A stretch of 64,000 nt of DNA from Gloeobacterales cyanobacterium (lineage in GTDB: Bacteria; Cyanobacteriota; Cyanobacteriia; Gloeobacterales; PMM-0068), in the NCBI GenBank assembly GCA_038245785.1, contig JBBRSB010000002.1, positions 160,001 to 224,000 of the forward strand, given 5' to 3'. The position numbers and the translations under genes are program-made. The notes under the pieces are model-generated. The model searched no databases. It was not told where the DNA came from and saw only the letters and a list, made by a program, of their open reading frames with translations. Positions 1 to 64,000 of this stretch are shown here, one piece after another. Each line of letters opens with the position of its first letter. Position 1 is the first letter of the stretch.

Positions 1-409
1 TGTTTGTCTTTTTATCCCACAGAATCGGGACAGTGACCCTTCCGGTGTATTGGCTATCGGCTTTGAGATAAATTTCTCGAAGATATTTGGCCTGGAAAAG
101 AGGGTCTGGAATACAGCCTGGCCCCTCGGAAAAAGCCCAGCCGTTTTCTCCCATATAGGGGTCTACTATCGATAGAGAAATCGCTTCTTCTAATCCCTTG
201 AGGCGACGCATGATCACAGTGCGATGAGCCCAGGGACAAGCCAAAGAAACATAGAGATGATAGCGGTTTGCCTCTGCTTCGAAACCACTGGAGCCATCAG
301 CTGTCACCCATTGGCGAAACGTAGTAGATGGCCGGAGGAAATGCCCCTTGTTATCTTCCTGCTCTCGTTCTGAAAGCCACTTGCCTTCAACCAACATGCC
401 CAATGCCAT
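1..409 (-). CDS. Glutathione S-transferase, omega/Xi class (glutathionyl-hydroquinone reductase YqjG-like); 5' part only, runs off the window
   Basis: Hand translation from ATG at 409: MALGMLVEGKW...FRQWVTADGSSGF...RYHLYVSLACPWAHRTVIMRRLKGLEEAI...YTGRVTVPILWDKKT. Contains the CPWA motif. Not in the ORF track because it is truncated. Confidence 0.9.
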   Translation of the reverse strand, partial: MALGMLVEGKWLSEREQEDNKGHFLRPSTTFRQWVTADGSSGFEAEANRYHLYVSLACPWAHRTVIMRRLKGLEEAISLSIVDPYMGENGWAFSEGPGCIPDPLFQAKYLREIYLKADSQYTGRVTVPILWDKKTN

Positions 410-512
410 AGATTCCCCTCGTCTATATCCATCAATATAGAGTGCCGATCAGCTCCTGCGATTCTTCATTTCTGGGATAGGCTGAAGACTATAGCCCAAG
501 AGGATGCATGTT

Positions 513-2234
513 ATGGTCCAAGCTCCCATCAAAACCAATCGCTTAACCGTTCAGGCCGAAATCATCGCCAAAAACACGACAGCACTCCGTAGTTTGGATT
601 GGGACCGGGACCGCTTTGATATCGAGTTTGGGTTGCAAAATGGCACTACCTACAACTCTTTTTTGATTCAAGGCGACCAAACAGCGTTAATTGATACTTC
701 CCACGCCAAGTTTCACCAGCTCTATCTAGAGCTGGTCCGAGGACAGATTGACCCAGCTACGATTGAGTACTTGATCATCAGCCACACAGAGCCAGACCAT
801 AGTGCGCTCGTTCCTGATATTTTGGCCCTCGCGCCCCATGTGACCGTAGTCGCTTCCAAGATGGCGCTACAGTTTTTGAAAGACATGGTGCACAAACCTT
901 TTGCGCAACGGGCTGTAAAAGGCGGCGACCAACTCGATTTGGGCCAGGGGCATATCTTGGAATTCATTCCTGCGCCCAATCTGCACTGGCCCGACACGAT
1001 GTTCACCCATGACCAAGCCACAGGCATTCTCTTCACCTGTGATGCTTTTGGGATGCACTACTGTGATGAACGTCTCTTTGACGAAGACCTGCATGCTATT
1101 GAAAATGACTATCGGTTTTACTACGAATGCCTGATGGCACCGAATGCCCGTTCCGTAGTAAATGCCCTCAATCGCATGGAACCTTTTGAGACCAACACGA
1201 TTGCCACAGGTCACGGTCCCCTGATCCGGATTCATTTAGAGGAGATGGTGGACCGCTATCGCCGCTGGAGCCAGGAGCAAAGTCAGGCAACGACAACCGT
1301 TGCCATCTTCTACACTTCCGACTACGGCTACAGTGACCGTCTCTCTCAGGCCATTGCCCAAGGCATCATCAAAGCCAACGTAGCCGCTGAATTGGTAGAC
1401 CTGCGCGCCACGGACCTGAGCGAAGTGCAAGAAATCATGAGCCGGGTGTCTGGTGTCGTGATTGGAACTCCGCCGACAACTGGACCCAGTGCTCAAGAGG
1501 CTCAGGCTGCCCTAGGCGTGATTCTGGCCAATGTCAAAGAAAAGCAGGCCTTTGGCATCTACGAAGCCTTTGGTGATGAGGATGAACCGATTATTCCTCT
1601 TGTCGGGCGCTTTACGAGTCTGAGCTTAACCGCTGGTTTTCCTGCCATTCGGGTCCAAAGCCAGCCCACCGCCAGTACCTATAAGCTCTGCGAGGAATCG
1701 GGCACGGATTTAGCCCAGTGGTTGACCCGCGATAAGACCATTCAGCAGATGAAGGCCACCGATGTCAATCTGGACAAAGCGATGGGCCGCCTGGCGGGAG
1801 GTTTGTACATTATCACCGCGCAAAAAGGAGACGTACAGAGTGCGATGCTTGCTTCTTGGGTCTCTCAAGCAAGTTTCACTCCGCTTGGTCTTTCGATCGC
1901 CGTAGCGAAGGACCGGGCTATTGAAGCCTTGATGCAAGTGGGCGATACCTTTGTGCTCAACATTTTAGAAGAAGGGAAGTATGCGCCCTTGATGCGTCAT
2001 TTCCTCCAGCGTTTCGGACCGGGTGAAGACCGTTTTGTTGGCGTAGAGACCCTGCAGGCCGAGAATGGCTCTCCAATCTTAAAAGAGGCCTTAGCCTTTT
2101 TGGAGTGTCGGGTCGCGTCGAGGATGGAAACTCCAGACCACTGGCTGGTATACAGCGTAGTGGAAGAGGGCAAAGTATCCAATCCTGAAGGCTTAACCGC
2201 TGTCCATCACCGTAAAGTTGGCAATCACTATTAG
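513..2234 (+). CDS. flv3: Flavodiiron protein, Flv3/Flv4 type (canonical diiron ligands; flavodoxin and flavin-reductase domains)
   Basis: SLDWDRDRFDIEFGLQNGTTYNS, SHTEPDH, NLHWPD, C-terminal HHRKVGNHY. SD AGAGGA is 8 nt before ATG 513; the ORF is open from 504. Confidence 0.88.
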   Translation: MVQAPIKTNRLTVQAEIIAKNTTALRSLDWDRDRFDIEFGLQNGTTYNSFLIQGDQTALIDTSHAKFHQLYLELVRGQIDPATIEYLIISHTEPDHSALVPDILALAPHVTVVASKMALQFLKDMVHKPFAQRAVKGGDQLDLGQGHILEFIPAPNLHWPDTMFTHDQATGILFTCDAFGMHYCDERLFDEDLHAIENDYRFYYECLMAPNARSVVNALNRMEPFETNTIATGHGPLIRIHLEEMVDRYRRWSQEQSQATTTVAIFYTSDYGYSDRLSQAIAQGIIKANVAAELVDLRATDLSEVQEIMSRVSGVVIGTPPTTGPSAQEAQAALGVILANVKEKQAFGIYEAFGDEDEPIIPLVGRFTSLSLTAGFPAIRVQSQPTASTYKLCEESGTDLAQWLTRDKTIQQMKATDVNLDKAMGRLAGGLYIITAQKGDVQSAMLASWVSQASFTPLGLSIAVAKDRAIEALMQVGDTFVLNILEEGKYAPLMRHFLQRFGPGEDRFVGVETLQAENGSPILKEALAFLECRVASRMETPDHWLVYSVVEEGKVSNPEGLTAVHHRKVGNHY

Positions 2235-2245
2235 GAGTTCGTCAT

Positions 2246-4006
2246 ATGGTCAGTGCTCCTCCCACCCCTCGCGATATCCAGGTTCTGTCTGTCGGGGCCG
2301 ATACCTTGATGTTTCGCTCCCGCAGCTGGACCCGCCTCAAATTTGAGGTGGAATATGCCTTACAGCGAGGCACCACCTCCAATTCCTTTTTGATCAAAGG
2401 CGACCGGGTTGCTCTAAGAAGTTTGCCAGGAGAGAGCTTTACAGAGCTTTTCCTCGAACAACTGCAGCAGGTGATTTTCCCGGCTGAATTGGACTATGTG
2501 ATTTTGGGACACATCAATCCCAACCGATTTGCTACCTTACTGAAGCTCTTGCAATTAGCGCCCCATCTGATTGTAGTCTGCTCCAATCCTGGAGCGGTTA
2601 CCCTGAGGGCATTATTGGAAAGTGCGGCCAAGGATAAGGATAATCCGCAGACTATCCCAGAGCCCGAAATCTATGTGGTCAAAGGACAAGAAACCTTAGA
2701 TTTAGGCAAGGGGCATAAACTACAACTGATTCCAACCCCAACGCCTCGTTGGCCAGATGGGATCTGCGCCTATGATCCAAAGACGGCTATCCTCTATAGC
2801 GATAAATTCTTTGGGGCTCATGTGGCCGGCGAGCAGGTCTACGACGATGGGGGCAAGCTTTTTGAAGTAGACCGCAAGTACTACTACGATTGCCTGATGG
2901 CCACCCAAATCAGTCAGGTGGAAATAGCCCTAGAACGTCTAGCACCCTGGTCTACTTCTGCCCAGATTTATGCTCCGGTGAACGGGCCTCTGCTCCGTCG
3001 AGGGGCGCTTGAAATTTTCCAAAACTATCAAGCCTGGAACCGCCAGCAAGCAACCCAACCCCTCTCCGTTGCCCTGCTCTATGCTTCTGCCTATGGCAAT
3101 ACAGCCATCCTTAGCCAGGCGATTGCCCACGGAATTACGAAGGCAGGAGTGGCGGTAGAAACGATTAACTGTGAACATGCGACGCCCGAAGACATCAGAG
3201 AGGCCATAGGCCGCACCCAGGGATTTATTATCGGTTCGCCTACGCTTGGCGGTCATGCTCCAACGCCCATCCAAACGGCTTTGGGCATTATTCTGGCAAC
3301 GGCAGAAAAATCAAAGTTGGCGGGCGTCTTTGGTTCCTATGGCTGGAGCGGCGAAGCAATCGACTTGCTGGAGGAGAAACTTAAAAATGCCGGCTATACC
3401 TTTGGCTTTGCTCCGATACGGGTCAAGTTCACGCCTTCGGACGCTATTCTTCAGCAATGCGAAGAAGCCGGAATCGATTTTGCCCAAGCCCTGAAAAAAG
3501 CTAAAAAAGTTAAACAGATAGCCCGTCCCCTCGCCACCCCTGTTGAGCAAGCTGTTGGTCGTTTAGTCGGCAGTCTCAGCGTTGTTACCGCTCAGAGAGG
3601 AGATGCCACTGGAGCCATGGTAGCTTCTTGGATCTCTCAGGCATCCTTTAATCCTCCGGGTTTGACCGTCGCCGTCGCCAAAGACCGAGCGCTTGAATCT
3701 CTGCTCTATCCAGGCGATGCATTTGTCCTCAATCTGCTGGAAGAAGGTAAACACATCCCGCTGATGAAGCACTTCCTGAAACCTTTTGGACCGGGTGAAG
3801 ACCGCTTCGTCGGTATCGAAACCAAATCGGCTCAGAATGGTTTACCGATCCTCAAAGAGGCTCTGGTCTATCTAGAATGTCGGGTCCAAAGCCGGATGGA
3901 TTGTGGGGACCATTGGTTGGTCTATTGCGCAGCAGAAGCAGGAGATGTGTTCACCCCATCCGCTAAAACGGCAGTCCACTACCGGACTTCAGGAACACAC
4001 TACTAG
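2246..4006 (+). CDS. flv1: Flavodiiron protein, Flv1/Flv2 type (non-canonical ligand set)
   Basis: RLKFEVEYALQRGTT, GHINPNR in place of HTEPDH, PTPRWPD, FGSYGWSGEA. Starts 11 nt after the Flv3-type gene, with SD AGGAG. Confidence 0.85.
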   Translation: MVSAPPTPRDIQVLSVGADTLMFRSRSWTRLKFEVEYALQRGTTSNSFLIKGDRVALRSLPGESFTELFLEQLQQVIFPAELDYVILGHINPNRFATLLKLLQLAPHLIVVCSNPGAVTLRALLESAAKDKDNPQTIPEPEIYVVKGQETLDLGKGHKLQLIPTPTPRWPDGICAYDPKTAILYSDKFFGAHVAGEQVYDDGGKLFEVDRKYYYDCLMATQISQVEIALERLAPWSTSAQIYAPVNGPLLRRGALEIFQNYQAWNRQQATQPLSVALLYASAYGNTAILSQAIAHGITKAGVAVETINCEHATPEDIREAIGRTQGFIIGSPTLGGHAPTPIQTALGIILATAEKSKLAGVFGSYGWSGEAIDLLEEKLKNAGYTFGFAPIRVKFTPSDAILQQCEEAGIDFAQALKKAKKVKQIARPLATPVEQAVGRLVGSLSVVTAQRGDATGAMVASWISQASFNPPGLTVAVAKDRALESLLYPGDAFVLNLLEEGKHIPLMKHFLKPFGPGEDRFVGIETKSAQNGLPILKEALVYLECRVQSRMDCGDHWLVYCAAEAGDVFTPSAKTAVHYRTSGTHY

Positions 4007-4167
4007 CTATTTCGGTTCTGTTGCAAAAGACCTGTTTTTTCTCCCAGGAAATTTAGTTCTTTCAATTCGCTGTCTATTCGGCAAGGGAGAAATTGCCTTT
4101 GCTACAGATCACCTCAGGCTAATCAGACTCATACTATGATGAGGCAGTAAAAATTAACACGGCCAGC

Positions 4168-5097
4168 ATGACAGATCACGACCGACTCTTCAAGGAATTA
4201 CTATCTACCTTTTTTGTAGAGTTTCTAGAACTGTTTCTGCCTCAAGTTGCCCGTGCCATTGAACCCGATTCTCTTGCATTTCTCCCTCAAGAGTATTTTG
4301 CCGATTTGACGGCGGGTGAAAATAAAATTATTGACCTGCTCGCTCAGGTTCGCTTGGCGGGTCAAGAGGTTGGCTTTCTCATTCATCTCGAAGCTCAGGC
4401 ATCCAGTCAACCTGACTTTGCTCGTAGGATATTTTTCTACTTCGCGCGGCTGCATCAAAAGTATCTCCAGCGCATCTATCCCATTGTCCTGTTCTCCTTT
4501 GATGAACCGTACCGACAAGAGCCTAATCGGTATTCAGTTGAATTTGAAGACTTGAAGGTGATGGAATTCAACTTTTTCCCCATTCAGCTCAATCGGCTGA
4601 ACTGGAGAGATTTTCTCAACCAGCGTAATCCAATAGCTGCGGCACTGATGTCAAAAATGAAGATTGACGCAGCCGATCGTCCACGGGTAAAAGTTGAATG
4701 TCTACGGTTACTGGCGACATTGCGATTAGACCCTGCACGCTCTCAGTTGATTTCAGGTTTTGTGGACACCTATCTACGGATGAATGTAGAGGAGGAGCAA
4801 GTATTTCAAACAGCGATTGGTACACTAGAGGAGTCAGAGCGAGAGGGCATCATGCAGATTGTAACTAGCTGGATGGAACAGGGCATCGCTGAAGGCAGAG
4901 CTGAGGGTGAGCAGGTGGGTGAAGCAAGGCTAGTCCTTCGCCAGCTCGCGCGCCGCATTGGTGAAGTGGATTCAGAACTACGATCCAAAGTACAAACATT
5001 GTCTTTAACTAAGCTTGAGTCGCTCGGTGAGGCCCTACTGGATTTCTCGCAACCCGCAGACTTGGTGAAGTGGTTGGAGGGGAATCGGCCTGGTTAA
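4168..5097 (+). CDS. Rpn family recombination-promoting nuclease / putative transposase with C-terminal DUF4351
   Basis: DHDRLFKELL..FF.EFLELF, IHLEAQ, RIFFYFARL; tail LESLGEALLDF..ADL..WL. Confidence 0.9.
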   Translation: MTDHDRLFKELLSTFFVEFLELFLPQVARAIEPDSLAFLPQEYFADLTAGENKIIDLLAQVRLAGQEVGFLIHLEAQASSQPDFARRIFFYFARLHQKYLQRIYPIVLFSFDEPYRQEPNRYSVEFEDLKVMEFNFFPIQLNRLNWRDFLNQRNPIAAALMSKMKIDAADRPRVKVECLRLLATLRLDPARSQLISGFVDTYLRMNVEEEQVFQTAIGTLEESEREGIMQIVTSWMEQGIAEGRAEGEQVGEARLVLRQLARRIGEVDSELRSKVQTLSLTKLESLGEALLDFSQPADLVKWLEGNRPG

Positions 5098-5189
5098 CTC
5101 AAACGGAAGTTGGTGCACTAGAGGAGTCAGAGCGAGAGGGCATCATGCAGATCGTGACTAGCTGGATGGAACAGGGCATCGCTGAAGGC
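4817..5189 (+). repeat. Near-identical direct repeat pair of about 80 bp (4817-4896 and 5110-5189)
   Basis: TTGGT(A/G)CACTAGAGGAGTCAGAGCGAGAGGGCATCATGCAGAT..GT.ACTAGCTGGATGGAACAGGGCATCGCTGAAGGC occurs twice. Confidence 0.92.
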
Positions 5190-5408
5190 GAGCAGCGAGG
5201 CAGACTCGAAGGAGAGCGGTCGCTCGTCATGCGCCTTCTAACCCGTCGACTTGGTACCCTCCCCACAAGCGTTGAGGCACAAGTCCAAGCACTAGACTTA
5301 CCCCGGATTGTGGTCCCTGAGTCTTGTCGAAGGGAGGCTTTGAGTGAAGCGCTCCTAGATTTTGCACAGTGGTCTAATCTGAACGATTGGTTGCAAGTCA
5401 ATTCCTGA
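5145..5408 (+). CDS. Stand-alone RpnS-like DUF4351 protein (duplicated Rpn C-terminus) carrying a 24-nt in-frame insertion
   Basis: MQIVTSWMEQG...LVMRLLTRRLG...EALSEALLDF. Purine-rich SD region upstream, copied from 4817-4896. Confidence 0.75.
   Translation: MQIVTSWMEQGIAEGEQRGRLEGERSLVMRLLTRRLGTLPTSVEAQVQALDLPRIVVPESCRREALSEALLDFAQWSNLNDWLQVNS
5310..5333 (+). repeat. 24-nt micro-element (SDR-like), copy A, in frame within the RpnS-like gene
   Basis: GTGGTCCCTGAGTCTTGTCGAAGG. Removing it restores LPRIEALSEALLDF. Confidence 0.8.
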
Positions 5409-5440
5409 AGAAGTTTAATAAGCTTCCCTCTAAGGAAGTT

Positions 5441-6325
5441 TCAGCTTAAGAGATTTTTCTCCTTCGACAGGCTCTTACTCTGGAATACGCTGCCGAGTGC
5501 CTCTGGGCCTTGCGGTCCTTGCTTTCGCTGTGACAGGCGCGTGATAAGACCCAAAATATAACCCCGTAGCCCAGGGTCATGCGCCTTGAAAAGTTCGCCC
5601 ATCAACCAGAGAACAGGGGCTGCTGCTCCATCGGTTTTTAGCGTTATGGAATCCGTACTAGCATCAATCGATGCTGCTGAGTAGAACACTCTGTAGTTGG
5701 CCCTTCCAGTTTGGAGAACATCGAATAGGGGCTGCAAATTTTGTTCGACTTTTTCTTTCCAATCTTTTCCATTGGCATCCGATTTAATTAAATCTGCTTT
5801 GGTGACTACTAAAGAAAAAGCATATTTGAGCTCATTTAGGTGGGCCAAAGAGGCAATGATCTGGAGCTGATAAATCAATTCATTGAGTCCTTCCATATAG
5901 CTTTCTTCATGGACAAGGGCGTAGCCATCGACAAAGAAGCAACAGCCATGGGACGAGAGGACAATATCTCTAAAAGATTCATTCTCCGGGGTGCAAATTT
6001 CACCAGGGATATCGTGCCAGCCAAAATGACAAAGGGTCTGACTCCCTATCAGACCACGTTGCTTGAGGCTAAAATCAAAATCTAGCGTCTTCATCGTTGC
6101 TGGGGGATATTCTCCTGCACGTGCAACGTAGTCCAAAATAAGCTCGATATTCTTTTTGGCTTGGTCCGTTTGACAGTCAAACCATAGAGGACCCCGTTCT
6201 TTCTGACTGAGGCTCTGCAGTGCTGCATAGCTGCCAGCAAGAAATACGGTTTTGCCCACACCCCTCTGCCCCATAACCAATAGACTAAAGCGTTTGGCAG
6301 GACTTCCAAAAAACAGATTCGGCAT
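5441..6325 (-). CDS. Small TRAFAC-class P-loop GTPase (double-GTPase-like), function unknown
   Basis: G1 GQRGVGKT, G2 PPAT, G3 DIPGE, G4 TKAD, G5-like SA. Confidence 0.75.
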   Translation of the reverse strand: MPNLFFGSPAKRFSLLVMGQRGVGKTVFLAGSYAALQSLSQKERGPLWFDCQTDQAKKNIELILDYVARAGEYPPATMKTLDFDFSLKQRGLIGSQTLCHFGWHDIPGEICTPENESFRDIVLSSHGCCFFVDGYALVHEESYMEGLNELIYQLQIIASLAHLNELKYAFSLVVTKADLIKSDANGKDWKEKVEQNLQPLFDVLQTGRANYRVFYSAASIDASTDSITLKTDGAAAPVLWLMGELFKAHDPGLRGYILGLITRLSQRKQGPQGPEALGSVFQSKSLSKEKNLLS

Positions 6326-6419
6326 ATTGATTAAGTGTATTTTGTCTTTCAGATTGCCTTAGAAGGGGCCTAAATGCAGTATGTGAAACTACTTAGCCTG
6401 GCCGAAGCAGGGATCGCAG

Positions 6420-6800
6420 CTAAGAAACTGAAGGGTGATTGGTATGAGAAAGGTCTTCGATCTGCTTTTCGAGTTCTAGAACCTTGGCTTCTAAAGCTTC
6501 TTCCTCTGTCTTCAGTTGGGAAATCTGAATCTCTTGGGTATGAATCTTGGTATCTTCTTCCTGAACGACCTGTTGAAGCTTTTGGACCTGTTCTTCTGTG
6601 ACCTCTTTGGCATCCGTTGCTATCCGAGGCCCCATGAAGTAGGTATAGACCCACCCCAAACAGAGAACAAATACCACACCGCTTAACCAAGTCCCTGCCG
6701 TAGGAGCGGAAGCTCCTGAAGCAAGAGCAAAACTATAGACCAGCAATACGCCCAAAAGCATCACAAAAAGACTGGAAGGGCGCATAATTTTACGAAGCAT
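6420..6800 (-). CDS. Hypothetical protein with two TM helices and a C-terminal coiled coil
   Basis: Two hydrophobic segments followed by an E/Q/K heptad-rich tail. SD GGAGG upstream. Co-oriented with the GTPase. Confidence 0.7.
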   Translation of the reverse strand: MLRKIMRPSSLFVMLLGVLLVYSFALASGASAPTAGTWLSGVVFVLCLGWVYTYFMGPRIATDAKEVTEEQVQKLQQVVQEEDTKIHTQEIQISQLKTEEEALEAKVLELEKQIEDLSHTNHPSVS

Positions 6801-6908
6801 TAGAGTATCCTCCGGAAAGATTTGGTTTGTCCCTGCTCCGGTTGCGTCAGCACCTGTGCTAACGGCACTCTCATCATAGTGCTCCGTTCATTTAGTGATG
6901 ACTTGCCC

Positions 6909-7781
6909 TTACTTTTCTACAAAGACGATATCTAAGAGATCGGCCTGGAAAGCAATACGGCTATTTCTCTGTTCTAAGAGATCACTAAGCTTTAATTCCA
7001 TCACATCCATAACAACCACCCGGTCATTTTCCATACGAGAACTACCTTCTGTTGAAATCAGCCAGTCACCCAAATTGCCTCGAAAGCCCTTTTCTACCGC
7101 TTTCAAGTAATCGGTACAACGCCGAAATAGCTTAGATAAAATCAATTGCCCATCGGGAGGACTGATAGATTTTTGGTCAATTAAAACGAATTCGCTGGTG
7201 CGGTCTTCTCCCCAAACGCCCAGCTTTTTATCCCGTGCTTCAGAAGCAACCTGACGTAGAAATTCTCGATGACTCAAGGGCGCAGAAGTGTAGGCGGTGT
7301 AATAGGCTAGACCTTCTTCTAAAAGGCGGAAATTAAGAGTTCGTTTTAAAAGGGCATCATCGACTTTTATCCACTGTCCATCGTCCAATTTTTTGGCATC
7401 AAGTAATACATAGGATACAGGACGACCATTGGTTTCAGCAGCGACAGAGAGAATGGCTCCCGGTATTTGCTCTGGATCCGAAGCCGTTACTTTATTGCCT
7501 GTGAATTTAATGTTGGTGAAGCCCATCCAGTCCAAAAGCTGGTCACGGGCTTCTTTGCCCAAAGGCTGAACGGCAGCTCCGTAATGCAATTCTGGAGCAT
7601 CGATCCCCTCAAAGCGAAGCTGAACGCTCTTATCCACATTCGATGGCTTAATCCGAAAAGAGCGCTTGAGCGTGCGATAGAGTTTGGAGTTATTGGCAAT
7701 GAAGCGCACTGAATCTCCATCAGGCTCCTTCCCCACAATCACAAAATTACCTTGGATAACCTGATAGAAAGGTGATGCCAT
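6909..7781 (-). CDS. Thermonuclease (SNase) family protein
   Basis: PDGDSVRF, LRFEGIDAPELHY, GRPVSY, A..ARDKKLGVW. Confidence 0.8.
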   Translation of the reverse strand: MASPFYQVIQGNFVIVGKEPDGDSVRFIANNSKLYRTLKRSFRIKPSNVDKSVQLRFEGIDAPELHYGAAVQPLGKEARDQLLDWMGFTNIKFTGNKVTASDPEQIPGAILSVAAETNGRPVSYVLLDAKKLDDGQWIKVDDALLKRTLNFRLLEEGLAYYTAYTSAPLSHREFLRQVASEARDKKLGVWGEDRTSEFVLIDQKSISPPDGQLILSKLFRRCTDYLKAVEKGFRGNLGDWLISTEGSSRMENDRVVVMDVMELKLSDLLEQRNSRIAFQADLLDIVFVEK

Positions 7782-7849
7782 AGCTCCATTTTCCCCGCGC
7801 GTTATTGGCCGGAATCTTAAAGGAGGAATGTTAAGGAATTATTAAATAA

Positions 7850-8071
7850 CCCTGACAAGCTGATTAGACATTAGAGATTGAAGAGTTTGATTTGTCCGTC
7901 TTTGTATAACTTTTGATACTCATTTCCGAGCTGCTTCACATAATTCATAATCGAGTTCTTATCCTCGTGTGTTCCCACTGTGCTCACAAAATAGCCGCCC
8001 GACCAAAACTCCCCTCTCCACATGTGACGCTTGTGGAAATATAATATTTGACTCTGTACTTGACGATGCAA
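7850..8071 (-). pseudogene. IS200/IS605 TnpA (Y1 transposase) C-terminal remnant
   Basis: MWRGEFWSGGYFVSTVG...IMNYVKQLG..Y.KL....IKLF matches the TnpA C-terminus. The N-terminal HUH region is absent. Confidence 0.75.
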
Positions 8072-8147
8072 GCGACGGAGGAATTGACCCGGAGAGATTA
8101 AAAAATATCGATCTTAATTAACTTTCCGTCAGTTAGCTAAGGCGACC

Positions 8148-9302
8148 ATGGTCCAAGGAGGGCGCGCTATAACGACAAAAATTTCAGCACCATTCTCTAT
8201 TTATTTGGATTTACTTAGGATATTAGCTGCGTCGGTAGTTGTGATTGGTCATTATCCGGTTGGAACCTGGCAATCAGATATCACTAGCCGCTACAACCTC
8301 GGCTATGATGCCGTAGTCGTGTTTTTTGTATTGTCCGGATATGTTATTAGTTATGCAGCAGCTCAAATAGAAAAAACATGGCTTAATTATGTAGTTAATC
8401 GTGCTGCACGGATATTGCCAGTGTCAACTGCAGCGGTTTTATTGTCTCTATTTCTTATGTATTTTGGCCAGCTGTATCGACCTGATTTGTATCCTGATGT
8501 TAGTCAACTTCACAATATTCCTTATTATTTTGGGCTGACAGTGTCCCTCGTTAATGAGTTTTGGTGGAATGATGTTAGGCCGTTTGGTAACGGCCCCTAC
8601 TGGAGCCTTGCACTTGAGGTCTGGTGTTATGTCATATACGGGATCGCTTTATTCGTACGTGGGCGTCAGCGCTTTATTTGGGTGACATTGGCGCTACTGG
8701 CTACGGGACCCAAGCAGATAATTTTCCTACCGGTCTGGCTTGCTGGGTCGTTCGCCTACCATTTGCGTGATAGGTTTACACTTTCTCGAAGTGCTCTTTC
8801 ACTTATGTGCGTCGGGCCAGTTATCACTTACTGTGCTATCCAGCTAAATTCACAATGGGATTGGTCCTATCCGTTGGCTGGGCAGTATATAGAGCGTTGG
8901 CTGGGGCACGGCTTGGATGGGGCTGCTAATTTTGGCTGGGCTTATATTCTCGCACCGCTCGTCGCTGTCCACTTGTTTGCAGTTAATCGCTTAGGGAGTA
9001 TGCTGCATTTCCTAGAGCATCCTGTGATTTCTAATTCGATACGCCGAGTAGCAAGCTATACTTTTAGTCTTTATATTTTTCATTATCCATTGATTACTTT
9101 TTGGAAGGCCATGCTTAATCACAATGCCGATGGCTTTGATCCATTTTACAGAGGTCTCGTATATGCCGGAACCATTATTCCGATAATATTTTTAGCTCGA
9201 ATACTTGAGCATAAAAAAAGATACTATCGCAACTTATTTATCCATCTTTTTACTGTTGCTCAGCGACTCGTTGCTCGGTGGTCTAAGGCCACCTCCCTAT
9301 AG
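8148..9302 (+). CDS. Acyltransferase family 3 (OafA-like membrane acyltransferase)
   Basis: YLDLLRILAA.VVVIGH, VVFFVLSGYVI, NGPYWSLALEVWCY, FSLYIFHYP. Confidence 0.88.
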   Translation: MVQGGRAITTKISAPFSIYLDLLRILAASVVVIGHYPVGTWQSDITSRYNLGYDAVVVFFVLSGYVISYAAAQIEKTWLNYVVNRAARILPVSTAAVLLSLFLMYFGQLYRPDLYPDVSQLHNIPYYFGLTVSLVNEFWWNDVRPFGNGPYWSLALEVWCYVIYGIALFVRGRQRFIWVTLALLATGPKQIIFLPVWLAGSFAYHLRDRFTLSRSALSLMCVGPVITYCAIQLNSQWDWSYPLAGQYIERWLGHGLDGAANFGWAYILAPLVAVHLFAVNRLGSMLHFLEHPVISNSIRRVASYTFSLYIFHYPLITFWKAMLNHNADGFDPFYRGLVYAGTIIPIIFLARILEHKKRYYRNLFIHLFTVAQRLVARWSKATSL

Positions 9303-9432
9303 TAGCCACGAATTGAACCGATTAAGCTACTTAGGGTGAATCCACTCAAGCTAGTAGCCTGCCTGCTGTTTAGACAGTACACAAACAACAAAAAATTTGC
9401 ACGATACTCTGCCTGAATGATCCCCGCAGACA

Positions 9433-9618
9433 ATGGTCATGTTATCGTTAAGAAACCTTACATTACTTAACAAACCCGTGCAAAAAGTAGAAGACTTCGT
9501 TTCCCTCGCCCAGCTCAATCTAGCCAAAAAGTTTCAGAAAAGAGAACAAGGTCCTCTGGAGATCATCCTGTGGCGCTTGGGATTCATCACCACAGACCAG
9601 CTCGCCATGCTCTTCTAG
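9433..9618 (+). CDS. DUF2949 family small cyanobacterial protein
   Basis: GPLEIILWRLGFITTDQL resembles the DUF2949 GPLPMILWQYGL..L.QL motif. Confidence 0.65.
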   Translation: MVMLSLRNLTLLNKPVQKVEDFVSLAQLNLAKKFQKREQGPLEIILWRLGFITTDQLAMLF

Positions 9619-9644
9619 AGAACAGACCGCACGCGACCGACCCT

Positions 9645-11408
9645 CTAACTTTCTAATTCAATCATCCGACCGTCTGGCAATTCGCTTAGACGATTTTCTA
9701 AGCTTCCTTCTTGCCCAATTTTTGACTGTCTCCAGAATAGCTCTGTGACCACAATCGCTTTTCCTCCTGTGGGAGGAGGAATGAGGGGACCCATGCGATA
9801 GACATCATCCACCGCGATTTGGGCAATTTCTCGAGGCGCCGTAGTGTTTTCTTCTAAGATATCCACAGAGCCAATCGAACCATCGGTTTCAATGCGATAG
9901 CGTACTACCGTCCATTGGTCCTGTCCTAGCTGACTAAAGTAAATGTCATAGCTCGTAGGGTCTATCCTCAAACGATATGACAGATAGTCACTGTAGGAAC
10001 GCGGAATTCCCTGCTTTTGTTTTGCTTGTTTCTGTTTGCGCGGTTTGGTGGAGGCTCCGTCTCCCTTGGAGGAAGCAAGGATTTCTTTTTGCTCCTTGCT
10101 GTTAAGTTTATCCTTGCCGTCTTTGGTCCCTTCCGCGCTACTACCATGCCCTGTGAGCGTTTTTGGAGTTTCCACGAGATCGAAGACCATGGGTGGGGTT
10201 TGCCCTTCTCCTGCTTGCTTAGCGCTAGGGCGACCGCCACCATTGCTCAGAATAGGAACGAGCACCAAAAGTAGCACTACGGATATATGCCCAAGATAAG
10301 ACCTGCCCAGATTCTGGACCATCTGATTGCGCTTTTCCGGCGGCAGCAGATAATCAAATTGTTGACTTTTGGCCGTGGCATAGGCGTCCCAGATGCCGTA
10401 GAGCAGAAATAGGACAGAAACAGTGCCCAAAAGCGTTAAAAGAGGCGAATTCTGTAGACCCTCGACAAACTTCAGGGAATCTTTGCCTAAGGTCAGCCCT
10501 CCCAGCTCCAACAGGGCCAGTGTCGGCAGAGGATAACTCAGCAAGATGCCCAGGACGAGCAATAATAGCCCATTGGAAATCCCCACCCTGCGGAAGGCCT
10601 TACCCTTTTCAGGCTCCTGGTTATAGAACTGACCCCAACCAGGGATGAGAGACAACAGGGCAGCCCGCCAGGGACTTTTTTCCTGCAGAGGCGGAGGGGT
10701 ATAGGGTTGATAAAGTTCCTCCTCGCTGCCGCCCCAACTGGGCGAGTATTGCCGAGCTTTCTTGCTGGCCTTGAAACTCCACCAAACCAGCCAAAGGATA
10801 AAGCTAAACAAACTGAAGGTAGCTATAGGACCATTCTGAAAAGCGAGAAAATCGTAGAACCCATGGGCAACGACGGCCCACCACAGAGCTGTGAAGCCCC
10901 AGCCAGTGCTTGTCTTAGTTTTGCCCAGGTAGTAGCCCAAGACAACTCCCAGAAGCCCATGCATCGGTACAGCCGTAAAAGCACGGACGATGGCTGTATC
11001 CATACCACCGTTGAGCACATAGATAATATTTTCCGTCGCCCCAAAGCCTAGCCCAACAGCGGTAGCGTACAGAATGCCGTCGTAGCGCTCTTTAAAGCAG
11101 TCAAGTCGCCAGAGGAACGAACGCATAAGCAAAAATTTGGCTCCCTCTTCCGCCAGTCCAACTCCAATCACCGTAAAGAAGGCCAGGGTCCCCAAACTGC
11201 TGACGCCCCAGGGCTTAACCATGAGCACTTGTTCAATGCCCAAGGCTAAAAGCGCTGAACCAACCCCCATCAAAACAGCTAGCGCAATCGTCCACAGAGG
11301 ACGCGGGATCAGCAACCGCTTTCTATTCTCCAGATGGACTGAAACCACAGTCAAAAAAATTAGGGCTGGGGCAACAGCGGCTGCTATTAGCACAGGGTCT
11401 GGCATCAT
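9645..11408 (-). CDS. PrsW-family intramembrane metalloprotease fused to extra TM segments and a TonB/TolA-like C-terminal domain
   Basis: GLAEEGAKF, GLGFGATENIIY, AVPMHG, AHGFYD; then SPWRAALLSLIPGWGQFYN, a Lys-rich linker and VVRYRIETDGSIGSV...GPLIPPP. Confidence 0.8.
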   Translation of the reverse strand: MMPDPVLIAAAVAPALIFLTVVSVHLENRKRLLIPRPLWTIALAVLMGVGSALLALGIEQVLMVKPWGVSSLGTLAFFTVIGVGLAEEGAKFLLMRSFLWRLDCFKERYDGILYATAVGLGFGATENIIYVLNGGMDTAIVRAFTAVPMHGLLGVVLGYYLGKTKTSTGWGFTALWWAVVAHGFYDFLAFQNGPIATFSLFSFILWLVWWSFKASKKARQYSPSWGGSEEELYQPYTPPPLQEKSPWRAALLSLIPGWGQFYNQEPEKGKAFRRVGISNGLLLLVLGILLSYPLPTLALLELGGLTLGKDSLKFVEGLQNSPLLTLLGTVSVLFLLYGIWDAYATAKSQQFDYLLPPEKRNQMVQNLGRSYLGHISVVLLLVLVPILSNGGGRPSAKQAGEGQTPPMVFDLVETPKTLTGHGSSAEGTKDGKDKLNSKEQKEILASSKGDGASTKPRKQKQAKQKQGIPRSYSDYLSYRLRIDPTSYDIYFSQLGQDQWTVVRYRIETDGSIGSVDILEENTTAPREIAQIAVDDVYRMGPLIPPPTGGKAIVVTELFWRQSKIGQEGSLENRLSELPDGRMIELES

Positions 11409-11510
11409 GCGTGAGGAGTTCTTAGTAGACTATCCCCACTTTAGTCAATAATGCCAAAATGCCAAAACACTCACATGGAGCAGATTATAAATATTCTTGA
11501 TAATTGGTCA

Positions 11511-12221
11511 TTAACGGCCTAGCGCTTTTAAAAGACGATTGCCTGCTTGCCATGCAGCCTTTAAGAGATTCTGTCCATCCGCCGCCGTATAGAGGTCCTG
11601 GCTAAGTTCTTCGGCTGTAGGCCGTGACCCCTTCTCGCTGACCAAAGTGTAGTCTTCCGCATCATCCTTGGAGCTCTCTTTCCAGACCTGCCAGTTTGAA
11701 GGATAACGGCGGTAGATCGCTCCCCCTTCAACAGGCTGCAGATAAAAAACAGGCTCTAAGGTACTTAAAAAACGGCTCCTTAGTTGTCTACCGACTAAAC
11801 CGATACCAACAGCCCCGGCTTCTCCCAAACGAGAATTAAGGATGATATAGGGCCGAGTTCCCCAGGACTCTGCCAGCTTTTCTAGGGACTCGACTTCAAC
11901 CATGCTGATTTCCACCAGCAGAACGGCCCCATAGGCTTCAGAATTGGTCAGCCGCTGGTTGATACCCTGTATCGGATAGCTCACTTCCCCCAGACGCTGA
12001 CGGGCCAGAGCAGCGGCCCCTGCATCCGGATAAAGCACAAGCGGAGGACGCTCTGGATCCTCCGCTAAACTTTCCGCCAAATAACGAACAACATCTAGAA
12101 CATCTAGACCGGGAGAGCGCAGCACAATTTCCTGACGAAATTTTCCCGCCTGTGCTGCCTGCTGGACGCCCCGGAGACAGTCCTCCAAGGCATCGCTGTA
12201 GGTTTTCGGAAGTTCACTCAT
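11511..12221 (-). CDS. DUF1995 family protein
   Basis: LPKT..DA, YPDAGAAALAR, VGIGLVGRQLRSRFLST, GAIYRRYPSNWQVW. Confidence 0.85.
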   Translation of the reverse strand: MSELPKTYSDALEDCLRGVQQAAQAGKFRQEIVLRSPGLDVLDVVRYLAESLAEDPERPPLVLYPDAGAAALARQRLGEVSYPIQGINQRLTNSEAYGAVLLVEISMVEVESLEKLAESWGTRPYIILNSRLGEAGAVGIGLVGRQLRSRFLSTLEPVFYLQPVEGGAIYRRYPSNWQVWKESSKDDAEDYTLVSEKGSRPTAEELSQDLYTAADGQNLLKAAWQAGNRLLKALGR

Positions 12222-12227
12222 AGGACT

Positions 12228-12713
12228 CTAGGACAAACCCTTGGCTAGGTAGTCAAAGTATTTAGCCATCTCTTGAGCAGCAGCAGGTTCAACGCGATTG
12301 GCCACCGCTGCTTTTAAAGCATTGATCGAATTTACGGTTTCAGGCAGAGGAACCCCAAGCGATTTGTACATCGGTTTGAGCCCTTTCAAAACCCAGTTCT
12401 CCAGAAGCGCCGTATCTCCGGCAACCATGGCGTAGGTGGCGTAGCGCAAGAAGTAACTCATATCCCGAATACAGGAGGAGTAACGGCGGGTATAGTACAT
12501 ATTGCCACCGGGCTTCGTCGTAGCGGTATACAAGAGTGACTTGGCTGTGGCCTCTTTGACGATGGCACTGGCTTCAGACTCTATCGTGCTGGCTGCACGA
12601 ATCCTCAGTGCTCCCGTACTAAAGTACCCTTTCATCTTTTCGATAGCCGCATTATCTAGATACTTCCCCTGGGTATCATATTCGTTGATGATGGCCGAAA
12701 TAGTGTCCTTCAC
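12228..12713 (-). CDS. apcB2: Allophycocyanin beta-type subunit, divergent ApcB paralog (161 aa)
   Basis: DTQGKYLD, AKSLLY, PGGNMYYTRRYSSCIRD (chromophore Cys), YFLRYATYAM. GTG start with SD AGGAGA. No adjacent apcA. The family is certain; the symbol is tentative. Confidence 0.8.
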   Translation of the reverse strand: MKDTISAIINEYDTQGKYLDNAAIEKMKGYFSTGALRIRAASTIESEASAIVKEATAKSLLYTATTKPGGNMYYTRRYSSCIRDMSYFLRYATYAMVAGDTALLENWVLKGLKPMYKSLGVPLPETVNSINALKAAVANRVEPAAAQEMAKYFDYLAKGLS

Positions 12714-12814
12714 AAACAGGTTCTCCTATACATCGCAGGTTTGGCACTGGGCAGCATTGTACAGCGGTAGCCACAAGCCTATAGGAATCGTTACGTTTTT
12801 TCATCTAGGGATAA

Positions 12815-13081
12815 TTAATTAATCGCCAAGCTAACGTATGCCTGTCCATCGATGATAGTCGGTTCGGCATTGGCAGGAAGGGCCGCTTGTACTGGCTCAG
12901 GTAGAGGAGTCATCCGAATCTGGGCGGCCTTCAAAGCCTTGGCCAGATCTGCCTGAAACGCTTCGGGCTCTATCGCTAACTCTGCCCGCAGCACCTTGAG
13001 CGAAACGTAGGGATAGCCAAACTCTTCTCGGTGAGCTTCAACAGCAGCTTGAAGCCTGGTAATGAAATTGGATTTAGCCAT
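12815..13081 (-). CDS. Hypothetical protein (88 aa)
   Basis: ATG start, protein-like composition, fills the gap between co-oriented genes. Confidence 0.6.
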   Translation of the reverse strand: MAKSNFITRLQAAVEAHREEFGYPYVSLKVLRAELAIEPEAFQADLAKALKAAQIRMTPLPEPVQAALPANAEPTIIDGQAYVSLAIN

Positions 13082-13162
13082 AGAAAAAGCGGAAACAGCA
13101 TGCAGACTGCCCCCACTCTAACTCGAGGATTGAACACCGAGAACAGGACAAGCCCAGGATGC

Positions 13163-14146
13163 TTATAGAGAAGGGGTCCCGATAGCTACGCGCTGCCCAT
13201 CTCCTAGAACGGAACGGACGACCTCATCCACCACCGTTTGACTAAAATGCTCAGCTGCCCAAACGATACTGTCTAAAACCTGGCCTCCCTTTCTGACCTC
13301 TGTGCCATGACCAATGCAGCTATAGCCCATTACCACAGCCCCTGAATGGATATGGCAATTTTCTCCAATCACCGCATTGCGAGAAATAATAGCGCCTGGC
13401 TCAATGATCGTGTTCTTGCCAACTCGGTCCTTGAGATTGGCGTGGGTCAAAAGATCCCAGTGGGTATAGAGGTATTGCGCTAGCGTCCCGACATCGGACC
13501 AATAGGCTTCGGTTTTCATGGCATAGACAGGAGCACCCTTCTCCACTAAAAGAGGAAAGAGTTGATTCCCGAAGTCAAACATTTCCCCCTCGGGGATGTA
13601 ATCTAATACTTCCGGTTCAAAAATATAAACGCCCGTATTGGCCATTCGGGACTTTTCAGTTCCTAAGGTAGGCTTTTCTTGGAAAGACTGAATCCGTCCT
13701 GAGGCATCAGTGACCACGATTCCGAAGCGGGAAGGGTCGCCTACTTCCTTAGTTGCCATGGTGGCTACTGCTCCACTGGCCCTGTGGAAAGCCAGAAGAC
13801 TACTCAGGTCTAGGTCTGTCACCAAATCGCCAGAGATGACCGCGAAGGTCCCACTGCCTAGAAAATCTGCCTGCTTGCGAACACCTCCTGCGGTGCCCAA
13901 CAGGTTATCCTCCCAGGAGTACTGGAGGTTTACATTCCAGGTGCTGCCATCACCGAAGGCGCGCTCGATCTTTTCGCCCTTGTAGTGTAAGTTAGCGACT
14001 AGGTCAGTAAATCCGTGCCGACGACAGAGGTTCATCACCCCCCCCATGACAGGCTGGTTTAGCACAGGGACTAGGGGTTTAGGAATCTCATCGGTAAAAG
14101 GTCGCAAACGGGTTCCCTTCCCTGCGGCCAACAAAAAAGCTTTCAT
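13163..14146 (-). CDS. NDP-sugar pyrophosphorylase (mannose-1-phosphate guanylyltransferase / CugP-like) with hexapeptide repeats
   Basis: MKAFLLAAGKGTRLRP, GTAGG, FQEKP, YWSDVGT, C-terminal left-handed beta-helix repeats. Confidence 0.88.
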   Translation of the reverse strand: MKAFLLAAGKGTRLRPFTDEIPKPLVPVLNQPVMGGVMNLCRRHGFTDLVANLHYKGEKIERAFGDGSTWNVNLQYSWEDNLLGTAGGVRKQADFLGSGTFAVISGDLVTDLDLSSLLAFHRASGAVATMATKEVGDPSRFGIVVTDASGRIQSFQEKPTLGTEKSRMANTGVYIFEPEVLDYIPEGEMFDFGNQLFPLLVEKGAPVYAMKTEAYWSDVGTLAQYLYTHWDLLTHANLKDRVGKNTIIEPGAIISRNAVIGENCHIHSGAVVMGYSCIGHGTEVRKGGQVLDSIVWAAEHFSQTVVDEVVRSVLGDGQRVAIGTPSL

Positions 14147-14290
14147 CGCTAGCATTCACTCCTGAAACAAGGGCAGCATCTTCATAAGCCTTTACATGGA
14201 GCTTATATTAGGAACTCTAGTGCCTAGAACTTTTGTTGGAGGTATCATGAGAGACATTCTCTCATGAGTATATATACTGGCTCCCTTTAT

Positions 14291-15442
14291 TCAAAGGAGT
14301 TCAGCCAACACTTCATTTGAAAAAAGAAATCCATCGGGCACCGTCAGACAGAGTCGACCGTCTCCGCGAATTTCTAGCCAGCCTCGCTGAATGAAGCCTG
14401 TACATTGGCTCATCAACTTTTCCACAGCCTTTTTCCCAAAAGTTTTTTCCAGTTGCTCTAGAGATATCCCCCGTACGAGACGTAATCCAAGCATGAGAGT
14501 TTCTGACAACTGATCTTCTACAGAAGTAGGGGCCTCTTCCGGAAAAGTACCTTGCGCAACAAAGTTGAAGTAATCCACCAATTTTTTAGGGCGCGTCACC
14601 CGCTGGTACTGGACATAGCCAGTCGCTCCCAGACCCAGCCCGTAGTAGCTTTCATTCTCCCAATAGACCTGGTTATGTTGGGAAGCATAGCCGGGTTTGG
14701 CAAAGTTAGAAATTTCGTAGAGTTCATAGCCTCGGCTTGGCAGGAACTGCAGCATTTCACAATACATCGCTACGCTCTGGTCTTCGGAAGGCAGCGGCGT
14801 CGTACCCGGTTGGTAATCCCGGTTAAAAGGAGTCCCTTCTTCCAAGATCAGGTCATAGGCTGAAATGTGATGGGGTTCTAAATCTACGGCCGCTTCCATC
14901 GAGCGATACCAATGCTCCATGGTTTGATGGGGCAAGCCAAAAATAAGGTCCACGCTAAAATTCTGAAAATCTGCCTGCTTGATCGCCTCCACTGCCTCGT
15001 AGACTTCCTTAACGCCATGAGAACGCCCACACAGCGCTAAGAGTTCTTCTTGAAAAGCTTGGACCCCAAGACTGATGCGATTGACGCCAGCCTGGCGATA
15101 GCCTTGGAGGGTTGCAAGGCTGACCGTGCCTGGATTGCATTCCATGGTCACCTCAGCCCCAGCCCTAGTCCGAAAGCGTTTTTCCAAAGCGGTCATGATT
15201 CGGTTGACTTGTTCTGGAGTCAGAAGAGAAGGAGTGCCGCCCCCGAAATAGACCGTTTCGAGTCCCTGTTCAGCGGTGGGGGTAAACTTGATTTCTTGAA
15301 TCAGGGCCTGGACATACTGTTCAATCAGGGCAGCGGTACCCAAGCCCGTAGCAAAGTCACAGTAGTGGCAACGGGTTTTACAAAAAGGAATGTGAAGATA
15401 AAGACTGACGGGAAGGGACTGGATTTGACTCGGACGCAGCAA
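14291..15442 (-). CDS. hemW: Radical SAM heme chaperone HemW (HemN-like)
   Basis: YLHIPFCKTRCHYCDF, YFGGGTPS, YEISNFAKPG..S.HN..YW. The start is uncertain; TTG 15442 chosen because the longer ORF overlaps the divergent gene. Confidence 0.88.
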   Translation of the reverse strand: MLRPSQIQSLPVSLYLHIPFCKTRCHYCDFATGLGTAALIEQYVQALIQEIKFTPTAEQGLETVYFGGGTPSLLTPEQVNRIMTALEKRFRTRAGAEVTMECNPGTVSLATLQGYRQAGVNRISLGVQAFQEELLALCGRSHGVKEVYEAVEAIKQADFQNFSVDLIFGLPHQTMEHWYRSMEAAVDLEPHHISAYDLILEEGTPFNRDYQPGTTPLPSEDQSVAMYCEMLQFLPSRGYELYEISNFAKPGYASQHNQVYWENESYYGLGLGATGYVQYQRVTRPKKLVDYFNFVAQGTFPEEAPTSVEDQLSETLMLGLRLVRGISLEQLEKTFGKKAVEKLMSQCTGFIQRGWLEIRGDGRLCLTVPDGFLFSNEVLAELL

Positions 15443-15527
15443 ATCCCGCCCGCTGTCTGTATCGAAAGCTATACTTTTAATAGTTTTGTCTCCTTGTTTT
15501 CCATCGTTGCCCATCCGTACTTCAATT

Positions 15528-16628
15528 ATGCTCAATGCACTAATCATTCTCATATTCGTGGCGGCAGGCGCAGTAACAGGATTTGTTGGTGTGGAACTTT
15601 TGCCCCGCCAATGGCTTGGTGGCGCAGACCTGACCAATGGCTCCCGTTGGGTAGCGATGGGGATTTGCTCTCTCATTGCGCTCCCCCTAGGCGTATTGGT
15701 GAGCAATACTTACCGTCGTCTGGAACAAAACATTCGAGAAATGCCCACCGATTCTCTGGTGTCTCGCTCCGTTGGTTTAGTGGGTGGCTTGATTATCGCG
15801 AACCTCCTGCTCGGTCCTGTATTCTTGCTGCCCTTCCCCAGCCAGTTGGACTTCGTGAAGTGGCTGGCTTCCCTTTTAGCGAGTTTGCTGATTGGCTATC
15901 TGGGCATGACCTTGGCTGATAGTCATGGTAGGGGCTTACTCAAGCGGTTCAATTTCCCGGTCAGGACGCTTAACGCCAGTGGCGAAGAGGAGGCTGCCAG
16001 CTTTTTCCCCCAGAGTCATGTCCTGGGCAAGATTCTGGATACCAGTGTCATCATCGATGGTCGCATCGAACAACTGATGTCCACAGGGTTCCTGGAAGGT
16101 CCCGTTGTTGTTCCTTGTTTTGTCCTGGAAGAATTGCAGCTCATCTCAGACAGTTCCGATGATGAGAAGAGGGCCAAGGGACGTCGAGGTCTAGATATCC
16201 TCAATCAGCTGCAAGCAGCCTATCCCGACCGTCTGGTCCTCCACGATTTGGACTATCCCAAACTGACGACGGTTGATGCCAAGCTGATTCGGCTTGCCCA
16301 GGATGGGGAAGCGGCCTTGGTTACCAATGATTTCAACCTGAATAAGGTGGCCAGTTTACAGGGAGTGGCCGTCCTCAATATCAATGAGCTTTCCAAGTCT
16401 CTGCGTGCCAGGCATATTCCCGGTGACCTGCTCCAGGTGAGAATCCTCAAGGAAGGAAAGGAGGCCCATCAAGGGGTCGCCTATTTAGAAGATGGGACGA
16501 TGGTCGTCATCGAGGAAGGGAAAGAGCACATTGGCGAACAGATGGATGTGATCGTCACCAGCGCCCTACAAACTTCTGCAGGCAAGATGATCTTTGCTCG
16601 GACTCACACTCGGCAATTGGCTACGTAA
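15528..16628 (+). CDS. PIN/TRAM domain membrane protein (YacL/Ycf81-like)
   Basis: N-terminal TMs, KILDTSVIIDGRI, VTNDFNLNKVA, GVAYLEDGTMVVIE, QTSAGKMIFA. Confidence 0.9.
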   Translation: MLNALIILIFVAAGAVTGFVGVELLPRQWLGGADLTNGSRWVAMGICSLIALPLGVLVSNTYRRLEQNIREMPTDSLVSRSVGLVGGLIIANLLLGPVFLLPFPSQLDFVKWLASLLASLLIGYLGMTLADSHGRGLLKRFNFPVRTLNASGEEEAASFFPQSHVLGKILDTSVIIDGRIEQLMSTGFLEGPVVVPCFVLEELQLISDSSDDEKRAKGRRGLDILNQLQAAYPDRLVLHDLDYPKLTTVDAKLIRLAQDGEAALVTNDFNLNKVASLQGVAVLNINELSKSLRARHIPGDLLQVRILKEGKEAHQGVAYLEDGTMVVIEEGKEHIGEQMDVIVTSALQTSAGKMIFARTHTRQLAT

Positions 16629-16831
16629 TAATACTGAACCCCATGCATGAAAGGCTGCGGTCTGTTCATAGAGAGCAACCTAGAGAATTTCATCATATGA
16701 GGCGCAGGATTGAACAGTGCACCCTTCTTAAGGTATGTTTACGGAACAAGCTGCCTCAATTATTCGACTCTGCTCGAGTAGCTGACTCTTTGGCTAAGCT
16801 TGCAGATAAGTACGATTTGGCTAATTAGGAG

Positions 16832-17653
16832 TTGACTGAGATCACTGTGGATATTACCCTAAAAAACAGTTCAGCTTTGTTACAGGCCCAACGCTACTGG
16901 GAATTAATTCAGGTCCTAGTTACCCGGAACCTAAAGGTCCGCTATCGAGGTTCATTCCTGGGGATGTACTGGTCACTTTTGAATCCGCTAGTGCTGACAG
17001 GTCTGTATGCCGCTATCTTCGGAACAGCATTCTCGCGCTATTACAATAATTCAATTCCTAAGTATGTATTAGCAGTATTTACAGGACTAATAATTCTCAA
17101 CTTCTTCAGCAGCTCTACTATGCAAGCACTAAGCAGTGTAGTTGGCAATGGAGCACTTTTAAATAAGATTCGTATACCGATAAGCATTTTTCCAGTATCA
17201 ATGATTGCAGCAAACATATTTCAATTTATATCGGGAGCATTACCACTGTTAGCTGTTGTAACGTTGATTACTTCTAAAAACATTCTAAACGTACTAGCCC
17301 TGCCTCTCCCATTGCTGGCGCTAGTTATGTTCTGTATGGGAGTGGGTTTTCTAGTAAGTGCACTGTATGTATCTTTCAGAGACCTACCTTATTTCTACGA
17401 GCTGATTATATTTGTACTTTCTATTGGCACTCCGATATTTTATCCTCCAGATATATTACCGGCAAAAGTAAAGCCGTTCTTACTGCTGAATCCGTTATTA
17501 CCAGTTATTGAGAGTATTCGGCAGATAGCACTTTCAGGTAATTCCCCGGATTTTTATTTAATTGGCAACGCATGCATTGGTGGAATAGTTATGCTGTTAA
17601 TAGGATTGGGTTTCTTCCGCTGGAGACAAGCTCAGCTCATGGATTTACTCTAA
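16832..17653 (+). CDS. wzm: Polysaccharide ABC transporter permease (Wzm)
   Basis: RNLKVRYRGSFLG..WSLLNPL, FRDL, TPIFYP, LNPL. Confidence 0.88.
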   Translation: MTEITVDITLKNSSALLQAQRYWELIQVLVTRNLKVRYRGSFLGMYWSLLNPLVLTGLYAAIFGTAFSRYYNNSIPKYVLAVFTGLIILNFFSSSTMQALSSVVGNGALLNKIRIPISIFPVSMIAANIFQFISGALPLLAVVTLITSKNILNVLALPLPLLALVMFCMGVGFLVSALYVSFRDLPYFYELIIFVLSIGTPIFYPPDILPAKVKPFLLLNPLLPVIESIRQIALSGNSPDFYLIGNACIGGIVMLLIGLGFFRWRQAQLMDLL

Positions 17654-18412
17654 ATGACAGAAGCTATACAGCTAAATAAAGTTTCTTTACTAAGAAGGAC
17701 TCAGGAAGAGTTTTCCTATGACCTAAAGAAGACAATCCTGTCTTTCATAGAGGGAAAGTATAAAGCACCGACTAAAAAGCTAACCCTTGATCAGGTAGAT
17801 TTTACTATAAACGTAGGGGAAAAAGTAGGAATAATAGGTGCAAATGGCTCTGGGAAATCAACTCTGCTAAAGGTCATTTCTGGAATTCTACAACCATCAT
17901 CTGGGCAAGTAAAAGTTAGAGGTAAGATTGCACCACTGATTGAACTTGGGGCTGGCTTTGATCCAGAAATTTCAGTCAGGGACAACATTATTTTTTATGG
18001 AGTACTGTTAGGATTCTCCAGGAAGGAAATGAAAGAAAAATCTCACTCAATTTTGGAGTTTGCAGAGTTAGAAGACTATACGCTAACCCCTGTCAAAGCT
18101 TTATCTTCGGGTATGATTTCTCGGTTAGGATTCGCCATCGCTACAGATGTTCAACCAGATATTCTAATTTTAGATGAAGTGCTTTCGGTGGGAGACGAAA
18201 GTTTTAAGAACAAATGCAAGCAGCGAATTGAGAAATTTTGGGATGCAAATGCAACTGTTTTAGTCGTGTCCCATGATTTGAATTTTGTAAAAGAATCATG
18301 TGAGAGAGGAGTCTGGTTAGACAGAGGTAGGGTAAAATTTATAGGAGAAGCTAGTGAAACAGTTAGCAACTATCTAGAGGGATTAAAGCAGAACCAATAC
18401 CTAAGCATTTAG
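17654..18412 (+). CDS. wzt: Polysaccharide ABC transporter ATPase (Wzt), no C-terminal carbohydrate-binding domain
   Basis: GANGSGKST, LSSGM..RLGFA, ILDEVLSVGD. Confidence 0.9.
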   Translation: MTEAIQLNKVSLLRRTQEEFSYDLKKTILSFIEGKYKAPTKKLTLDQVDFTINVGEKVGIIGANGSGKSTLLKVISGILQPSSGQVKVRGKIAPLIELGAGFDPEISVRDNIIFYGVLLGFSRKEMKEKSHSILEFAELEDYTLTPVKALSSGMISRLGFAIATDVQPDILILDEVLSVGDESFKNKCKQRIEKFWDANATVLVVSHDLNFVKESCERGVWLDRGRVKFIGEASETVSNYLEGLKQNQYLSI

Positions 18413-18437
18413 ATTAGGAGGAGGAGAAAGTGTCTAA

Positions 18438-19700
18438 TTGTATATTGTCTTTTCAAGAGTGATGTCTATGAAGGTAGTTCAAATTAGCACTTGGAATGTC
18501 CCCTGTGGCATTGCTGGATATACCAAAGGTCTTATCAATGGCATGTCAAAACACGGCATTGACTGTGATGTTCTACCCATCGATCGGCAAGAGCTGAACT
18601 ACATGAGTAGGAATGAAGTAACCTCATACTTTAATCTTTATAAAGAGAGGTTGTCCTCTGGTTCATACGATATTATTCATATCCAACATGAGTTCGGTTT
18701 TTTCTCTGGTTCTTATGGTCCAGATGTATCAATGTATTCCTTTAATAAATGGATAAAATCTATTTCAAAGTTGAGAAAGCCTATATTTGTTACATTTCAT
18801 AGTGAACCGAGCTTTCTCAAAAGTGGGTCTTCAGGTATATTGGGTCTAGCAAAGAAGAAGAGACTTCAATACCTCTGGGAATTGCAAGTCGCTTCGTTAT
18901 TTAATTCTAAGAAAAATTTATATTCAATTATTCATACAAAGAATTCTCGGAGACAATTCCTGGATAGTGGCTTTGAGAAAGAAAAGATTTGTTTAATAAA
19001 ACAGGGTGTAACTCTTACCCCTAAAGATAATGTTGACGATCTGCAAAAAGCTGCTTTGAAAAAACATTACGGATTTCCTGAAAATTCCGTTGTCCTTGCA
19101 ATGTTTGGGTTCATCTCTACGTACAAAGGCTATCTGACTGCGATTAAAGCTCTTGAATACTTGCCGGAAGAATATCACTTGCTAATTATTGGTATGCCTC
19201 ATCCTCAGGCTAATGATACGGCTTTCAATGATATCGTAAGAGTGATAGAAGCCTCCAAAGGATCGGTTAATTCAAGAGTTTTGCGCAAATTATCCAACTC
19301 TAAAGCCTTATATAAAAGAGTTAAGTTGGCGGGGTATGTACAGTATGAAGAATTGCAGAATTACTATAAAGTTGTAGATATTAGCTTGGCCCCTTATATA
19401 GCTGATGCGAATATATCATCTTCAGCTGCAATAACATGGGCTTTGTCATCAGGCAAACCTGTTATTGCTAGCAGAGTTCCAGCGTTTGCTGAGTTGAATG
19501 AAGACAGTAATTGTTTGTGTACTGTTACCCCTGACACTCCGGGGGAACTAGCTTACCGAATCCAAGAAGTAGCTACCGATGAAGATCTAAGATTGCAATT
19601 AGTTGCTAATGCATCAAAGTACTGCGAGTCTAATCAATGGAGTAACATAGGGAAGGAACATATTGAACTATACACAAGGATTGCGAAAACCTCTCGGTAG
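18438..19700 (+). CDS. Glycosyltransferase family 4
   Basis: CGIAGYT, HIQHEFG, FGFISTYKG, GKPVIAS. The start may be ATG 18462 or 18468. Confidence 0.85.
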   Translation: MYIVFSRVMSMKVVQISTWNVPCGIAGYTKGLINGMSKHGIDCDVLPIDRQELNYMSRNEVTSYFNLYKERLSSGSYDIIHIQHEFGFFSGSYGPDVSMYSFNKWIKSISKLRKPIFVTFHSEPSFLKSGSSGILGLAKKKRLQYLWELQVASLFNSKKNLYSIIHTKNSRRQFLDSGFEKEKICLIKQGVTLTPKDNVDDLQKAALKKHYGFPENSVVLAMFGFISTYKGYLTAIKALEYLPEEYHLLIIGMPHPQANDTAFNDIVRVIEASKGSVNSRVLRKLSNSKALYKRVKLAGYVQYEELQNYYKVVDISLAPYIADANISSSAAITWALSSGKPVIASRVPAFAELNEDSNCLCTVTPDTPGELAYRIQEVATDEDLRLQLVANASKYCESNQWSNIGKEHIELYTRIAKTSR

Positions 19701-19719
19701 TAAAATCTGATAGTAAACA

Positions 19720-20691
19720 ATGAAAAAAGCTCTCATTACAGGCTTAACTGGGCAAGACGGCTCTTATCTTGCGGAACTTCTTGTCGGTAAAGGATATAAA
19801 GTCTTTGGCCTAGTACGTCGTTCTAGCTCTAGCAATCTTGACCGCATTAGTCACCTGTCGGGGAATCTCCAAATTCTATCTGGAGATCTTCTGGATCAAT
19901 CCTCTTTGATGGATGTTGTAGCTGAGTCTCAACCGGATGAGATCTATAACCTCGCTTCCCAGAGCTACGTTCCCATCTCATGGACCCAACCTGCCCTTAC
20001 TGCTGAATATACTGCTCTAGGGGTATCTCGTCTCCTTGAGTCCATCCGTCGCTGTAAACCTGACGCCAGATTTTATCAAGCCTCAAGCAGCGAAGTCTTC
20101 GGCCAGCCAGATGAATCTCCACAACATGAGCGCACGGCTTTCCGTCCTCGCAACCCCTATGGCGTTGCCAAAGCTTATGCTCATTGGATGACCATCAATT
20201 ATCGGCAGCAGTACAATCTTTATGCTTGCTGCGGTATTACCTATACCCATGAATCTCCGCGACGGGGTACTGAATTTGTCTTCCGCAAAATCACGCGTAC
20301 CGTTGCCAAGATAAAGCTTGGTCTTGCTAAGGAACTCAAACTAGGTAACTTAGAAGCTCGTCGTGATTGGTGCTATGCCGGAGATGCCGTTTACGCCATG
20401 TGGCTGATGCTGCAACAAGAAAAACCAGATGACTATATCATTGCTAGTGGTGAAGCTCACTCTGTTCGCGAGCTCATTGAATGCGCTTTCAATTATGTTG
20501 GCCTCAATTGGCAAGATTACGTCTCCGTAGATTCTAGTTTCTACCGACCGGATGAATCCGTACAACTAGTTGGATGTATTGATAAAATCCGAGGTGATCT
20601 TGGGTGGAAGCCACAATACTCATTTCAGCAATTAGTTGAACTGATGGTCGACTGTGACCTGAAAGAGTTGAGCAATGAAAAATCACTATGA
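19720..20691 (+). CDS. gmd: GDP-mannose 4,6-dehydratase
   Basis: ALITGLTGQDGSYLAE, FYQASSSE, PYGVAK, HESPRRG.EFV.RKI. Confidence 0.93.
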   Translation: MKKALITGLTGQDGSYLAELLVGKGYKVFGLVRRSSSSNLDRISHLSGNLQILSGDLLDQSSLMDVVAESQPDEIYNLASQSYVPISWTQPALTAEYTALGVSRLLESIRRCKPDARFYQASSSEVFGQPDESPQHERTAFRPRNPYGVAKAYAHWMTINYRQQYNLYACCGITYTHESPRRGTEFVFRKITRTVAKIKLGLAKELKLGNLEARRDWCYAGDAVYAMWLMLQQEKPDDYIIASGEAHSVRELIECAFNYVGLNWQDYVSVDSSFYRPDESVQLVGCIDKIRGDLGWKPQYSFQQLVELMVDCDLKELSNEKSL

Positions 20692-21857
20692 TGAAAGTTG
20701 TAGTTGATGCGACACCACTTTTACCAAAGCCAAGTGGGGTCGGTTTCTATATCTTCAATTTGCTTAAGTCCCTTTATAGATTACAATCACAAAATGATTT
20801 TAGTATAGGGATTTCTTATCAGCCTAGTTTGAAGAATTGGCTTTCTAACAACTTGTCCCCTCCAGAGAATATCAGCTCATATTCTAATCTTCATGTTTTA
20901 CCCATCCCCGTTCGAATTTCAAACTTACTAAGTCTAATTCCGGGATCACCCTTATTTCACTTTGAGCATTATTTAGGATCTCCAGATGTCATGCATGGGA
21001 CTAACTACACAGTTTTTCCATGCAAAGGCACCTTGAATTTGATGAGCCTTTATGATCTCAGCTTTATGAAGTATCCTGAATACGTAAACTCAGCTGTCAA
21101 GCAATATACCAAGAGGGTTAAACAATCCTTGCAATGGACTGATGCTATTCTAACGATTTCTGAAAGCTCCAAAAAAGATATTGTAGAGTATTTGCAAATT
21201 CCTCCTGAGCAAATATATGTAACCCCTCTCGCTAGCCGATATCATGTTAATTATCTGGCTGATGAACTCATTCAGGAGCTTGATAAAAATATTAATTATG
21301 ATTTCTCTCGGCCTTACCTTCTCTTTGTTAGTACCATCGAGCCTAGAAAAAATATCACTTCCATCCTATCTGCCTTCAATCTTCTAAAGAGTAAATATAA
21401 AATCCCTCATAATCTTGTACTTATTGGCCAAAAGGGATGGAAATATGAACCCATTTTCCAGGAAATAGAGCGTTCACCGTGGAAAGAAAAAATTTATCAT
21501 CTGGATTACTTATCTGATGAACTAGTTGCCTTATTCTATTCAAGAGCCGATGTCTTCGTTTATCCTTCCCACTACGAAGGTTTTGGTCTTCCTGTCCTAG
21601 AAGCCATGACCTTGGGAGCCCCCGTGGTCACCTCTAACACCTCATCACTACCCGAAGTTGCAGGAGATGCTGCACTCCTGATTAATCCAGATGATGTAGA
21701 AGAACTAACCACTGTCATTTTGCAAATCATTAGTGATTCTCAGATACGCGCTCAATTGGTCAAAAAAGGTAAGCACCAGGCCAGCTTATTTTCCTGGGAG
21801 AGAACAGCAAGAGAAACTTTGCACGTGTATAAATCTATGTGTGTGCTGAAAGGCTGA
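20688..21857 (+). CDS. Glycosyltransferase family 4 (mannosyltransferase-like)
   Basis: [33 protein letters not shown]. Confidence 0.9.
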
Positions 21858-22145
21858 AATATATCCTGAACACTATTTTACAAATTTTCAAAGCTGGAAC
21901 ATTTATTTGGCCAGACATGTCTACGCTATCTCTACCCCAAGACAGATGTTCCCCGTGCTTTCTCCGTCCAGTATGAGGAGTGACGGAAAAACAGCCGAAT
22001 TTTGACTATAATGCTTAAAATGCGGGGAAAAAAAGCTGCTAGATACTTAGTTCTGCGCAAATAGAAGGAAAACTCATTCTCTCTCCTTGGCCGTTGTAAG
22101 AGTCTCACCACGACTTTTATTCCTAACACTCTCAACAGTATCTTA

Positions 22146-23228
22146 ATGAATTCGCTGTTACTGAACCTATCCTTCCTCATCAAGAAACCGACCGGCATAG
22201 CGAACTATGCGACAAATCTTTTTCCCTATCTCAAATCTTTAAATCCAACACTTTTGACTGCACAGACTATTGCAAACCAAAAATGTCATCCTGTCCCGTC
22301 TAATCTGACGCCTGAACAGGGTACAAAAGGACATCTCAACCGTCTGCTCTGGACACAGCTACAACTGCCTCGGATCTACCAAGAACTATCTCCAAGCCTT
22401 CTCTTCTCTCCCGTACCAGAGGCTCCTCTGTACTCAAATTGCCGTTATGTCGTTACGGTTCACGATCTCATTCCGTTGCGTTTCCCCAGAGCTGGTTCAC
22501 CGCTGACCCCTTACTTTCGCTACTACATACCGAAGGTTCTGGCCCAAGCCCAACATGTTATTTGTAATTCTGTTGCGACTGCTCAAGATATTACTCACTT
22601 TTTCAATATCCCAGAAGACAAGATTACCTCTATCCCTTTAGCCCATGATGCTAATCGTTACCGAAAGCTCAATTTGCCGGATGAATATAAAGGGCGTCCT
22701 TACTTTCTCTATATCGGTCGCCACGAAACCCACAAAAATGTACTCCGTCTAGTCACGGCTTTTGCCGCCTTACCCAATTGCCATAACTATGAACTTTGGT
22801 TGGTTGGTTCGAAGGACAAACGCTACACTCCAGGTCTCATGGCGCTTGTTGATGAGCTGGGAATATCTGAGCAGGTTAAGTTCTATGGCTATCTCCCAAA
22901 ATCTCAGATGCCCACAGTGATTAACCAAGCCCTAGCTCTCGTTTTCCCCAGTCTTTGGGAAGGATTCGGCTTTCCTGTGTTAGAAGCTATGGCCTGTGGT
23001 ACACCTGTAATCACGTCAAATATTTCTTCTTTACCAGAAGTTGCGGGGGATGCAGCCCTCCTCGTTGATCCCTACAAAACAGAAGAAATCACGGAAGCCA
23101 TGCAGTTGCTCGCTGATGATTCAGCGCTCCGCTCTCGTCTTTCTGCGCTAGGTATCGCCAGAGCTGCTCAGTTCAACTGGGCAAGTACAGGGCAGGCTAC
23201 GGCAGAATTATTGAAAAAGTTTGTGTAG
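22146..23228 (+). CDS. Glycosyltransferase family 4 (mannosyltransferase-like)
   Basis: TVHDLIP, HKN, FPSLWEGFGFPVLEAM. Confidence 0.9.
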   Translation: MNSLLLNLSFLIKKPTGIANYATNLFPYLKSLNPTLLTAQTIANQKCHPVPSNLTPEQGTKGHLNRLLWTQLQLPRIYQELSPSLLFSPVPEAPLYSNCRYVVTVHDLIPLRFPRAGSPLTPYFRYYIPKVLAQAQHVICNSVATAQDITHFFNIPEDKITSIPLAHDANRYRKLNLPDEYKGRPYFLYIGRHETHKNVLRLVTAFAALPNCHNYELWLVGSKDKRYTPGLMALVDELGISEQVKFYGYLPKSQMPTVINQALALVFPSLWEGFGFPVLEAMACGTPVITSNISSLPEVAGDAALLVDPYKTEEITEAMQLLADDSALRSRLSALGIARAAQFNWASTGQATAELLKKFV

Positions 23229-23282
23229 CCAGAATCCAAAAGATGATGGGTTATCCTCGGTCGATACTGAGGAATCTAAGCG

Positions 23283-24827
23283 ATGTTGGCGAGAGTTTGG
23301 AGTGCAACTCCTTTGGGCGTGGAGGCTGTCCAAGTGGGTGTAGAGGTAGACCTTGGTGGGGGGTTGCCCCAAACGATAGTCGTCGGTCTACCCGATGCTG
23401 CCGTTCAGGAATCGAGAGAACGGGTTAAAGCCGCCATCAAGAACTCAGGCTATGCCGTCCCAATGCGTAAGGTGACGATTAATCTTGCTCCGGCGGATAT
23501 TCGCAAAGAGGGTCCAGCCTTTGATTTACCAATTGCTGTTGGCATACTCAGTGCTTCTCAACAGGTGAGCCAGGAAGTTTTAGGGGAATATCTTTTCACG
23601 GGAGAACTTTCTCTAGATGGTTCTCTACAACCTGTTGCTGGAATCTTACCGATGGCCCTACGGGCGCAGGCGCTTGGGATGAAAGGCATTGTTCTTCCAG
23701 AAGCGAATGCCCCAGAGGCTGCGATTATTCCTGGTCTTGCCGTCTATGGCTTGAAGAATCTGGCCCAAGTGGGAGATTTCTTGGCCCATCCCCACCGATT
23801 CACGCCGCTTAAACTAGATGCCAACGCTCTGTTAAATGACCTGGAAGACCAGGTGCTAGAGCTAGGGTTGGATCTTGCAGACGTCAAAGGCCAAAATCTG
23901 GCTCGTCGTTCTCTAGAAATTGCAGCCGCAGGAGGACACAATCTCCTTTTGGTCGGACCGCCTGGTTCTGGAAAAACGATGCTGGCCCGCCGTTTGCCTT
24001 CTATCCTTCCTCCCTTAGATTTTGAAGAAGCCCTGGAAGTCACCAAGATCTACTCTGTCTCTGGACTTTTGCAGCATAAAGGTCGATTGGTCAGTCGTCG
24101 ACCCTTCCGCAGTCCTCACCATTCCGCTTCCGGTCCGGCCTTGGTTGGGGGTGGTTCCTATCCACGTCCTGGAGAAATTTCTCTGGCCCATGGCGGAATT
24201 CTCTATCTAGACGAATTAACAGAGTTCCGACGAGAAGTTTTAGAATTTCTGCGGCAGCCGCTAGAAGATGGGAAGGTCACCATTGCCCGCACCCGGATGG
24301 CTCTGGAATTTCCAGCTCGCTTTACGCTGGTCGCCAGCACCAATCCTTGTCCCTGTGGATTCTATGGAGATACGCTGGTCGCCTGTCGCTGTAGCGCTCT
24401 ACAGAGAGAAAAGTACTGGAATCGTCTTTCTGGTCCGCTTCTAGACCGCATAGATCTTCAAGTGGTGGTGACGCGACTCAAGCCAGAAGAAATGAATATT
24501 AAGGCGCATATACCAGCAGAATCTTCTGCCGTAGTGCGCGCCCGCGTAAGCAAGGCCCGTCAGCATCAAAAAGAGCGGCTTCAAGGCGAGAACGTACACT
24601 GCAATGCCCAAATGACTTCTCGACATCTACGCAAGCATGTTGTTCTAGAAGATGCTAGTCGTCAACTTTTGGAAGTAGCCGTACGGCGTTTGGGGCTATC
24701 GGCTAGAGCACTGGACCGAGTACTAAAAGTTGCTCGAACAATTGCAGACCTTGCCAACGAACCGAACGTACACACACCGCATGTGGCAGAAGCTATTCAA
24801 TATCGAGCTTTGGACCGGATGCAGTAA
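23283..24827 (+). CDS. comM: YifB/ComM family Mg-chelatase-like AAA ATPase
   Basis: VGLPDAAVQESRERV, GPPGSGKT, RPFRSPHHS, NPCPCG, LSGPLLDRID. Confidence 0.9.
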   Translation: MLARVWSATPLGVEAVQVGVEVDLGGGLPQTIVVGLPDAAVQESRERVKAAIKNSGYAVPMRKVTINLAPADIRKEGPAFDLPIAVGILSASQQVSQEVLGEYLFTGELSLDGSLQPVAGILPMALRAQALGMKGIVLPEANAPEAAIIPGLAVYGLKNLAQVGDFLAHPHRFTPLKLDANALLNDLEDQVLELGLDLADVKGQNLARRSLEIAAAGGHNLLLVGPPGSGKTMLARRLPSILPPLDFEEALEVTKIYSVSGLLQHKGRLVSRRPFRSPHHSASGPALVGGGSYPRPGEISLAHGGILYLDELTEFRREVLEFLRQPLEDGKVTIARTRMALEFPARFTLVASTNPCPCGFYGDTLVACRCSALQREKYWNRLSGPLLDRIDLQVVVTRLKPEEMNIKAHIPAESSAVVRARVSKARQHQKERLQGENVHCNAQMTSRHLRKHVVLEDASRQLLEVAVRRLGLSARALDRVLKVARTIADLANEPNVHTPHVAEAIQYRALDRMQ

Positions 24828-24829
24828 AA

Positions 24830-24933
24830 GATCCCCCGCTCCCCTGTTCCACCCCACCCTAGCCCTCCCCTTATCAAGGGGAGAGAACTGCATCTCCATT
24901 TCCCCCCTTGGCAAGGGGAGATTAAGGGGGGTC
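24830..24933. repeat. Cyanobacterial palindromic repeat cluster (CCCCTTNNNAAGGGG hairpins) between convergent genes
   Basis: CTCCCCTTATCAAGGGGAG and CCCCTTGGCAAGGGG, plus GGGGGGTC. Supplies the rsmG stop region. Confidence 0.75.
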
Positions 24934-25692
24934 TTCCGTCGCTTCAGGCTCACTAGAAGGTTTTGGATCTTCTAGGGCACCAATGGGATACTTCGTCGGC
25001 GTGCCTACTTCTCGTGGAAATACTTCTAGCGTGGGCTTGATTTTGAGAAGATGGATGCAGTGCCGGATAGCTCTGGTGATCGGCAAGGTAAACTCATCCA
25101 CGGAGGCAACCTTAGCGCCCAAGGCATAGGCTGCTCGTTCCAATTCCTGGGCTTCCCGTTCTTCCCACGTGCCTCGGTAAAGAATTACGCGGCCACCGAC
25201 TTTCGCAAAAGGCAGTCCATACTCGGCACAAACATTGGCAGGGGCGACCGCTCGCAGGACAACCAGGTCATAGCCTTCTCGTTGCTGCCGCTTATGGCCC
25301 AACTCTTCTGCTCGACCTGTAATCGTTTGGGCATTGTTAATCCCTAGGCTTTGAATCGCATTATTGATAAAGGCTGTTTTTTTACGGGTACTATCGGCCA
25401 TCATCACGTACCAGGTTGGCTGCATGATAGCGATCGGCATTCCAGGAAAACCACCTCCCGTACCGAGGTCCAGCACCGCAATATCTTTATTCTTTAGCAG
25501 TGGGACAATGCCGCGTAGCGAATCCCAAAGATGTTTTTCCCAATAGGCTTCTGGTTCAACAATACGGGTGAGGTTGAGTTGTTCGTTGGCTTGGATGACT
25601 AAGTTGTAAAAACGGTCAAAAAGCTGGATTTGGTTTGTATCTGGCTGCCAATGCAGCGTATCGGCCCAAAGATGATGAGGTAAGAGCGTCAT
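24922..25692 (-). CDS. rsmG: 16S rRNA m7G527 methyltransferase
   Basis: NLTRI, KHLWDSL, DLGTGGGFPG, GRAEE, RAVA. Confidence 0.93.
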   Translation of the reverse strand: MTLLPHHLWADTLHWQPDTNQIQLFDRFYNLVIQANEQLNLTRIVEPEAYWEKHLWDSLRGIVPLLKNKDIAVLDLGTGGGFPGMPIAIMQPTWYVMMADSTRKKTAFINNAIQSLGINNAQTITGRAEELGHKRQQREGYDLVVLRAVAPANVCAEYGLPFAKVGGRVILYRGTWEEREAQELERAAYALGAKVASVDEFTLPITRAIRHCIHLLKIKPTLEVFPREVGTPTKYPIGALEDPKPSSEPEATEDPP

Positions 25693-25745
25693 GAGGATTA
25701 GGGGGCAGGAGTATTGAACTGGTTGGGCACGGGATAGCCTAGAAA

Positions 25746-26948
25746 CTAGACAACAGCGGCCTGTTTTTGGGCCAGGTCTCTAAGCGTCCGACGAGCCCAT
25801 AGGTCTGCTTCCACAATATCTTCTAGCGATGGGCTGTTGATATTGTCGTGGGCTTCACAAGTCGCGTCTAAAAGTCGAGGAATATCTAGAAAAGTGACGT
25901 GCTCCTCCAAGAAGAGACCGACCACTTCTTCATTGGCAGCGTTCAAAACTGCAGGCATCGTACCGGCTGCTCTTCCTGCGGCAAAGGCCAAGTCCATACA
26001 TGGATATTTCTGATGGTCTGGCTCCCGGAAGGTCAAATCTCCGCAGGTGGTCAAATCCAGGGGACGCCACGGGGTCTCAATTCGCTCCGGATAGCCAAGG
26101 GCATAGAGAATCGGTAAACGCATATCCGGCCAACCCAATTGAGCCAATACAGAAGTGTCTTTCAGCTCAATCAAAGAATGGATGATGCTCTGAGGATGAA
26201 TCACAATCCGAATATCGTCATAGCTCAACTGGCCAAAAAGCCAGTGCGCTTCAATAACTTCCAATCCTTTATTCATCAAGGTTGCAGAATCGACCGTAAT
26301 TTTTTGGCCCATAACCCAGTTGGGATGTTTGAGGGCATCTTTCGGGGTAACTTGAGCTAGTTTTTCCGTAGGCCAATCTCGGAAAGCGCCTCCAGAAGCG
26401 GTCAGGATGATCCCTTTTAGTCCATCGGTCGGTACTCCCTGCAAGCACTGGAAAATAGCCGAATGTTCTGAATCTACAGGGATTAACTTAGTACCTTTGG
26501 CCTGAATCCGGGGCAGAACCACAGGGCCCCCGGCCACTAGGGTTTCCTTATTCGCTAAACCCAAATCTTTTCCAGCTTCAATCGCCGCCAGCGTCGGCTT
26601 AAGACCAGCCACCCCGACAATCCCTGTAATCACCATGGGGGCGCTGCCATAGGCCGCTACCTGCACGATGCCTTCTGGACCGACAAGGACTTCAGGCGAC
26701 TGAGGAAAATCAACTAATCTTGCTATAAGTTCCTTGCGTCCGACCTCACTGCCGACGGCCACCAATTCAGGTTTGAACTGGCGGATTTGCTGTTCCACAA
26801 GGTCAATATTGTGATTGGCACTGAGGGCTGTGACCCGAAAGCGTTCAGGGTATTGAGCCACGATTTCCAGAGTCTGGGTACCGATAGACCCTGTAGAGCC
26901 AAGCAAAATGAATTCTTTCACCGAAAAATGCTTAAGGATCCCTTGCAT
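25746..26948 (-). CDS. dxr: 1-deoxy-D-xylulose-5-phosphate reductoisomerase
   Basis: [43 protein letters not shown]. Confidence 0.95.
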
Positions 26949-27093
26949 TGTACCTATGAGTGGCGCGTCGAGTGGCGCGAACTGCTAGGAGTCTACTTTC
27001 TTAGCTTCATCCTTTTGGAAGATTACAACGCTGCTTCATCTGTAAGAAATTGAAAAAGAGCAGAGAATGGAAAATGCAGGGAGCCGAAAATAA

Positions 27094-27927
27094 ATGTTAA
27101 TTCAAGTTGGCTATGAGTTGATATTGGGGGTGCCGTCGCCTACTCCTACGCTCCTAAAACTCTATCTACACCTATCCTATGGGCCAAAGGTAGAATATTG
27201 CGCACAGCTACGTACTGAGCCAGAAACTCCTATTGAAGAATTTACAGATAGTTTCGGTAATCGGGTGGGCCGTCTTGTTTTGCCAGCTGGTCAGGTAAGG
27301 CTATGGCATGAGGCCATAGTCGAGGATAGCGGTCAGCCAGACATTGTTGATTGGAGTGCTCAGCGTCATCCTGTGCAGGATCTACCCGTAGAAGTGCTTC
27401 CTTATCTACTAGCGAGTCGTTATTGCGAAGTCGACCGCCTTTCAGAAATCGCCTGGAATCTTTTTGGCCAGATTCCTGCAGGCTGGGCGCAGGTGCAAGC
27501 GGTTTGTGATTGGGTCCATAACAATATTAAGTTTGGTTATGAGTATGCCCGTCCGACCAAAACAGCCTATGACGTTTACCTCGAACGCACTGGGGTTTGC
27601 CGCGATTTTATGCATTTGGCGGTCACCTTTTGTCGCTGCTTGAATATCCCAGCACGCTGTGTGGGTGGCTATCTCGGTGATATTGGTATCCCCCCGCAGC
27701 CCTTTCCTATGGATTTCAGTGGCTGGTTCGAAGTCTATCTGAGCCACCAGTGGTACACCTTCGATGCCCGACACAATACCCCTCGGATTGGACGCATTGT
27801 CATGGCACGAGGCCGTGATGCGGTAGATATCGCATTCACTACCTCCTTCGGTCAATTTAACTTGGAAAAGTTCACCGTTTGGACCAACGAAATTTCTGAA
27901 GTTCAAAGTGCTTTAGCTGTTGGCTAA
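27094..27927 (+). CDS. Transglutaminase-like family protein
   Basis: SRYCEVD, GVCRDFMHL, W.TFDARHN.PR.GR...GRDA.D. Confidence 0.88.
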   Translation: MLIQVGYELILGVPSPTPTLLKLYLHLSYGPKVEYCAQLRTEPETPIEEFTDSFGNRVGRLVLPAGQVRLWHEAIVEDSGQPDIVDWSAQRHPVQDLPVEVLPYLLASRYCEVDRLSEIAWNLFGQIPAGWAQVQAVCDWVHNNIKFGYEYARPTKTAYDVYLERTGVCRDFMHLAVTFCRCLNIPARCVGGYLGDIGIPPQPFPMDFSGWFEVYLSHQWYTFDARHNTPRIGRIVMARGRDAVDIAFTTSFGQFNLEKFTVWTNEISEVQSALAVG

Positions 27928-28892
27928 GGCATGGTTGCAGATGGAGCTTTTGAAGCACTGGACAAACTATTTAAACCCGATAATATACGGATGTCTTCAT
28001 CTTCTGAGGGCGCATTTTGAGCCCCTCCATAAGCATTCAATCTTGTAAGTAGTTTTTCATCAGCTTCGTGCTCCTCGGCGACAACGGGTGGATTATAGGA
28101 CGTGTTATGGAGAGCAGGCTGCTGGCTCAGTTTAGCTAGCGGGAGAAGTGGATTTGAGGGAAGCGGCGGAACGGATGGAATGGAAGAAACAGATCTAGGG
28201 CTAAACGTTTTAGGATTGAACAAGGGTAGAGCCATCAAGTTTCTTTTTGGCTCTGGCTTCGGTCCTCTATTTATAGGAACCTCTACCATCAATGGAGCAG
28301 GCGCAGTCAGAATCCTCACCACTTTTATAGACCGAGGAATCATCGGAAGTGTCGGTATCGGTTGCGTTAATGGAGCTTGAGGCGGAATACGGGTAGGATT
28401 TGTGGCAATCTCTTTGCTCTTCTGCAGAGATTCAGAACGTTTAATAAGATCAATTTTTGGAGCCGAAGACTTTTCTGCAATAGTCTGTTGAGTGGAATTA
28501 GATTTATTGATAGTTTCTTGTGCTGTTTCCTCCCGAATGACTTCACGCACAATGATCGATTTTGGTTGCAGACTGTAACCGAGTAAGGTTCCCGTTATAC
28601 CGATGGAAAAGGCTCCAAGCATGAAGGCGGGGGAATACTGCTTTTGCCAGAATTGCATCCCAGGCTTTACTAAATTAACTTCGGAGGTAGGAGGCTTGTA
28701 CAGCGTAATGGCACCCTCCTTGGACAAAGAAATATAAGCTTCAGAAACTTGTCTAAAGTGCTGTTCAGCTTCAGGAGAATGATTCACTTGGGCATGATAT
28801 TCACTTACTATCAGTAAGTAGGATTCTTTAATTTCTTCTTTGCTAGCCTGGGGAGCTATCCCTAACAGTTTATATAAATTCTCAGAAGACAT
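27924..28892 (-). CDS. J-domain-like protein (HPD replaced by HAQ) with a TM helix and Pro-rich tail
   Basis: NLYKLLGI...ASKEEIKESY......YHAQVN...AEQHFRQVSEAY..LS. Start chosen at ATG 28892; the ORF extension runs into a repeat. Confidence 0.7.
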   Translation of the reverse strand: MSSENLYKLLGIAPQASKEEIKESYLLIVSEYHAQVNHSPEAEQHFRQVSEAYISLSKEGAITLYKPPTSEVNLVKPGMQFWQKQYSPAFMLGAFSIGITGTLLGYSLQPKSIIVREVIREETAQETINKSNSTQQTIAEKSSAPKIDLIKRSESLQKSKEIATNPTRIPPQAPLTQPIPTLPMIPRSIKVVRILTAPAPLMVEVPINRGPKPEPKRNLMALPLFNPKTFSPRSVSSIPSVPPLPSNPLLPLAKLSQQPALHNTSYNPPVVAEEHEADEKLLTRLNAYGGAQNAPSEDEDIRILSGLNSLSSASKAPSATMP

Positions 28893-28945
28893 AGCTATAA
28901 CTCCACACCTATCAAGCCTAGGTAGCCAGGTGAAACTAAATAGAA

Positions 28946-28993
28946 GACCCCCCGTAGTCCCCCTTGGCAAGGGGGACGGCGATAGCCGGGGGT
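28946..28993. repeat. Palindromic repeat (GTCCCCCTTGGCAAGGGGGAC hairpin)
   Basis: Same family as 24830-24933. Confidence 0.75.
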
Positions 28994-29095
28994 GATGTTC
29001 ACTTTAATCAAGCCCACCTACTTATTCGCTATTTTTGTATTGCTTAATTTTACCTCTTTAAATTTTTGGAATATAAAGTTTTCGTTTATTTTGCT

Positions 29096-29812
29096 TTAGC
29101 CAGCAGAGGTGAGCACACGGCACACCTGACCCTGTGGTTTTGATAGAGACCAAGAAGTACTGGTCGCAGGAATATCAAGAACTAACTGTTCAAAATCCCA
29201 AGGACCAAAGTGATAAATATTGGTAAATTCTGTATGTTCAGCACAGAGAACAGGATGGGTTAAAGACAGTTTCTGCGGTTCAAGGATCCAATGTTCTCTA
29301 TAAACTAAGTTGTCTTCCACAGCAATTTCAATCAGATTAGAAAAGTATTGAAACTGCCACTTTTCCTTCATGGCGATCCGGCCAGCAGACCAAATATCCT
29401 GGTATTGCAGGAGACTTCCCTTCGCCAGCGCAATATTAACTTTTTGGATAAAGTGAGCTCCAGTAGCCAAGATAATCGAGTGGGGTAGAAAGATTAGTTT
29501 CCCCCCTTCATCAACTTGGATCTTGAGCGTTTGCTGAGATTTTCCTGGGTAGATCAAGGTTGATGCTTGAGTTCGTAATTCTAGGGTGCTGTTACGACCT
29601 ACGTGCACCTCCAAATCATGAATGTCACCTGCTAAGAGACCGGCTGAAGGGGTGCGGATATACACGGTTGGATAGTTGTTATCCTCTAAATAAAGGGGGC
29701 GATGAAGTTGGAGTGGAGCTTGGCCGTACTGATGGATAACGACAGAAATTCCATCTCGGTTAGCTACGCTTAGTTTGGCAATTCCCAGATTAGGCATGAG
29801 ATAAGTCTTCAA
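29096..29812 (-). CDS. ureD: Urease accessory protein UreD
   Basis: [30 protein letters not shown]. Overlaps the end of ureG. Confidence 0.8.
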
Positions 29813-30413
29813 AGAGCACCTGTTTGCACAACCAGTCCACTACCAAATCCAAACCGATGCCATGTTTGAGGTCCGTGAAGATAAAGGGCCGCTCTTGACG
29901 CATCCGTTTTGAATCTCGCTCCATAATGCCCAAATCAGCACCAACATAGGGTGCCAAATCAATCTTATTGATCACCAACAAATCAGAACGTGTAATCGCT
30001 GGGCCTCCTTTGCGCGGAATCTTATCTCCTTGAGCTACATCGATCACGTAGATAAAACTGTCTACCAATTCAGGACTAAAGGTTGCCGCTAGATTATCTC
30101 CACCGGATTCTAAAAACATCAGATCTGGCTTGAATTTTTGTTCTAGAACTTCCAACGCATCCATATTCAAGGAAGCATCCTCCCGAATCGCCGTATGGGG
30201 ACATCCTCCTGTTTCCACTCCGATAATCCGTTCTGCCGGTAATACCCCACTCCGAATTAAGAAGTCAGCATCTTCTTTGGTGTAGATGTCATTGGTGACC
30301 ACGGCAATAGAGTAACGAGGGGATAGCTCCTTACACAAAGCTTCTAAAAGTGCTGTTTTGCCAGAGCCCACCGGACCGCCGATACCAACTCTGAGACTAC
30401 TTTTGGGATTCAT
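29790..30413 (-). CDS. ureG: Urease accessory GTPase UreG
   Basis: [43 protein letters not shown]. Confidence 0.95.
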
Positions 30414-30507
30414 GAGGTGAGGGGGAAAGAATGGGGGCACTTCATTGTAAATGTTCACATGCGTACAAGCGCTAAAACTCCTAACCAGTGGGACTTAGCG
30501 TTATTCC

Positions 30508-30523
30508 TGTAGTCATTAATACA
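30508..30523. promoter_or_regulatory. NtcA box between divergent ureG and urtA
   Basis: TGTA-GTCATTAA-TACA fits GTA-N8-TAC with T/A flanks. A second GTA-N8-TAC lies at 30560-30573. Confidence 0.72.
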
Positions 30524-30661
30524 AATCGCGCACTAGCGTTCTGGTATCTCCTTACGACAGTAAGTGTTTGTACAGTTTTGCATACGTGCAGTTAGTCAGC
30601 TATCTGAACCAACTTCACCTACGCAATCAATCAACAGAATCAAGCAGAAGAGGAGTAAACG

Positions 30662-31939
30662 TTGGAACGTAGAACATTGCTAAAGTATGCTCTTGCAGCG
30701 GGTGCTGGGACCGTTGTTGGACCTCAGATCCTTATCCGAGGAAGTCAGCCTGCCTATGCGCAAGGGTCTACTATTCGGGTAGGTATTCTCCATTCTTTGA
30801 GTGGGACGATGGCAATCAGTGAAGTGTCCCTAAAAGATGTGGAACTGATGGCTATTGAAGAAATTAATAAAGCAGGAGGAGTGCTGGGCAAGAAGATTGA
30901 ACCTGTGATTGAAGATGGTGCCTCTGACTGGCCAAACTTTGCCGAAAAAGCAAAAAAACTGATTGAAAAAGATAAAGTGTCTACCGTTTTTGGTTGCTGG
31001 ACTTCAGCAAGTCGTAAAGCGGTATTGCCTGTATTTGAAAAGCTAGACCACCAACTTTGGTATCCCGTTCAGTACGAAGGACTGGAGTGTTCAAAGAATA
31101 TTTTCTACACCGGAGCTGCTCCTAACCAACAGATTGAACCTGCCGTCACTTGGCTCTTGAAAAACAAGGGCAAGAAAATGTATCTGCTCGGTTCAGACTA
31201 CGTTTTCCCTCGCACGGCCAATGCGATCATCAAGGCCCAACTTAAAAAAGAAGGAGGCACCCTAGTCGGAGAAGAATACACTCCTCTGGGAGCCACTGAG
31301 TACAACACGATCATTGCCAAAATCAAGAAAGCGAAGCCGGATAGTATTTTCAGCACCCTGAATGGAGACAGCAACGTCGCCTTCTATAAGCAGATGAAAG
31401 ACGCTGGCATCTCCGCTAAAGAGATTCCAGTTATGGCGGTGAGTGTAGCCGAAGATGAACTACGGGGAATTGGCGGTAAAACAGCAGAAGGCCACTATGC
31501 CGCGTGGAATTATTTCCAGAGTGTAGATACGCCTGCGAACAAGGAATTCGTCAAGAAGTTCAAAGCCAAGTATGGCAAAGACCGCGTAACCGATGACCCG
31601 ATTGAAGCAGCCTACATTGCCGTCTACCTCTGGAAACAAGCGGTGGAGAAGGCAAAAACAGTAGATATCGCTAAGGTGCGTAATGCTGCCTATGGCATGA
31701 CTTTTGACGCTCCAGAAGGCAAAGTGACCGTAGACACCAACAACCACATTTATAAGACCGTCCGGATTGGCGAGATCTTGCCGACGGGACAGTTCAAGGT
31801 AGTCTATGCAACACCGAAACCCGTTGAGCCTGAGCCTTGGACGCCCTTGATTCAGACTCCTTTTAGTGGCTGTGATTGGACGAAGGGAGGCAACATCAAG
31901 CGTGCTTCTCTAGACAGCCATCCACTTGCTTTGCGCTAA
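30662..31939 (+). CDS. urtA: Urea ABC transporter substrate-binding protein (Tat signal)
   Basis: RRTLLK Tat motif, [36 protein letters not shown] start with SD GAGGAG. Confidence 0.94.
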
Positions 31940-31946
31940 AGTTCTC

Positions 31947-31972
31947 AGCCGCAGCTTTTTTAAGCTGCGGTT
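31947..31972 (+). terminator. Stem-loop after urtA (terminator or mRNA-stabilising hairpin)
   Basis: AGCCGCAGCTT-TTTT-AAGCTGCGGTT. Confidence 0.6.
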
Positions 31973-32060
31973 ACTAATTTGACAGTTTGAGATGGCAATT
32001 CTCACTACTCTTCTCTTCAGTTCAGTATTGCCAAACGGAGATTTCGATGGAGACTCAGCG

Positions 32061-32966
32061 ATGGCAGAATTAATCACACAGTTATTTAATGGCCTCAGCA
32101 CAGGTTCAATCCTGCTTTTAGCGGCTTTGGGTTTAGCAATCACCTTTGGTCTCATGGGCGTGATCAACATGGCTCATGGAGAGCTTTTGATGGTCGGAGC
32201 CTACACCACCTTCGTTTGCCAGAATCTTTTTGCTACTTATTTACCGACCTATCAAGATTGGTCTTTTGTGATTGCGCTCCCTTTGGCTTTCCTAGTCGCA
32301 GGGCTTGTCGGACTTTTTTTAGAAACTACGGTGGTCCGTTTCCTCTATGGACGTCCTCTGGAGACCTTGCTGGCTACCTGGGGCGTGAGTCTGATTCTGC
32401 AGCAGGCTTTCCGCAATATCTTTGGGGCGAATAATGTCGATGTCCAAAGCCCTTCCTGGCTAGAAGGGGGACTGCGCCTTGGAGAGGATTTGCAATTTCC
32501 CTACCGCCGTCTTTTCATTATTTTCTTGGCCGCTCTCTGCGTTGCTGGCACCTATTGGTTTCTGAACTACTCTTCCTGGGGCTTGAAAATTCGGGCCGTC
32601 ACCCAAAATCGTGAGATGAGTGCTTGCTTAGGCATTGCCACCCGTAAGGTGGATGCCTACACCTTTGCATTAGGTTCTGGCTTAGCAGGAGTTGCTGGCT
32701 ATGCGGTTAGCCTTTTAGGTTCGGTGGGACCTTCTTCTGGGTTGAACTATATCGTTGATGCCTTCATGGTCGTGATTACAGGCGGAGTAGGCAAAATCTT
32801 TGGTGCTGTAGTGGGTGGGTTCGCCCTTGGGGAACTCAAGACCTATCTGGAAGTGCTAACGAGTTCCAGTTTGTCTACGGCCCTAGTATTTTCTCTGATA
32901 ATTCTATTTCTACAGTTCCGGCCTTCTGGGCTCTTTCCCCAAAAGGGGAGAGGAGTGGATTCTTAA
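32061..32966 (+). CDS. urtB: Urea ABC transporter permease
   Basis: LFNGLS.GSILLLAALGLAITFGLMGVINMAHGE, RPLETLLATWG. Confidence 0.92.
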   Translation: MAELITQLFNGLSTGSILLLAALGLAITFGLMGVINMAHGELLMVGAYTTFVCQNLFATYLPTYQDWSFVIALPLAFLVAGLVGLFLETTVVRFLYGRPLETLLATWGVSLILQQAFRNIFGANNVDVQSPSWLEGGLRLGEDLQFPYRRLFIIFLAALCVAGTYWFLNYSSWGLKIRAVTQNREMSACLGIATRKVDAYTFALGSGLAGVAGYAVSLLGSVGPSSGLNYIVDAFMVVITGGVGKIFGAVVGGFALGELKTYLEVLTSSSLSTALVFSLIILFLQFRPSGLFPQKGRGVDS

Positions 32967-34091
32967 ATGACTGAAACTACCAATAAGACTGTAATTAATA
33001 CTAGTACCCCATCCAAAGAATGGATTATCTTTGGCGTTTTAGGAGTGCTCCTGGTCTTAGCAGCACCGTTCTTTCTCACAGGTTTTCAGCTCAATCTGTT
33101 GGGTAAGTTCCTGGCTTTTGCCATTCTCGCCTTAGGCATGGACCTTATCTGGGGTTATACCGGAATGTTGAGCCTGGGCCACGGGGTGTTCTTCGGCCTT
33201 GGGGCCTATGCGATGGCCATGCATCTCAAACTATCCGTCGGCGATGCAGGCAATTTTGGGACCAACTTGCCGGACTTCATGTTTTGGAACGGAATCACCG
33301 AATTGCCTTGGTTCTGGCAGCCCTTTAGTAACTTTGGCTTTACCGTACTGATGGTGCTTGTGATTCCTGGTTTGTTAGCTTTTCTCTTAGGTCTGTTGAC
33401 CTTTAGAAACCGGATTAAAGGAGTCTACTTTGCGCTGTTGACCCAGGCTTTAGCCATCGTTTTTGTGACGCTGTTTATTGGGCAACAAGGCTATACCGGA
33501 GGCACGAATGGCATCACTGATTTTCGGACCCTGCTTGGTTTTGATTTGAATGCAGAAAGCACTCAAAAAGGACTGTATGTCGTAACAACCCTTTGTCTTG
33601 GAGCCAGTTATGTACTCTGCCGTTGGATTACCAAGAGTGGTTTTGGCAAAGTACTGGCAGCGATTCGGGATGATGAAGTTCGAGTCCGCTTTGCTGGCTA
33701 TGACCCCTCGGCCTTCAAAGTGCTTGTTTTCACGCTTTCAGGTTGTTTAGCAGGCTTGGCAGGAGCTTTGTTCGTTCCCCAGGTCGGCATTGTTTCGCCC
33801 TCGATGATGGGCATTGTCCCCTCGATTGAGATTGTGATTTGGGTGGCCGTTGGTGGTCGTGGAACCTTAGCAGGGGCGGTCCTGGGTGCTGTGTTAGTCA
33901 ATGCCGCCAAGAGCTTTTTGAGTGAATCCTTCCCCGATTTTTGGCTCTATCTCCAAGGAGCTTTATTCTTAGGGGTTGTACTCTTTTTGCCCAACGGAAT
34001 AGTCGGTTTGTTTCAGCAATTTATGACCAAAAAAACAGCATTAGAACCATCGGAAGAACTGGTGGTTAGTGAAGAGGGGGTTGCCAAATGA
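32967..34091 (+). CDS. urtC: Urea ABC transporter permease
   Basis: DLIWGYTGMLSLGHG.FF, TGGTNG, AIRDDE.RVRF.GY, WVAVGGRG. Confidence 0.92.
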   Translation: MTETTNKTVINTSTPSKEWIIFGVLGVLLVLAAPFFLTGFQLNLLGKFLAFAILALGMDLIWGYTGMLSLGHGVFFGLGAYAMAMHLKLSVGDAGNFGTNLPDFMFWNGITELPWFWQPFSNFGFTVLMVLVIPGLLAFLLGLLTFRNRIKGVYFALLTQALAIVFVTLFIGQQGYTGGTNGITDFRTLLGFDLNAESTQKGLYVVTTLCLGASYVLCRWITKSGFGKVLAAIRDDEVRVRFAGYDPSAFKVLVFTLSGCLAGLAGALFVPQVGIVSPSMMGIVPSIEIVIWVAVGGRGTLAGAVLGAVLVNAAKSFLSESFPDFWLYLQGALFLGVVLFLPNGIVGLFQQFMTKKTALEPSEELVVSEEGVAK

Positions 34092-34846
34092 CAGCACTTT
34101 TAGAAATCAAAGATGTTACCGTCGATTTTGATGGCTTTAAAGCTCTTAATCAGCTCAATTTCTCCATGGCCCCCGGCGAACTGAGGGTTGTCATCGGCCC
34201 AAACGGAGCGGGAAAAACCACTTTTCTGGATGTAATAACGGGCAGAGTACAACCGACTACGGGCAAGGTTAATTTCAAGGGAAACAACCTCGCCAAGAAG
34301 TCTTCAGAACACCAGATTGTCAATTTAGGCATTGGGCGCAAGTTCCAGACACCACGGGTTTTTACGAACCTGACGGTCACAGAGAATTTAGGGCTTTCGC
34401 TCAAACGAGCAAAAGGAATTTTCAAAGTTCTCTTCAACCCCCTGTCTACGGACAACCTCACCCGTATCCAAAACATCCTGGAACGGGTGGGTTTAGCCAG
34501 CAAAGCTCAATCTCAGGCTGGTTTGCTCTCCCACGGCGAAAAGCAATCTCTGGAAATTGGCATGTTGATTGCCCAAGATCCAGACCTATTGCTTCTCGAC
34601 GAACCTGTAGCCGGGTTAACAGACCGCGAAACCGAAAAAACGGCTGAATTGCTCAAGGACTTAAATCAGGACCATTCGATTATCGTCATTGAGCACGATA
34701 TGGCCTTTGTGCGAGAAATTGCTTCTACGGTTTCGGTGCTGCATCAAGGATCTTTGCTCTGTGAGGGCTCGGTCCAAGAAGTGCAGAATGACCCCAAGGT
34801 TATCGAAGTCTATCTCGGTTATCCAGAGGGGGCCGTTCATGCTTGA
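34088..34846 (+). CDS. urtD: Urea ABC transporter ATPase
   Basis: GPNGAGKTT, GRKFQTP, LSHGEKQ.LEIGM, LDEPVAG. Confidence 0.93.
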   Translation: MTALLEIKDVTVDFDGFKALNQLNFSMAPGELRVVIGPNGAGKTTFLDVITGRVQPTTGKVNFKGNNLAKKSSEHQIVNLGIGRKFQTPRVFTNLTVTENLGLSLKRAKGIFKVLFNPLSTDNLTRIQNILERVGLASKAQSQAGLLSHGEKQSLEIGMLIAQDPDLLLLDEPVAGLTDRETEKTAELLKDLNQDHSIIVIEHDMAFVREIASTVSVLHQGSLLCEGSVQEVQNDPKVIEVYLGYPEGAVHA

Positions 34847-35543
34847 AGTAGAAAACCTGGATGTCTACTACGGGCAGAGTTATATCCTCAGGAACGTGGG
34901 CCTAGAAATTGCTCAGGGCTCTATGGTCAGTTTGATTGGCCGCAATGGGGTAGGCAAAACTACCCTGCTCAAAAGCATTATTGGTCTCTTGAAGCCTAAA
35001 AAAGGCCGGATTGCCCTTACAGGCAAAGACCTGACTCAAGCGCCTCCCGACGAACGCTCTAAAAGCGGTATCGCCTATGTTCCCCAAGGGCGGGAGATCT
35101 TCTCTGGGCTTTCGGTCTATGAAAATTTGCTTCTGGGCTTAGAAGCTGCCCCGAAAAAAAAGGGGGATGGCAATGCCCGCCTGGAAACGATTTATGGACT
35201 TTTCCCCGTACTCAAGACGATGGCTAAACGCCGGGGGGGAGACCTAAGTGGTGGTCAGCAACAACAACTAGCCATCGGTCGGGCCCTGATGTCCGAACCC
35301 AAGCTTCTGCTTCTGGATGAACCGACGGAAGGGATTCAGCCTTCCATCGTTCAGGAGATTGAAGAGACCCTGGGCCGGATTAACCGTGAGCAAGGACTGA
35401 CGATTTTGTTCGTAGAGCAAAATTTGGAATTTGTTCGTCGGCTAGCTCAGCAATTTCATGTCATGGAAAAAGGTCGTTTAGTTGCCAGTGGAGCTATCCA
35501 AGAACTCCAGCAAGACCTGGTAGCTCGCTATCTGACGGTATAA
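34839..35543 (+). CDS. urtE: Urea ABC transporter ATPase
   Basis: GRNGVGKTT, YVPQGREIF, LSGGQQQQLAI, LDEPTEGIQPSI. Confidence 0.93.
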   Translation: MLEVENLDVYYGQSYILRNVGLEIAQGSMVSLIGRNGVGKTTLLKSIIGLLKPKKGRIALTGKDLTQAPPDERSKSGIAYVPQGREIFSGLSVYENLLLGLEAAPKKKGDGNARLETIYGLFPVLKTMAKRRGGDLSGGQQQQLAIGRALMSEPKLLLLDEPTEGIQPSIVQEIEETLGRINREQGLTILFVEQNLEFVRRLAQQFHVMEKGRLVASGAIQELQQDLVARYLTV

Positions 35544-35697
35544 GACGCTCAAGAACGGTCGAGAAAGGCCTAAAACTGTCCTCCATGAACTACAGCGCCA
35601 TAAATCTGCCGTTAATGTACTGATTAGGCGTATTTAACCTAACGTTAAGGTCCGGAAATTCTGTGCCTTTTCTTTCTGTGAAGGAGTGTGTGATCTC

Positions 35698-37341
35698 ATG
35701 AAACTGTCCATAGCCCAAACCCTAACGGTCGCCACAGCGCTTTTGTTAGGAACTGTTACCCAAGCTCGCGCCGTGCCTGACACCTCTGTCTCTGGCATGT
35801 TGAATAATTCCTCCACGGCTCAAGTCAGTTCTGTTGCTGAACTAAGCGACGTGGACCCCAATAACTGGGCGTTCCAAGCGCTTAAATCGCTGGTGGAACG
35901 CTATGGCTGTATCGAAGGCTATCCAAGTAAGAAGTATCTCGGTAATCGCCCCTTGAGCCGCTATGAGTTCGCCGCAGGCTTAAACGCTTGCTTAGACAAA
36001 ATCGGTGAACAAATTGCAGCTGCTACCAGTAACTCAGCGACTAAAGACGATTTGGCAGCGATTCAGCGCTTACAAGAAGAATTTAAAACTGAGTTGGCGA
36101 CTTTGAGAGGCCGTACCGATGCTTTAGAAGCGAAGGTCAAAGAACTGGAAGCCCATCAGTTCTCTACTACGACTAAGTTAGATGGTTCTGCCGTCTTTAA
36201 CATCACAGGCGGTAGTGCTGGCGGCAGTAATGTTGTATCCAATCCCTTTAGCACAGCGGCTGGAACCATCACTCCAGGCAATTCTGCAAATACGACCTTT
36301 ACGGGACGGACTACCCTCAACTTCCGAACCTCTTTTACAGGCAAAGACCAACTGCGGATTCGATTCCGGGGCTTCACGGGAGAGGACATCTCAGGAACTT
36401 TAGGAGCTGGCACAGGGGTCGGTACCCTATTCACTTCTGGGTCTGGAAACCCGACGAATGGCCTTACGATCCCGGCCTTTGACAAGGTGTACTACACAAC
36501 GCCTATCTTCGCGGACAACGTGCGCATATGGGTAGGTCCCAATCTCCAGGGAATTGACATCATCGATGGCAACCGTTTTGCGGGTGGAGATGATGAAAAT
36601 ACTTTCTCTACGGTCATGCATAGCTATAGCCCCTTGCTTTCGGGTATTGTCCACAGTGGACCAGGAGGTGCTTTTGATTGGAAAATCGGCGACCAGTTTA
36701 GTTTCCGTGGACTTTACATAGCGCGCAACGGCGGCCAATCCTTCGGCTTTGGCAGTGGTGGCCTGACAGGGGGAACCACCAAGCTATCCGGTGAATTGGA
36801 GTTTAAACCTTCTCCTGATGCTGCGATTCGCTTGGAGTATGCCTTTATCAATGTTCAAGCCACCGATAGCGGTACGATCTTTGGCGGTGGTACCAATGCG
36901 GTTCTTGTCGGTACGAACCCCACATTCGCTTCTGTAGGCGCACCGGGTGCAGTTAATGCCCAAACAAACGTCTTTGGGGTGAACGCAGACTGGGCAATTA
37001 CGCCTTCCGTCGGGATCTTTGGACGATTTGCCACGGGAGAGACGAGAATCACAGGCACGGGCAATGTGACCAGCAACAGCTATCACGTTGGTTTCTCCTT
37101 CCCGGACCTGTTTGCCAAAGGGAATCTGGCTGGAGTAGCCTATGGTCAGCCGATTCGGATTACGGGCAGTCCTGTAGGAGCTGATTCTGGAACTGAGAAT
37201 GACTTGGAGCTGTTCTATCGTATTCAGATCAATCCCCGTCTCTCAATTACTCCAGACCTCCAGTTCTACTTCACGCCTGGAAGTGTCGCAGGCAACCCAA
37301 CGATTACCGTTGGAACCCTACGTGCTTCTTATCAGTTCTAG
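35698..37341 (+). CDS. Cyanobacterial outer-membrane porin (SLH + OprB-type barrel)
   Basis: QVSSVAELSDV.P..WAFQAL.SLVERYGCI.GYP, RYEFAAGLNACL, FSTTTKL.G, terminal Phe. SD AAGGAG before ATG 35698. Confidence 0.92.
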   Translation: MKLSIAQTLTVATALLLGTVTQARAVPDTSVSGMLNNSSTAQVSSVAELSDVDPNNWAFQALKSLVERYGCIEGYPSKKYLGNRPLSRYEFAAGLNACLDKIGEQIAAATSNSATKDDLAAIQRLQEEFKTELATLRGRTDALEAKVKELEAHQFSTTTKLDGSAVFNITGGSAGGSNVVSNPFSTAAGTITPGNSANTTFTGRTTLNFRTSFTGKDQLRIRFRGFTGEDISGTLGAGTGVGTLFTSGSGNPTNGLTIPAFDKVYYTTPIFADNVRIWVGPNLQGIDIIDGNRFAGGDDENTFSTVMHSYSPLLSGIVHSGPGGAFDWKIGDQFSFRGLYIARNGGQSFGFGSGGLTGGTTKLSGELEFKPSPDAAIRLEYAFINVQATDSGTIFGGGTNAVLVGTNPTFASVGAPGAVNAQTNVFGVNADWAITPSVGIFGRFATGETRITGTGNVTSNSYHVGFSFPDLFAKGNLAGVAYGQPIRITGSPVGADSGTENDLELFYRIQINPRLSITPDLQFYFTPGSVAGNPTITVGTLRASYQF

Positions 37342-37362
37342 GAGAGCTGAGATTCAGTCAGC

Positions 37363-37437
37363 GATCCCCCCAGGCTCACAAGAACTCTAATTCTTTAAGG
37401 GCTTTGCCCTCCTTATTAAGGGGGGTGCGGGGGGATC
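37363..37437. repeat. Palindromic repeat (CCCTCCTTATTAAGGGGGG; outer GATCCCCCC/GGGGGGATC) between convergent genes
   Basis: Same family as the 24830 and 28946 repeats. Confidence 0.7.
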
Positions 37438-37443
37438 TCGCCT

Positions 37444-37884
37444 TCAATTCTGACTGAAATCCCGAAGCATTTTCTTTAGCTCCATACCATGCAGTTCTTC
37501 CTGACCAATCATCGAACGGGCAAATTCTTCCAGATAGATGCTGGCATCGGTAACCACGGCAAGCAAACTTTTATACAGTCCTAAGGCAGCCGTTTCATGA
37601 TTGAGACTCTCTAGCAAAATGTCATAAATGGAGTGCTTATGGGTCTCTTCAATTGGCGCGATGCACAAACTTGGATGTCCTTCTAATCCAGTCAGGATTT
37701 CACCCACCTGTTGGGCATGGAGCAAGGACTCGCTGGCCTGAGCTTTCAAAAACTGGACAATCGGAATTCGATTCGGCCCTGTAACCATTAGAGAGTAATG
37801 CGTGTAACGCACCACCCCGGAAAGTTCTGCTTCCATAATTGCATTGAGCAAATGGTTCGTCTTTTCAACATCGAGTTCTTTCAT
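37444..37884 (-). CDS. Ferritin-like / bacterioferritin family protein
   Basis: E.ELSGVVRYTHY, ESLLHAQ, E..H ferroxidase-type motifs. Confidence 0.85.
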   Translation of the reverse strand: MKELDVEKTNHLLNAIMEAELSGVVRYTHYSLMVTGPNRIPIVQFLKAQASESLLHAQQVGEILTGLEGHPSLCIAPIEETHKHSIYDILLESLNHETAALGLYKSLLAVVTDASIYLEEFARSMIGQEELHGMELKKMLRDFSQN

Positions 37885-38125
37885 GAATACCTAAAGCCTG
37901 AAAAGTTTGAAATAACGGAGAGAAACAGGATACCGCTGAACTTACTCAATATCTAAGCTTCGTAGGAGAGATTGCCCTAAGTATTTTCCCGTATCAATAC
38001 CCCTGATAGTGCAAAATAGTACCCGCCCCGGCAGCAAACCCAGACCCGGAAAGCTAGCTGCCTGCAGAAAACGATCATTCATGGCAACGCTGAAGGCTCT
38101 TACAAGCTTACAAGAGTATGGCAGA

Positions 38126-38257
38126 ATTTGAGAATTAGTGTCAATAGTAGATTGCTCATTCTAGCTAGAACAGAGGAGAACTTGCTTGACAAATTTAGAA
38201 GTTGGTCTTTATACTCCCTAGTTATTGCAAGTAATTCTCATTAAGTGAGAATTATGC
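38126..38257 (+). promoter_or_regulatory. Sigma70 promoter flanked by Fur-box-like sites, upstream of the flavodoxin operon
   Basis: TTGACA (38186) - 18 nt - TATACT (38210). Fur-like TTGAGAATTAGTGTCAA (38128) and ATTGCAAGTAATTCTCATTAAGTGAGAATTA (38224). Confidence 0.7.
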
Positions 38258-38281
38258 ACTCCAGGATGAGGAAACCGAACC

Positions 38282-38401
38282 ATGTATTCATTTGGCAAGC
38301 TTTTGCCCCTACGCCTTAGTCTGGCCTCTGTGATTGTAGTCGGGGGCAATATGACTTGTACCGTAGTCTTCTTTCTGACGGCGTTTCGGTGGCTGCCATA
38401 G
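38282..38401 (+). CDS. Candidate 39-aa hydrophobic small protein
   Basis: MYSFGKLLPLRLSLASVIVVGGNMTCTVVFFLTAFRWLP*, with SD GAGGA upstream. First ORF after the promoter. Confidence 0.35.
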   Translation: MYSFGKLLPLRLSLASVIVVGGNMTCTVVFFLTAFRWLP

Positions 38402-38517
38402 ACAGCCGCGACCGGATCTATCAACAAACCGCTGGTTGTTGAGTATTACGCATGCCGAATCTAAATTTTGTCACCTATCTACTCAGTCTACTTTTTCAAG
38501 TTTTACAGGAGAACATC

Positions 38518-39024
38518 ATGTCCATCGGTCTTTTCTACGGAACCACAACAGGTAAAACTTCAGATGTCGCTGAGATAATCCGCGAGGAATTCGCCCCCAA
38601 CTTGGTCAAGCTTCATGATATTTCCTCATCGCAGGCCACCGATTTGAGTGGGTATCAGCACTTAATTATCGGTTGTCCGACCTGGAATATTGGCGAGTTG
38701 CAAAGTGATTGGGATGATTTTCTTCCAAAGCTAGACAGTATCGATTTCTCTGGAAAAAAGGTCGCCTACTTCGGCACAGGTGATCAGGTTGGTTATAGTG
38801 AAAACTTTCAGGATGCCATGGGCATTTTGGAAGAGAAAATTTCAGGCCGGGGGGGTGTTACTATCGGATTTTGGCCGACCCAAGGCTATGAGCACAGTGC
38901 TTCTAAAGCGGTAAAGAATGGCAAATTCATTGGGCTCGCTATCGATGAAGATAATCAACCGGAGCTAACGCAACAGCGCATTAAAGAATGGGTTGCACAA
39001 CTAAAAAAAGATTTTAGTCTTTAA
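38518..39024 (+). CDS. isiB: Long-chain flavodoxin
   Basis: IGLFYGTTTGKT, IGCPTWNIGELQSDW, YFGTGDQ.GY..NFQDAMG, GLAIDEDNQ. SD AGGAG. Confidence 0.93.
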   Translation: MSIGLFYGTTTGKTSDVAEIIREEFAPNLVKLHDISSSQATDLSGYQHLIIGCPTWNIGELQSDWDDFLPKLDSIDFSGKKVAYFGTGDQVGYSENFQDAMGILEEKISGRGGVTIGFWPTQGYEHSASKAVKNGKFIGLAIDEDNQPELTQQRIKEWVAQLKKDFSL

Positions 39025-39044
39025 GCTCATCGGAGAATAGCACT

Positions 39045-39368
39045 TTGTTACTAGCTAAAGACTTTAAACAATTCGAGACAGCCAACACCCAGATTATCAG
39101 TGGCTATGTCTGGAGTTATCTTTCCGAATTAGATGTGATGCCCCAAGTATTACCGTTAGTGCGTTGTCATGACCACTGGCTTGTTCACTTCGCCCGCCAT
39201 CCAGGACAAATGGAATATTGGCGCGGGTTAGGTTGGGCAAAAGCTGTCAAGATCCCTTTCTCTATTCGTAATGCCTGTCTCTCCGTTAAGCACGATTTCC
39301 CTGAGGCAGGTTTTTGGAAAGCTGAGGACATAGATCGAACACATCCAATCGGAGAAATACGCTTATGA
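39045..39368 (+). CDS. Hypothetical protein in the flavodoxin operon
   Basis: TTG start with SD GGAGA. Stop overlaps the next ATG (ATGA coupling). Confidence 0.65.
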   Translation: MLLAKDFKQFETANTQIISGYVWSYLSELDVMPQVLPLVRCHDHWLVHFARHPGQMEYWRGLGWAKAVKIPFSIRNACLSVKHDFPEAGFWKAEDIDRTHPIGEIRL

Positions 39369-40054
39369 ATCGCATTCCCACTAATGCTTGTACGTCTTGC
39401 GCTGGTTGTACAAATAGTAATAAATCAGCCTGTTCCCTTGCTCGCCAACCCACTCCTGGATATAGATTATTCGGACGTCGCAGCAAGATACCGATGGAAC
39501 CCGGCAGTCTATGGAAAATCGATACGGGTATTGTCCGTGCTTCGACTTGGAATGGAGATGGCACTGTGAATACGCTTGGCTTTTGGGGCCCAGGTGGACT
39601 GATCAGTTGTTCTTTGAAGGGAGGCGAGCCATTCTTTGTTGAGTGCTTGACTTCGGTTTCTGCAAAGTCGCTTCCCCCGGATTCCTGGCCCCACTGTACC
39701 AACGCACTTATGCTCCAGATGCAAGAGAATTGCGAATATGTAGAAGTTGTTGGGTGTCGTCGGGTGCCAATTTCTTTAGCAAGACTTTTTAAGTGGCTAG
39801 CTAAACGTTTTGGTTGCCTGACCGAGCAGGGATACTTGCTCGATATGCAACTAACCCATCAGGATCTAGCCGACGCGGTCGGGTCAACCCGCGTCACTGT
39901 CACACGGACGCTCAAGGATCTTGAACAACAGGGGATCTGTCGACGTATTGCCCGAGGCCGCTTTCTTGTTGCTCCTTCAACGCTCGACATCAGGCCCCAT
40001 ACTGCTCTGTCCCTGGGTACGCCGCGAACTGAATTATCTTCTCTTCTGGTTTAA
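39365..40054 (+). CDS. Crp/Fnr family transcriptional regulator with an N-terminal Cys cluster
   Basis: LTHQDLADAVGSTRVTVTRTL HTH; GIVRASTW..DG....LGFWGPG; N-terminal CTSCAGC.......C. Confidence 0.88.
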   Translation: MNRIPTNACTSCAGCTNSNKSACSLARQPTPGYRLFGRRSKIPMEPGSLWKIDTGIVRASTWNGDGTVNTLGFWGPGGLISCSLKGGEPFFVECLTSVSAKSLPPDSWPHCTNALMLQMQENCEYVEVVGCRRVPISLARLFKWLAKRFGCLTEQGYLLDMQLTHQDLADAVGSTRVTVTRTLKDLEQQGICRRIARGRFLVAPSTLDIRPHTALSLGTPRTELSSLLV

Positions 40055-40076
40055 CGGATTTCTTCTAGTGAGCAAC

Positions 40077-40106
40077 AAAAAAGGCGACCTTAAGGCCGCC
40101 TTTTTT
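40077..40106. terminator. Bidirectional intrinsic terminator
   Basis: AAAAAAGGCGACC-TTAA-GGCCGCCTTTTTT between convergent genes. Confidence 0.8.
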
Positions 40107-40121
40107 AGTCAACTTAGGCTT

Positions 40122-42128
40122 TTATTCTAAAAGGGCCTTAGCCGTCGCGCAGACGTTGTCTATCGTGAAGCCGAACTCTTCCATACACTTAGGCCCAGGA
40201 GCCGAAGCACCAAAGGTTTCAATGCTGACATGAGCCTTGGCGTAGCGCTGCCAACCAAAGTTGGTCGCTGCCTCAATCGACACCCGATTCGTGACCGCAG
40301 GAGGAAGGACGGAATCTTTGTAGGCTTGAGATTGCTCTTCAAAAATCTCCCAGCAAGGCATCGATACCACACGCACTTTAGTGCCTTCAGCACTCAGTTT
40401 TTTCGCAGCATCGACGGCTAGAGAAACTTCAGAACCAGTAGCAATCAAAATCAGGTCAGGCGTTCCCTTACTGTCTAATAAAGTGTAAGCACCCTTCGCT
40501 ACTGCCTCGACAGAAGAGCCTTCCAAGTTGGGCAGATTCTGACGGGTAAGAATCAAAGAGGTGGGCATGTCACGACGTTCAATCGCAATTTTCCAGGCCC
40601 CAGAAGTCTCATTGCCATCTGCAGGACGAATGACTAGCATGCCAGGCATCACCCGCAAGGAAGCAATCGTTTCGACAGGCTGGTGGGTAGGACCATCTTC
40701 TCCCAGAGCAATTGAGTCATGGGTCAGGATGTAGGGAACACCAATACCGGCCAAGGAAGAAATGCGCATCGAGCCACGCATATAATCCGCGAAGACCAAG
40801 AAGGTTGCACCGTAGGGAATTACGCCTTTGTGGAGCACCATGCCATTGAGGATAGAACCCATACCATGCTCACGCACTCCATAGCGGAGGTTGCGTCCTT
40901 CATAGGAGCTCTTTTGATAATCAGGAAGTCCTTTGAGGTAGGTCATGTTGGAGTGAGCGAGGTCAGCCGACCCTCCCATTAGTTCTGGCATCACTTTCGA
41001 AAGAGCATTGAGCACGATCCCAGAGTGATTACGGGTGGAATTGCCTTTATCTGCTGCGGTGTAGGAAGGCAGCGCTTTCTCCCAATCCTTGGGCAGCGTA
41101 GTAGAAGTGAAACGTTCATATTCGGCGGCGAGTTCTGGATATTCAGCTTTGTAGCCTTCAAATAGCTTGTTCCAAGCCGCTTCAGCCTCTGGGCCTTTCT
41201 CAACACATTTGCGGAACTCGGCCAAAGCTTCATCGGGTACATGGAACTTTGGTTCTACAGGCCAACCCAAATTCTCTTTGGTCAAACGGACTTCATCTTC
41301 TCCCAGTGCAGCCCCGTGCACCCCTTCTGTACCTTGCTTATTGGGAGAACCAAAGCCAATTGTGGTCCGAATCTTGATCATGCTGGGTTTGTCTTTGACG
41401 GCCTTAGCAGCAGAAATCGCTTTCTCGATAGCCGCTAAATCAGTGTTGCCATCGGCGACGATCTGTACATGCCAGCCGTAGGCTTCATAGCGCTTAGCAA
41501 CATCTTCGGTGAAGGCCAAATCTGTGGAACCATCGATGGAAATGTGGTTATCGTCATAGAGCATGATTAGCTTGCCGAGGCCCAAGTGACCTGCAAGAGA
41601 CGCTGCTTCTGAAGCGACCCCTTCCATATTGCAACCATCACCCAAAATGACATAGGTGTAGTGGTCCACAATCGGGAAACCAGGCTTGTTGAAGCGAGCT
41701 GCTAAATGAGCTTCGACCATCGCCATCCCAACGGCATTACCGACCCCTTGTCCCAAAGGCCCAGTGGTGGTTTCAATCCCACTGGTCATGAAGTTTTCGG
41801 GGTGGCCTGGAGTTTTGGAACCCCATTGACGGAATTGTTGTAGCTGCTCCATGGGCAGACCATAGCCCGTCAAATGCAGCAGAGAGTACAAGAGCATCGA
41901 ACCGTGGCCGGCCGAGAGCACAAAGCGGTCCCGGTCTACCCATGTATGATTCTTGGGATTGTGCTTCAAAAGTTTGGTCCAGAGGACGTAGGCCATAGGC
42001 GCACAGCCCATAGGGAGACCAGGGTGGCCGGAGTTTGCCTTTTGAACTGCATCAACCGACAGAAAGCGGATGGAGTTGATGCATAGTTCATCTAAGCGGG
42101 TCATTTTGCGTTCGAGGGTTCCAGTCAT
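40122..42128 (-). CDS. tkt: Transketolase
   Basis: [46 protein letters not shown]. Start at MTGTLERK. Confidence 0.96.
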
Positions 42129-42186
42129 GCGGAGTTCCTTATCCTTAAAGTGGGAGACGTTTGAGACGAGAACAAAAGTGGAAGGA

Positions 42187-43179
42187 CTACTTCTTGGCAC
42201 CGACAGGGGTTTGACTTGTCAAGACTTCGTAGATAGCCCGCAGTTTGAGCCCCATGAGGACCTGGAAGAATCCAGTACCATCATTAGACCCTGGATAGTC
42301 CGTATGCTTCAGCAACAGAGAAGACAACTCGCCGTATTCTTTTTCTGAGGTGTTGAGCAATTTTTCTTCAACGTTGGGCGCATCTGCTGGTACAAACTCT
42401 CCATCAATCGATAGATAGGAAGAAGGAGATCCGTAGTAGTCCGTGCGTCCGTAGCAAAACGTGATTTCAGGGTGAGAATTGGGGAACTTAGGCCGCCAGC
42501 AGAGGTCTGCAATCGCAGGGTCGAAGATATAGGCAGGCTCGTAGTGAGGAATGCCGTCTTTCTGGACCATACGAGCCTTGACGACTTTGTTGCCGCCTTC
42601 TTTTTCGGGCAGGTCGCTGGGCAGAATCTCAAGAACGACATCCGCAAATTTTTTCTGGGGGTCGATATAAGCTTCAAAGTCGGGTTTACGGGAATTGATC
42701 GCTTGCATTACTTCTTCCCGAGTATGTCCCCGTTCTGCCATATCGCGCTGCATCTTCCACTGGATTTTAATCGTATTGCTCAGATCAAAGTAGACCTTGA
42801 AATCGAGGAGGTTGCGGACCCGCTCATCATAGAAAGGATGAAGTCCTTCCACCACGATGATGTGGTTCGGTTCGATAACCTCGGCCGGATCCAGCATGCC
42901 GGTTTCGTGATTATAAATAGGCTTGTCGATGGCCTGACCGCTCTTGAGCGCTTTTAGTTGCTCTGCCATCAAGTCAAAGTTATTGGCTCTGGGGTCCAAA
43001 GCCGTAATTCCAGTCTCTTTGCGCTGCTTACGGTCAAGGGAGTGGTAATCATCCAGGCAGATCACCGTGATCAGGGACTTGCTAAAGAGGTCTGATAAAC
43101 GACGCAAGAAGGTGGATTTTCCACAGCCGGAATCCCCGCCTACTCCAATCATCACAACCCGTTCCGGCTTACTAGTCAT
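42187..43179 (-). CDS. prk: Phosphoribulokinase
   Basis: [46 protein letters not shown]. Confidence 0.95.
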
Positions 43180-43676
43180 AAGGCTTGGTTCTCCAAACAG
43201 TCCAAAATAGAGGATACGCAGATAGTAAAAGAGCTAGCTCCAGATAAAACTGGGCATACTTCCCTTGATGCTACCAGAAGTTAACGCCATGGCCAGAGTC
43301 CCTAAAAGGAAGCTCTGCGTTCTGTTTCACAGCGACGGCCACAGTACCCTGCAGTCTACTAGTCGCGTCCTCATCATAGGACGAATTTCGAATATTCGAA
43401 GTACTTCCTTAAAAAAAGCCGAAGCTTATATTTTCTCTTCTACTTCAGATAGGCAAAATATTCTGGAAGAAATTCTGAGGTTCACCATGTTCAGCCTCCA
43501 GAGGCAATCTTTGATAGTCTGAAGAACCTGGACAGACCACCATAGGAGTATGCTAATACGTGCGCTAACCTGGCACCTACTGAGGCTGACGGTTATATTG
43601 GTGTATCCTGTTGTCTAATTAACAAACCGTCACAACCTTCAAATATCGCCCCTAAGTGCCTAGGAGAGGAGCTATC

Positions 43677-44564
43677 ATGGCCCAGACCGCAAGCAGCGTT
43701 GAAATTCCCGTCAATACATATCGCCCAAACGAACCTTTCGTGGGTAAGGCTGTAGAAGTTGAACGGTTAACCCCAGATGACTCCCCTAATGATGTACGGC
43801 ACATTGTGCTGGATCTTTCTCAGGGAAACTTAACCTATGTAGAGGGTCAGAGTATCGGCATCATCCCAATGGGAAACCAGGCCAGCGGCAAGCCCCACAA
43901 ACTACGTCTCTATTCCATTGCTTCTACCCGCACAGGGGACGAAGGTGGCGCTAGAACGGTTAGCCTCTGTGTCAAGCGAGTGGTGTACAAGAATGAAGCT
44001 GGTGAAACCATCAAAGGGGTCGCCTCCAACTATCTCTGTGACCTCGAAGTAGACCAAGACGTGATGATTACCGGACCTGTGGGAAAAAATTTCCTGCTGC
44101 CTGAGGACCCTACGACCAATTTAGTCCTCATTGCTACGGGTACGGGAATTGCTCCTTTCAGAGCCTTCTTGATCCACATTTTTCAAGAACTAGCGCAGCC
44201 TTGGACCGGAGAGGTTCATCTATTCTTTGGAGTCCAGACTTCTACTGACGTCCTATACGAAGATCTGTACGAAGAACTCAAGGCCAAGCACCCCAATTTC
44301 CATATCCATCTGGCCAAGTCCCGCGAAGAAAAAACAGCGGACGGCCAAAAGATGTATGTCCAAGGCCGGATTGCCGAAAAGGCTGACCAGCTCTGGGACC
44401 TAATGGCGAAGGGTAATACCTACACCTTTATCTGCGGTCTGCGCGGTATGGAAGATGGGATTGATGCAGTCTATAGCCCGCTTGCTGAGAAGCATGGCAA
44501 AGAGTGGCCGACGATGCAGTCTGAGTTGAAGCGGGCTGGATTCTGGCACGTAGAGACCTACTAA
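43677..44564 (+). CDS. petH: Ferredoxin-NADP+ reductase, short form without the CpcD-like domain
   Basis: IPVNTYRP, EGQSIGII, LRLYSIAS, ATGTGIAPFR, CGLRGME, WHVETY. Confidence 0.95.
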   Translation: MAQTASSVEIPVNTYRPNEPFVGKAVEVERLTPDDSPNDVRHIVLDLSQGNLTYVEGQSIGIIPMGNQASGKPHKLRLYSIASTRTGDEGGARTVSLCVKRVVYKNEAGETIKGVASNYLCDLEVDQDVMITGPVGKNFLLPEDPTTNLVLIATGTGIAPFRAFLIHIFQELAQPWTGEVHLFFGVQTSTDVLYEDLYEELKAKHPNFHIHLAKSREEKTADGQKMYVQGRIAEKADQLWDLMAKGNTYTFICGLRGMEDGIDAVYSPLAEKHGKEWPTMQSELKRAGFWHVETY

Positions 44565-44592
44565 ACTTCAGGTCTATCTAACAGGAACATTT

Positions 44593-45402
44593 ATGTCCGT
44601 TCCTATTGTGATGACCATTGCCGGATCGGATTCGGGTGGGGGTGCTGGGATACAAGCGGATTTGAAGACCTTTAGCTTTCTTCAAGTCCACGGAACCAGT
44701 GCCCTTACCTGCGTTACGGCCCAGAACACTCAGGGAGTCACTGCTGTTGTAACCCTAGCCCCTGAAGACGTAGTCCAACAGATTCAAACAGTTCGTGATG
44801 ATATGCCCGTGGCCGCTGCTAAGACAGGGATGCTGCTCAATCAAGGCATCATTGAAGCAGTAGCCAGAGCGCTAGAAGAAGATCCAATCACGCTACTGGT
44901 GGTAGATCCGGTGATGGTCTCCCGCACAGGAGCCGTGCTGCTCGAACCCGGAGCCATCCAAGCCCTGCGAGAACAAATTATTCCCAAGGCGTTCATCCTT
45001 ACGCCCAATCGCTATGAAGCCGAGCTGCTCAGTGGTCTCACGATTCAGTCTCTAGAAGATATGAAGCAGGCTGCTCAAAAAATATTTAGTTTAGGCTCCG
45101 GTACCCATGCCGTCCTTGTGAAAGGAGGCGGTCTACCAAATCTGCGCGGCACGGATCTTTGGTTCGATGGAGCTCAACCCCCCATCGTCCTTACTAGTCC
45201 GATGATAGAAACTCCCCATACCCACGGCACAGGCTGCACGCTCTCTGCTGCCATCACAGCCTACCTCGCCAAGGGAGCCCGCCCGCTTGAAGCAACCCAA
45301 CAGGCAAAGATTTACCTGACAAAAGCCCTAGAACATAGCCTTGCTATCGGCAAAGGCCAAGGTCCCGTCGGTCATTTTTGGGCATTGACTCTCCCTTCTT
45401 AG
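44593..45402 (+). CDS. thiD: Hydroxymethylpyrimidine/phosphomethylpyrimidine kinase
   Basis: [34 protein letters not shown]. Confidence 0.94.
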
Positions 45403-45463
45403 GAATGTCTCCCGACGCCCCGAGTCGAAGGGAGCTGTCTCCTAGGAACTGAGGGTTGAGGAT

Positions 45464-46882
<1,419 letters not shown>

Positions 46883-46947
46883 TCAACGAAATTTCTAGCA
46901 GCGGGTGACCTGTAGGTCTTTGGGACCTCTAAGGTTCTTAGAGCCTC

Positions 46948-47781
46948 TTAAACCAAGGCAGGGACTTGAGGATTCAGGTAGAAGTCAGACAACAAGGAGA
47001 ACAATTCCCGGTCTGGTTTTTCCTGGGGGACGATTCCTTCAGGCATAGAGAGGAGATGGTCTGCGATGTTCAAGTAGTACTGGCAGACGGGCTCTACGCT
47101 GGGGTCTGTTTCCGCCAACTCAAAAATGGTTTTGCCTTTGACGCGGGAGATCCGGATATCTTCCACGAGCGGCAAGACTTCTAGGATGGGCATCGGCACC
47201 GCTTCTACATATTTATCAATCAAATCTCGCTTAGAGGTACGGTTGCCCACAAGACCAGCTAGACGCAGGGGATGGGTACGCGCTTTCTCCCGGCAAGAAG
47301 CGGCAATCCGATTGGCCGCAAACAGGGCATCAAAGCCGTTGTCCGTAATGATGACGCAATAGTCAGAATAGTTGAGAGGCGCGGCGAATCCACCGCAGAC
47401 CACGTCCCCAAGGACGTCAAACAAAATAATATCAAACTCTTCAAAGGCTCTCAGCTCTTTTAGTAGTTTCATCGTCTCGCCGACTACATAGCCACCACAG
47501 CCTGCACCCGCAGGAGGACCGCCTGCTTCTACACAGTGGACACCGCCGTAGCCTTTGTAGATGACATCTTCTGCCCACACGTCTTCGTAGTGGTAATCCT
47601 TCTCTTCCAGGGTGTCGATAATGGTAGGGATTAGGAAACCAGTCAGAGCAAATGTGCTGTCGTGCTTAGGGTCACATCCGATTTGTAATACGCGCTTCCC
47701 GCGCTTAGCCAAAGCTACAGAGATGTTGCAGCTCGTTGTGGATTTGCCGATACCACCCTTGCCGTAGATCGATAGTTTCAC
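46948..47781 (-). CDS. chlL: Dark-operative protochlorophyllide reductase iron-sulfur ATPase subunit L
   Basis: [43 protein letters not shown]. Confidence 0.96.
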
Positions 47782-48172
47782 TGTTTTCTCCTGAGTGGGT
47801 ACCTTTCGACACGTAACGGAAGCAACATCTGCTCCCTTTATTCCTGCAATCGGTAGATTGAATCTCCTGGAATTATACAGTTAGTTAATTAATCCTCAAC
47901 GAAACCCAGAATATCCTTCCGAAGGGCAACCTGGATGGATGCAGACGTTATCAGAAGAGCGTTCCAAGGATGTAAAAAGAATTTTTATTCTTTGAAAGAA
48001 AGATTAAGGTTTCAGTTATTTTGTTAAGCTATATTTACAAAGATGTATATGAATGGATCCAGAGCTATTCAGGCGAATCTCATAGGGCATCCCGAAAATC
48101 ACCGATGAAGAGTTTATATTTCCACTTGCGCCAACATCAACTTGTGATGCAAACTTTTATGAAGTGCTTTAG

Positions 48173-48838
48173 ATGAACTTAGTGGACCCTTCAGAATCCT
48201 ATAGCCTCTTGGGCGTTTCGCCAGGGGCTAGTTTAGACACAATTAAGCAGGCTTACCGAAGGCTAGCAAGGCAATATCACCCGGATGTGGCGGGTGAACA
48301 GTCTAAGGAGCGCTTCCAACAGGTCAATGAGGCTTATCGAGTCCTTTGCACATGGACTCAAGAAGTGCAGCAAGCCCCTCCTACCCCGTCATCCAAGCCT
48401 CAGCCGCAAACACCAACCAAGTCGGCTCCGGCCTCTATCCGGATGGAGGTCAAAAGGGCTCCATCCTCACCATCTTCTCCCTTGACGCCCAAGCCTATGC
48501 CAGCACCGAATGCGCAAGCGAGAAAGCTCTCTGGTCCTGAACAGCAAGATTTTGAGAAAAGAGTGTTTTACCTTAAAAAAGCGCTGAAGAGCAGAGACTG
48601 GGTCTATGCTTTGTCTCAGGCCGAGAGCCTATTCGACACTTTGCCTGGTTATCCGGAAGCTATACACCTTTTGGCCATTACCTATCAGCGTCGGGGGAAT
48701 GCCCTGATTATCGAGAAAAAATACTCTCAAGCTCGTGCCTATCTGGCAAAGGCGCTACAAACCGAACCCAACAATAAAGCCTTAGCTTTTGAGATTGAGC
48801 GTGACTTACAGCGGATTAGCCAATCTTCGCAGGGTTGA
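48173..48838 (+). CDS. DnaJ-domain protein with a Pro-rich linker and TPR
   Basis: IKQAYRRLARQYHPD; C-terminal ARAYLAKALQTEPNN. Confidence 0.85.
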   Translation: MNLVDPSESYSLLGVSPGASLDTIKQAYRRLARQYHPDVAGEQSKERFQQVNEAYRVLCTWTQEVQQAPPTPSSKPQPQTPTKSAPASIRMEVKRAPSSPSSPLTPKPMPAPNAQARKLSGPEQQDFEKRVFYLKKALKSRDWVYALSQAESLFDTLPGYPEAIHLLAITYQRRGNALIIEKKYSQARAYLAKALQTEPNNKALAFEIERDLQRISQSSQG

Positions 48839-48844
48839 CCCTAC

Positions 48845-48882
48845 AAAAAACTGCCTCCCACATAATCGTGAGAGGCATTTTT
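48845..48882. terminator. Bidirectional intrinsic terminator
   Basis: AAAAAAC-TGCCTCCCAC-ATAATC-GTGAGAGGCA-TTTTT between convergent genes. Confidence 0.7.
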
Positions 48883-48897
48883 AAAAGACCTTGAACC

Positions 48898-49536
48898 TTA
48901 TTTATTGGGTTGAGGGGTCAGGCGCAGATAGGGCTTGACGGCCTTGTATCCTTTAGGGAACTTCGCTTTCAGTTCTTCGGGATCTGTAATCGAAGGCACA
49001 ATCACGCAATCATCTCCATCCTTCCAGTTGACTGGAGTCGCCACACTATAGTCATCCGTGAGCTGCAAGGAGTCGATAACCCGCAAAATCTCTGTAAAGT
49101 TGCGGCCCGTGCTGGCTGGATAGGTCAAGATTAGACGGAGCTTTTTCTGGGGGTCAACGATGAAGACCGAACGAACCGTTAAGGTGTTGTTGGCATTGGG
49201 ATGAATCATATCGTAGAGGTCGGAAACCTTACGGTCTGGGTCTGCCAGAATTGGATAGTTCAAAGCAGAGCCTTGAGTTTCTTGAATATCACCCACCCAG
49301 CCCTTATGAGATTCAACATCATCCACGCTGAGGGCGATGGGTTTGATATTGCGTTGGTCAAATTCTGGCTTGAGGCGAGCTACTTCTCCCAGCTCTGTGG
49401 TGCATACGGGAGTGAAGTCTTTCGGGTGAGAAAACAAAATAGCCCACTTATCGCCCATCCAATCGTAAAAATGAATAGGTCCATCTGTAGAATCTTGGGT
49501 GAAATCAGGCGCATTATCGCCTAAACGAAGAGTCAT
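48898..49536 (-). CDS. 1-Cys peroxiredoxin
   Basis: FSHPKDFTPVCTTELG, YPASTGRNF, ATPVNW. Confidence 0.94.
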   Translation of the reverse strand: MTLRLGDNAPDFTQDSTDGPIHFYDWMGDKWAILFSHPKDFTPVCTTELGEVARLKPEFDQRNIKPIALSVDDVESHKGWVGDIQETQGSALNYPILADPDRKVSDLYDMIHPNANNTLTVRSVFIVDPQKKLRLILTYPASTGRNFTEILRVIDSLQLTDDYSVATPVNWKDGDDCVIVPSITDPEELKAKFPKGYKAVKPYLRLTPQPNK

Positions 49537-49702
49537 GTCCTAGTTCTCCTGCGGTCACAACGGCTTTTTCCGCATACTTAATATACACTGCGGGTTAACA
49601 ATACACCCTCTTTCCTATAGGGCTTTAGTGGAATAAGAAAGCTTTAATATTGGCAGCTGATTGGCAGCTCGTAGGTAGTCCTGCTATATTGTTTAAGCCT
49701 GA

Positions 49703-49779
49703 GGGCGTATAGCTCAGTTGGCTAGAGCGCATCGTTGACATCGATGAGGTCACTGGTTCGAGCCCAGTTATGCCCACCA
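49703..49779 (+). tRNA. trnV: tRNA-Val(GAC), CCA encoded
   Basis: Acceptor GGGCGTA/TATGCCC, D arm AGCTCAGTTGGCTAGAGC, anticodon arm CATCG-TTGACAT-CGATG, T loop GGTTCGAG. Confidence 0.96.
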
Positions 49780-49782
49780 TTT

Positions 49783-49811
49783 AAAAACCCGCTATCCAGG
49801 CGGGTTTTGTT
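49783..49811. terminator. Intrinsic terminator after tRNA-Val
   Basis: AAAAACCCGC-TATCCAG-GCGGGTTTTGTT. Confidence 0.8.
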
Positions 49812-49832
49812 GTATCTAGAGGACTCCTGTGG

Positions 49833-50288
49833 CTACGCCAGTGTGGTGGAGCCGTTGAAATAGTCCTGAAGTTGGCGCTCATGGTCGTGGGTGAGGGTAT
49901 GTATGAGTAAGGATTCTGGAGAGAATGCTTGCACATCCAACACTTCCATGGGGTCTTTTACAGACATTACTCCTGCTACTTCCACTTCCACAACAATGCA
50001 AATAGAATGGACCCGGCCATCTCGCTCTGGTGATGAATACACCCCAACCAGACGGCGGATTTTTTCAACCTTCAAACCAGTCTCTTCTTCTATCTCCCGG
50101 TGAACGGTGGTTGGAATGTCTTCACCCCAGTCCACCATCCCTCCTGGCAATCCCCACTTGCCACTATCTCTCCGTTGAATCAGCACAATCCGACCATCAG
50201 GGAGAATTGGAATAATATTAGTACCCGTAACCGGATGACGGAAGAGGAAGCCCAACACAGATTGCCCAAAGTGCCATAAACGATGCAT
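49833..50288 (-). CDS. NUDIX hydrolase
   Basis: Nudix box GGMVDWGEDIPTTVHREIEEETGL. Confidence 0.9.
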   Translation of the reverse strand: MHRLWHFGQSVLGFLFRHPVTGTNIIPILPDGRIVLIQRRDSGKWGLPGGMVDWGEDIPTTVHREIEEETGLKVEKIRRLVGVYSSPERDGRVHSICIVVEVEVAGVMSVKDPMEVLDVQAFSPESLLIHTLTHDHERQLQDYFNGSTTLA

Positions 50289-50402
50289 AAATTCAAAGAG
50301 CCATAGAAGAACTATTAAAACGGTGTGGATAAAAGTGGTTTCATCACTTAGTCAAGTGTAGAACAATCTTTATTGCAAGGTTTGTGCTGCACGAATGGAC
50401 GT

Positions 50403-51878
50403 TTAATTTTGAACTTGTTGAGCCGATAAGTTTTTTTCTTCTGCTAAAGCTTTAAATTGCTCCTCAGTTAGCCGCCCAGCATCATGAAGTGTCTCAGCAA
50501 TTTCAGGAATGGTTAATACGGCATGCCCGCGATAGCCATTTTCTTGGAGTATATCTTTCGCTCCTTGCTGATGGTCGATGAATACTACGAGGTCATGGAC
50601 CTTTAGGCCAACTGATTTGAGCTTTTCTGCTCCTTCCATGACGCTTTTCCCCGTAATCAGAATATCGTCGATTACGACAACTGTTTCTCCCTCCCGATAA
50701 TTCCCTTCAACCAAGCGACGACCGGCATAGGATTTGACTTCCTTCCTTGGGAAAATCATTGGACAGCCAAGGCGCAGGGCTAAGCCTGTCGCTATCGGCA
50801 AAGAACCATAGGGAATGCCTGCAATTCGGTCAAACTCAAGATCTTTCAAAATATCGGCATAAGCACTAAGAATTTGGTGAAAAATCTGGGGAGTCGAGAC
50901 GATTTTGCGCAGGTCAATGTAATAGGGCAAGGTCTTTCCAGAAGCTTTTATATGGTCACCAAAGGTGATGCAACCAAGGTCATAAAGCTGGAGAATTAAA
51001 TCTCTATGAGACTGCTTATCTAGAAAACAGACATTCGACATCCATACCGAACAGGCAGGATTTCCATTAACAATCTCACGTCTTTCGTGATTAATCACTT
51101 CTCGCAAAACCTTGATCGATTCTGCTGGATCTTCACTATTTAAAAGGTTTTGCGGTACAGGAAGGATCAGTCCATCTCCACTCGCCGTCAAACCAGCAGC
51201 TAATATCTGGGCAAGATTACTGTCATCGGCCCAAATAGTAGGAGCCAAAATAATTCTTTCTGGAGCTATCTTTCGAATGCGCGCCAGAACTTCAGGTACC
51301 ACTGCCCCTACTTCAAAGGCCAACTGTTCTGGCGTTCCCCAGGTTTTAGCTTCTTTGGCTATCTGTAAATAGAGAGGAGATTCTAAAGTCGGATACTCTT
51401 GCACAACAGCAGCAGAAGGATTAGCAGTCGTGCACAAGATAAAGACAGCTTTCTCTAAATAAACCAAAAAAGGAGCTACCTGATCCTGTCCAGCATAGGG
51501 AATCAGTGTTACTGCGTCTACGCGACCATTGAGAAAAACTGTCCCAGCAAAGACTGTGGCCGTTTCAAGGTCTCCATGTTTTGCATCTAGAATAATCGGA
51601 ATATGAATAGGGATAGAGACCAAGGTCTTACGCAACAGCTCTAAGCCTGGAGGTCCTAGAGCCCTATAAAATTCTAGCGTTGGCTTGTAGGCACATACTA
51701 AATCCTTAGTCTGGGCAATCAGGTATTGCAGCCATTCATCCAAACAAGTCAGGAGACCACGGTTCGTCTTCATAGAACTATAACGAGCAGGTAGTATCTC
51801 AGGGTTAGGATCGAGTCCTACACACAGCAGACTCTGGTTGCGTTCGACAGCATTGTTGAGCTTATCAAGAAAGTTCAC
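50403..51878 (-). CDS. pyrFE: Bifunctional OMP decarboxylase / orotate phosphoribosyltransferase (PyrF-PyrE fusion)
   Basis: LCVGLDP, AYKP, ILDAKHGD; then YYIDLR, RKEVKSY, VVVIDDILITG. Confidence 0.9.
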   Translation of the reverse strand: MNFLDKLNNAVERNQSLLCVGLDPNPEILPARYSSMKTNRGLLTCLDEWLQYLIAQTKDLVCAYKPTLEFYRALGPPGLELLRKTLVSIPIHIPIILDAKHGDLETATVFAGTVFLNGRVDAVTLIPYAGQDQVAPFLVYLEKAVFILCTTANPSAAVVQEYPTLESPLYLQIAKEAKTWGTPEQLAFEVGAVVPEVLARIRKIAPERIILAPTIWADDSNLAQILAAGLTASGDGLILPVPQNLLNSEDPAESIKVLREVINHERREIVNGNPACSVWMSNVCFLDKQSHRDLILQLYDLGCITFGDHIKASGKTLPYYIDLRKIVSTPQIFHQILSAYADILKDLEFDRIAGIPYGSLPIATGLALRLGCPMIFPRKEVKSYAGRRLVEGNYREGETVVVIDDILITGKSVMEGAEKLKSVGLKVHDLVVFIDHQQGAKDILQENGYRGHAVLTIPEIAETLHDAGRLTEEQFKALAEEKNLSAQQVQN

Positions 51879-51892
51879 TTTTCGACCGTTGC

Positions 51893-52030
51893 TTAAGAAG
51901 CTTCTGCCTGGAATTCTTCTACCCTAGCCCACTGCACCGCACATTCTTTAGAACCAGCCCTTTGTGCTTCACAAATCGTACAGGCTTCTTCCATCGCTTT
52001 TTGACTTTCCTCTGTGTTCAATTCCAAGGG
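51893..52030 (-). pseudogene. CP12-like N-terminal fragment, truncated
   Basis: AMEEACTICEAQRAGSKECAVQWARVEEFQAEAS* resembles the CP12 C..CAxAWDxVEELQAEAS core. It stops before the C-terminal Cys pair. Confidence 0.6.
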
Positions 52031-52259
52031 TGTATTACAGTTAGGAAGTCCTAGAGACCTATGTGGAAATTTACCAGCAGGAAGGTCGTGCCCTGCCTCC
52101 CGCGCTTGTCCTTCAACTTGCGTAAAACTAGGCTTTATAGGCAGCAGCGCGATTAGCTCAATCATGAGGACGCGACATATAGGATAGAGCACACATCTAA
52201 AAAAGCCACTTTAGCAGGTGTCCAGTGAAAGTATCATGGGATATAGGTTTGAAAGATTT

Positions 52260-52302
52260 AGGCGGCACCCAGATTCGAACTGGGGGTAAAGGATTTGCAG
52301 TC
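52260..52302 (-). mobile_element. 3' half of tRNA-Cys(GCA): att-like scar at the left border of an integrated island
   Basis: Minus strand GACTGCAAATCCTTTACCCCCAGTTCGAATCTGGGTGCCGCCT gives the anticodon loop, T arm, acceptor 3' strand and U discriminator. No D arm or 5' acceptor strand upstream. Confidence 0.82.
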
Positions 52303-52313
52303 TTGTCTCTGCT

Positions 52314-52338
52314 CCCTTCGACTCCGCTCAGGGAGCAG
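52314..52338 (-). repeat. Micro-element copy B (intergenic, beside the tRNA scar)
   Basis: CCCTTCGACTCCGCTCAGGGAGCAG inside a TCTGCTCCC/GGGAGCAGA stem. Confidence 0.75.
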
Positions 52339-52378
52339 ATTTCAGAAAGAGTCAAAGGCACCGTCTACTAATTTTCTA

Positions 52379-52792
52379 CTAATTCAGGATTTGAACATCA
52401 GGGTAGACAAGGATTTTTCGGTCAGCCGTTAACAACGGGCAACTATGAATTCTGGCTGTAGCCACAATAATTTGGTCTGCTGGGTCATTGTGAAAGCCAA
52501 CTAATTTGGTTGACTCAACCACAATGGGAAGCGTTAAATCGAGCAACTGCACCCCTGGGTAGGCCAAAGCACCTACAAGCCAATCATCAATGGAAACAGG
52601 CAAAGTGAGGCGGCCTTTTTCAACTAACTTGGCAACTTCCCAGCAGGAGAAGATGCTGACTCCCAATCCCTGTGTCCCCTGAGCAGAGTCGAAGGGAGAC
52701 TGATATTGTTGAAGCCATTGTTGATGTTGTTGGGTCAGTCTTGCATCTCCCTGTACCCACCAAACCCAGATATGCGTATCAAGGACAATCAC
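52379..52792 (-). CDS. vapC: VapC family PIN toxin with a 24-nt in-frame insertion
   Basis: IVLDTHIWVWW, SCWEVAKL, HNDPADQIIVATA, LTADRKI. GTGA coupling to the upstream antitoxin. Confidence 0.88.
   Translation of the reverse strand: MIVLDTHIWVWWVQGDARLTQQHQQWLQQYQSPFDSAQGTQGLGVSIFSCWEVAKLVEKGRLTLPVSIDDWLVGALAYPGVQLLDLTLPIVVESTKLVGFHNDPADQIIVATARIHSCPLLTADRKILVYPDVQILN
52672..52695 (+). repeat. Micro-element copy C, in frame within vapC
   Basis: GTGTCCCCTGAGCAGAGTCGAAGG. Removing it turns QS[PFDSAQGT]QGLGVS into QSQGLGVS. Confidence 0.82.
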
Positions 52793-53034
52793 TGCAACAC
52801 TTCCCACTCCTCCGGAGGGACAGCTGGTTCGAAAGGGCCTTCATAGTGGTATGGCTGCTTGCCACGCAGTGGATACAAAGTGGACTCTAACTGATTCGCT
52901 AGCACTTTTTCTGGCAAGGTACTGGGACGCTCCAGAATAATTATTTCAACGGCATCCCCGGCATGAAATGGTAAATCTCGCAAAATCAAAGTACCGTCTT
53001 CCGCCAAAATTGTTTCCACCTTGTGCGCATTCAT
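52789..53034 (-). CDS. Putative antitoxin for VapC (AbrB-like N-terminus)
   Basis: EDGTLILRDLPFHAGDAVEIIIL...YPLRG...Y..PFEPAVP..EW. Translationally coupled to vapC. Confidence 0.78.
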   Translation of the reverse strand: MNAHKVETILAEDGTLILRDLPFHAGDAVEIIILERPSTLPEKVLANQLESTLYPLRGKQPYHYEGPFEPAVPPEEWEVLQ

Positions 53035-53301
53035 GGCTAGATTCCCTCAATCTGCGGTGACATACTCCTACAGTGTAGGCTTCTCTCGGCTTCGTCTGCC
53101 AGACACGCCTACCGGAAACAGTGACGGTTAGCGATTTTGGGACAATAGAGTTGAACGCTTTGAGACTGATTTTCTGAGCTTACAGGCTAGGCTGGATTGT
53201 CGGGGCATCAATCTGTTGTGGCAAGTCGATGTGTCCGTTGTTTTTGACAAAAGAATTTCCGTAGCCAGAAGTGTTCGTCTCCATTGCGTGCAACAAGTAA
53301 A

Positions 53302-53320
53302 TGAGATACAACGTATCTCA
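53302..53320. promoter_or_regulatory. Palindromic operator of the dinJ-yafQ module
   Basis: TGAGATAC-AAC-GTATCTCA, 20 nt upstream of the antitoxin ATG. Confidence 0.65.
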
Positions 53321-53340
53321 ACCAATAAAAAGAGGTCGCT

Positions 53341-53640
53341 ATGGCTACCCGTTCGACAAGCTCAGGGACCACTACGATGGTTCACGTACGCGTGGACGAA
53401 CGATTGAAGATGCAGGCTACTGAAACGCTTGCTGCGATGGGGTTGTCTGTCTCCGATGCAGTGCGTGTGTTCCTGATGCGCGTCGTCGCCGAGAAACAGC
53501 TCCCGTTCACGCTCAAGGTGCCGAACACCGAAACGCTCGCTGCAATAGAAGAGGCCGACGAGATTATACGGACGCGCCGCACTCGCTTTGCTAATGCCGT
53601 TGAACTGTTCGATGACCTCGAAAAAAACAGCGGCAAGTAA
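53341..53640 (+). CDS. dinJ: RelB/DinJ family antitoxin with a 24-nt in-frame insertion near the N-terminus
   Basis: VHVRVDERLK..A...LAAMGLSVSDAVRVFL..V..EK.LPF..KVPN.ET.AAI.E. SD AGAGG. Confidence 0.88.
   Translation: MATRSTSSGTTTMVHVRVDERLKMQATETLAAMGLSVSDAVRVFLMRVVAEKQLPFTLKVPNTETLAAIEEADEIIRTRRTRFANAVELFDDLEKNSGK
53349..53372 (-). repeat. Micro-element copy D, in frame within dinJ
   Basis: CCGTTCGACAAGCTCAGGGACCAC, inserted after GCTAC. Confidence 0.8.
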
Positions 53641-53870
53641 GCGCGCTACCCTTCGACAAGATTTAGGGGCCACTCTGCTGCGTGCTTCGGATTATACAAA
53701 GTCTTTCCTCAAGGACTGGTGGCCCCTGTAAGCGCAGCTCATGTGCTTGGTCGGGAGCGGTTGTCACGTGCTGGACGGTACGACATGAACCGGGCAAAGG
53801 GCTCATGCTTATCGCCAACAATGGCCCGCTTGGACCTAAGCAGCTAACGAACAAGCTAACTTTGTTTTAG
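53612..53870 (+). pseudogene. yafQ: YafQ family toxin, disrupted by two insertions, a frameshift and 3' truncation
   Basis: MTSKKTAASKRA[+8 aa]TLLRASDYTKSFLKDW[35-nt insert with TAA]ERLSRAGRYDMNR.../MLIANNGPLGP. The ATG overlaps the end of dinJ. Confidence 0.78.
53650..53673 (-). repeat. Micro-element copy E, in frame within yafQ
   Basis: CCTTCGACAAGATTTAGGGGCCAC, inserted after GCTAC. Confidence 0.8.
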
Positions 53871-54204
53871 ATACGGAATTAGTCAGTCAAATTCTCAGGT
53901 GGAATATGGCAGTATTACGCGAATCGCCTTGGTATCAAGAAATTCGGCAGGAAGGTGAACAAGTTGGGGAAGAAAGGGGCATTCTCAGAGGCACATCTGA
54001 AGGTGCCCTCAAAGAAGCCCAATCCCTCATTCTGCGCCAGCTCACCCGTCGTACTAGTGAAGTGCTCCAGCTTTACAAGCCCAGGTTCAAGCTTTGTCTC
54101 TCTCTCAACTTGAGGCTTTGGGTGATGCGCTGTTGGATTTTTCGGAACCCGCAGACTTAGTGAAGTGGCTAGACGAATACTCTGCCAGAATGAACGACGT
54201 CTAA
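53870..54204 (+). pseudogene. Orphan Rpn C-terminal (RpnS/DUF4351) fragment with a frameshift
   Basis: DTELVSQILRWN-MAVLRESPWYQEI...SLILRQLTRR; frameshift near 54063; then LQAQVQALSLSQLEALGDALLDFSEPADLVKWL. Confidence 0.78.
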
Positions 54205-54321
54205 TCTCGGCTCCACCTGCTGGACACTGGGACTACTTGCAGCTTGATACGCAATATCTAATGGACTTTCTTAACACGAACTCACGTTAATTAATCTTTT
54301 ACATGTAAATTTGCAATAGTT

Positions 54322-55689
54322 TTAATTTTTCTCAATTATCTCCTTGAACCCAGTATTGTTCCGAATATTGTCAAAATCAGGATCTTTTTTTGCTTTGTCT
54401 CGAAAAGTAGAATCAATGTCAATTGATTGTTTTAGATTTTGAATTGCAAGGCTAGTATCTCCATTTAAGCTAAAACAACAAGCTTTATTAAACCAAGCGT
54501 CAGGACCATCTGGATTCAGTTCAATAGCTTTGCCATAGGCAGCGAGTTCCTCATTATTGCGTTTTAAATTCCCTAGCGTAATGCCTTTATTGAACCAAGT
54601 TTTAGGATCATGTGGATTCAGTTCAATAGCTTTTTCATAGGCAACAAGTGCCTCCTCATAGCGCTTTAAGTTACTTAAAACAATCCCTTTATTAAACCAA
54701 GCATCAGGATCATATGGATTCAGTTCAATAGTTTTCTTGAAGGCATTAAGTGCCTCTTCATGGCGTTTTAGCTCCAATAGCATAAAGCCTTTATTGAACC
54801 AAGTTTTAGGATCATCTGATTTTGGTTCAATAGCTTTCTCATAGGCATTAAGTGCCTCTTCATAGGCAGTGATTTCCTCATTATTACGTTTTAACTTCCC
54901 TAGCGTAAAGCCCTTATTGAGCCAAGCCTCAGGATCATCTGGTTTCAGTTTAATAGCTTTCTCGAAGTCAGTAAGTGCCTCCTCATAAGAGCTTTTGTAT
55001 AATAAAGCTTTACCTTTTTTGACATAATCAGTTGCTGTCAATACAAGATTGGGATAACTATCTTGAAGCATATCAAGTCTAGCAGTAAGTTCTTGAACCT
55101 GTGCCAAGATGTCTGAGTCAACGGATTTTTGAAAATCATCTTTTTTAGATGTTTCCGGGACTAGTCTATCTATTCTTTCTATAATGTCATCTTTTTTCTT
55201 TGCAACTTCTGTAAGGAGATCTTCCACTCTCTTATTAGATACTTTCAAAAGATTATCTATCTGTAATTTCGATCTTTCGTCAATTTCTTTTAAGGCATGC
55301 TTAACTTCTTTTTCTAATTTCTCTTTTATTTCTTTTTTAAATTCTTCTACAATTTGATTTTTAATACTGCCACGCAATAAAAGCAGAAAAATACTGGCAA
55401 ATATAGGTAAAGCTGCTAAAACTGCTAATAAGATCTGAATTAAACCCATTGTCCATCCGAAAGAGCGATCTACTTCGTTCTGGACTCGTTCACGAATTTC
55501 GAGATTATTCTCTAATTTAACTTTTTCAAATTCTTCTTTCACTACAGTCAGAGCTTCTGATTTAGTAACTGGATCAGTTGGCAGAGGTGCTGATAGCTTT
55601 TCCTGTGAAGGTCTTTTCTGAGCTATGGCTGAAGTCGTTACTAACATTGATAAAATGAGGGAAATTAAAATTTTATGTTTGAATCTCAT
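54322..55689 (-). CDS. Membrane-anchored coiled-coil/TPR-repeat protein
   Basis: Signal-like N-terminus MRFKHKILISLILSML, TM WTMGLIQILLAVLAALPIF, repeated W.NKG..L..LKR.EEAL.AYEKAIELNP units, terminal NKACCFSL...D.DFD. AT-rich. Confidence 0.85.
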   Translation of the reverse strand: MRFKHKILISLILSMLVTTSAIAQKRPSQEKLSAPLPTDPVTKSEALTVVKEEFEKVKLENNLEIRERVQNEVDRSFGWTMGLIQILLAVLAALPIFASIFLLLLRGSIKNQIVEEFKKEIKEKLEKEVKHALKEIDERSKLQIDNLLKVSNKRVEDLLTEVAKKKDDIIERIDRLVPETSKKDDFQKSVDSDILAQVQELTARLDMLQDSYPNLVLTATDYVKKGKALLYKSSYEEALTDFEKAIKLKPDDPEAWLNKGFTLGKLKRNNEEITAYEEALNAYEKAIEPKSDDPKTWFNKGFMLLELKRHEEALNAFKKTIELNPYDPDAWFNKGIVLSNLKRYEEALVAYEKAIELNPHDPKTWFNKGITLGNLKRNNEELAAYGKAIELNPDGPDAWFNKACCFSLNGDTSLAIQNLKQSIDIDSTFRDKAKKDPDFDNIRNNTGFKEIIEKN

Positions 55690-55723
55690 TTGAAGAAAAA
55701 TCCCGAGGTGAACGAGGAGGGTG

Positions 55724-56656
55724 TTAGGTTGATTCTTCATCAAAGTAGTCGCTGTCAATCTTTGGAATCTTAACGGTGCGTGCAGAAACCCCGACCTCAT
55801 GATCGATCATTAGTTCGGCAAGGCGCGGACCATCAACGAGGACAACACGCTCGACTGACTTCGCGAACTCGATGGCCTGCGCAGTGTAGCCCGAAGTCGT
55901 AATGAAGACGCCTTTGTTTGCACGCTGTCCCGCGAGAGCACCGTAGAACGCTTGGACTTCTGGACGACCCACCGTACCTTGCCAACGCTTCGCCTGAACA
56001 TAGACCTTTTCAAGGCCAAGCTTGTCTAGTGAAATGACTCCATCGATTCCGCCGTCGCCAGACCCACCAACGCGCTGAAGATCAGTACGACTTGCCCCAT
56101 ATCCCATACGGTGGAGTAGATCAAGAACAATGGTTTCAAAGAACGAGGGCAGTACGGACGCGAGGGACTCAAGTAGCTCAGTAGCGACCGAGCGACGCAA
56201 CTCGGAGAGGGCTTGGCCAAGCCGATCATCGGGACTAGCTACAGCCGATTCCACCGCCTGCATCTGGATCAAAGACGACGAGGCGAGAGATTCGCCACTG
56301 AGCGGTAGTTTCAGCCGCACATCATTGAAACCCATGGCCAGTTGCTCAACGTCTTTCGGCGATAGTTGTGTAGGGTGATTAGCTACGAAGTCAAGGCCCA
56401 GTTCCGTTGGTTGCCAGAAGCCCCGGCGCGGGCTGCTCGATAGACCAGCGCGTTTCAACCTGTCATGAGCCCAGCCAGCGCGGTTCTTGTAGATTGGCTG
56501 CGCGCCACTTGGGAGAAGCTCTTGACGGTCCGAATCGGACACACCGAGTGCCTGTGCAGCAGCCTCATGAACTTCGCGGGCGGGCGCACCGCCTGGGTGA
56601 GTAGCCAGGAACCGAAGGACTGGTTCGATAAACTTATCGTAGGTGGGGACGGCCAT
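55724..56656 (-). CDS. mrr: Mrr type IV restriction endonuclease
   Basis: N-terminal ELLPSG......NR.GWA...LK.AGL...RRG; catalytic FFE..VLDLL..MGYG, GDGGIDG, YVQAKRW. Confidence 0.93.
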   Translation of the reverse strand: MAVPTYDKFIEPVLRFLATHPGGAPAREVHEAAAQALGVSDSDRQELLPSGAQPIYKNRAGWAHDRLKRAGLSSSPRRGFWQPTELGLDFVANHPTQLSPKDVEQLAMGFNDVRLKLPLSGESLASSSLIQMQAVESAVASPDDRLGQALSELRRSVATELLESLASVLPSFFETIVLDLLHRMGYGASRTDLQRVGGSGDGGIDGVISLDKLGLEKVYVQAKRWQGTVGRPEVQAFYGALAGQRANKGVFITTSGYTAQAIEFAKSVERVVLVDGPRLAELMIDHEVGVSARTVKIPKIDSDYFDEEST

Positions 56657-56677
56657 GCTGTTTTGTCGATAGAAGGG

Positions 56678-56917
56678 TTAGGGTTTGGCAAGGGAGATTT
56701 CCTTGAACTGCATATCGTCGATGACCTCATCGAAGCGACGTTTTTTGCCGACACCAGCGAGTTCAGGGACGAGGGCCTTCTGGAGGGTGTGGGCATTGGC
56801 ATTAGTGCGGACGGCGGCAAGGTGGGTTTCCAACTAGTCCACTAGGACCATTAGTTGATCGACTTTGGCCACGTTCCGGCGTTGTTCAGGAGGGTTGGGA
56901 TGAAAACTATGAACCAT
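56678..56917 (-). pseudogene. hsdS: Type I R-M specificity subunit (HsdS) C-terminal remnant with an in-frame stop
   Basis: Hand translation PPEQRRNVAKVDQLMVLVD*LETHLAA...LQKALVPELA resembles the HsdS tail PPLAEQ.RIVAKVD.LM.L.D.LE..L. Confidence 0.72.
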
Positions 56918-57523
56918 GCCAACACCTAAGAAGAAGTCAAGCTTAGTGTGCCCAGTAACTGTACCTAACTGTCACAGGCTCTGATCTACTTAGTCGTCTC
57001 TGAAAATTCAAAACCCCCAGTAAAATCAAGCATTCCAGCAGAAAGATACCGATAAAAATTGGAAGAAAATGCTCAAGCCTTTGTAAATTCTAGTGAAAAC
57101 GTTAGTTTACATGGAGCCTCTACTCTACTATTACAGCGGTCTATAGCATGGGATGATTGCTCGGCTGAACGAACTAAGCTGCAGTGCTGCTCTGCAAGCC
57201 AACCGAGCGCAGACAAACTGGGATCTTGTTATCTGGGAGAACCGCTAGAGTCAGCTTCTACCCAAACTTTTTGAGATGCGTCCCTGACTGTCATAACTAA
57301 ATTGTTAGACCCGCCTTTTAAGAGGGAAATATCTTTATGGAAGAGTCAAAGTATTCACCCAATGATGATGCCTGTTCGACTACATAAAGACACCTCTCTA
57401 CTGATTGGAGAAGTTCGACAGCGAAATCGAAATTACGACTAAATTTTGTCCTAATACAAAATAACTTTGTTCACTCTGCCTTAAATTCTCTATAGCTCTG
57501 TAAACCCAAAAAGAGTTCTTCTC

Positions 57524-60500
57524 ATGAAGCCAGTCCGTGATTTGTGTGAGTTGCAAAGCAATGCCCTCGATTTCCGGGTGAGTGATGGTATTGAGGATCT
57601 AAACAAGCTCACTGAAGATGAAGCCCAGGGGTTTTCTTTTTTCGAGGCTTCGTTCATCACAGCCGGAATGCATAAGCTTGTTTCTGATGGCTTAGCAAGG
57701 CTCTCAGGTCGTTCTGGCAGCGCAGTTTATCATCTTAAGCAGGCGATGGGTGGTGGTAAAACCCACTTGCTCTCAGGTTTTGGGCTGGTTGCACGCCATC
57801 CGAAGGTCCGTGAGCGCTACTTTGCTGATGTTGCATCCGGTCGAGAATTTGGAGCTGCCAAGCTAGCGTTCTTCAATGGCCGAAATAATCCCGCAGGATT
57901 CTTTTGGGGCGAGATCTCAGAGCAACTAGGCAAACCTAACTTTTTTGAGCCTGGTACAAAAGCTCCTGATGAAAAAAGTTGGTTAAAACTCTTCTCTGGT
58001 GATGAACCCATCCTGATCCTGCTAGATGAGATGCCGCCCTACTTTCATTACTATCTAACTCAAAGCTTAGGATCTGGGACCATTGCGGATGTGGTTACCC
58101 GTGCTTTTGCCAACATGCTCTCGGCGGCAAGGCAAAAAGCAAAGGTCTGCATCGTTATCTCTGACCTCGAAGGTCAGTATCAGAGTGCGAGTCATCTGAT
58201 CAACCGTGCCTTGGATGACGCTAGGGCTGAGGCTGGGCGTCAGGAAGTGGCAATTACGCCAGTGGATCTCTCAGGGAACGAGATCTATGAAATTCTCAAG
58301 AAACGGCTTTTCAAGAAGCTGCCCGATCAATCCACCATCGATGACATTGCCGCCAAGTACGGTGAGCTCCTCACGGATGCGGCTAAATCTAACACTGTTG
58401 CCCGTAGTGCCGAGTCGATTGCCGAAGAAATTTCTGCCACCTATCCGTTTCACCCGCGCCTTAAAAACCTTTTTGCGCTTTTCAAAGAAAACTCTAATTA
58501 CAAGCAAACTCGCGGTCTGATGGAGCTAACCTCGCGGTTACTTAAGTCAGTTTGGGAAGGACGCAGCTCAAGTGCGTTTCTGATCGGCCCGCAGCACTTT
58601 GACTTAGGTCTGGACGATGTACGGGATAAGCTGATTGAGATTTCAGCAATGCCCGATGTGATCGCTAAAGACCTTTGGGATACTAATTCTGCTGCCCATG
58701 CTCAGGTGATCGACCTTAATGCCAATGGCTCTGAAGCAAAAGATGTCGGTGCCATTCTCTTCACCTCCAGCCTCTCGACCGCCGTTAATTCAGTTAGGGG
58801 TCTAACCCGCGCAGAAGTGCTTGAGTACTTGGTTGCCCCGTTGGTGGATATCTCCCGCTGCAATAAGGCATTCAGTGACCTTTGCGAGAGCTCTTGGTAC
58901 ATCCACCGGACGCCTGACGAGAAGTACTACTTCGATAAGCAGGAAAATCTCGGCAAGATGCTCCAGGACATGGCGCGTCGTGCCCCAGAAAACAAGGTTG
59001 AAGAGCTCAAGCGCAATCGCATCAAAGAGCTCTTCAAGCCGCAGTCGAAGATTGCCTATGAAGACGTTTTGCCGCTACCGCAGCTCGACGAGGTGATCAA
59101 CGAAGTGCGGAACCGTCGAGTGCTGTTGGTTGTTGAGCCCGATGGCAAGCTTCCTCCGGAAGAAGTGAAGCGCTTTTTTGAAAGCCTCAGCCAACGCAAC
59201 AACGTCTGCATCCTGACGGGCGAACAAGCGGCTGTTGCTAAAGGCAAACTTACTGAAGCGGCAAGGAATCTTTACGCGGTAATGCAGGCTGAGGCCCAAC
59301 ACAAAGTAGATTGCAAAAGCTCCCAGTGGGCCGAGTTCGATTCCAAAAAAGCGACATATGACTCTAACCTGACCCAAGTAATCATTGGTGTCTACGACAA
59401 GTTGTTGGTGCCTGTTCTGAAGCCTGGTGACACAGAGCCAGTGCTGGAGTCTCGTTCCCTCAAGAAAGAAGGGTTTAAGCCCACTGAAGGTGCCCGTCGG
59501 GTTGAAGAAACCTTGACAGAAAACCCGAAGAAGCTTTATGTCGAAGTTTCGAGCAACATGGACACCCTCCGTGCAATGGTCGAGCAGCGGATTTGGGGCA
59601 ACTCGGACCCAGCCCGATGGACCGATGTGGTTTCGAGCGCTGCCGAAAACTGCAAGATGCCCTGGTTACCCTCCTCTGGCCTCGAAGATATCAAGAAGCA
59701 TGCCATCGCCACGGGTCTCTGGGAAGACAAAGGCGGTGGCTATATCTCCAAGTCTCCAGCCCCCAAAACAACAGGGGTGCAAGTAAGTGCCGAATCACGG
59801 CCTGACGACGATGGCCATGTAGTCCTAAAAATAAGTACTGTAAACGGTGGCCCCGCACCCAAAATTTACTATGCCGAGGATGCAAATGTTTCCGAATCAT
59901 CCTCGGTACTTGATGACGATAGGCTAAAGACTAAAGCCTTGCGGGTACGGTTTATCGTCCACGATCCGAGCAACCATTACATAACAGGTGAACCTTATAC
60001 CTGGACCAATGAACTGACGATTCGCGCAAACCAATACATCGAGAATGGTAAGCGCAAGGTGAAAATCCTTGTGGCACCAGCAGGGGCCAAAGTTAAATTC
60101 ACGCTTGATGGTTCAGAGCCCCGCAATGGCCAGACCTACAGCGAACCCATCGAGATTGGCGACAACGAGGTGCGTCTGCTGGTATTTGCCGAAGCTGATG
60201 GCCTAGAGGCACGCCAGAATTTTACCTACCCACGCATGGGCGATAACCAAATCAAAATCGATCCTCAGGCACCCGCTAAGTTCAAGGCCAGTCGGTGTGC
60301 CCGCCTGAGCTCTCGTACCGATGCTTACCAGGGATTGCAGCAGGCAGCAGAGGTAGGTGCCAGCTTCGAAGATGTGGACATCAGGCTGACGGCAAAAAAT
60401 GGAGCCACGATCAACTATCTTGCCGTCCGGCAGACCTTATCGGCACAGCGTGTGACCCAGTTGATTGAATCGCTTGGTCAGGATTTACCTATCGAACACG

Positions 60501-60613
60501 AAGTCACTCTCTCATTTCGTGCCGCCAATTTTTCGTCTGGCTATGACCTCAAGACCTTCTGCGATAAGTGGAACATCAAACTCAGCCAGGAAGAGGTTGA
60601 ACAATGCGCCTAA
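57524..60613 (+). CDS. DUF499 family AAA+ ATPase (anti-phage associated) with an FN3/chitobiase-like C-terminal region
   Basis: Walker A HLKQAMGGGKTH, Walker B LILLDEMPPY, EIYEILKKRLF, TYPFHP, QTRGL, FTLDGSEPRNG. Confidence 0.88.
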   Translation: MKPVRDLCELQSNALDFRVSDGIEDLNKLTEDEAQGFSFFEASFITAGMHKLVSDGLARLSGRSGSAVYHLKQAMGGGKTHLLSGFGLVARHPKVRERYFADVASGREFGAAKLAFFNGRNNPAGFFWGEISEQLGKPNFFEPGTKAPDEKSWLKLFSGDEPILILLDEMPPYFHYYLTQSLGSGTIADVVTRAFANMLSAARQKAKVCIVISDLEGQYQSASHLINRALDDARAEAGRQEVAITPVDLSGNEIYEILKKRLFKKLPDQSTIDDIAAKYGELLTDAAKSNTVARSAESIAEEISATYPFHPRLKNLFALFKENSNYKQTRGLMELTSRLLKSVWEGRSSSAFLIGPQHFDLGLDDVRDKLIEISAMPDVIAKDLWDTNSAAHAQVIDLNANGSEAKDVGAILFTSSLSTAVNSVRGLTRAEVLEYLVAPLVDISRCNKAFSDLCESSWYIHRTPDEKYYFDKQENLGKMLQDMARRAPENKVEELKRNRIKELFKPQSKIAYEDVLPLPQLDEVINEVRNRRVLLVVEPDGKLPPEEVKRFFESLSQRNNVCILTGEQAAVAKGKLTEAARNLYAVMQAEAQHKVDCKSSQWAEFDSKKATYDSNLTQVIIGVYDKLLVPVLKPGDTEPVLESRSLKKEGFKPTEGARRVEETLTENPKKLYVEVSSNMDTLRAMVEQRIWGNSDPARWTDVVSSAAENCKMPWLPSSGLEDIKKHAIATGLWEDKGGGYISKSPAPKTTGVQVSAESRPDDDGHVVLKISTVNGGPAPKIYYAEDANVSESSSVLDDDRLKTKALRVRFIVHDPSNHYITGEPYTWTNELTIRANQYIENGKRKVKILVAPAGAKVKFTLDGSEPRNGQTYSEPIEIGDNEVRLLVFAEADGLEARQNFTYPRMGDNQIKIDPQAPAKFKASRCARLSSRTDAYQGLQQAAEVGASFEDVDIRLTAKNGATINYLAVRQTLSAQRVTQLIESLGQDLPIEHEVTLSFRAANFSSGYDLKTFCDKWNIKLSQEEVEQCA

Positions 60614-61155
60614 AGACCCCCACAGCAGGTTTTGGAGCGCCTACCGAATTTGGTGCCCATATCTTTCGGGTGGTGATTCCGGCTGCCAAGGCCGAAAGCG
60701 TGAGTGTAGTTGAAGACTATGGCTTGATAGGTGGTGAGGTGATTCGGGTAGTACTGCCACGATTTGCTTGGTCAGGTATTGCCGAAGCCGCCCGCAAAGA
60801 CTTCAACCAGCGCCTCAAAGCTCAAAAAGTGCTCACAGGAAGCTGGAAAACTGGCGATGTGGTGATTGACCGCATCTTGGGTAAAGAGCTGTGTGTACTA
60901 GCCTGGGCCGCTGAAAAAGCCGACAGCGCAGAACTGCCCGTGATTTGCAAAAAGTGGACGGCGCTACGCCCCGAAGAACGCTGGTGGTTGTATTCGATGA
61001 CCGCTTCTGAGGCTGGTTGCGCTGATGATGTTGGGCGCGGTTGGCGTAGAGCATTACATGCTGCGCTTTCAGATCCTGGCAGCATCGAAATTGAGCAGGT
61101 GAACCGCAAATTGAAGCGCCAGTCCGTCGCCTTTGAAACCCCATCACTATTCTAA
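60604..61155 (+). CDS. DUF3780 family protein (anti-phage associated)
   Basis: GFG.P....AH.F.V.IP, FNQRLK, DR.LGKELCVLAWA.E, LRPEERWWLY.MT, GWR.AL..AL. Overlaps the DUF499 stop. Confidence 0.88.
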   Translation: MRLKTPTAGFGAPTEFGAHIFRVVIPAAKAESVSVVEDYGLIGGEVIRVVLPRFAWSGIAEAARKDFNQRLKAQKVLTGSWKTGDVVIDRILGKELCVLAWAAEKADSAELPVICKKWTALRPEERWWLYSMTASEAGCADDVGRGWRRALHAALSDPGSIEIEQVNRKLKRQSVAFETPSLF

Positions 61156-61166
61156 AAGGCTGCTCT

Positions 61167-64000
61167 ATGCCCGTTGAACCTTATTCGCTCAAAGATGCTC
61201 CAGCCTTGATCGAAAGCCTGTTTCCCGCCCAGAAAATCTCCTTGGAATCGTACAAAGAGCAGATGGCAGGGAGCGGCAAAACTCTTACAGCCCTTGGTAG
61301 CTACTGGAAAGGCCGTAAGTCCCTAGTTCTCAACAAAGCATGTATTCTAGGCTGCCTTCTGCCTGCCACTAATGATCCCGAAAAAGATCTCGAGATTTAC
61401 GAGCTATTGATGGGTATGGATAACCTATCTTTTGCCAAGCGTTTGAAGACTCGACTCAAGCCTGCAGAGATACTTTCCTTAATAAAGCTTGACAACATCT
61501 ACCAGTACTTTGATGTTAAGCCAGAGGGTAGCCTGCCGTTGCATTCTCCGGTTAACGTTAATGACTACGCAGGTACCAAAGTCACCTGGAAAGCGAGCAC
61601 TTCTGAGGAACAGAAAAGCATTTTAGAATCCAAAGTTTTGGCACAGAAGTCATTTCACCAATTGGTAGATGAAGGGCACCGTGCTGAAGAAATCGGCGAT
61701 ACCATCTATGACCATGTGTGGGACATTGTGAATGCCCATCTGGGTACCCAGGCTAATTCAATGCCCGAGTTGGTAGAACAGCTGGGCATCATGCGGTTCG
61801 GTCATCGACCAAGGGTTGCAGATACTTTTGCAGGGTCTGGGCAAATCCCGTTTGAGGCCGCGCGACTAGGTTGTGATGTGCAAGCCTCGGATCTCAATCC
61901 GATTGCCTGCATGCTGTCCTGGGGGGCTTTCAATATTGTGGGTGCCAGTCCCGAAAAACGAAAGCTTATCGAAGCTGAGCAGACAACACTTGCTAGTAAA
62001 GTTGAGTTCGCAATTGATGCCTTGGGCATTGAGCAGGATGGGAAAGGCTGGGCGGCCAAGGTTTACCTTTACTGCGTCGAGGTCAGATGCCCTGAAACAG
62101 GCTGGATGGTGCCTCTGTTGCCGACTTTTGTTGTCAGCAAGGGTTACAAAGTTATTGCACGTCTAATGCCGGATGTGGTTAACACACGTTACGACATCGA
62201 AATTATTTCAGGTGTCAGCGAAAAGGAACTAAGCGCTGCCGAAAAGGGTACAGTGCAATCGGATGGGCGTGGTTCTGATCCTTACATGACCCATTCTGTC
62301 GATGGCGTCACCTACAAAACCAAAATATCGACCTTAAGGGGCGATTATCGTAAAGATGACGGAGCTAATGGCAACCGCTTGCGCAGGTGGGAGGTGTCTG
62401 ACTTTAAGCCAAGACCTGACGACATTTTTCAGGAGCGGTTATATACAGTGCAATGGATGCGTGCTAAAGCATCAGGAAAGTTGTTTGATTATGAGTTCCG
62501 GTCAGTCACTGAAGACGATCTTAAGCGTGAAAAGATTGTCGAAGATTATGTGGATAAGCACCTTGCTGAATGGCAGGAGAAAGGCTGGGTGCCGGATATG
62601 CGAATCGAACCTGGTGATAAAACTGATGAGCCCATTCGTACACGGGGCTGGACCCATTGGCATCATTTGTTTAATCCACGGCAGTTGTTGGTAATAGGTC
62701 TTGCGAGAGCTAGTTGCACAGCAGCAACTGCATTGAAGATGGCTTATATGGCAAACTATGGATCAAGATTATGTAGATGGAATAAATCTCGAGATAACGC
62801 ACTAGATGTTTTTTACAATCAAGCGCTAAATACAACTTTAAACTATTCCTGCCGTGCATCTTGGACTCTTATAAAATTTATTAAAGACCAATTTCTTTAC
62901 AGTGAAAACCCTATCAATACATTAGTAACAGTAGAAAATATCGAAGCAAATAGTATCTCAAGCCATTCGGATATTTTTGTAACGGACCCACCTTATGGTG
63001 ATGCAGTTAAATACGAAGAGATTCTTGAGTTTTTCATTGCCTGGTTCCAAAAAAATTTACCCCCTGAATTTGCTGACTGGGTTTGGGACAGCCGCCGAGC
63101 GCTAGCGATCAAGGGCGAAGATCACAATTTTCGCTTGGCCATGGTAGCCGCCTATAAGCGTATGACCGAGTGCATGCCTGACAACGGTATCCAGGTCATC
63201 ATGTTTACTCACCAGAGTGGCACCATCTGGGCTGACATGGCTAATATTGTCTGGGCATCAGGCTTGCGTGTGACTGCGGCATGGTACGTGGTTACCGAGA
63301 CCGATAGCGCATTGAGGGAAGGCAGTCATGTCAAAGGCACCGTGCTACTAGTGCTGCGCAAACGCACCGAAAACCTGAGTACCTTTCAGGATGATCTTGC
63401 CTGGGAACTAGCCGACGAAGTGAAGCGACAAATTGGGACACTCACTGGGCTGGATCAAAAGGTCAAAGCCAAGCAGCGGGGCATGAATCTGTTTAATGAT
63501 GCCGACCTGCAAATGGCAGGGTATGCTGCAGCCCTTCGGGTGCTGACCAAATACGCGAAAATTGATGGTCGTGAGATGCCCCAGGAAGCCCTTCGTCCTA
63601 GGCAAAAAGGCGTCAAGACCATTGTGGACGAGCTGGTAGAGTTCGCTGTCAGCACTGCCAACTGTTTCTTAGTTCCAGAGGGCATCGAGGCCCAGGTATG
63701 GGATAACCTCAATGGTGCCGAGCGTTTTTATCTGAAGATGCTCGACCTTGAAGCCAAAGGCGAAAAGAAACTCGAAAACTACCAAAACTTTGCCAAGGCA
63801 TTCAAAGTTGCGAACTGGAAACCCCTGATGGGCTCTGAGAAGGCAAATACTGCCCGCTTGCGTTCAGCCGTAGAGTTTAACAGCAGCGAAATGTCACCCG
63901 GAGCTGAACTCACCAACACCGTGGTTCGTGGCTGCCTTTATGGCATCATGCAGTTGGTCAAAGACAAAGAATCCGACGTGGTGCTCGAAGGCTTACGCGG
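61167..64000 (+). CDS. DUF1156 family adenine DNA methyltransferase (anti-phage associated); 3' end beyond the window
   Basis: Hand translation MPVEPYSLKDAPALIESLFPAQKIS.ESYKEQMAGSGKTLTALGSYWKGRK; motif I DTFAGSGQIPFEAARLG; motif IV VTDPPYGDAVKYEEI. Not in the ORF track because it is truncated. Confidence 0.88.
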   Translation, partial: MPVEPYSLKDAPALIESLFPAQKISLESYKEQMAGSGKTLTALGSYWKGRKSLVLNKACILGCLLPATNDPEKDLEIYELLMGMDNLSFAKRLKTRLKPAEILSLIKLDNIYQYFDVKPEGSLPLHSPVNVNDYAGTKVTWKASTSEEQKSILESKVLAQKSFHQLVDEGHRAEEIGDTIYDHVWDIVNAHLGTQANSMPELVEQLGIMRFGHRPRVADTFAGSGQIPFEAARLGCDVQASDLNPIACMLSWGAFNIVGASPEKRKLIEAEQTTLASKVEFAIDALGIEQDGKGWAAKVYLYCVEVRCPETGWMVPLLPTFVVSKGYKVIARLMPDVVNTRYDIEIISGVSEKELSAAEKGTVQSDGRGSDPYMTHSVDGVTYKTKISTLRGDYRKDDGANGNRLRRWEVSDFKPRPDDIFQERLYTVQWMRAKASGKLFDYEFRSVTEDDLKREKIVEDYVDKHLAEWQEKGWVPDMRIEPGDKTDEPIRTRGWTHWHHLFNPRQLLVIGLARASCTAATALKMAYMANYGSRLCRWNKSRDNALDVFYNQALNTTLNYSCRASWTLIKFIKDQFLYSENPINTLVTVENIEANSISSHSDIFVTDPPYGDAVKYEEILEFFIAWFQKNLPPEFADWVWDSRRALAIKGEDHNFRLAMVAAYKRMTECMPDNGIQVIMFTHQSGTIWADMANIVWASGLRVTAAWYVVTETDSALREGSHVKGTVLLVLRKRTENLSTFQDDLAWELADEVKRQIGTLTGLDQKVKAKQRGMNLFNDADLQMAGYAAALRVLTKYAKIDGREMPQEALRPRQKGVKTIVDELVEFAVSTANCFLVPEGIEAQVWDNLNGAERFYLKMLDLEAKGEKKLENYQNFAKAFKVANWKPLMGSEKANTARLRSAVEFNSSEMSPGAELTNTVVRGCLYGIMQLVKDKESDVVLEGLR

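Follow-up and report, generated by a model that had tools for sequence, protein, structure and literature searches.

Introduction

The small dispersed repeats SDR1-8 of Nostocaceae, reportedly described by Elhai and colleagues in 2008, are said to be dispersed units of 21-27 nt that insert precisely, nest in each other and hit genes in frame. According to the accessible parts of later papers, SDR5 is 21 nt long and inserts precisely in HIP1 (PMC4390886, PMC5861425, PMC13756078), and its function was still called unknown in 2026 (PMC13756078). Short tagged hairpins, some of which lie in genes including those of tRNA synthetases, are known from the GTAG/CGTC-tagged REPs and REPINs and their RAYT proteins (accessible parts of PMC3733652 and PMC3116915). 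A further system consists of the single-domain nuclease Ssn and the repeats NTS/SRM (Chenal et al. 2025, PMC11893778). In the accessible text of that paper, SsnA cuts a few nucleotides 5' of NTS and NTS copies are rarely found in genes (2%), while neither an insertion activity of SsnA nor a truncated hairpin inserting precisely and in frame is described; the terms cd10456 and UPF0213 are absent from its main text. Here, we describe a 24-nt repeat in a cyanobacterial genome, and compare it and the gene associated with its core to these systems.

Results

The window analysed comprises 64,000 nt of a Gloeobacterales cyanobacterium (assembly GCA_038245785.1, contig JBBRSB010000002.1, positions 160,001-224,000, forward strand). 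A preliminary description of this window had listed four coding copies and one intergenic copy of the repeat. All five were recovered at their coordinates, and the proposed pattern gave four matches at up to three mismatches versus 0.00 by chance, the dinJ copy with its 3-nt spacer being found separately from these four. The consensus of the coding form, here called type A, is GTGG-Y-CCCTGAG-N4-GYCGAAGG (24 nt, or 23 nt with a 3-nt spacer).

The first type-A copy (5310-5333, + strand) preserves the reading frame of a DUF4351 gene (ORF 5070-5408; labelled RpnS-like in the preliminary description) and corresponds to an exact 8-aa gap in all six in-genome paralogs. The second (52672-52695, + strand) is in frame in vapC, a PIN-domain gene on the minus strand (52379 to about 52789), where empty alleles are available: contigs of close relatives (runs X2 and X6) are 24 nt shorter at this site, and the VapC relatives P0002 (96% identical) and P0003 (95%) do not have the 8 aa. 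The short-spacer copy (53349-53372, - strand) is located near the 5' end of dinJ (53341-53640). Since DinJ has 99 aa here and 110 of 119 homologs have 92 aa, six of them up to the second Met, the net gain relative to typical homologs is 7 aa (21 nt) rather than 8. In yafQ (start about 53612), a type-A copy on the minus strand (53650-53673) matches a 24-nt gap in two plasmid homologs, and a decayed type-A copy with a nested type-E insert (53719-53753, + strand, 35 nt) shifts the frame to a stop; because of this shift, an additional 7-nt gap and a truncation, yafQ is a pseudogene. The claim that every coding copy is an exact 24-nt in-frame gain thus holds for the DUF4351, vapC and yafQ sites, but not for dinJ.

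The intergenic copy, previously placed at 52314-52338, is present, but belongs to a different subtype. This type-B element (52308-52339, - strand) shares the common core, is fully palindromic with a perfect 10-bp stem (folding z -4.2) and has the form that flanks GIY-YIG genes; an empty allele was sought for this copy and none was found. Two copies of a 21-nt sister element, type D, are also located on the minus strand, one intergenic and with the same core register (53086-53106) and one diverged (54207-54227). Contigs of run X1, possibly the source sample, match the filled window with zero differences.

A profile scan of the genome, as proposed in the preliminary description, returned 46 matches versus 0 in the reversed control, including palindromic relatives and about four probable chance hits. 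The hits C8, C9, C25 and C3:95168 have low scores and resemble native coding sequence by eye. The hit at C3:95168 lies in a glycosyltransferase gene, and around the candidate insert in a CheA-like copy the linker does not align. Within the genus, there were 14 unit matches in this genome versus none in G001 and one in G002; of the sister family D, 13 copies were counted in G001 and 21 in G002. The exact 24-nt unit with identical ends is nevertheless present across many phyla. Several repeat families of 15-27 nt in the genome nest in each other, type A among them, and of 128 cross-phylum copies, 58 sit inside repeats of the same core or are joined to them head-to-tail. Type-A copies fold no better than shuffled sequences (z -0.8 to +1.1); their ends are not complementary, the outer 3' arm is missing, and they occur mostly singly. 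Their survival in genes is attributed to their length and five stop-free frames, and most hits in long single-copy genes are removed by selection. A search of the unit against Rfam gave no match.

Insertion sites were compiled in lists of 29 and 39, curated by eye from 65 candidates plus one further candidate set and leaving aside palindromic type-B copies, the duplicated IS110 (C45, C28:54716), the C14 vapC paralog and probable chance hits. In the 39-site list, where nested pairs count as one site each, 19 sites lie within 2 kb of another one versus 1.1 expected, or 1.6 if the null model leaves out long single-copy ORFs. Contrary to the restriction to toxin-antitoxin and defence genes suggested earlier, the hosts are mostly IS transposases, which are the commonest, and toxin-antitoxin islets. 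The observation that housekeeping genes contain no full copy was made for the window; genome-wide, one copy is in frame in the tyrosyl-tRNA synthetase gene and missing from both same-genus orthologs.

Empty alleles, whose absence had been named as grounds for rejecting mobility, were found at 12 sites and indicate gains of 24 nt (nine sites), 23 nt (two sites) and a net 21 nt (dinJ), so that an invariant 24-nt gain does not hold genome-wide. The comparison revealed no target-site duplication. Insertion occurred before a G at 28 of the 29 curated sites, and this G was already present in the empty allele at all eight sites aligned as DNA; two of four D-type sites carry A in the empty allele and G at the same position in the filled one. 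The G-Y-Y-W-C target proposed before fits only the four window copies, i.e. 4/29 curated sites, G alone being near-invariant, and HIP1 was found at the flanks of none of the 29. Among 70 solo cross-phylum copies, for which the search pattern forces the G at the target, the sole bias left is towards a pyrimidine at +2 (53/70). The data gave no support to hairpin loops as general targets (2/70 solo sites vs 0.8% in controls), nor to a guide-like pairing of the element 5' arm with the target (none of four GCGG variants shifts the target base). With little room for doubt, the type-A unit is a micro-element, non-autonomous and 24 nt long (23 nt where the spacer has 3 nt), that is placed directly before G without duplication. 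The earlier view of a recent, precisely inserting element akin to cyanobacterial small dispersed repeats is borne out by the empty alleles and the near-confinement to this genome within the genus.

The preliminary description had further suggested looking for a co-occurring Y1/REP-type transposase or reverse transcriptase. We found no Y1 transposase flanked by the repeat; the gene associated with the core encodes a GIY-YIG nuclease. Core hairpins were found no more than 300 nt away from 77/80 relatives of this UPF0213-like protein, on both sides in 40 of them, compared to 4/80 in the control and 0/11 at other GIY-YIG loci from repeat-rich cyanobacteria. Type A itself occurs at only 8/80 of the nuclease loci (one mismatch allowed) and type D at none of the 80. 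Of 211 distinct hairpins at the flanks of the gene, 97% have G at element position 3 and 80% have T at position 5; conservation begins at positions 2-3, just inside the element 5' end, and the G at position 3 precedes the loop G by 11 nt. The relatives are single-domain proteins of about 100 aa that keep Tyr6, Tyr16 and Glu63, matching Y6, Y17 and E64 of SsnA by spacing. Their nearest solved relatives are UPF0213 proteins, and an NCBIfam search was uninformative. This genome has a frameshifted, repeat-flanked copy of the gene (G000:C16, 63.4-63.7 kb); of the former wording "active or recent", "recent" is supported, while the candidate nuclease gene is broken here.

Among 55 element-bearing genomes, the GIY-YIG gene was detected in 21 and not in 34 assemblies at the thresholds used, many of the latter being incomplete MAGs; for part of this count, 50 of 53 intended genomes were scored (L119, L128 and L132 left out). 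The gene was present in 11/100 genomes sampled from the phylum to which G061 (Cyclobacterium) belongs, where at least 10 cores were found in 5/11 gene-positive versus 6/89 gene-negative genomes, and in 2/60 cyanobacterial relatives at E < 1e-25; kin are not independent in these genome counts. It was missing in six cyanobacteria with 26-326 core copies (G015, G027, G036, G050, G051 and G059), and G001 and G002, which are rich in type D, yielded no close member of the subfamily.

Discussion

Type A agrees with the features ascribed to SDRs in length, dispersal, precise insertion, nesting and in-frame hits in genes. It differs from SDR5 in that its target is a single G and not HIP1, and from SDRs generally in that it occurs also outside Nostocaceae and outside cyanobacteria and is linked to a candidate enzyme; two plasmids of N. 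punctiforme contained no match to the core with the 4-nt spacer. Unlike MITEs, it has neither terminal inverted repeats nor target-site duplications. RPE-1 of Rickettsia is much longer than 24 nt. In-frame insertion into functional genes is nevertheless shared with the Rickettsia palindromic elements (cited in the accessible part of PMC3733652). The GIY-YIG relatives resemble Ssn in their single domain of about 100 aa, the oriented flanking hairpins, the spacing of tag G to loop as in the Neisseria NTS, and the equal spacing of the catalytic Tyr, Tyr and Glu, but 0/211 flanking hairpins fit the SRM pattern published in the accessible text (PMC11893778). In the literature covered, which includes few subscription journals, we found no paper tying SDR-type insertion to GIY-YIG nucleases; the supplements of PMC11893778 may list the subfamily.

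Our leading reading, which we hold tentatively and a little short of an even chance, is that type A is an SDR-type micro-element derived from nuclease-flanking hairpins and probably moved with the help of an Ssn-like nuclease, a link that we infer. Type A would be a truncated member of the hairpin repeats around the single-domain UPF0213-like GIY-YIG gene. The nuclease may bind the hairpin on single-stranded DNA and set the element 5' end by cutting 5' of the hairpin at a constant distance; host ligation or repair synthesis might then place the unit in a nick or gap that lies before G. Targets would mostly be DNA passing through a single-stranded state, such as incoming plasmids, IS elements, islets and other hairpins. 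In this genome, a nuclease cassette may have arrived, copies spread, and the gene then broken. This reading draws on the empty alleles, the core hairpins at the nuclease loci, the conserved tag G and catalytic residues, the broken gene copy in this genome, the more frequent detection of the gene in element-bearing genomes and the clustering of sites. It is weakened by the element-bearing assemblies and core-rich cyanobacteria in which the gene was not detected, by the presence of type D in G001 and G002 and its absence from the nuclease loci, by the few type-A matches at these loci and by the folding of type A, which does not exceed that of shuffled sequences. The fixed 3' end of the element is left unexplained by this model. 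A bolder version, which we regard as conceivable rather than probable, is that an undescribed GIY-YIG branch of the UPF0213 type has the cross-phylum 24-nt element as its non-autonomous partner and, unlike the characterised SsnA, starts the insertion of its cognate hairpin, without leaving a scar, into incoming DNA that is single-stranded.

The strongest competitor, which we consider rather unlikely, is copying by the host alone: a stalled or nicked strand would switch template to a hairpin copy via 1-5 nt of microhomology, copy 21-24 nt and return, the nuclease gene merely sharing and seeding the repeat. The absence of the nuclease gene from most element-bearing assemblies would suit this, as would the nested and head-to-tail cross-phylum copies, the resemblance of the dinJ target to the element 5' end together with its net gain of 21 nt, and the A to G changes at two of the four D-type sites, which look as if overwritten. 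Two vapC paralogs also share a common insertion site, with the element diverging more than the flanks. However, template switching alone should yield ragged lengths, and identical 24-nt ends recur across phyla in unrelated targets that are homologous at one G only.

We judge it improbable that a Y1/HUH transposase (IS200/IS605 TnpA or RAYT) moves the unit by single-strand peel-and-paste with GTGG as a REP-like 5' tag. GTGG is a variant of the REP tag. Its position before a stem resembles GTAG-type REPs (accessible part of PMC3733652), the genome has six Y1_Tnp matches, the lack of target duplication would fit, and head-to-tail copies would suit a circular unit. The core was, however, found at 0/14 Y1 loci of four repeat-rich cyanobacterial genomes, and the Y1 genes of this genome contain the unit only as insertions: the gene on C31 has inserts that are missing from its paralogs on C43 and C88. 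Furthermore, there is no strict 4-5-nt target, and the GCGG variants do not behave as guide pairing predicts. REPs and REPINs differ also in that type A has no outer 3' arm and is mostly single, and no repeat-flanked RAYT was found. Reverse transcription of an RNA copy with insertion at a nick is compatible with precise, duplication-free insertion, but is a very improbable route given the negative Rfam search and a partner gene of the DNA nuclease type, SsnA not binding RNA according to the accessible text of PMC11893778. That the repeat is not mobile, reflecting chance similarity, slippage or assembly artefacts, fits at best the few low-scoring profile hits and is refuted by clean empty alleles, the empty reversed control and the X1 contigs that reproduce the filled window, leaving it a negligible chance.

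Tiny repeats of this kind are already known, but here the core is also found around a small GIY-YIG gene, which provides a testable candidate for the mover. The mobility of 21-27-nt repeats has been open since 2008, and the present case offers a candidate enzyme and its substrate, together with a prediction of where the cut would fall. Should the link to the enzyme prove wrong, the repeat would still stand as an SDR-type family that is well documented and has a wide host range. If the bolder version is true, a nuclease would drive the transposition of the smallest mobile elements known, which would account for the mobility of SDR-type repeats. The case also points to an Ssn-like branch that would recognise a hairpin of its own and is of interest as a single-strand DNA tool, and it shows a route by which 8-residue loops are added to proteins, including an essential tRNA synthetase.

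Precise insertion of a discrete element next to a G

Type A proved to be a discrete unit that inserts precisely at a G without duplicating its target and that has spread recently. The five window copies claimed in the preliminary description were all present, and a scan of the source assembly (5.0 Mb, 255 contigs), in which the window is C2:160001-224000, with a 24-mer profile derived from the genome's own matches returned 46 matches at a cut-off score of 18 or more, as against none in the reversed genome. These 46 matches are a mix of subtypes, and about four low-scoring ones resemble native coding sequence by eye. Type A has the consensus GTGG-Y-CCCTGAG-N4-GYCGAAGG and measures 24 nt, or 23 nt when its spacer is 3 nt long; type B forms a complete palindrome centred on the type-A core, as in the intergenic window copy with its 10-bp stem (z -4.2, folding versus shuffles). 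No significant fold was obtained for type-A copies in a standard DNA folding model; their core may combine a tandem G-A with a GNA loop. Among 41 distinct cross-phylum 24-mers, a stop was always present in one frame and almost never in the other five. A degenerate core copy lies immediately downstream of the DUF4351 gene (window 5455-5480, minus strand).

Empty alleles were found at 12 tested sites, with gains of 24 nt at nine, 23 nt at two and 21 nt at one. Of the four coding window copies for which an exact 24-nt gain had been claimed, those in the DUF4351 gene, vapC and yafQ bore the claim out and that in dinJ did not. In-genome paralogs lacked exactly 24 nt at five sites (an IS110 5' end, two IS256 sites, C28:25175 and C72:1212), and at IS256 C31:52281 and IS200 C31:49774 the difference was 23 nt; none of these seven sites showed a target duplication. 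The tyrosyl-tRNA synthetase gene carries a 24-nt in-frame copy (locus L048, G000:C29:23886-23909), encoding an 8-aa loop close to the N terminus, which is missing from both same-genus orthologs. An 8-aa gap was found in all six paralogs of the window DUF4351 gene; the 24 nt of vapC (52672-52695) are missing from relatives found in two further studies, as are the 8 aa from near-identical proteins; yafQ showed a 24-nt gap when aligned with two plasmid homologs. DinJ has 99 aa here versus 92 aa in 110 of 119 homologs, a net gain of 21 nt. A second, 35-nt nested copy (53719-53753) breaks yafQ. A truncated vapC paralog (L045, G000:C14:99724) holds a 23-nt copy at the site identical to that of the window vapC, with a different spacer, and is a case of either independent insertion or conversion.

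Read on the element strand, 28 of 29 curated sites have a G directly after the element, and the positions that follow were not-G (28), A/T (24), A/G/T (26) and C/T (22). Because this G was already present in the empty allele at all eight sites aligned as DNA, it is a feature of the target; the five-base G-Y-Y-W-C target put forward previously fitted four of the 29 sites, all of them window copies. Type-A copies at C15:94054, C31:49486 and C43:15093 all sit at one identical base, in the loop of a small hairpin repeat that occurs near IS200-like genes.

Genomic context and distribution

Host or adjacent ORFs were assigned by Pfam to IS110, IS256, IS200 and DDE transposases, MazF, Uma2, DUF4351, TyrRS, a CheA-like kinase and CobA, and contig C49, which encodes a TrwC relaxase, carries several copies. 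Multi-copy flanks were found at 16 of 39 curated loci (3.6 expected) and a neighbouring copy within 2 kb at 19 of 39 (1.1 expected, or 1.6 with long ORFs excluded from the null). Multi-copy DNA held 4.1 copies per 100 kb, compared with 1.9 for the single-copy fraction outside long ORFs and 0.11 for long ORFs that are single-copy. The scarcity of copies in core genes is explained by selection, and their clustering points to bursts in recently acquired DNA. The dinJ-yafQ pair, with three insertions inside about 400 nt, is similar to plasmid modules of proteobacteria (73-77% identity). An IS200-like Y1 transposase gene remnant lies at window 7931-8038. At window 52247-52302 (minus strand), where no complete tRNA gene was called, an apparent 3' piece of a tRNA-Cys gene was seen by eye, and comparison with contigs of relatives gave tRNA-like loose ends; this may be a tRNA attachment site at which the toxin-antitoxin islet built up.

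Exact-unit matches numbered 14 in the source genome, none and one in the same-genus genomes G001 and G002, and two more in 58 other relatives, so that type A is nearly private to the source genome within its genus. At least 121 GTDB stretches, 80 of them named, contain the exact pattern; the matches listed include Bacteroidota, Treponema, Microcoleus, Nodosilinea, Geobacter, Marinimicrobia and Acidobacteria, and comprise 128 distinct copies (70 solo, 39 head-to-tail with another copy, 19 nested in a same-core hairpin).

Two sister elements were found. Family D (21 nt; 30 copies in the source genome, control 0; 13 in G001, 21 in G002) is found throughout the genus, shares with type A the GTG start and the distance from 5' end to core, is missing as exactly 21 nt from the empty alleles known for four of its sites, and has inserted into type A and into IS genes; its window copies lie at 53086-53106 and 54207-54227. 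Copies on C4, C16, C32, C43 and C72 contain a 36-nt insert. Family E (10 copies, control 0; window 53729-53744) is a short hairpin that adds a net 15 nt and is nested at one position of the A and B cores.

A candidate nuclease and a proposed mode of insertion

The same core is common to the element and to hairpins flanking a small, UPF0213-like GIY-YIG nuclease gene, which in the source genome (C16:63.4-63.7 kb) is frameshifted and likewise has core hairpins on its flanks. Among the best 80 of 537 confirmed metagenomic relatives, core hairpins lay within 300 nt of 77 loci, on both sides in 40 (control 4), and at none of 11 other GIY-YIG loci from repeat-rich cyanobacteria. The relatives are UPF0213-like by sequence and fold, and keep Tyr6, Tyr16, Arg26, His30 and Glu63. 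The stems of 211 distinct flanking hairpins vary, with element position 3 being G in 97% and position 5 T in 80%. Co-occurrence of gene and element was partial: the gene was present in 17/50 and 4/5 element-bearing genomes, compared to 11/100 in a Cyclobacterium phylum sample and 2/60 cyanobacterial relatives, and all three cyanobacteria with the gene had 19 or more cores each. We tentatively favour a route in which the element's 5' end would be fixed by the nuclease acting on single-stranded DNA, and the host would complete the insertion by ligation or repair.

Six cyanobacteria with 26-326 cores lack the gene, and no close member of the subfamily was found in G001 and G002, in which family D is abundant. 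Template switching by host functions alone is a somewhat doubtful alternative. The repeat-rich cyanobacterium G050 (89% complete assembly) has 326 core copies, many as close inverted pairs, and no flanked GIY-YIG or Y1 gene was found in it. Peel-and-paste by a Y1 transposase seems improbable; the search for a co-occurring one, suggested in the preliminary description, gave core hairpins at 0 of 14 Y1 loci of repeat-rich cyanobacteria. A 1.2-kb contig (C219, L029), which may be an assembly contaminant, carries a RAYT-like Y1 gene with its own inverted repeats, unrelated to the element. An RNA route is very unlikely, and an immobile element is scarcely credible given the empty alleles.

Relation to known systems

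The architecture of gene plus flanking hairpins matches that of the Ssn nucleases, which bind the single-stranded form of their hairpin, cleave a few bases to its 5' side and act on transforming DNA (PMC11893778). None of the 211 flanking hairpins fits the SRM pattern of the published Ssn family, and on this hairpin test the subfamily described here is distinct from it. The candidate partner enzyme is predicted to work in the manner of Ssn, from which it differs in the SRM test. The element itself works in the manner of the small dispersed repeats (SDR) of Nostocaceae, with which it shares small size, dispersal in many copies, precise insertion and nesting, and the nested 15-27-nt units of the source genome agree with the picture of Nostoc SDRs.
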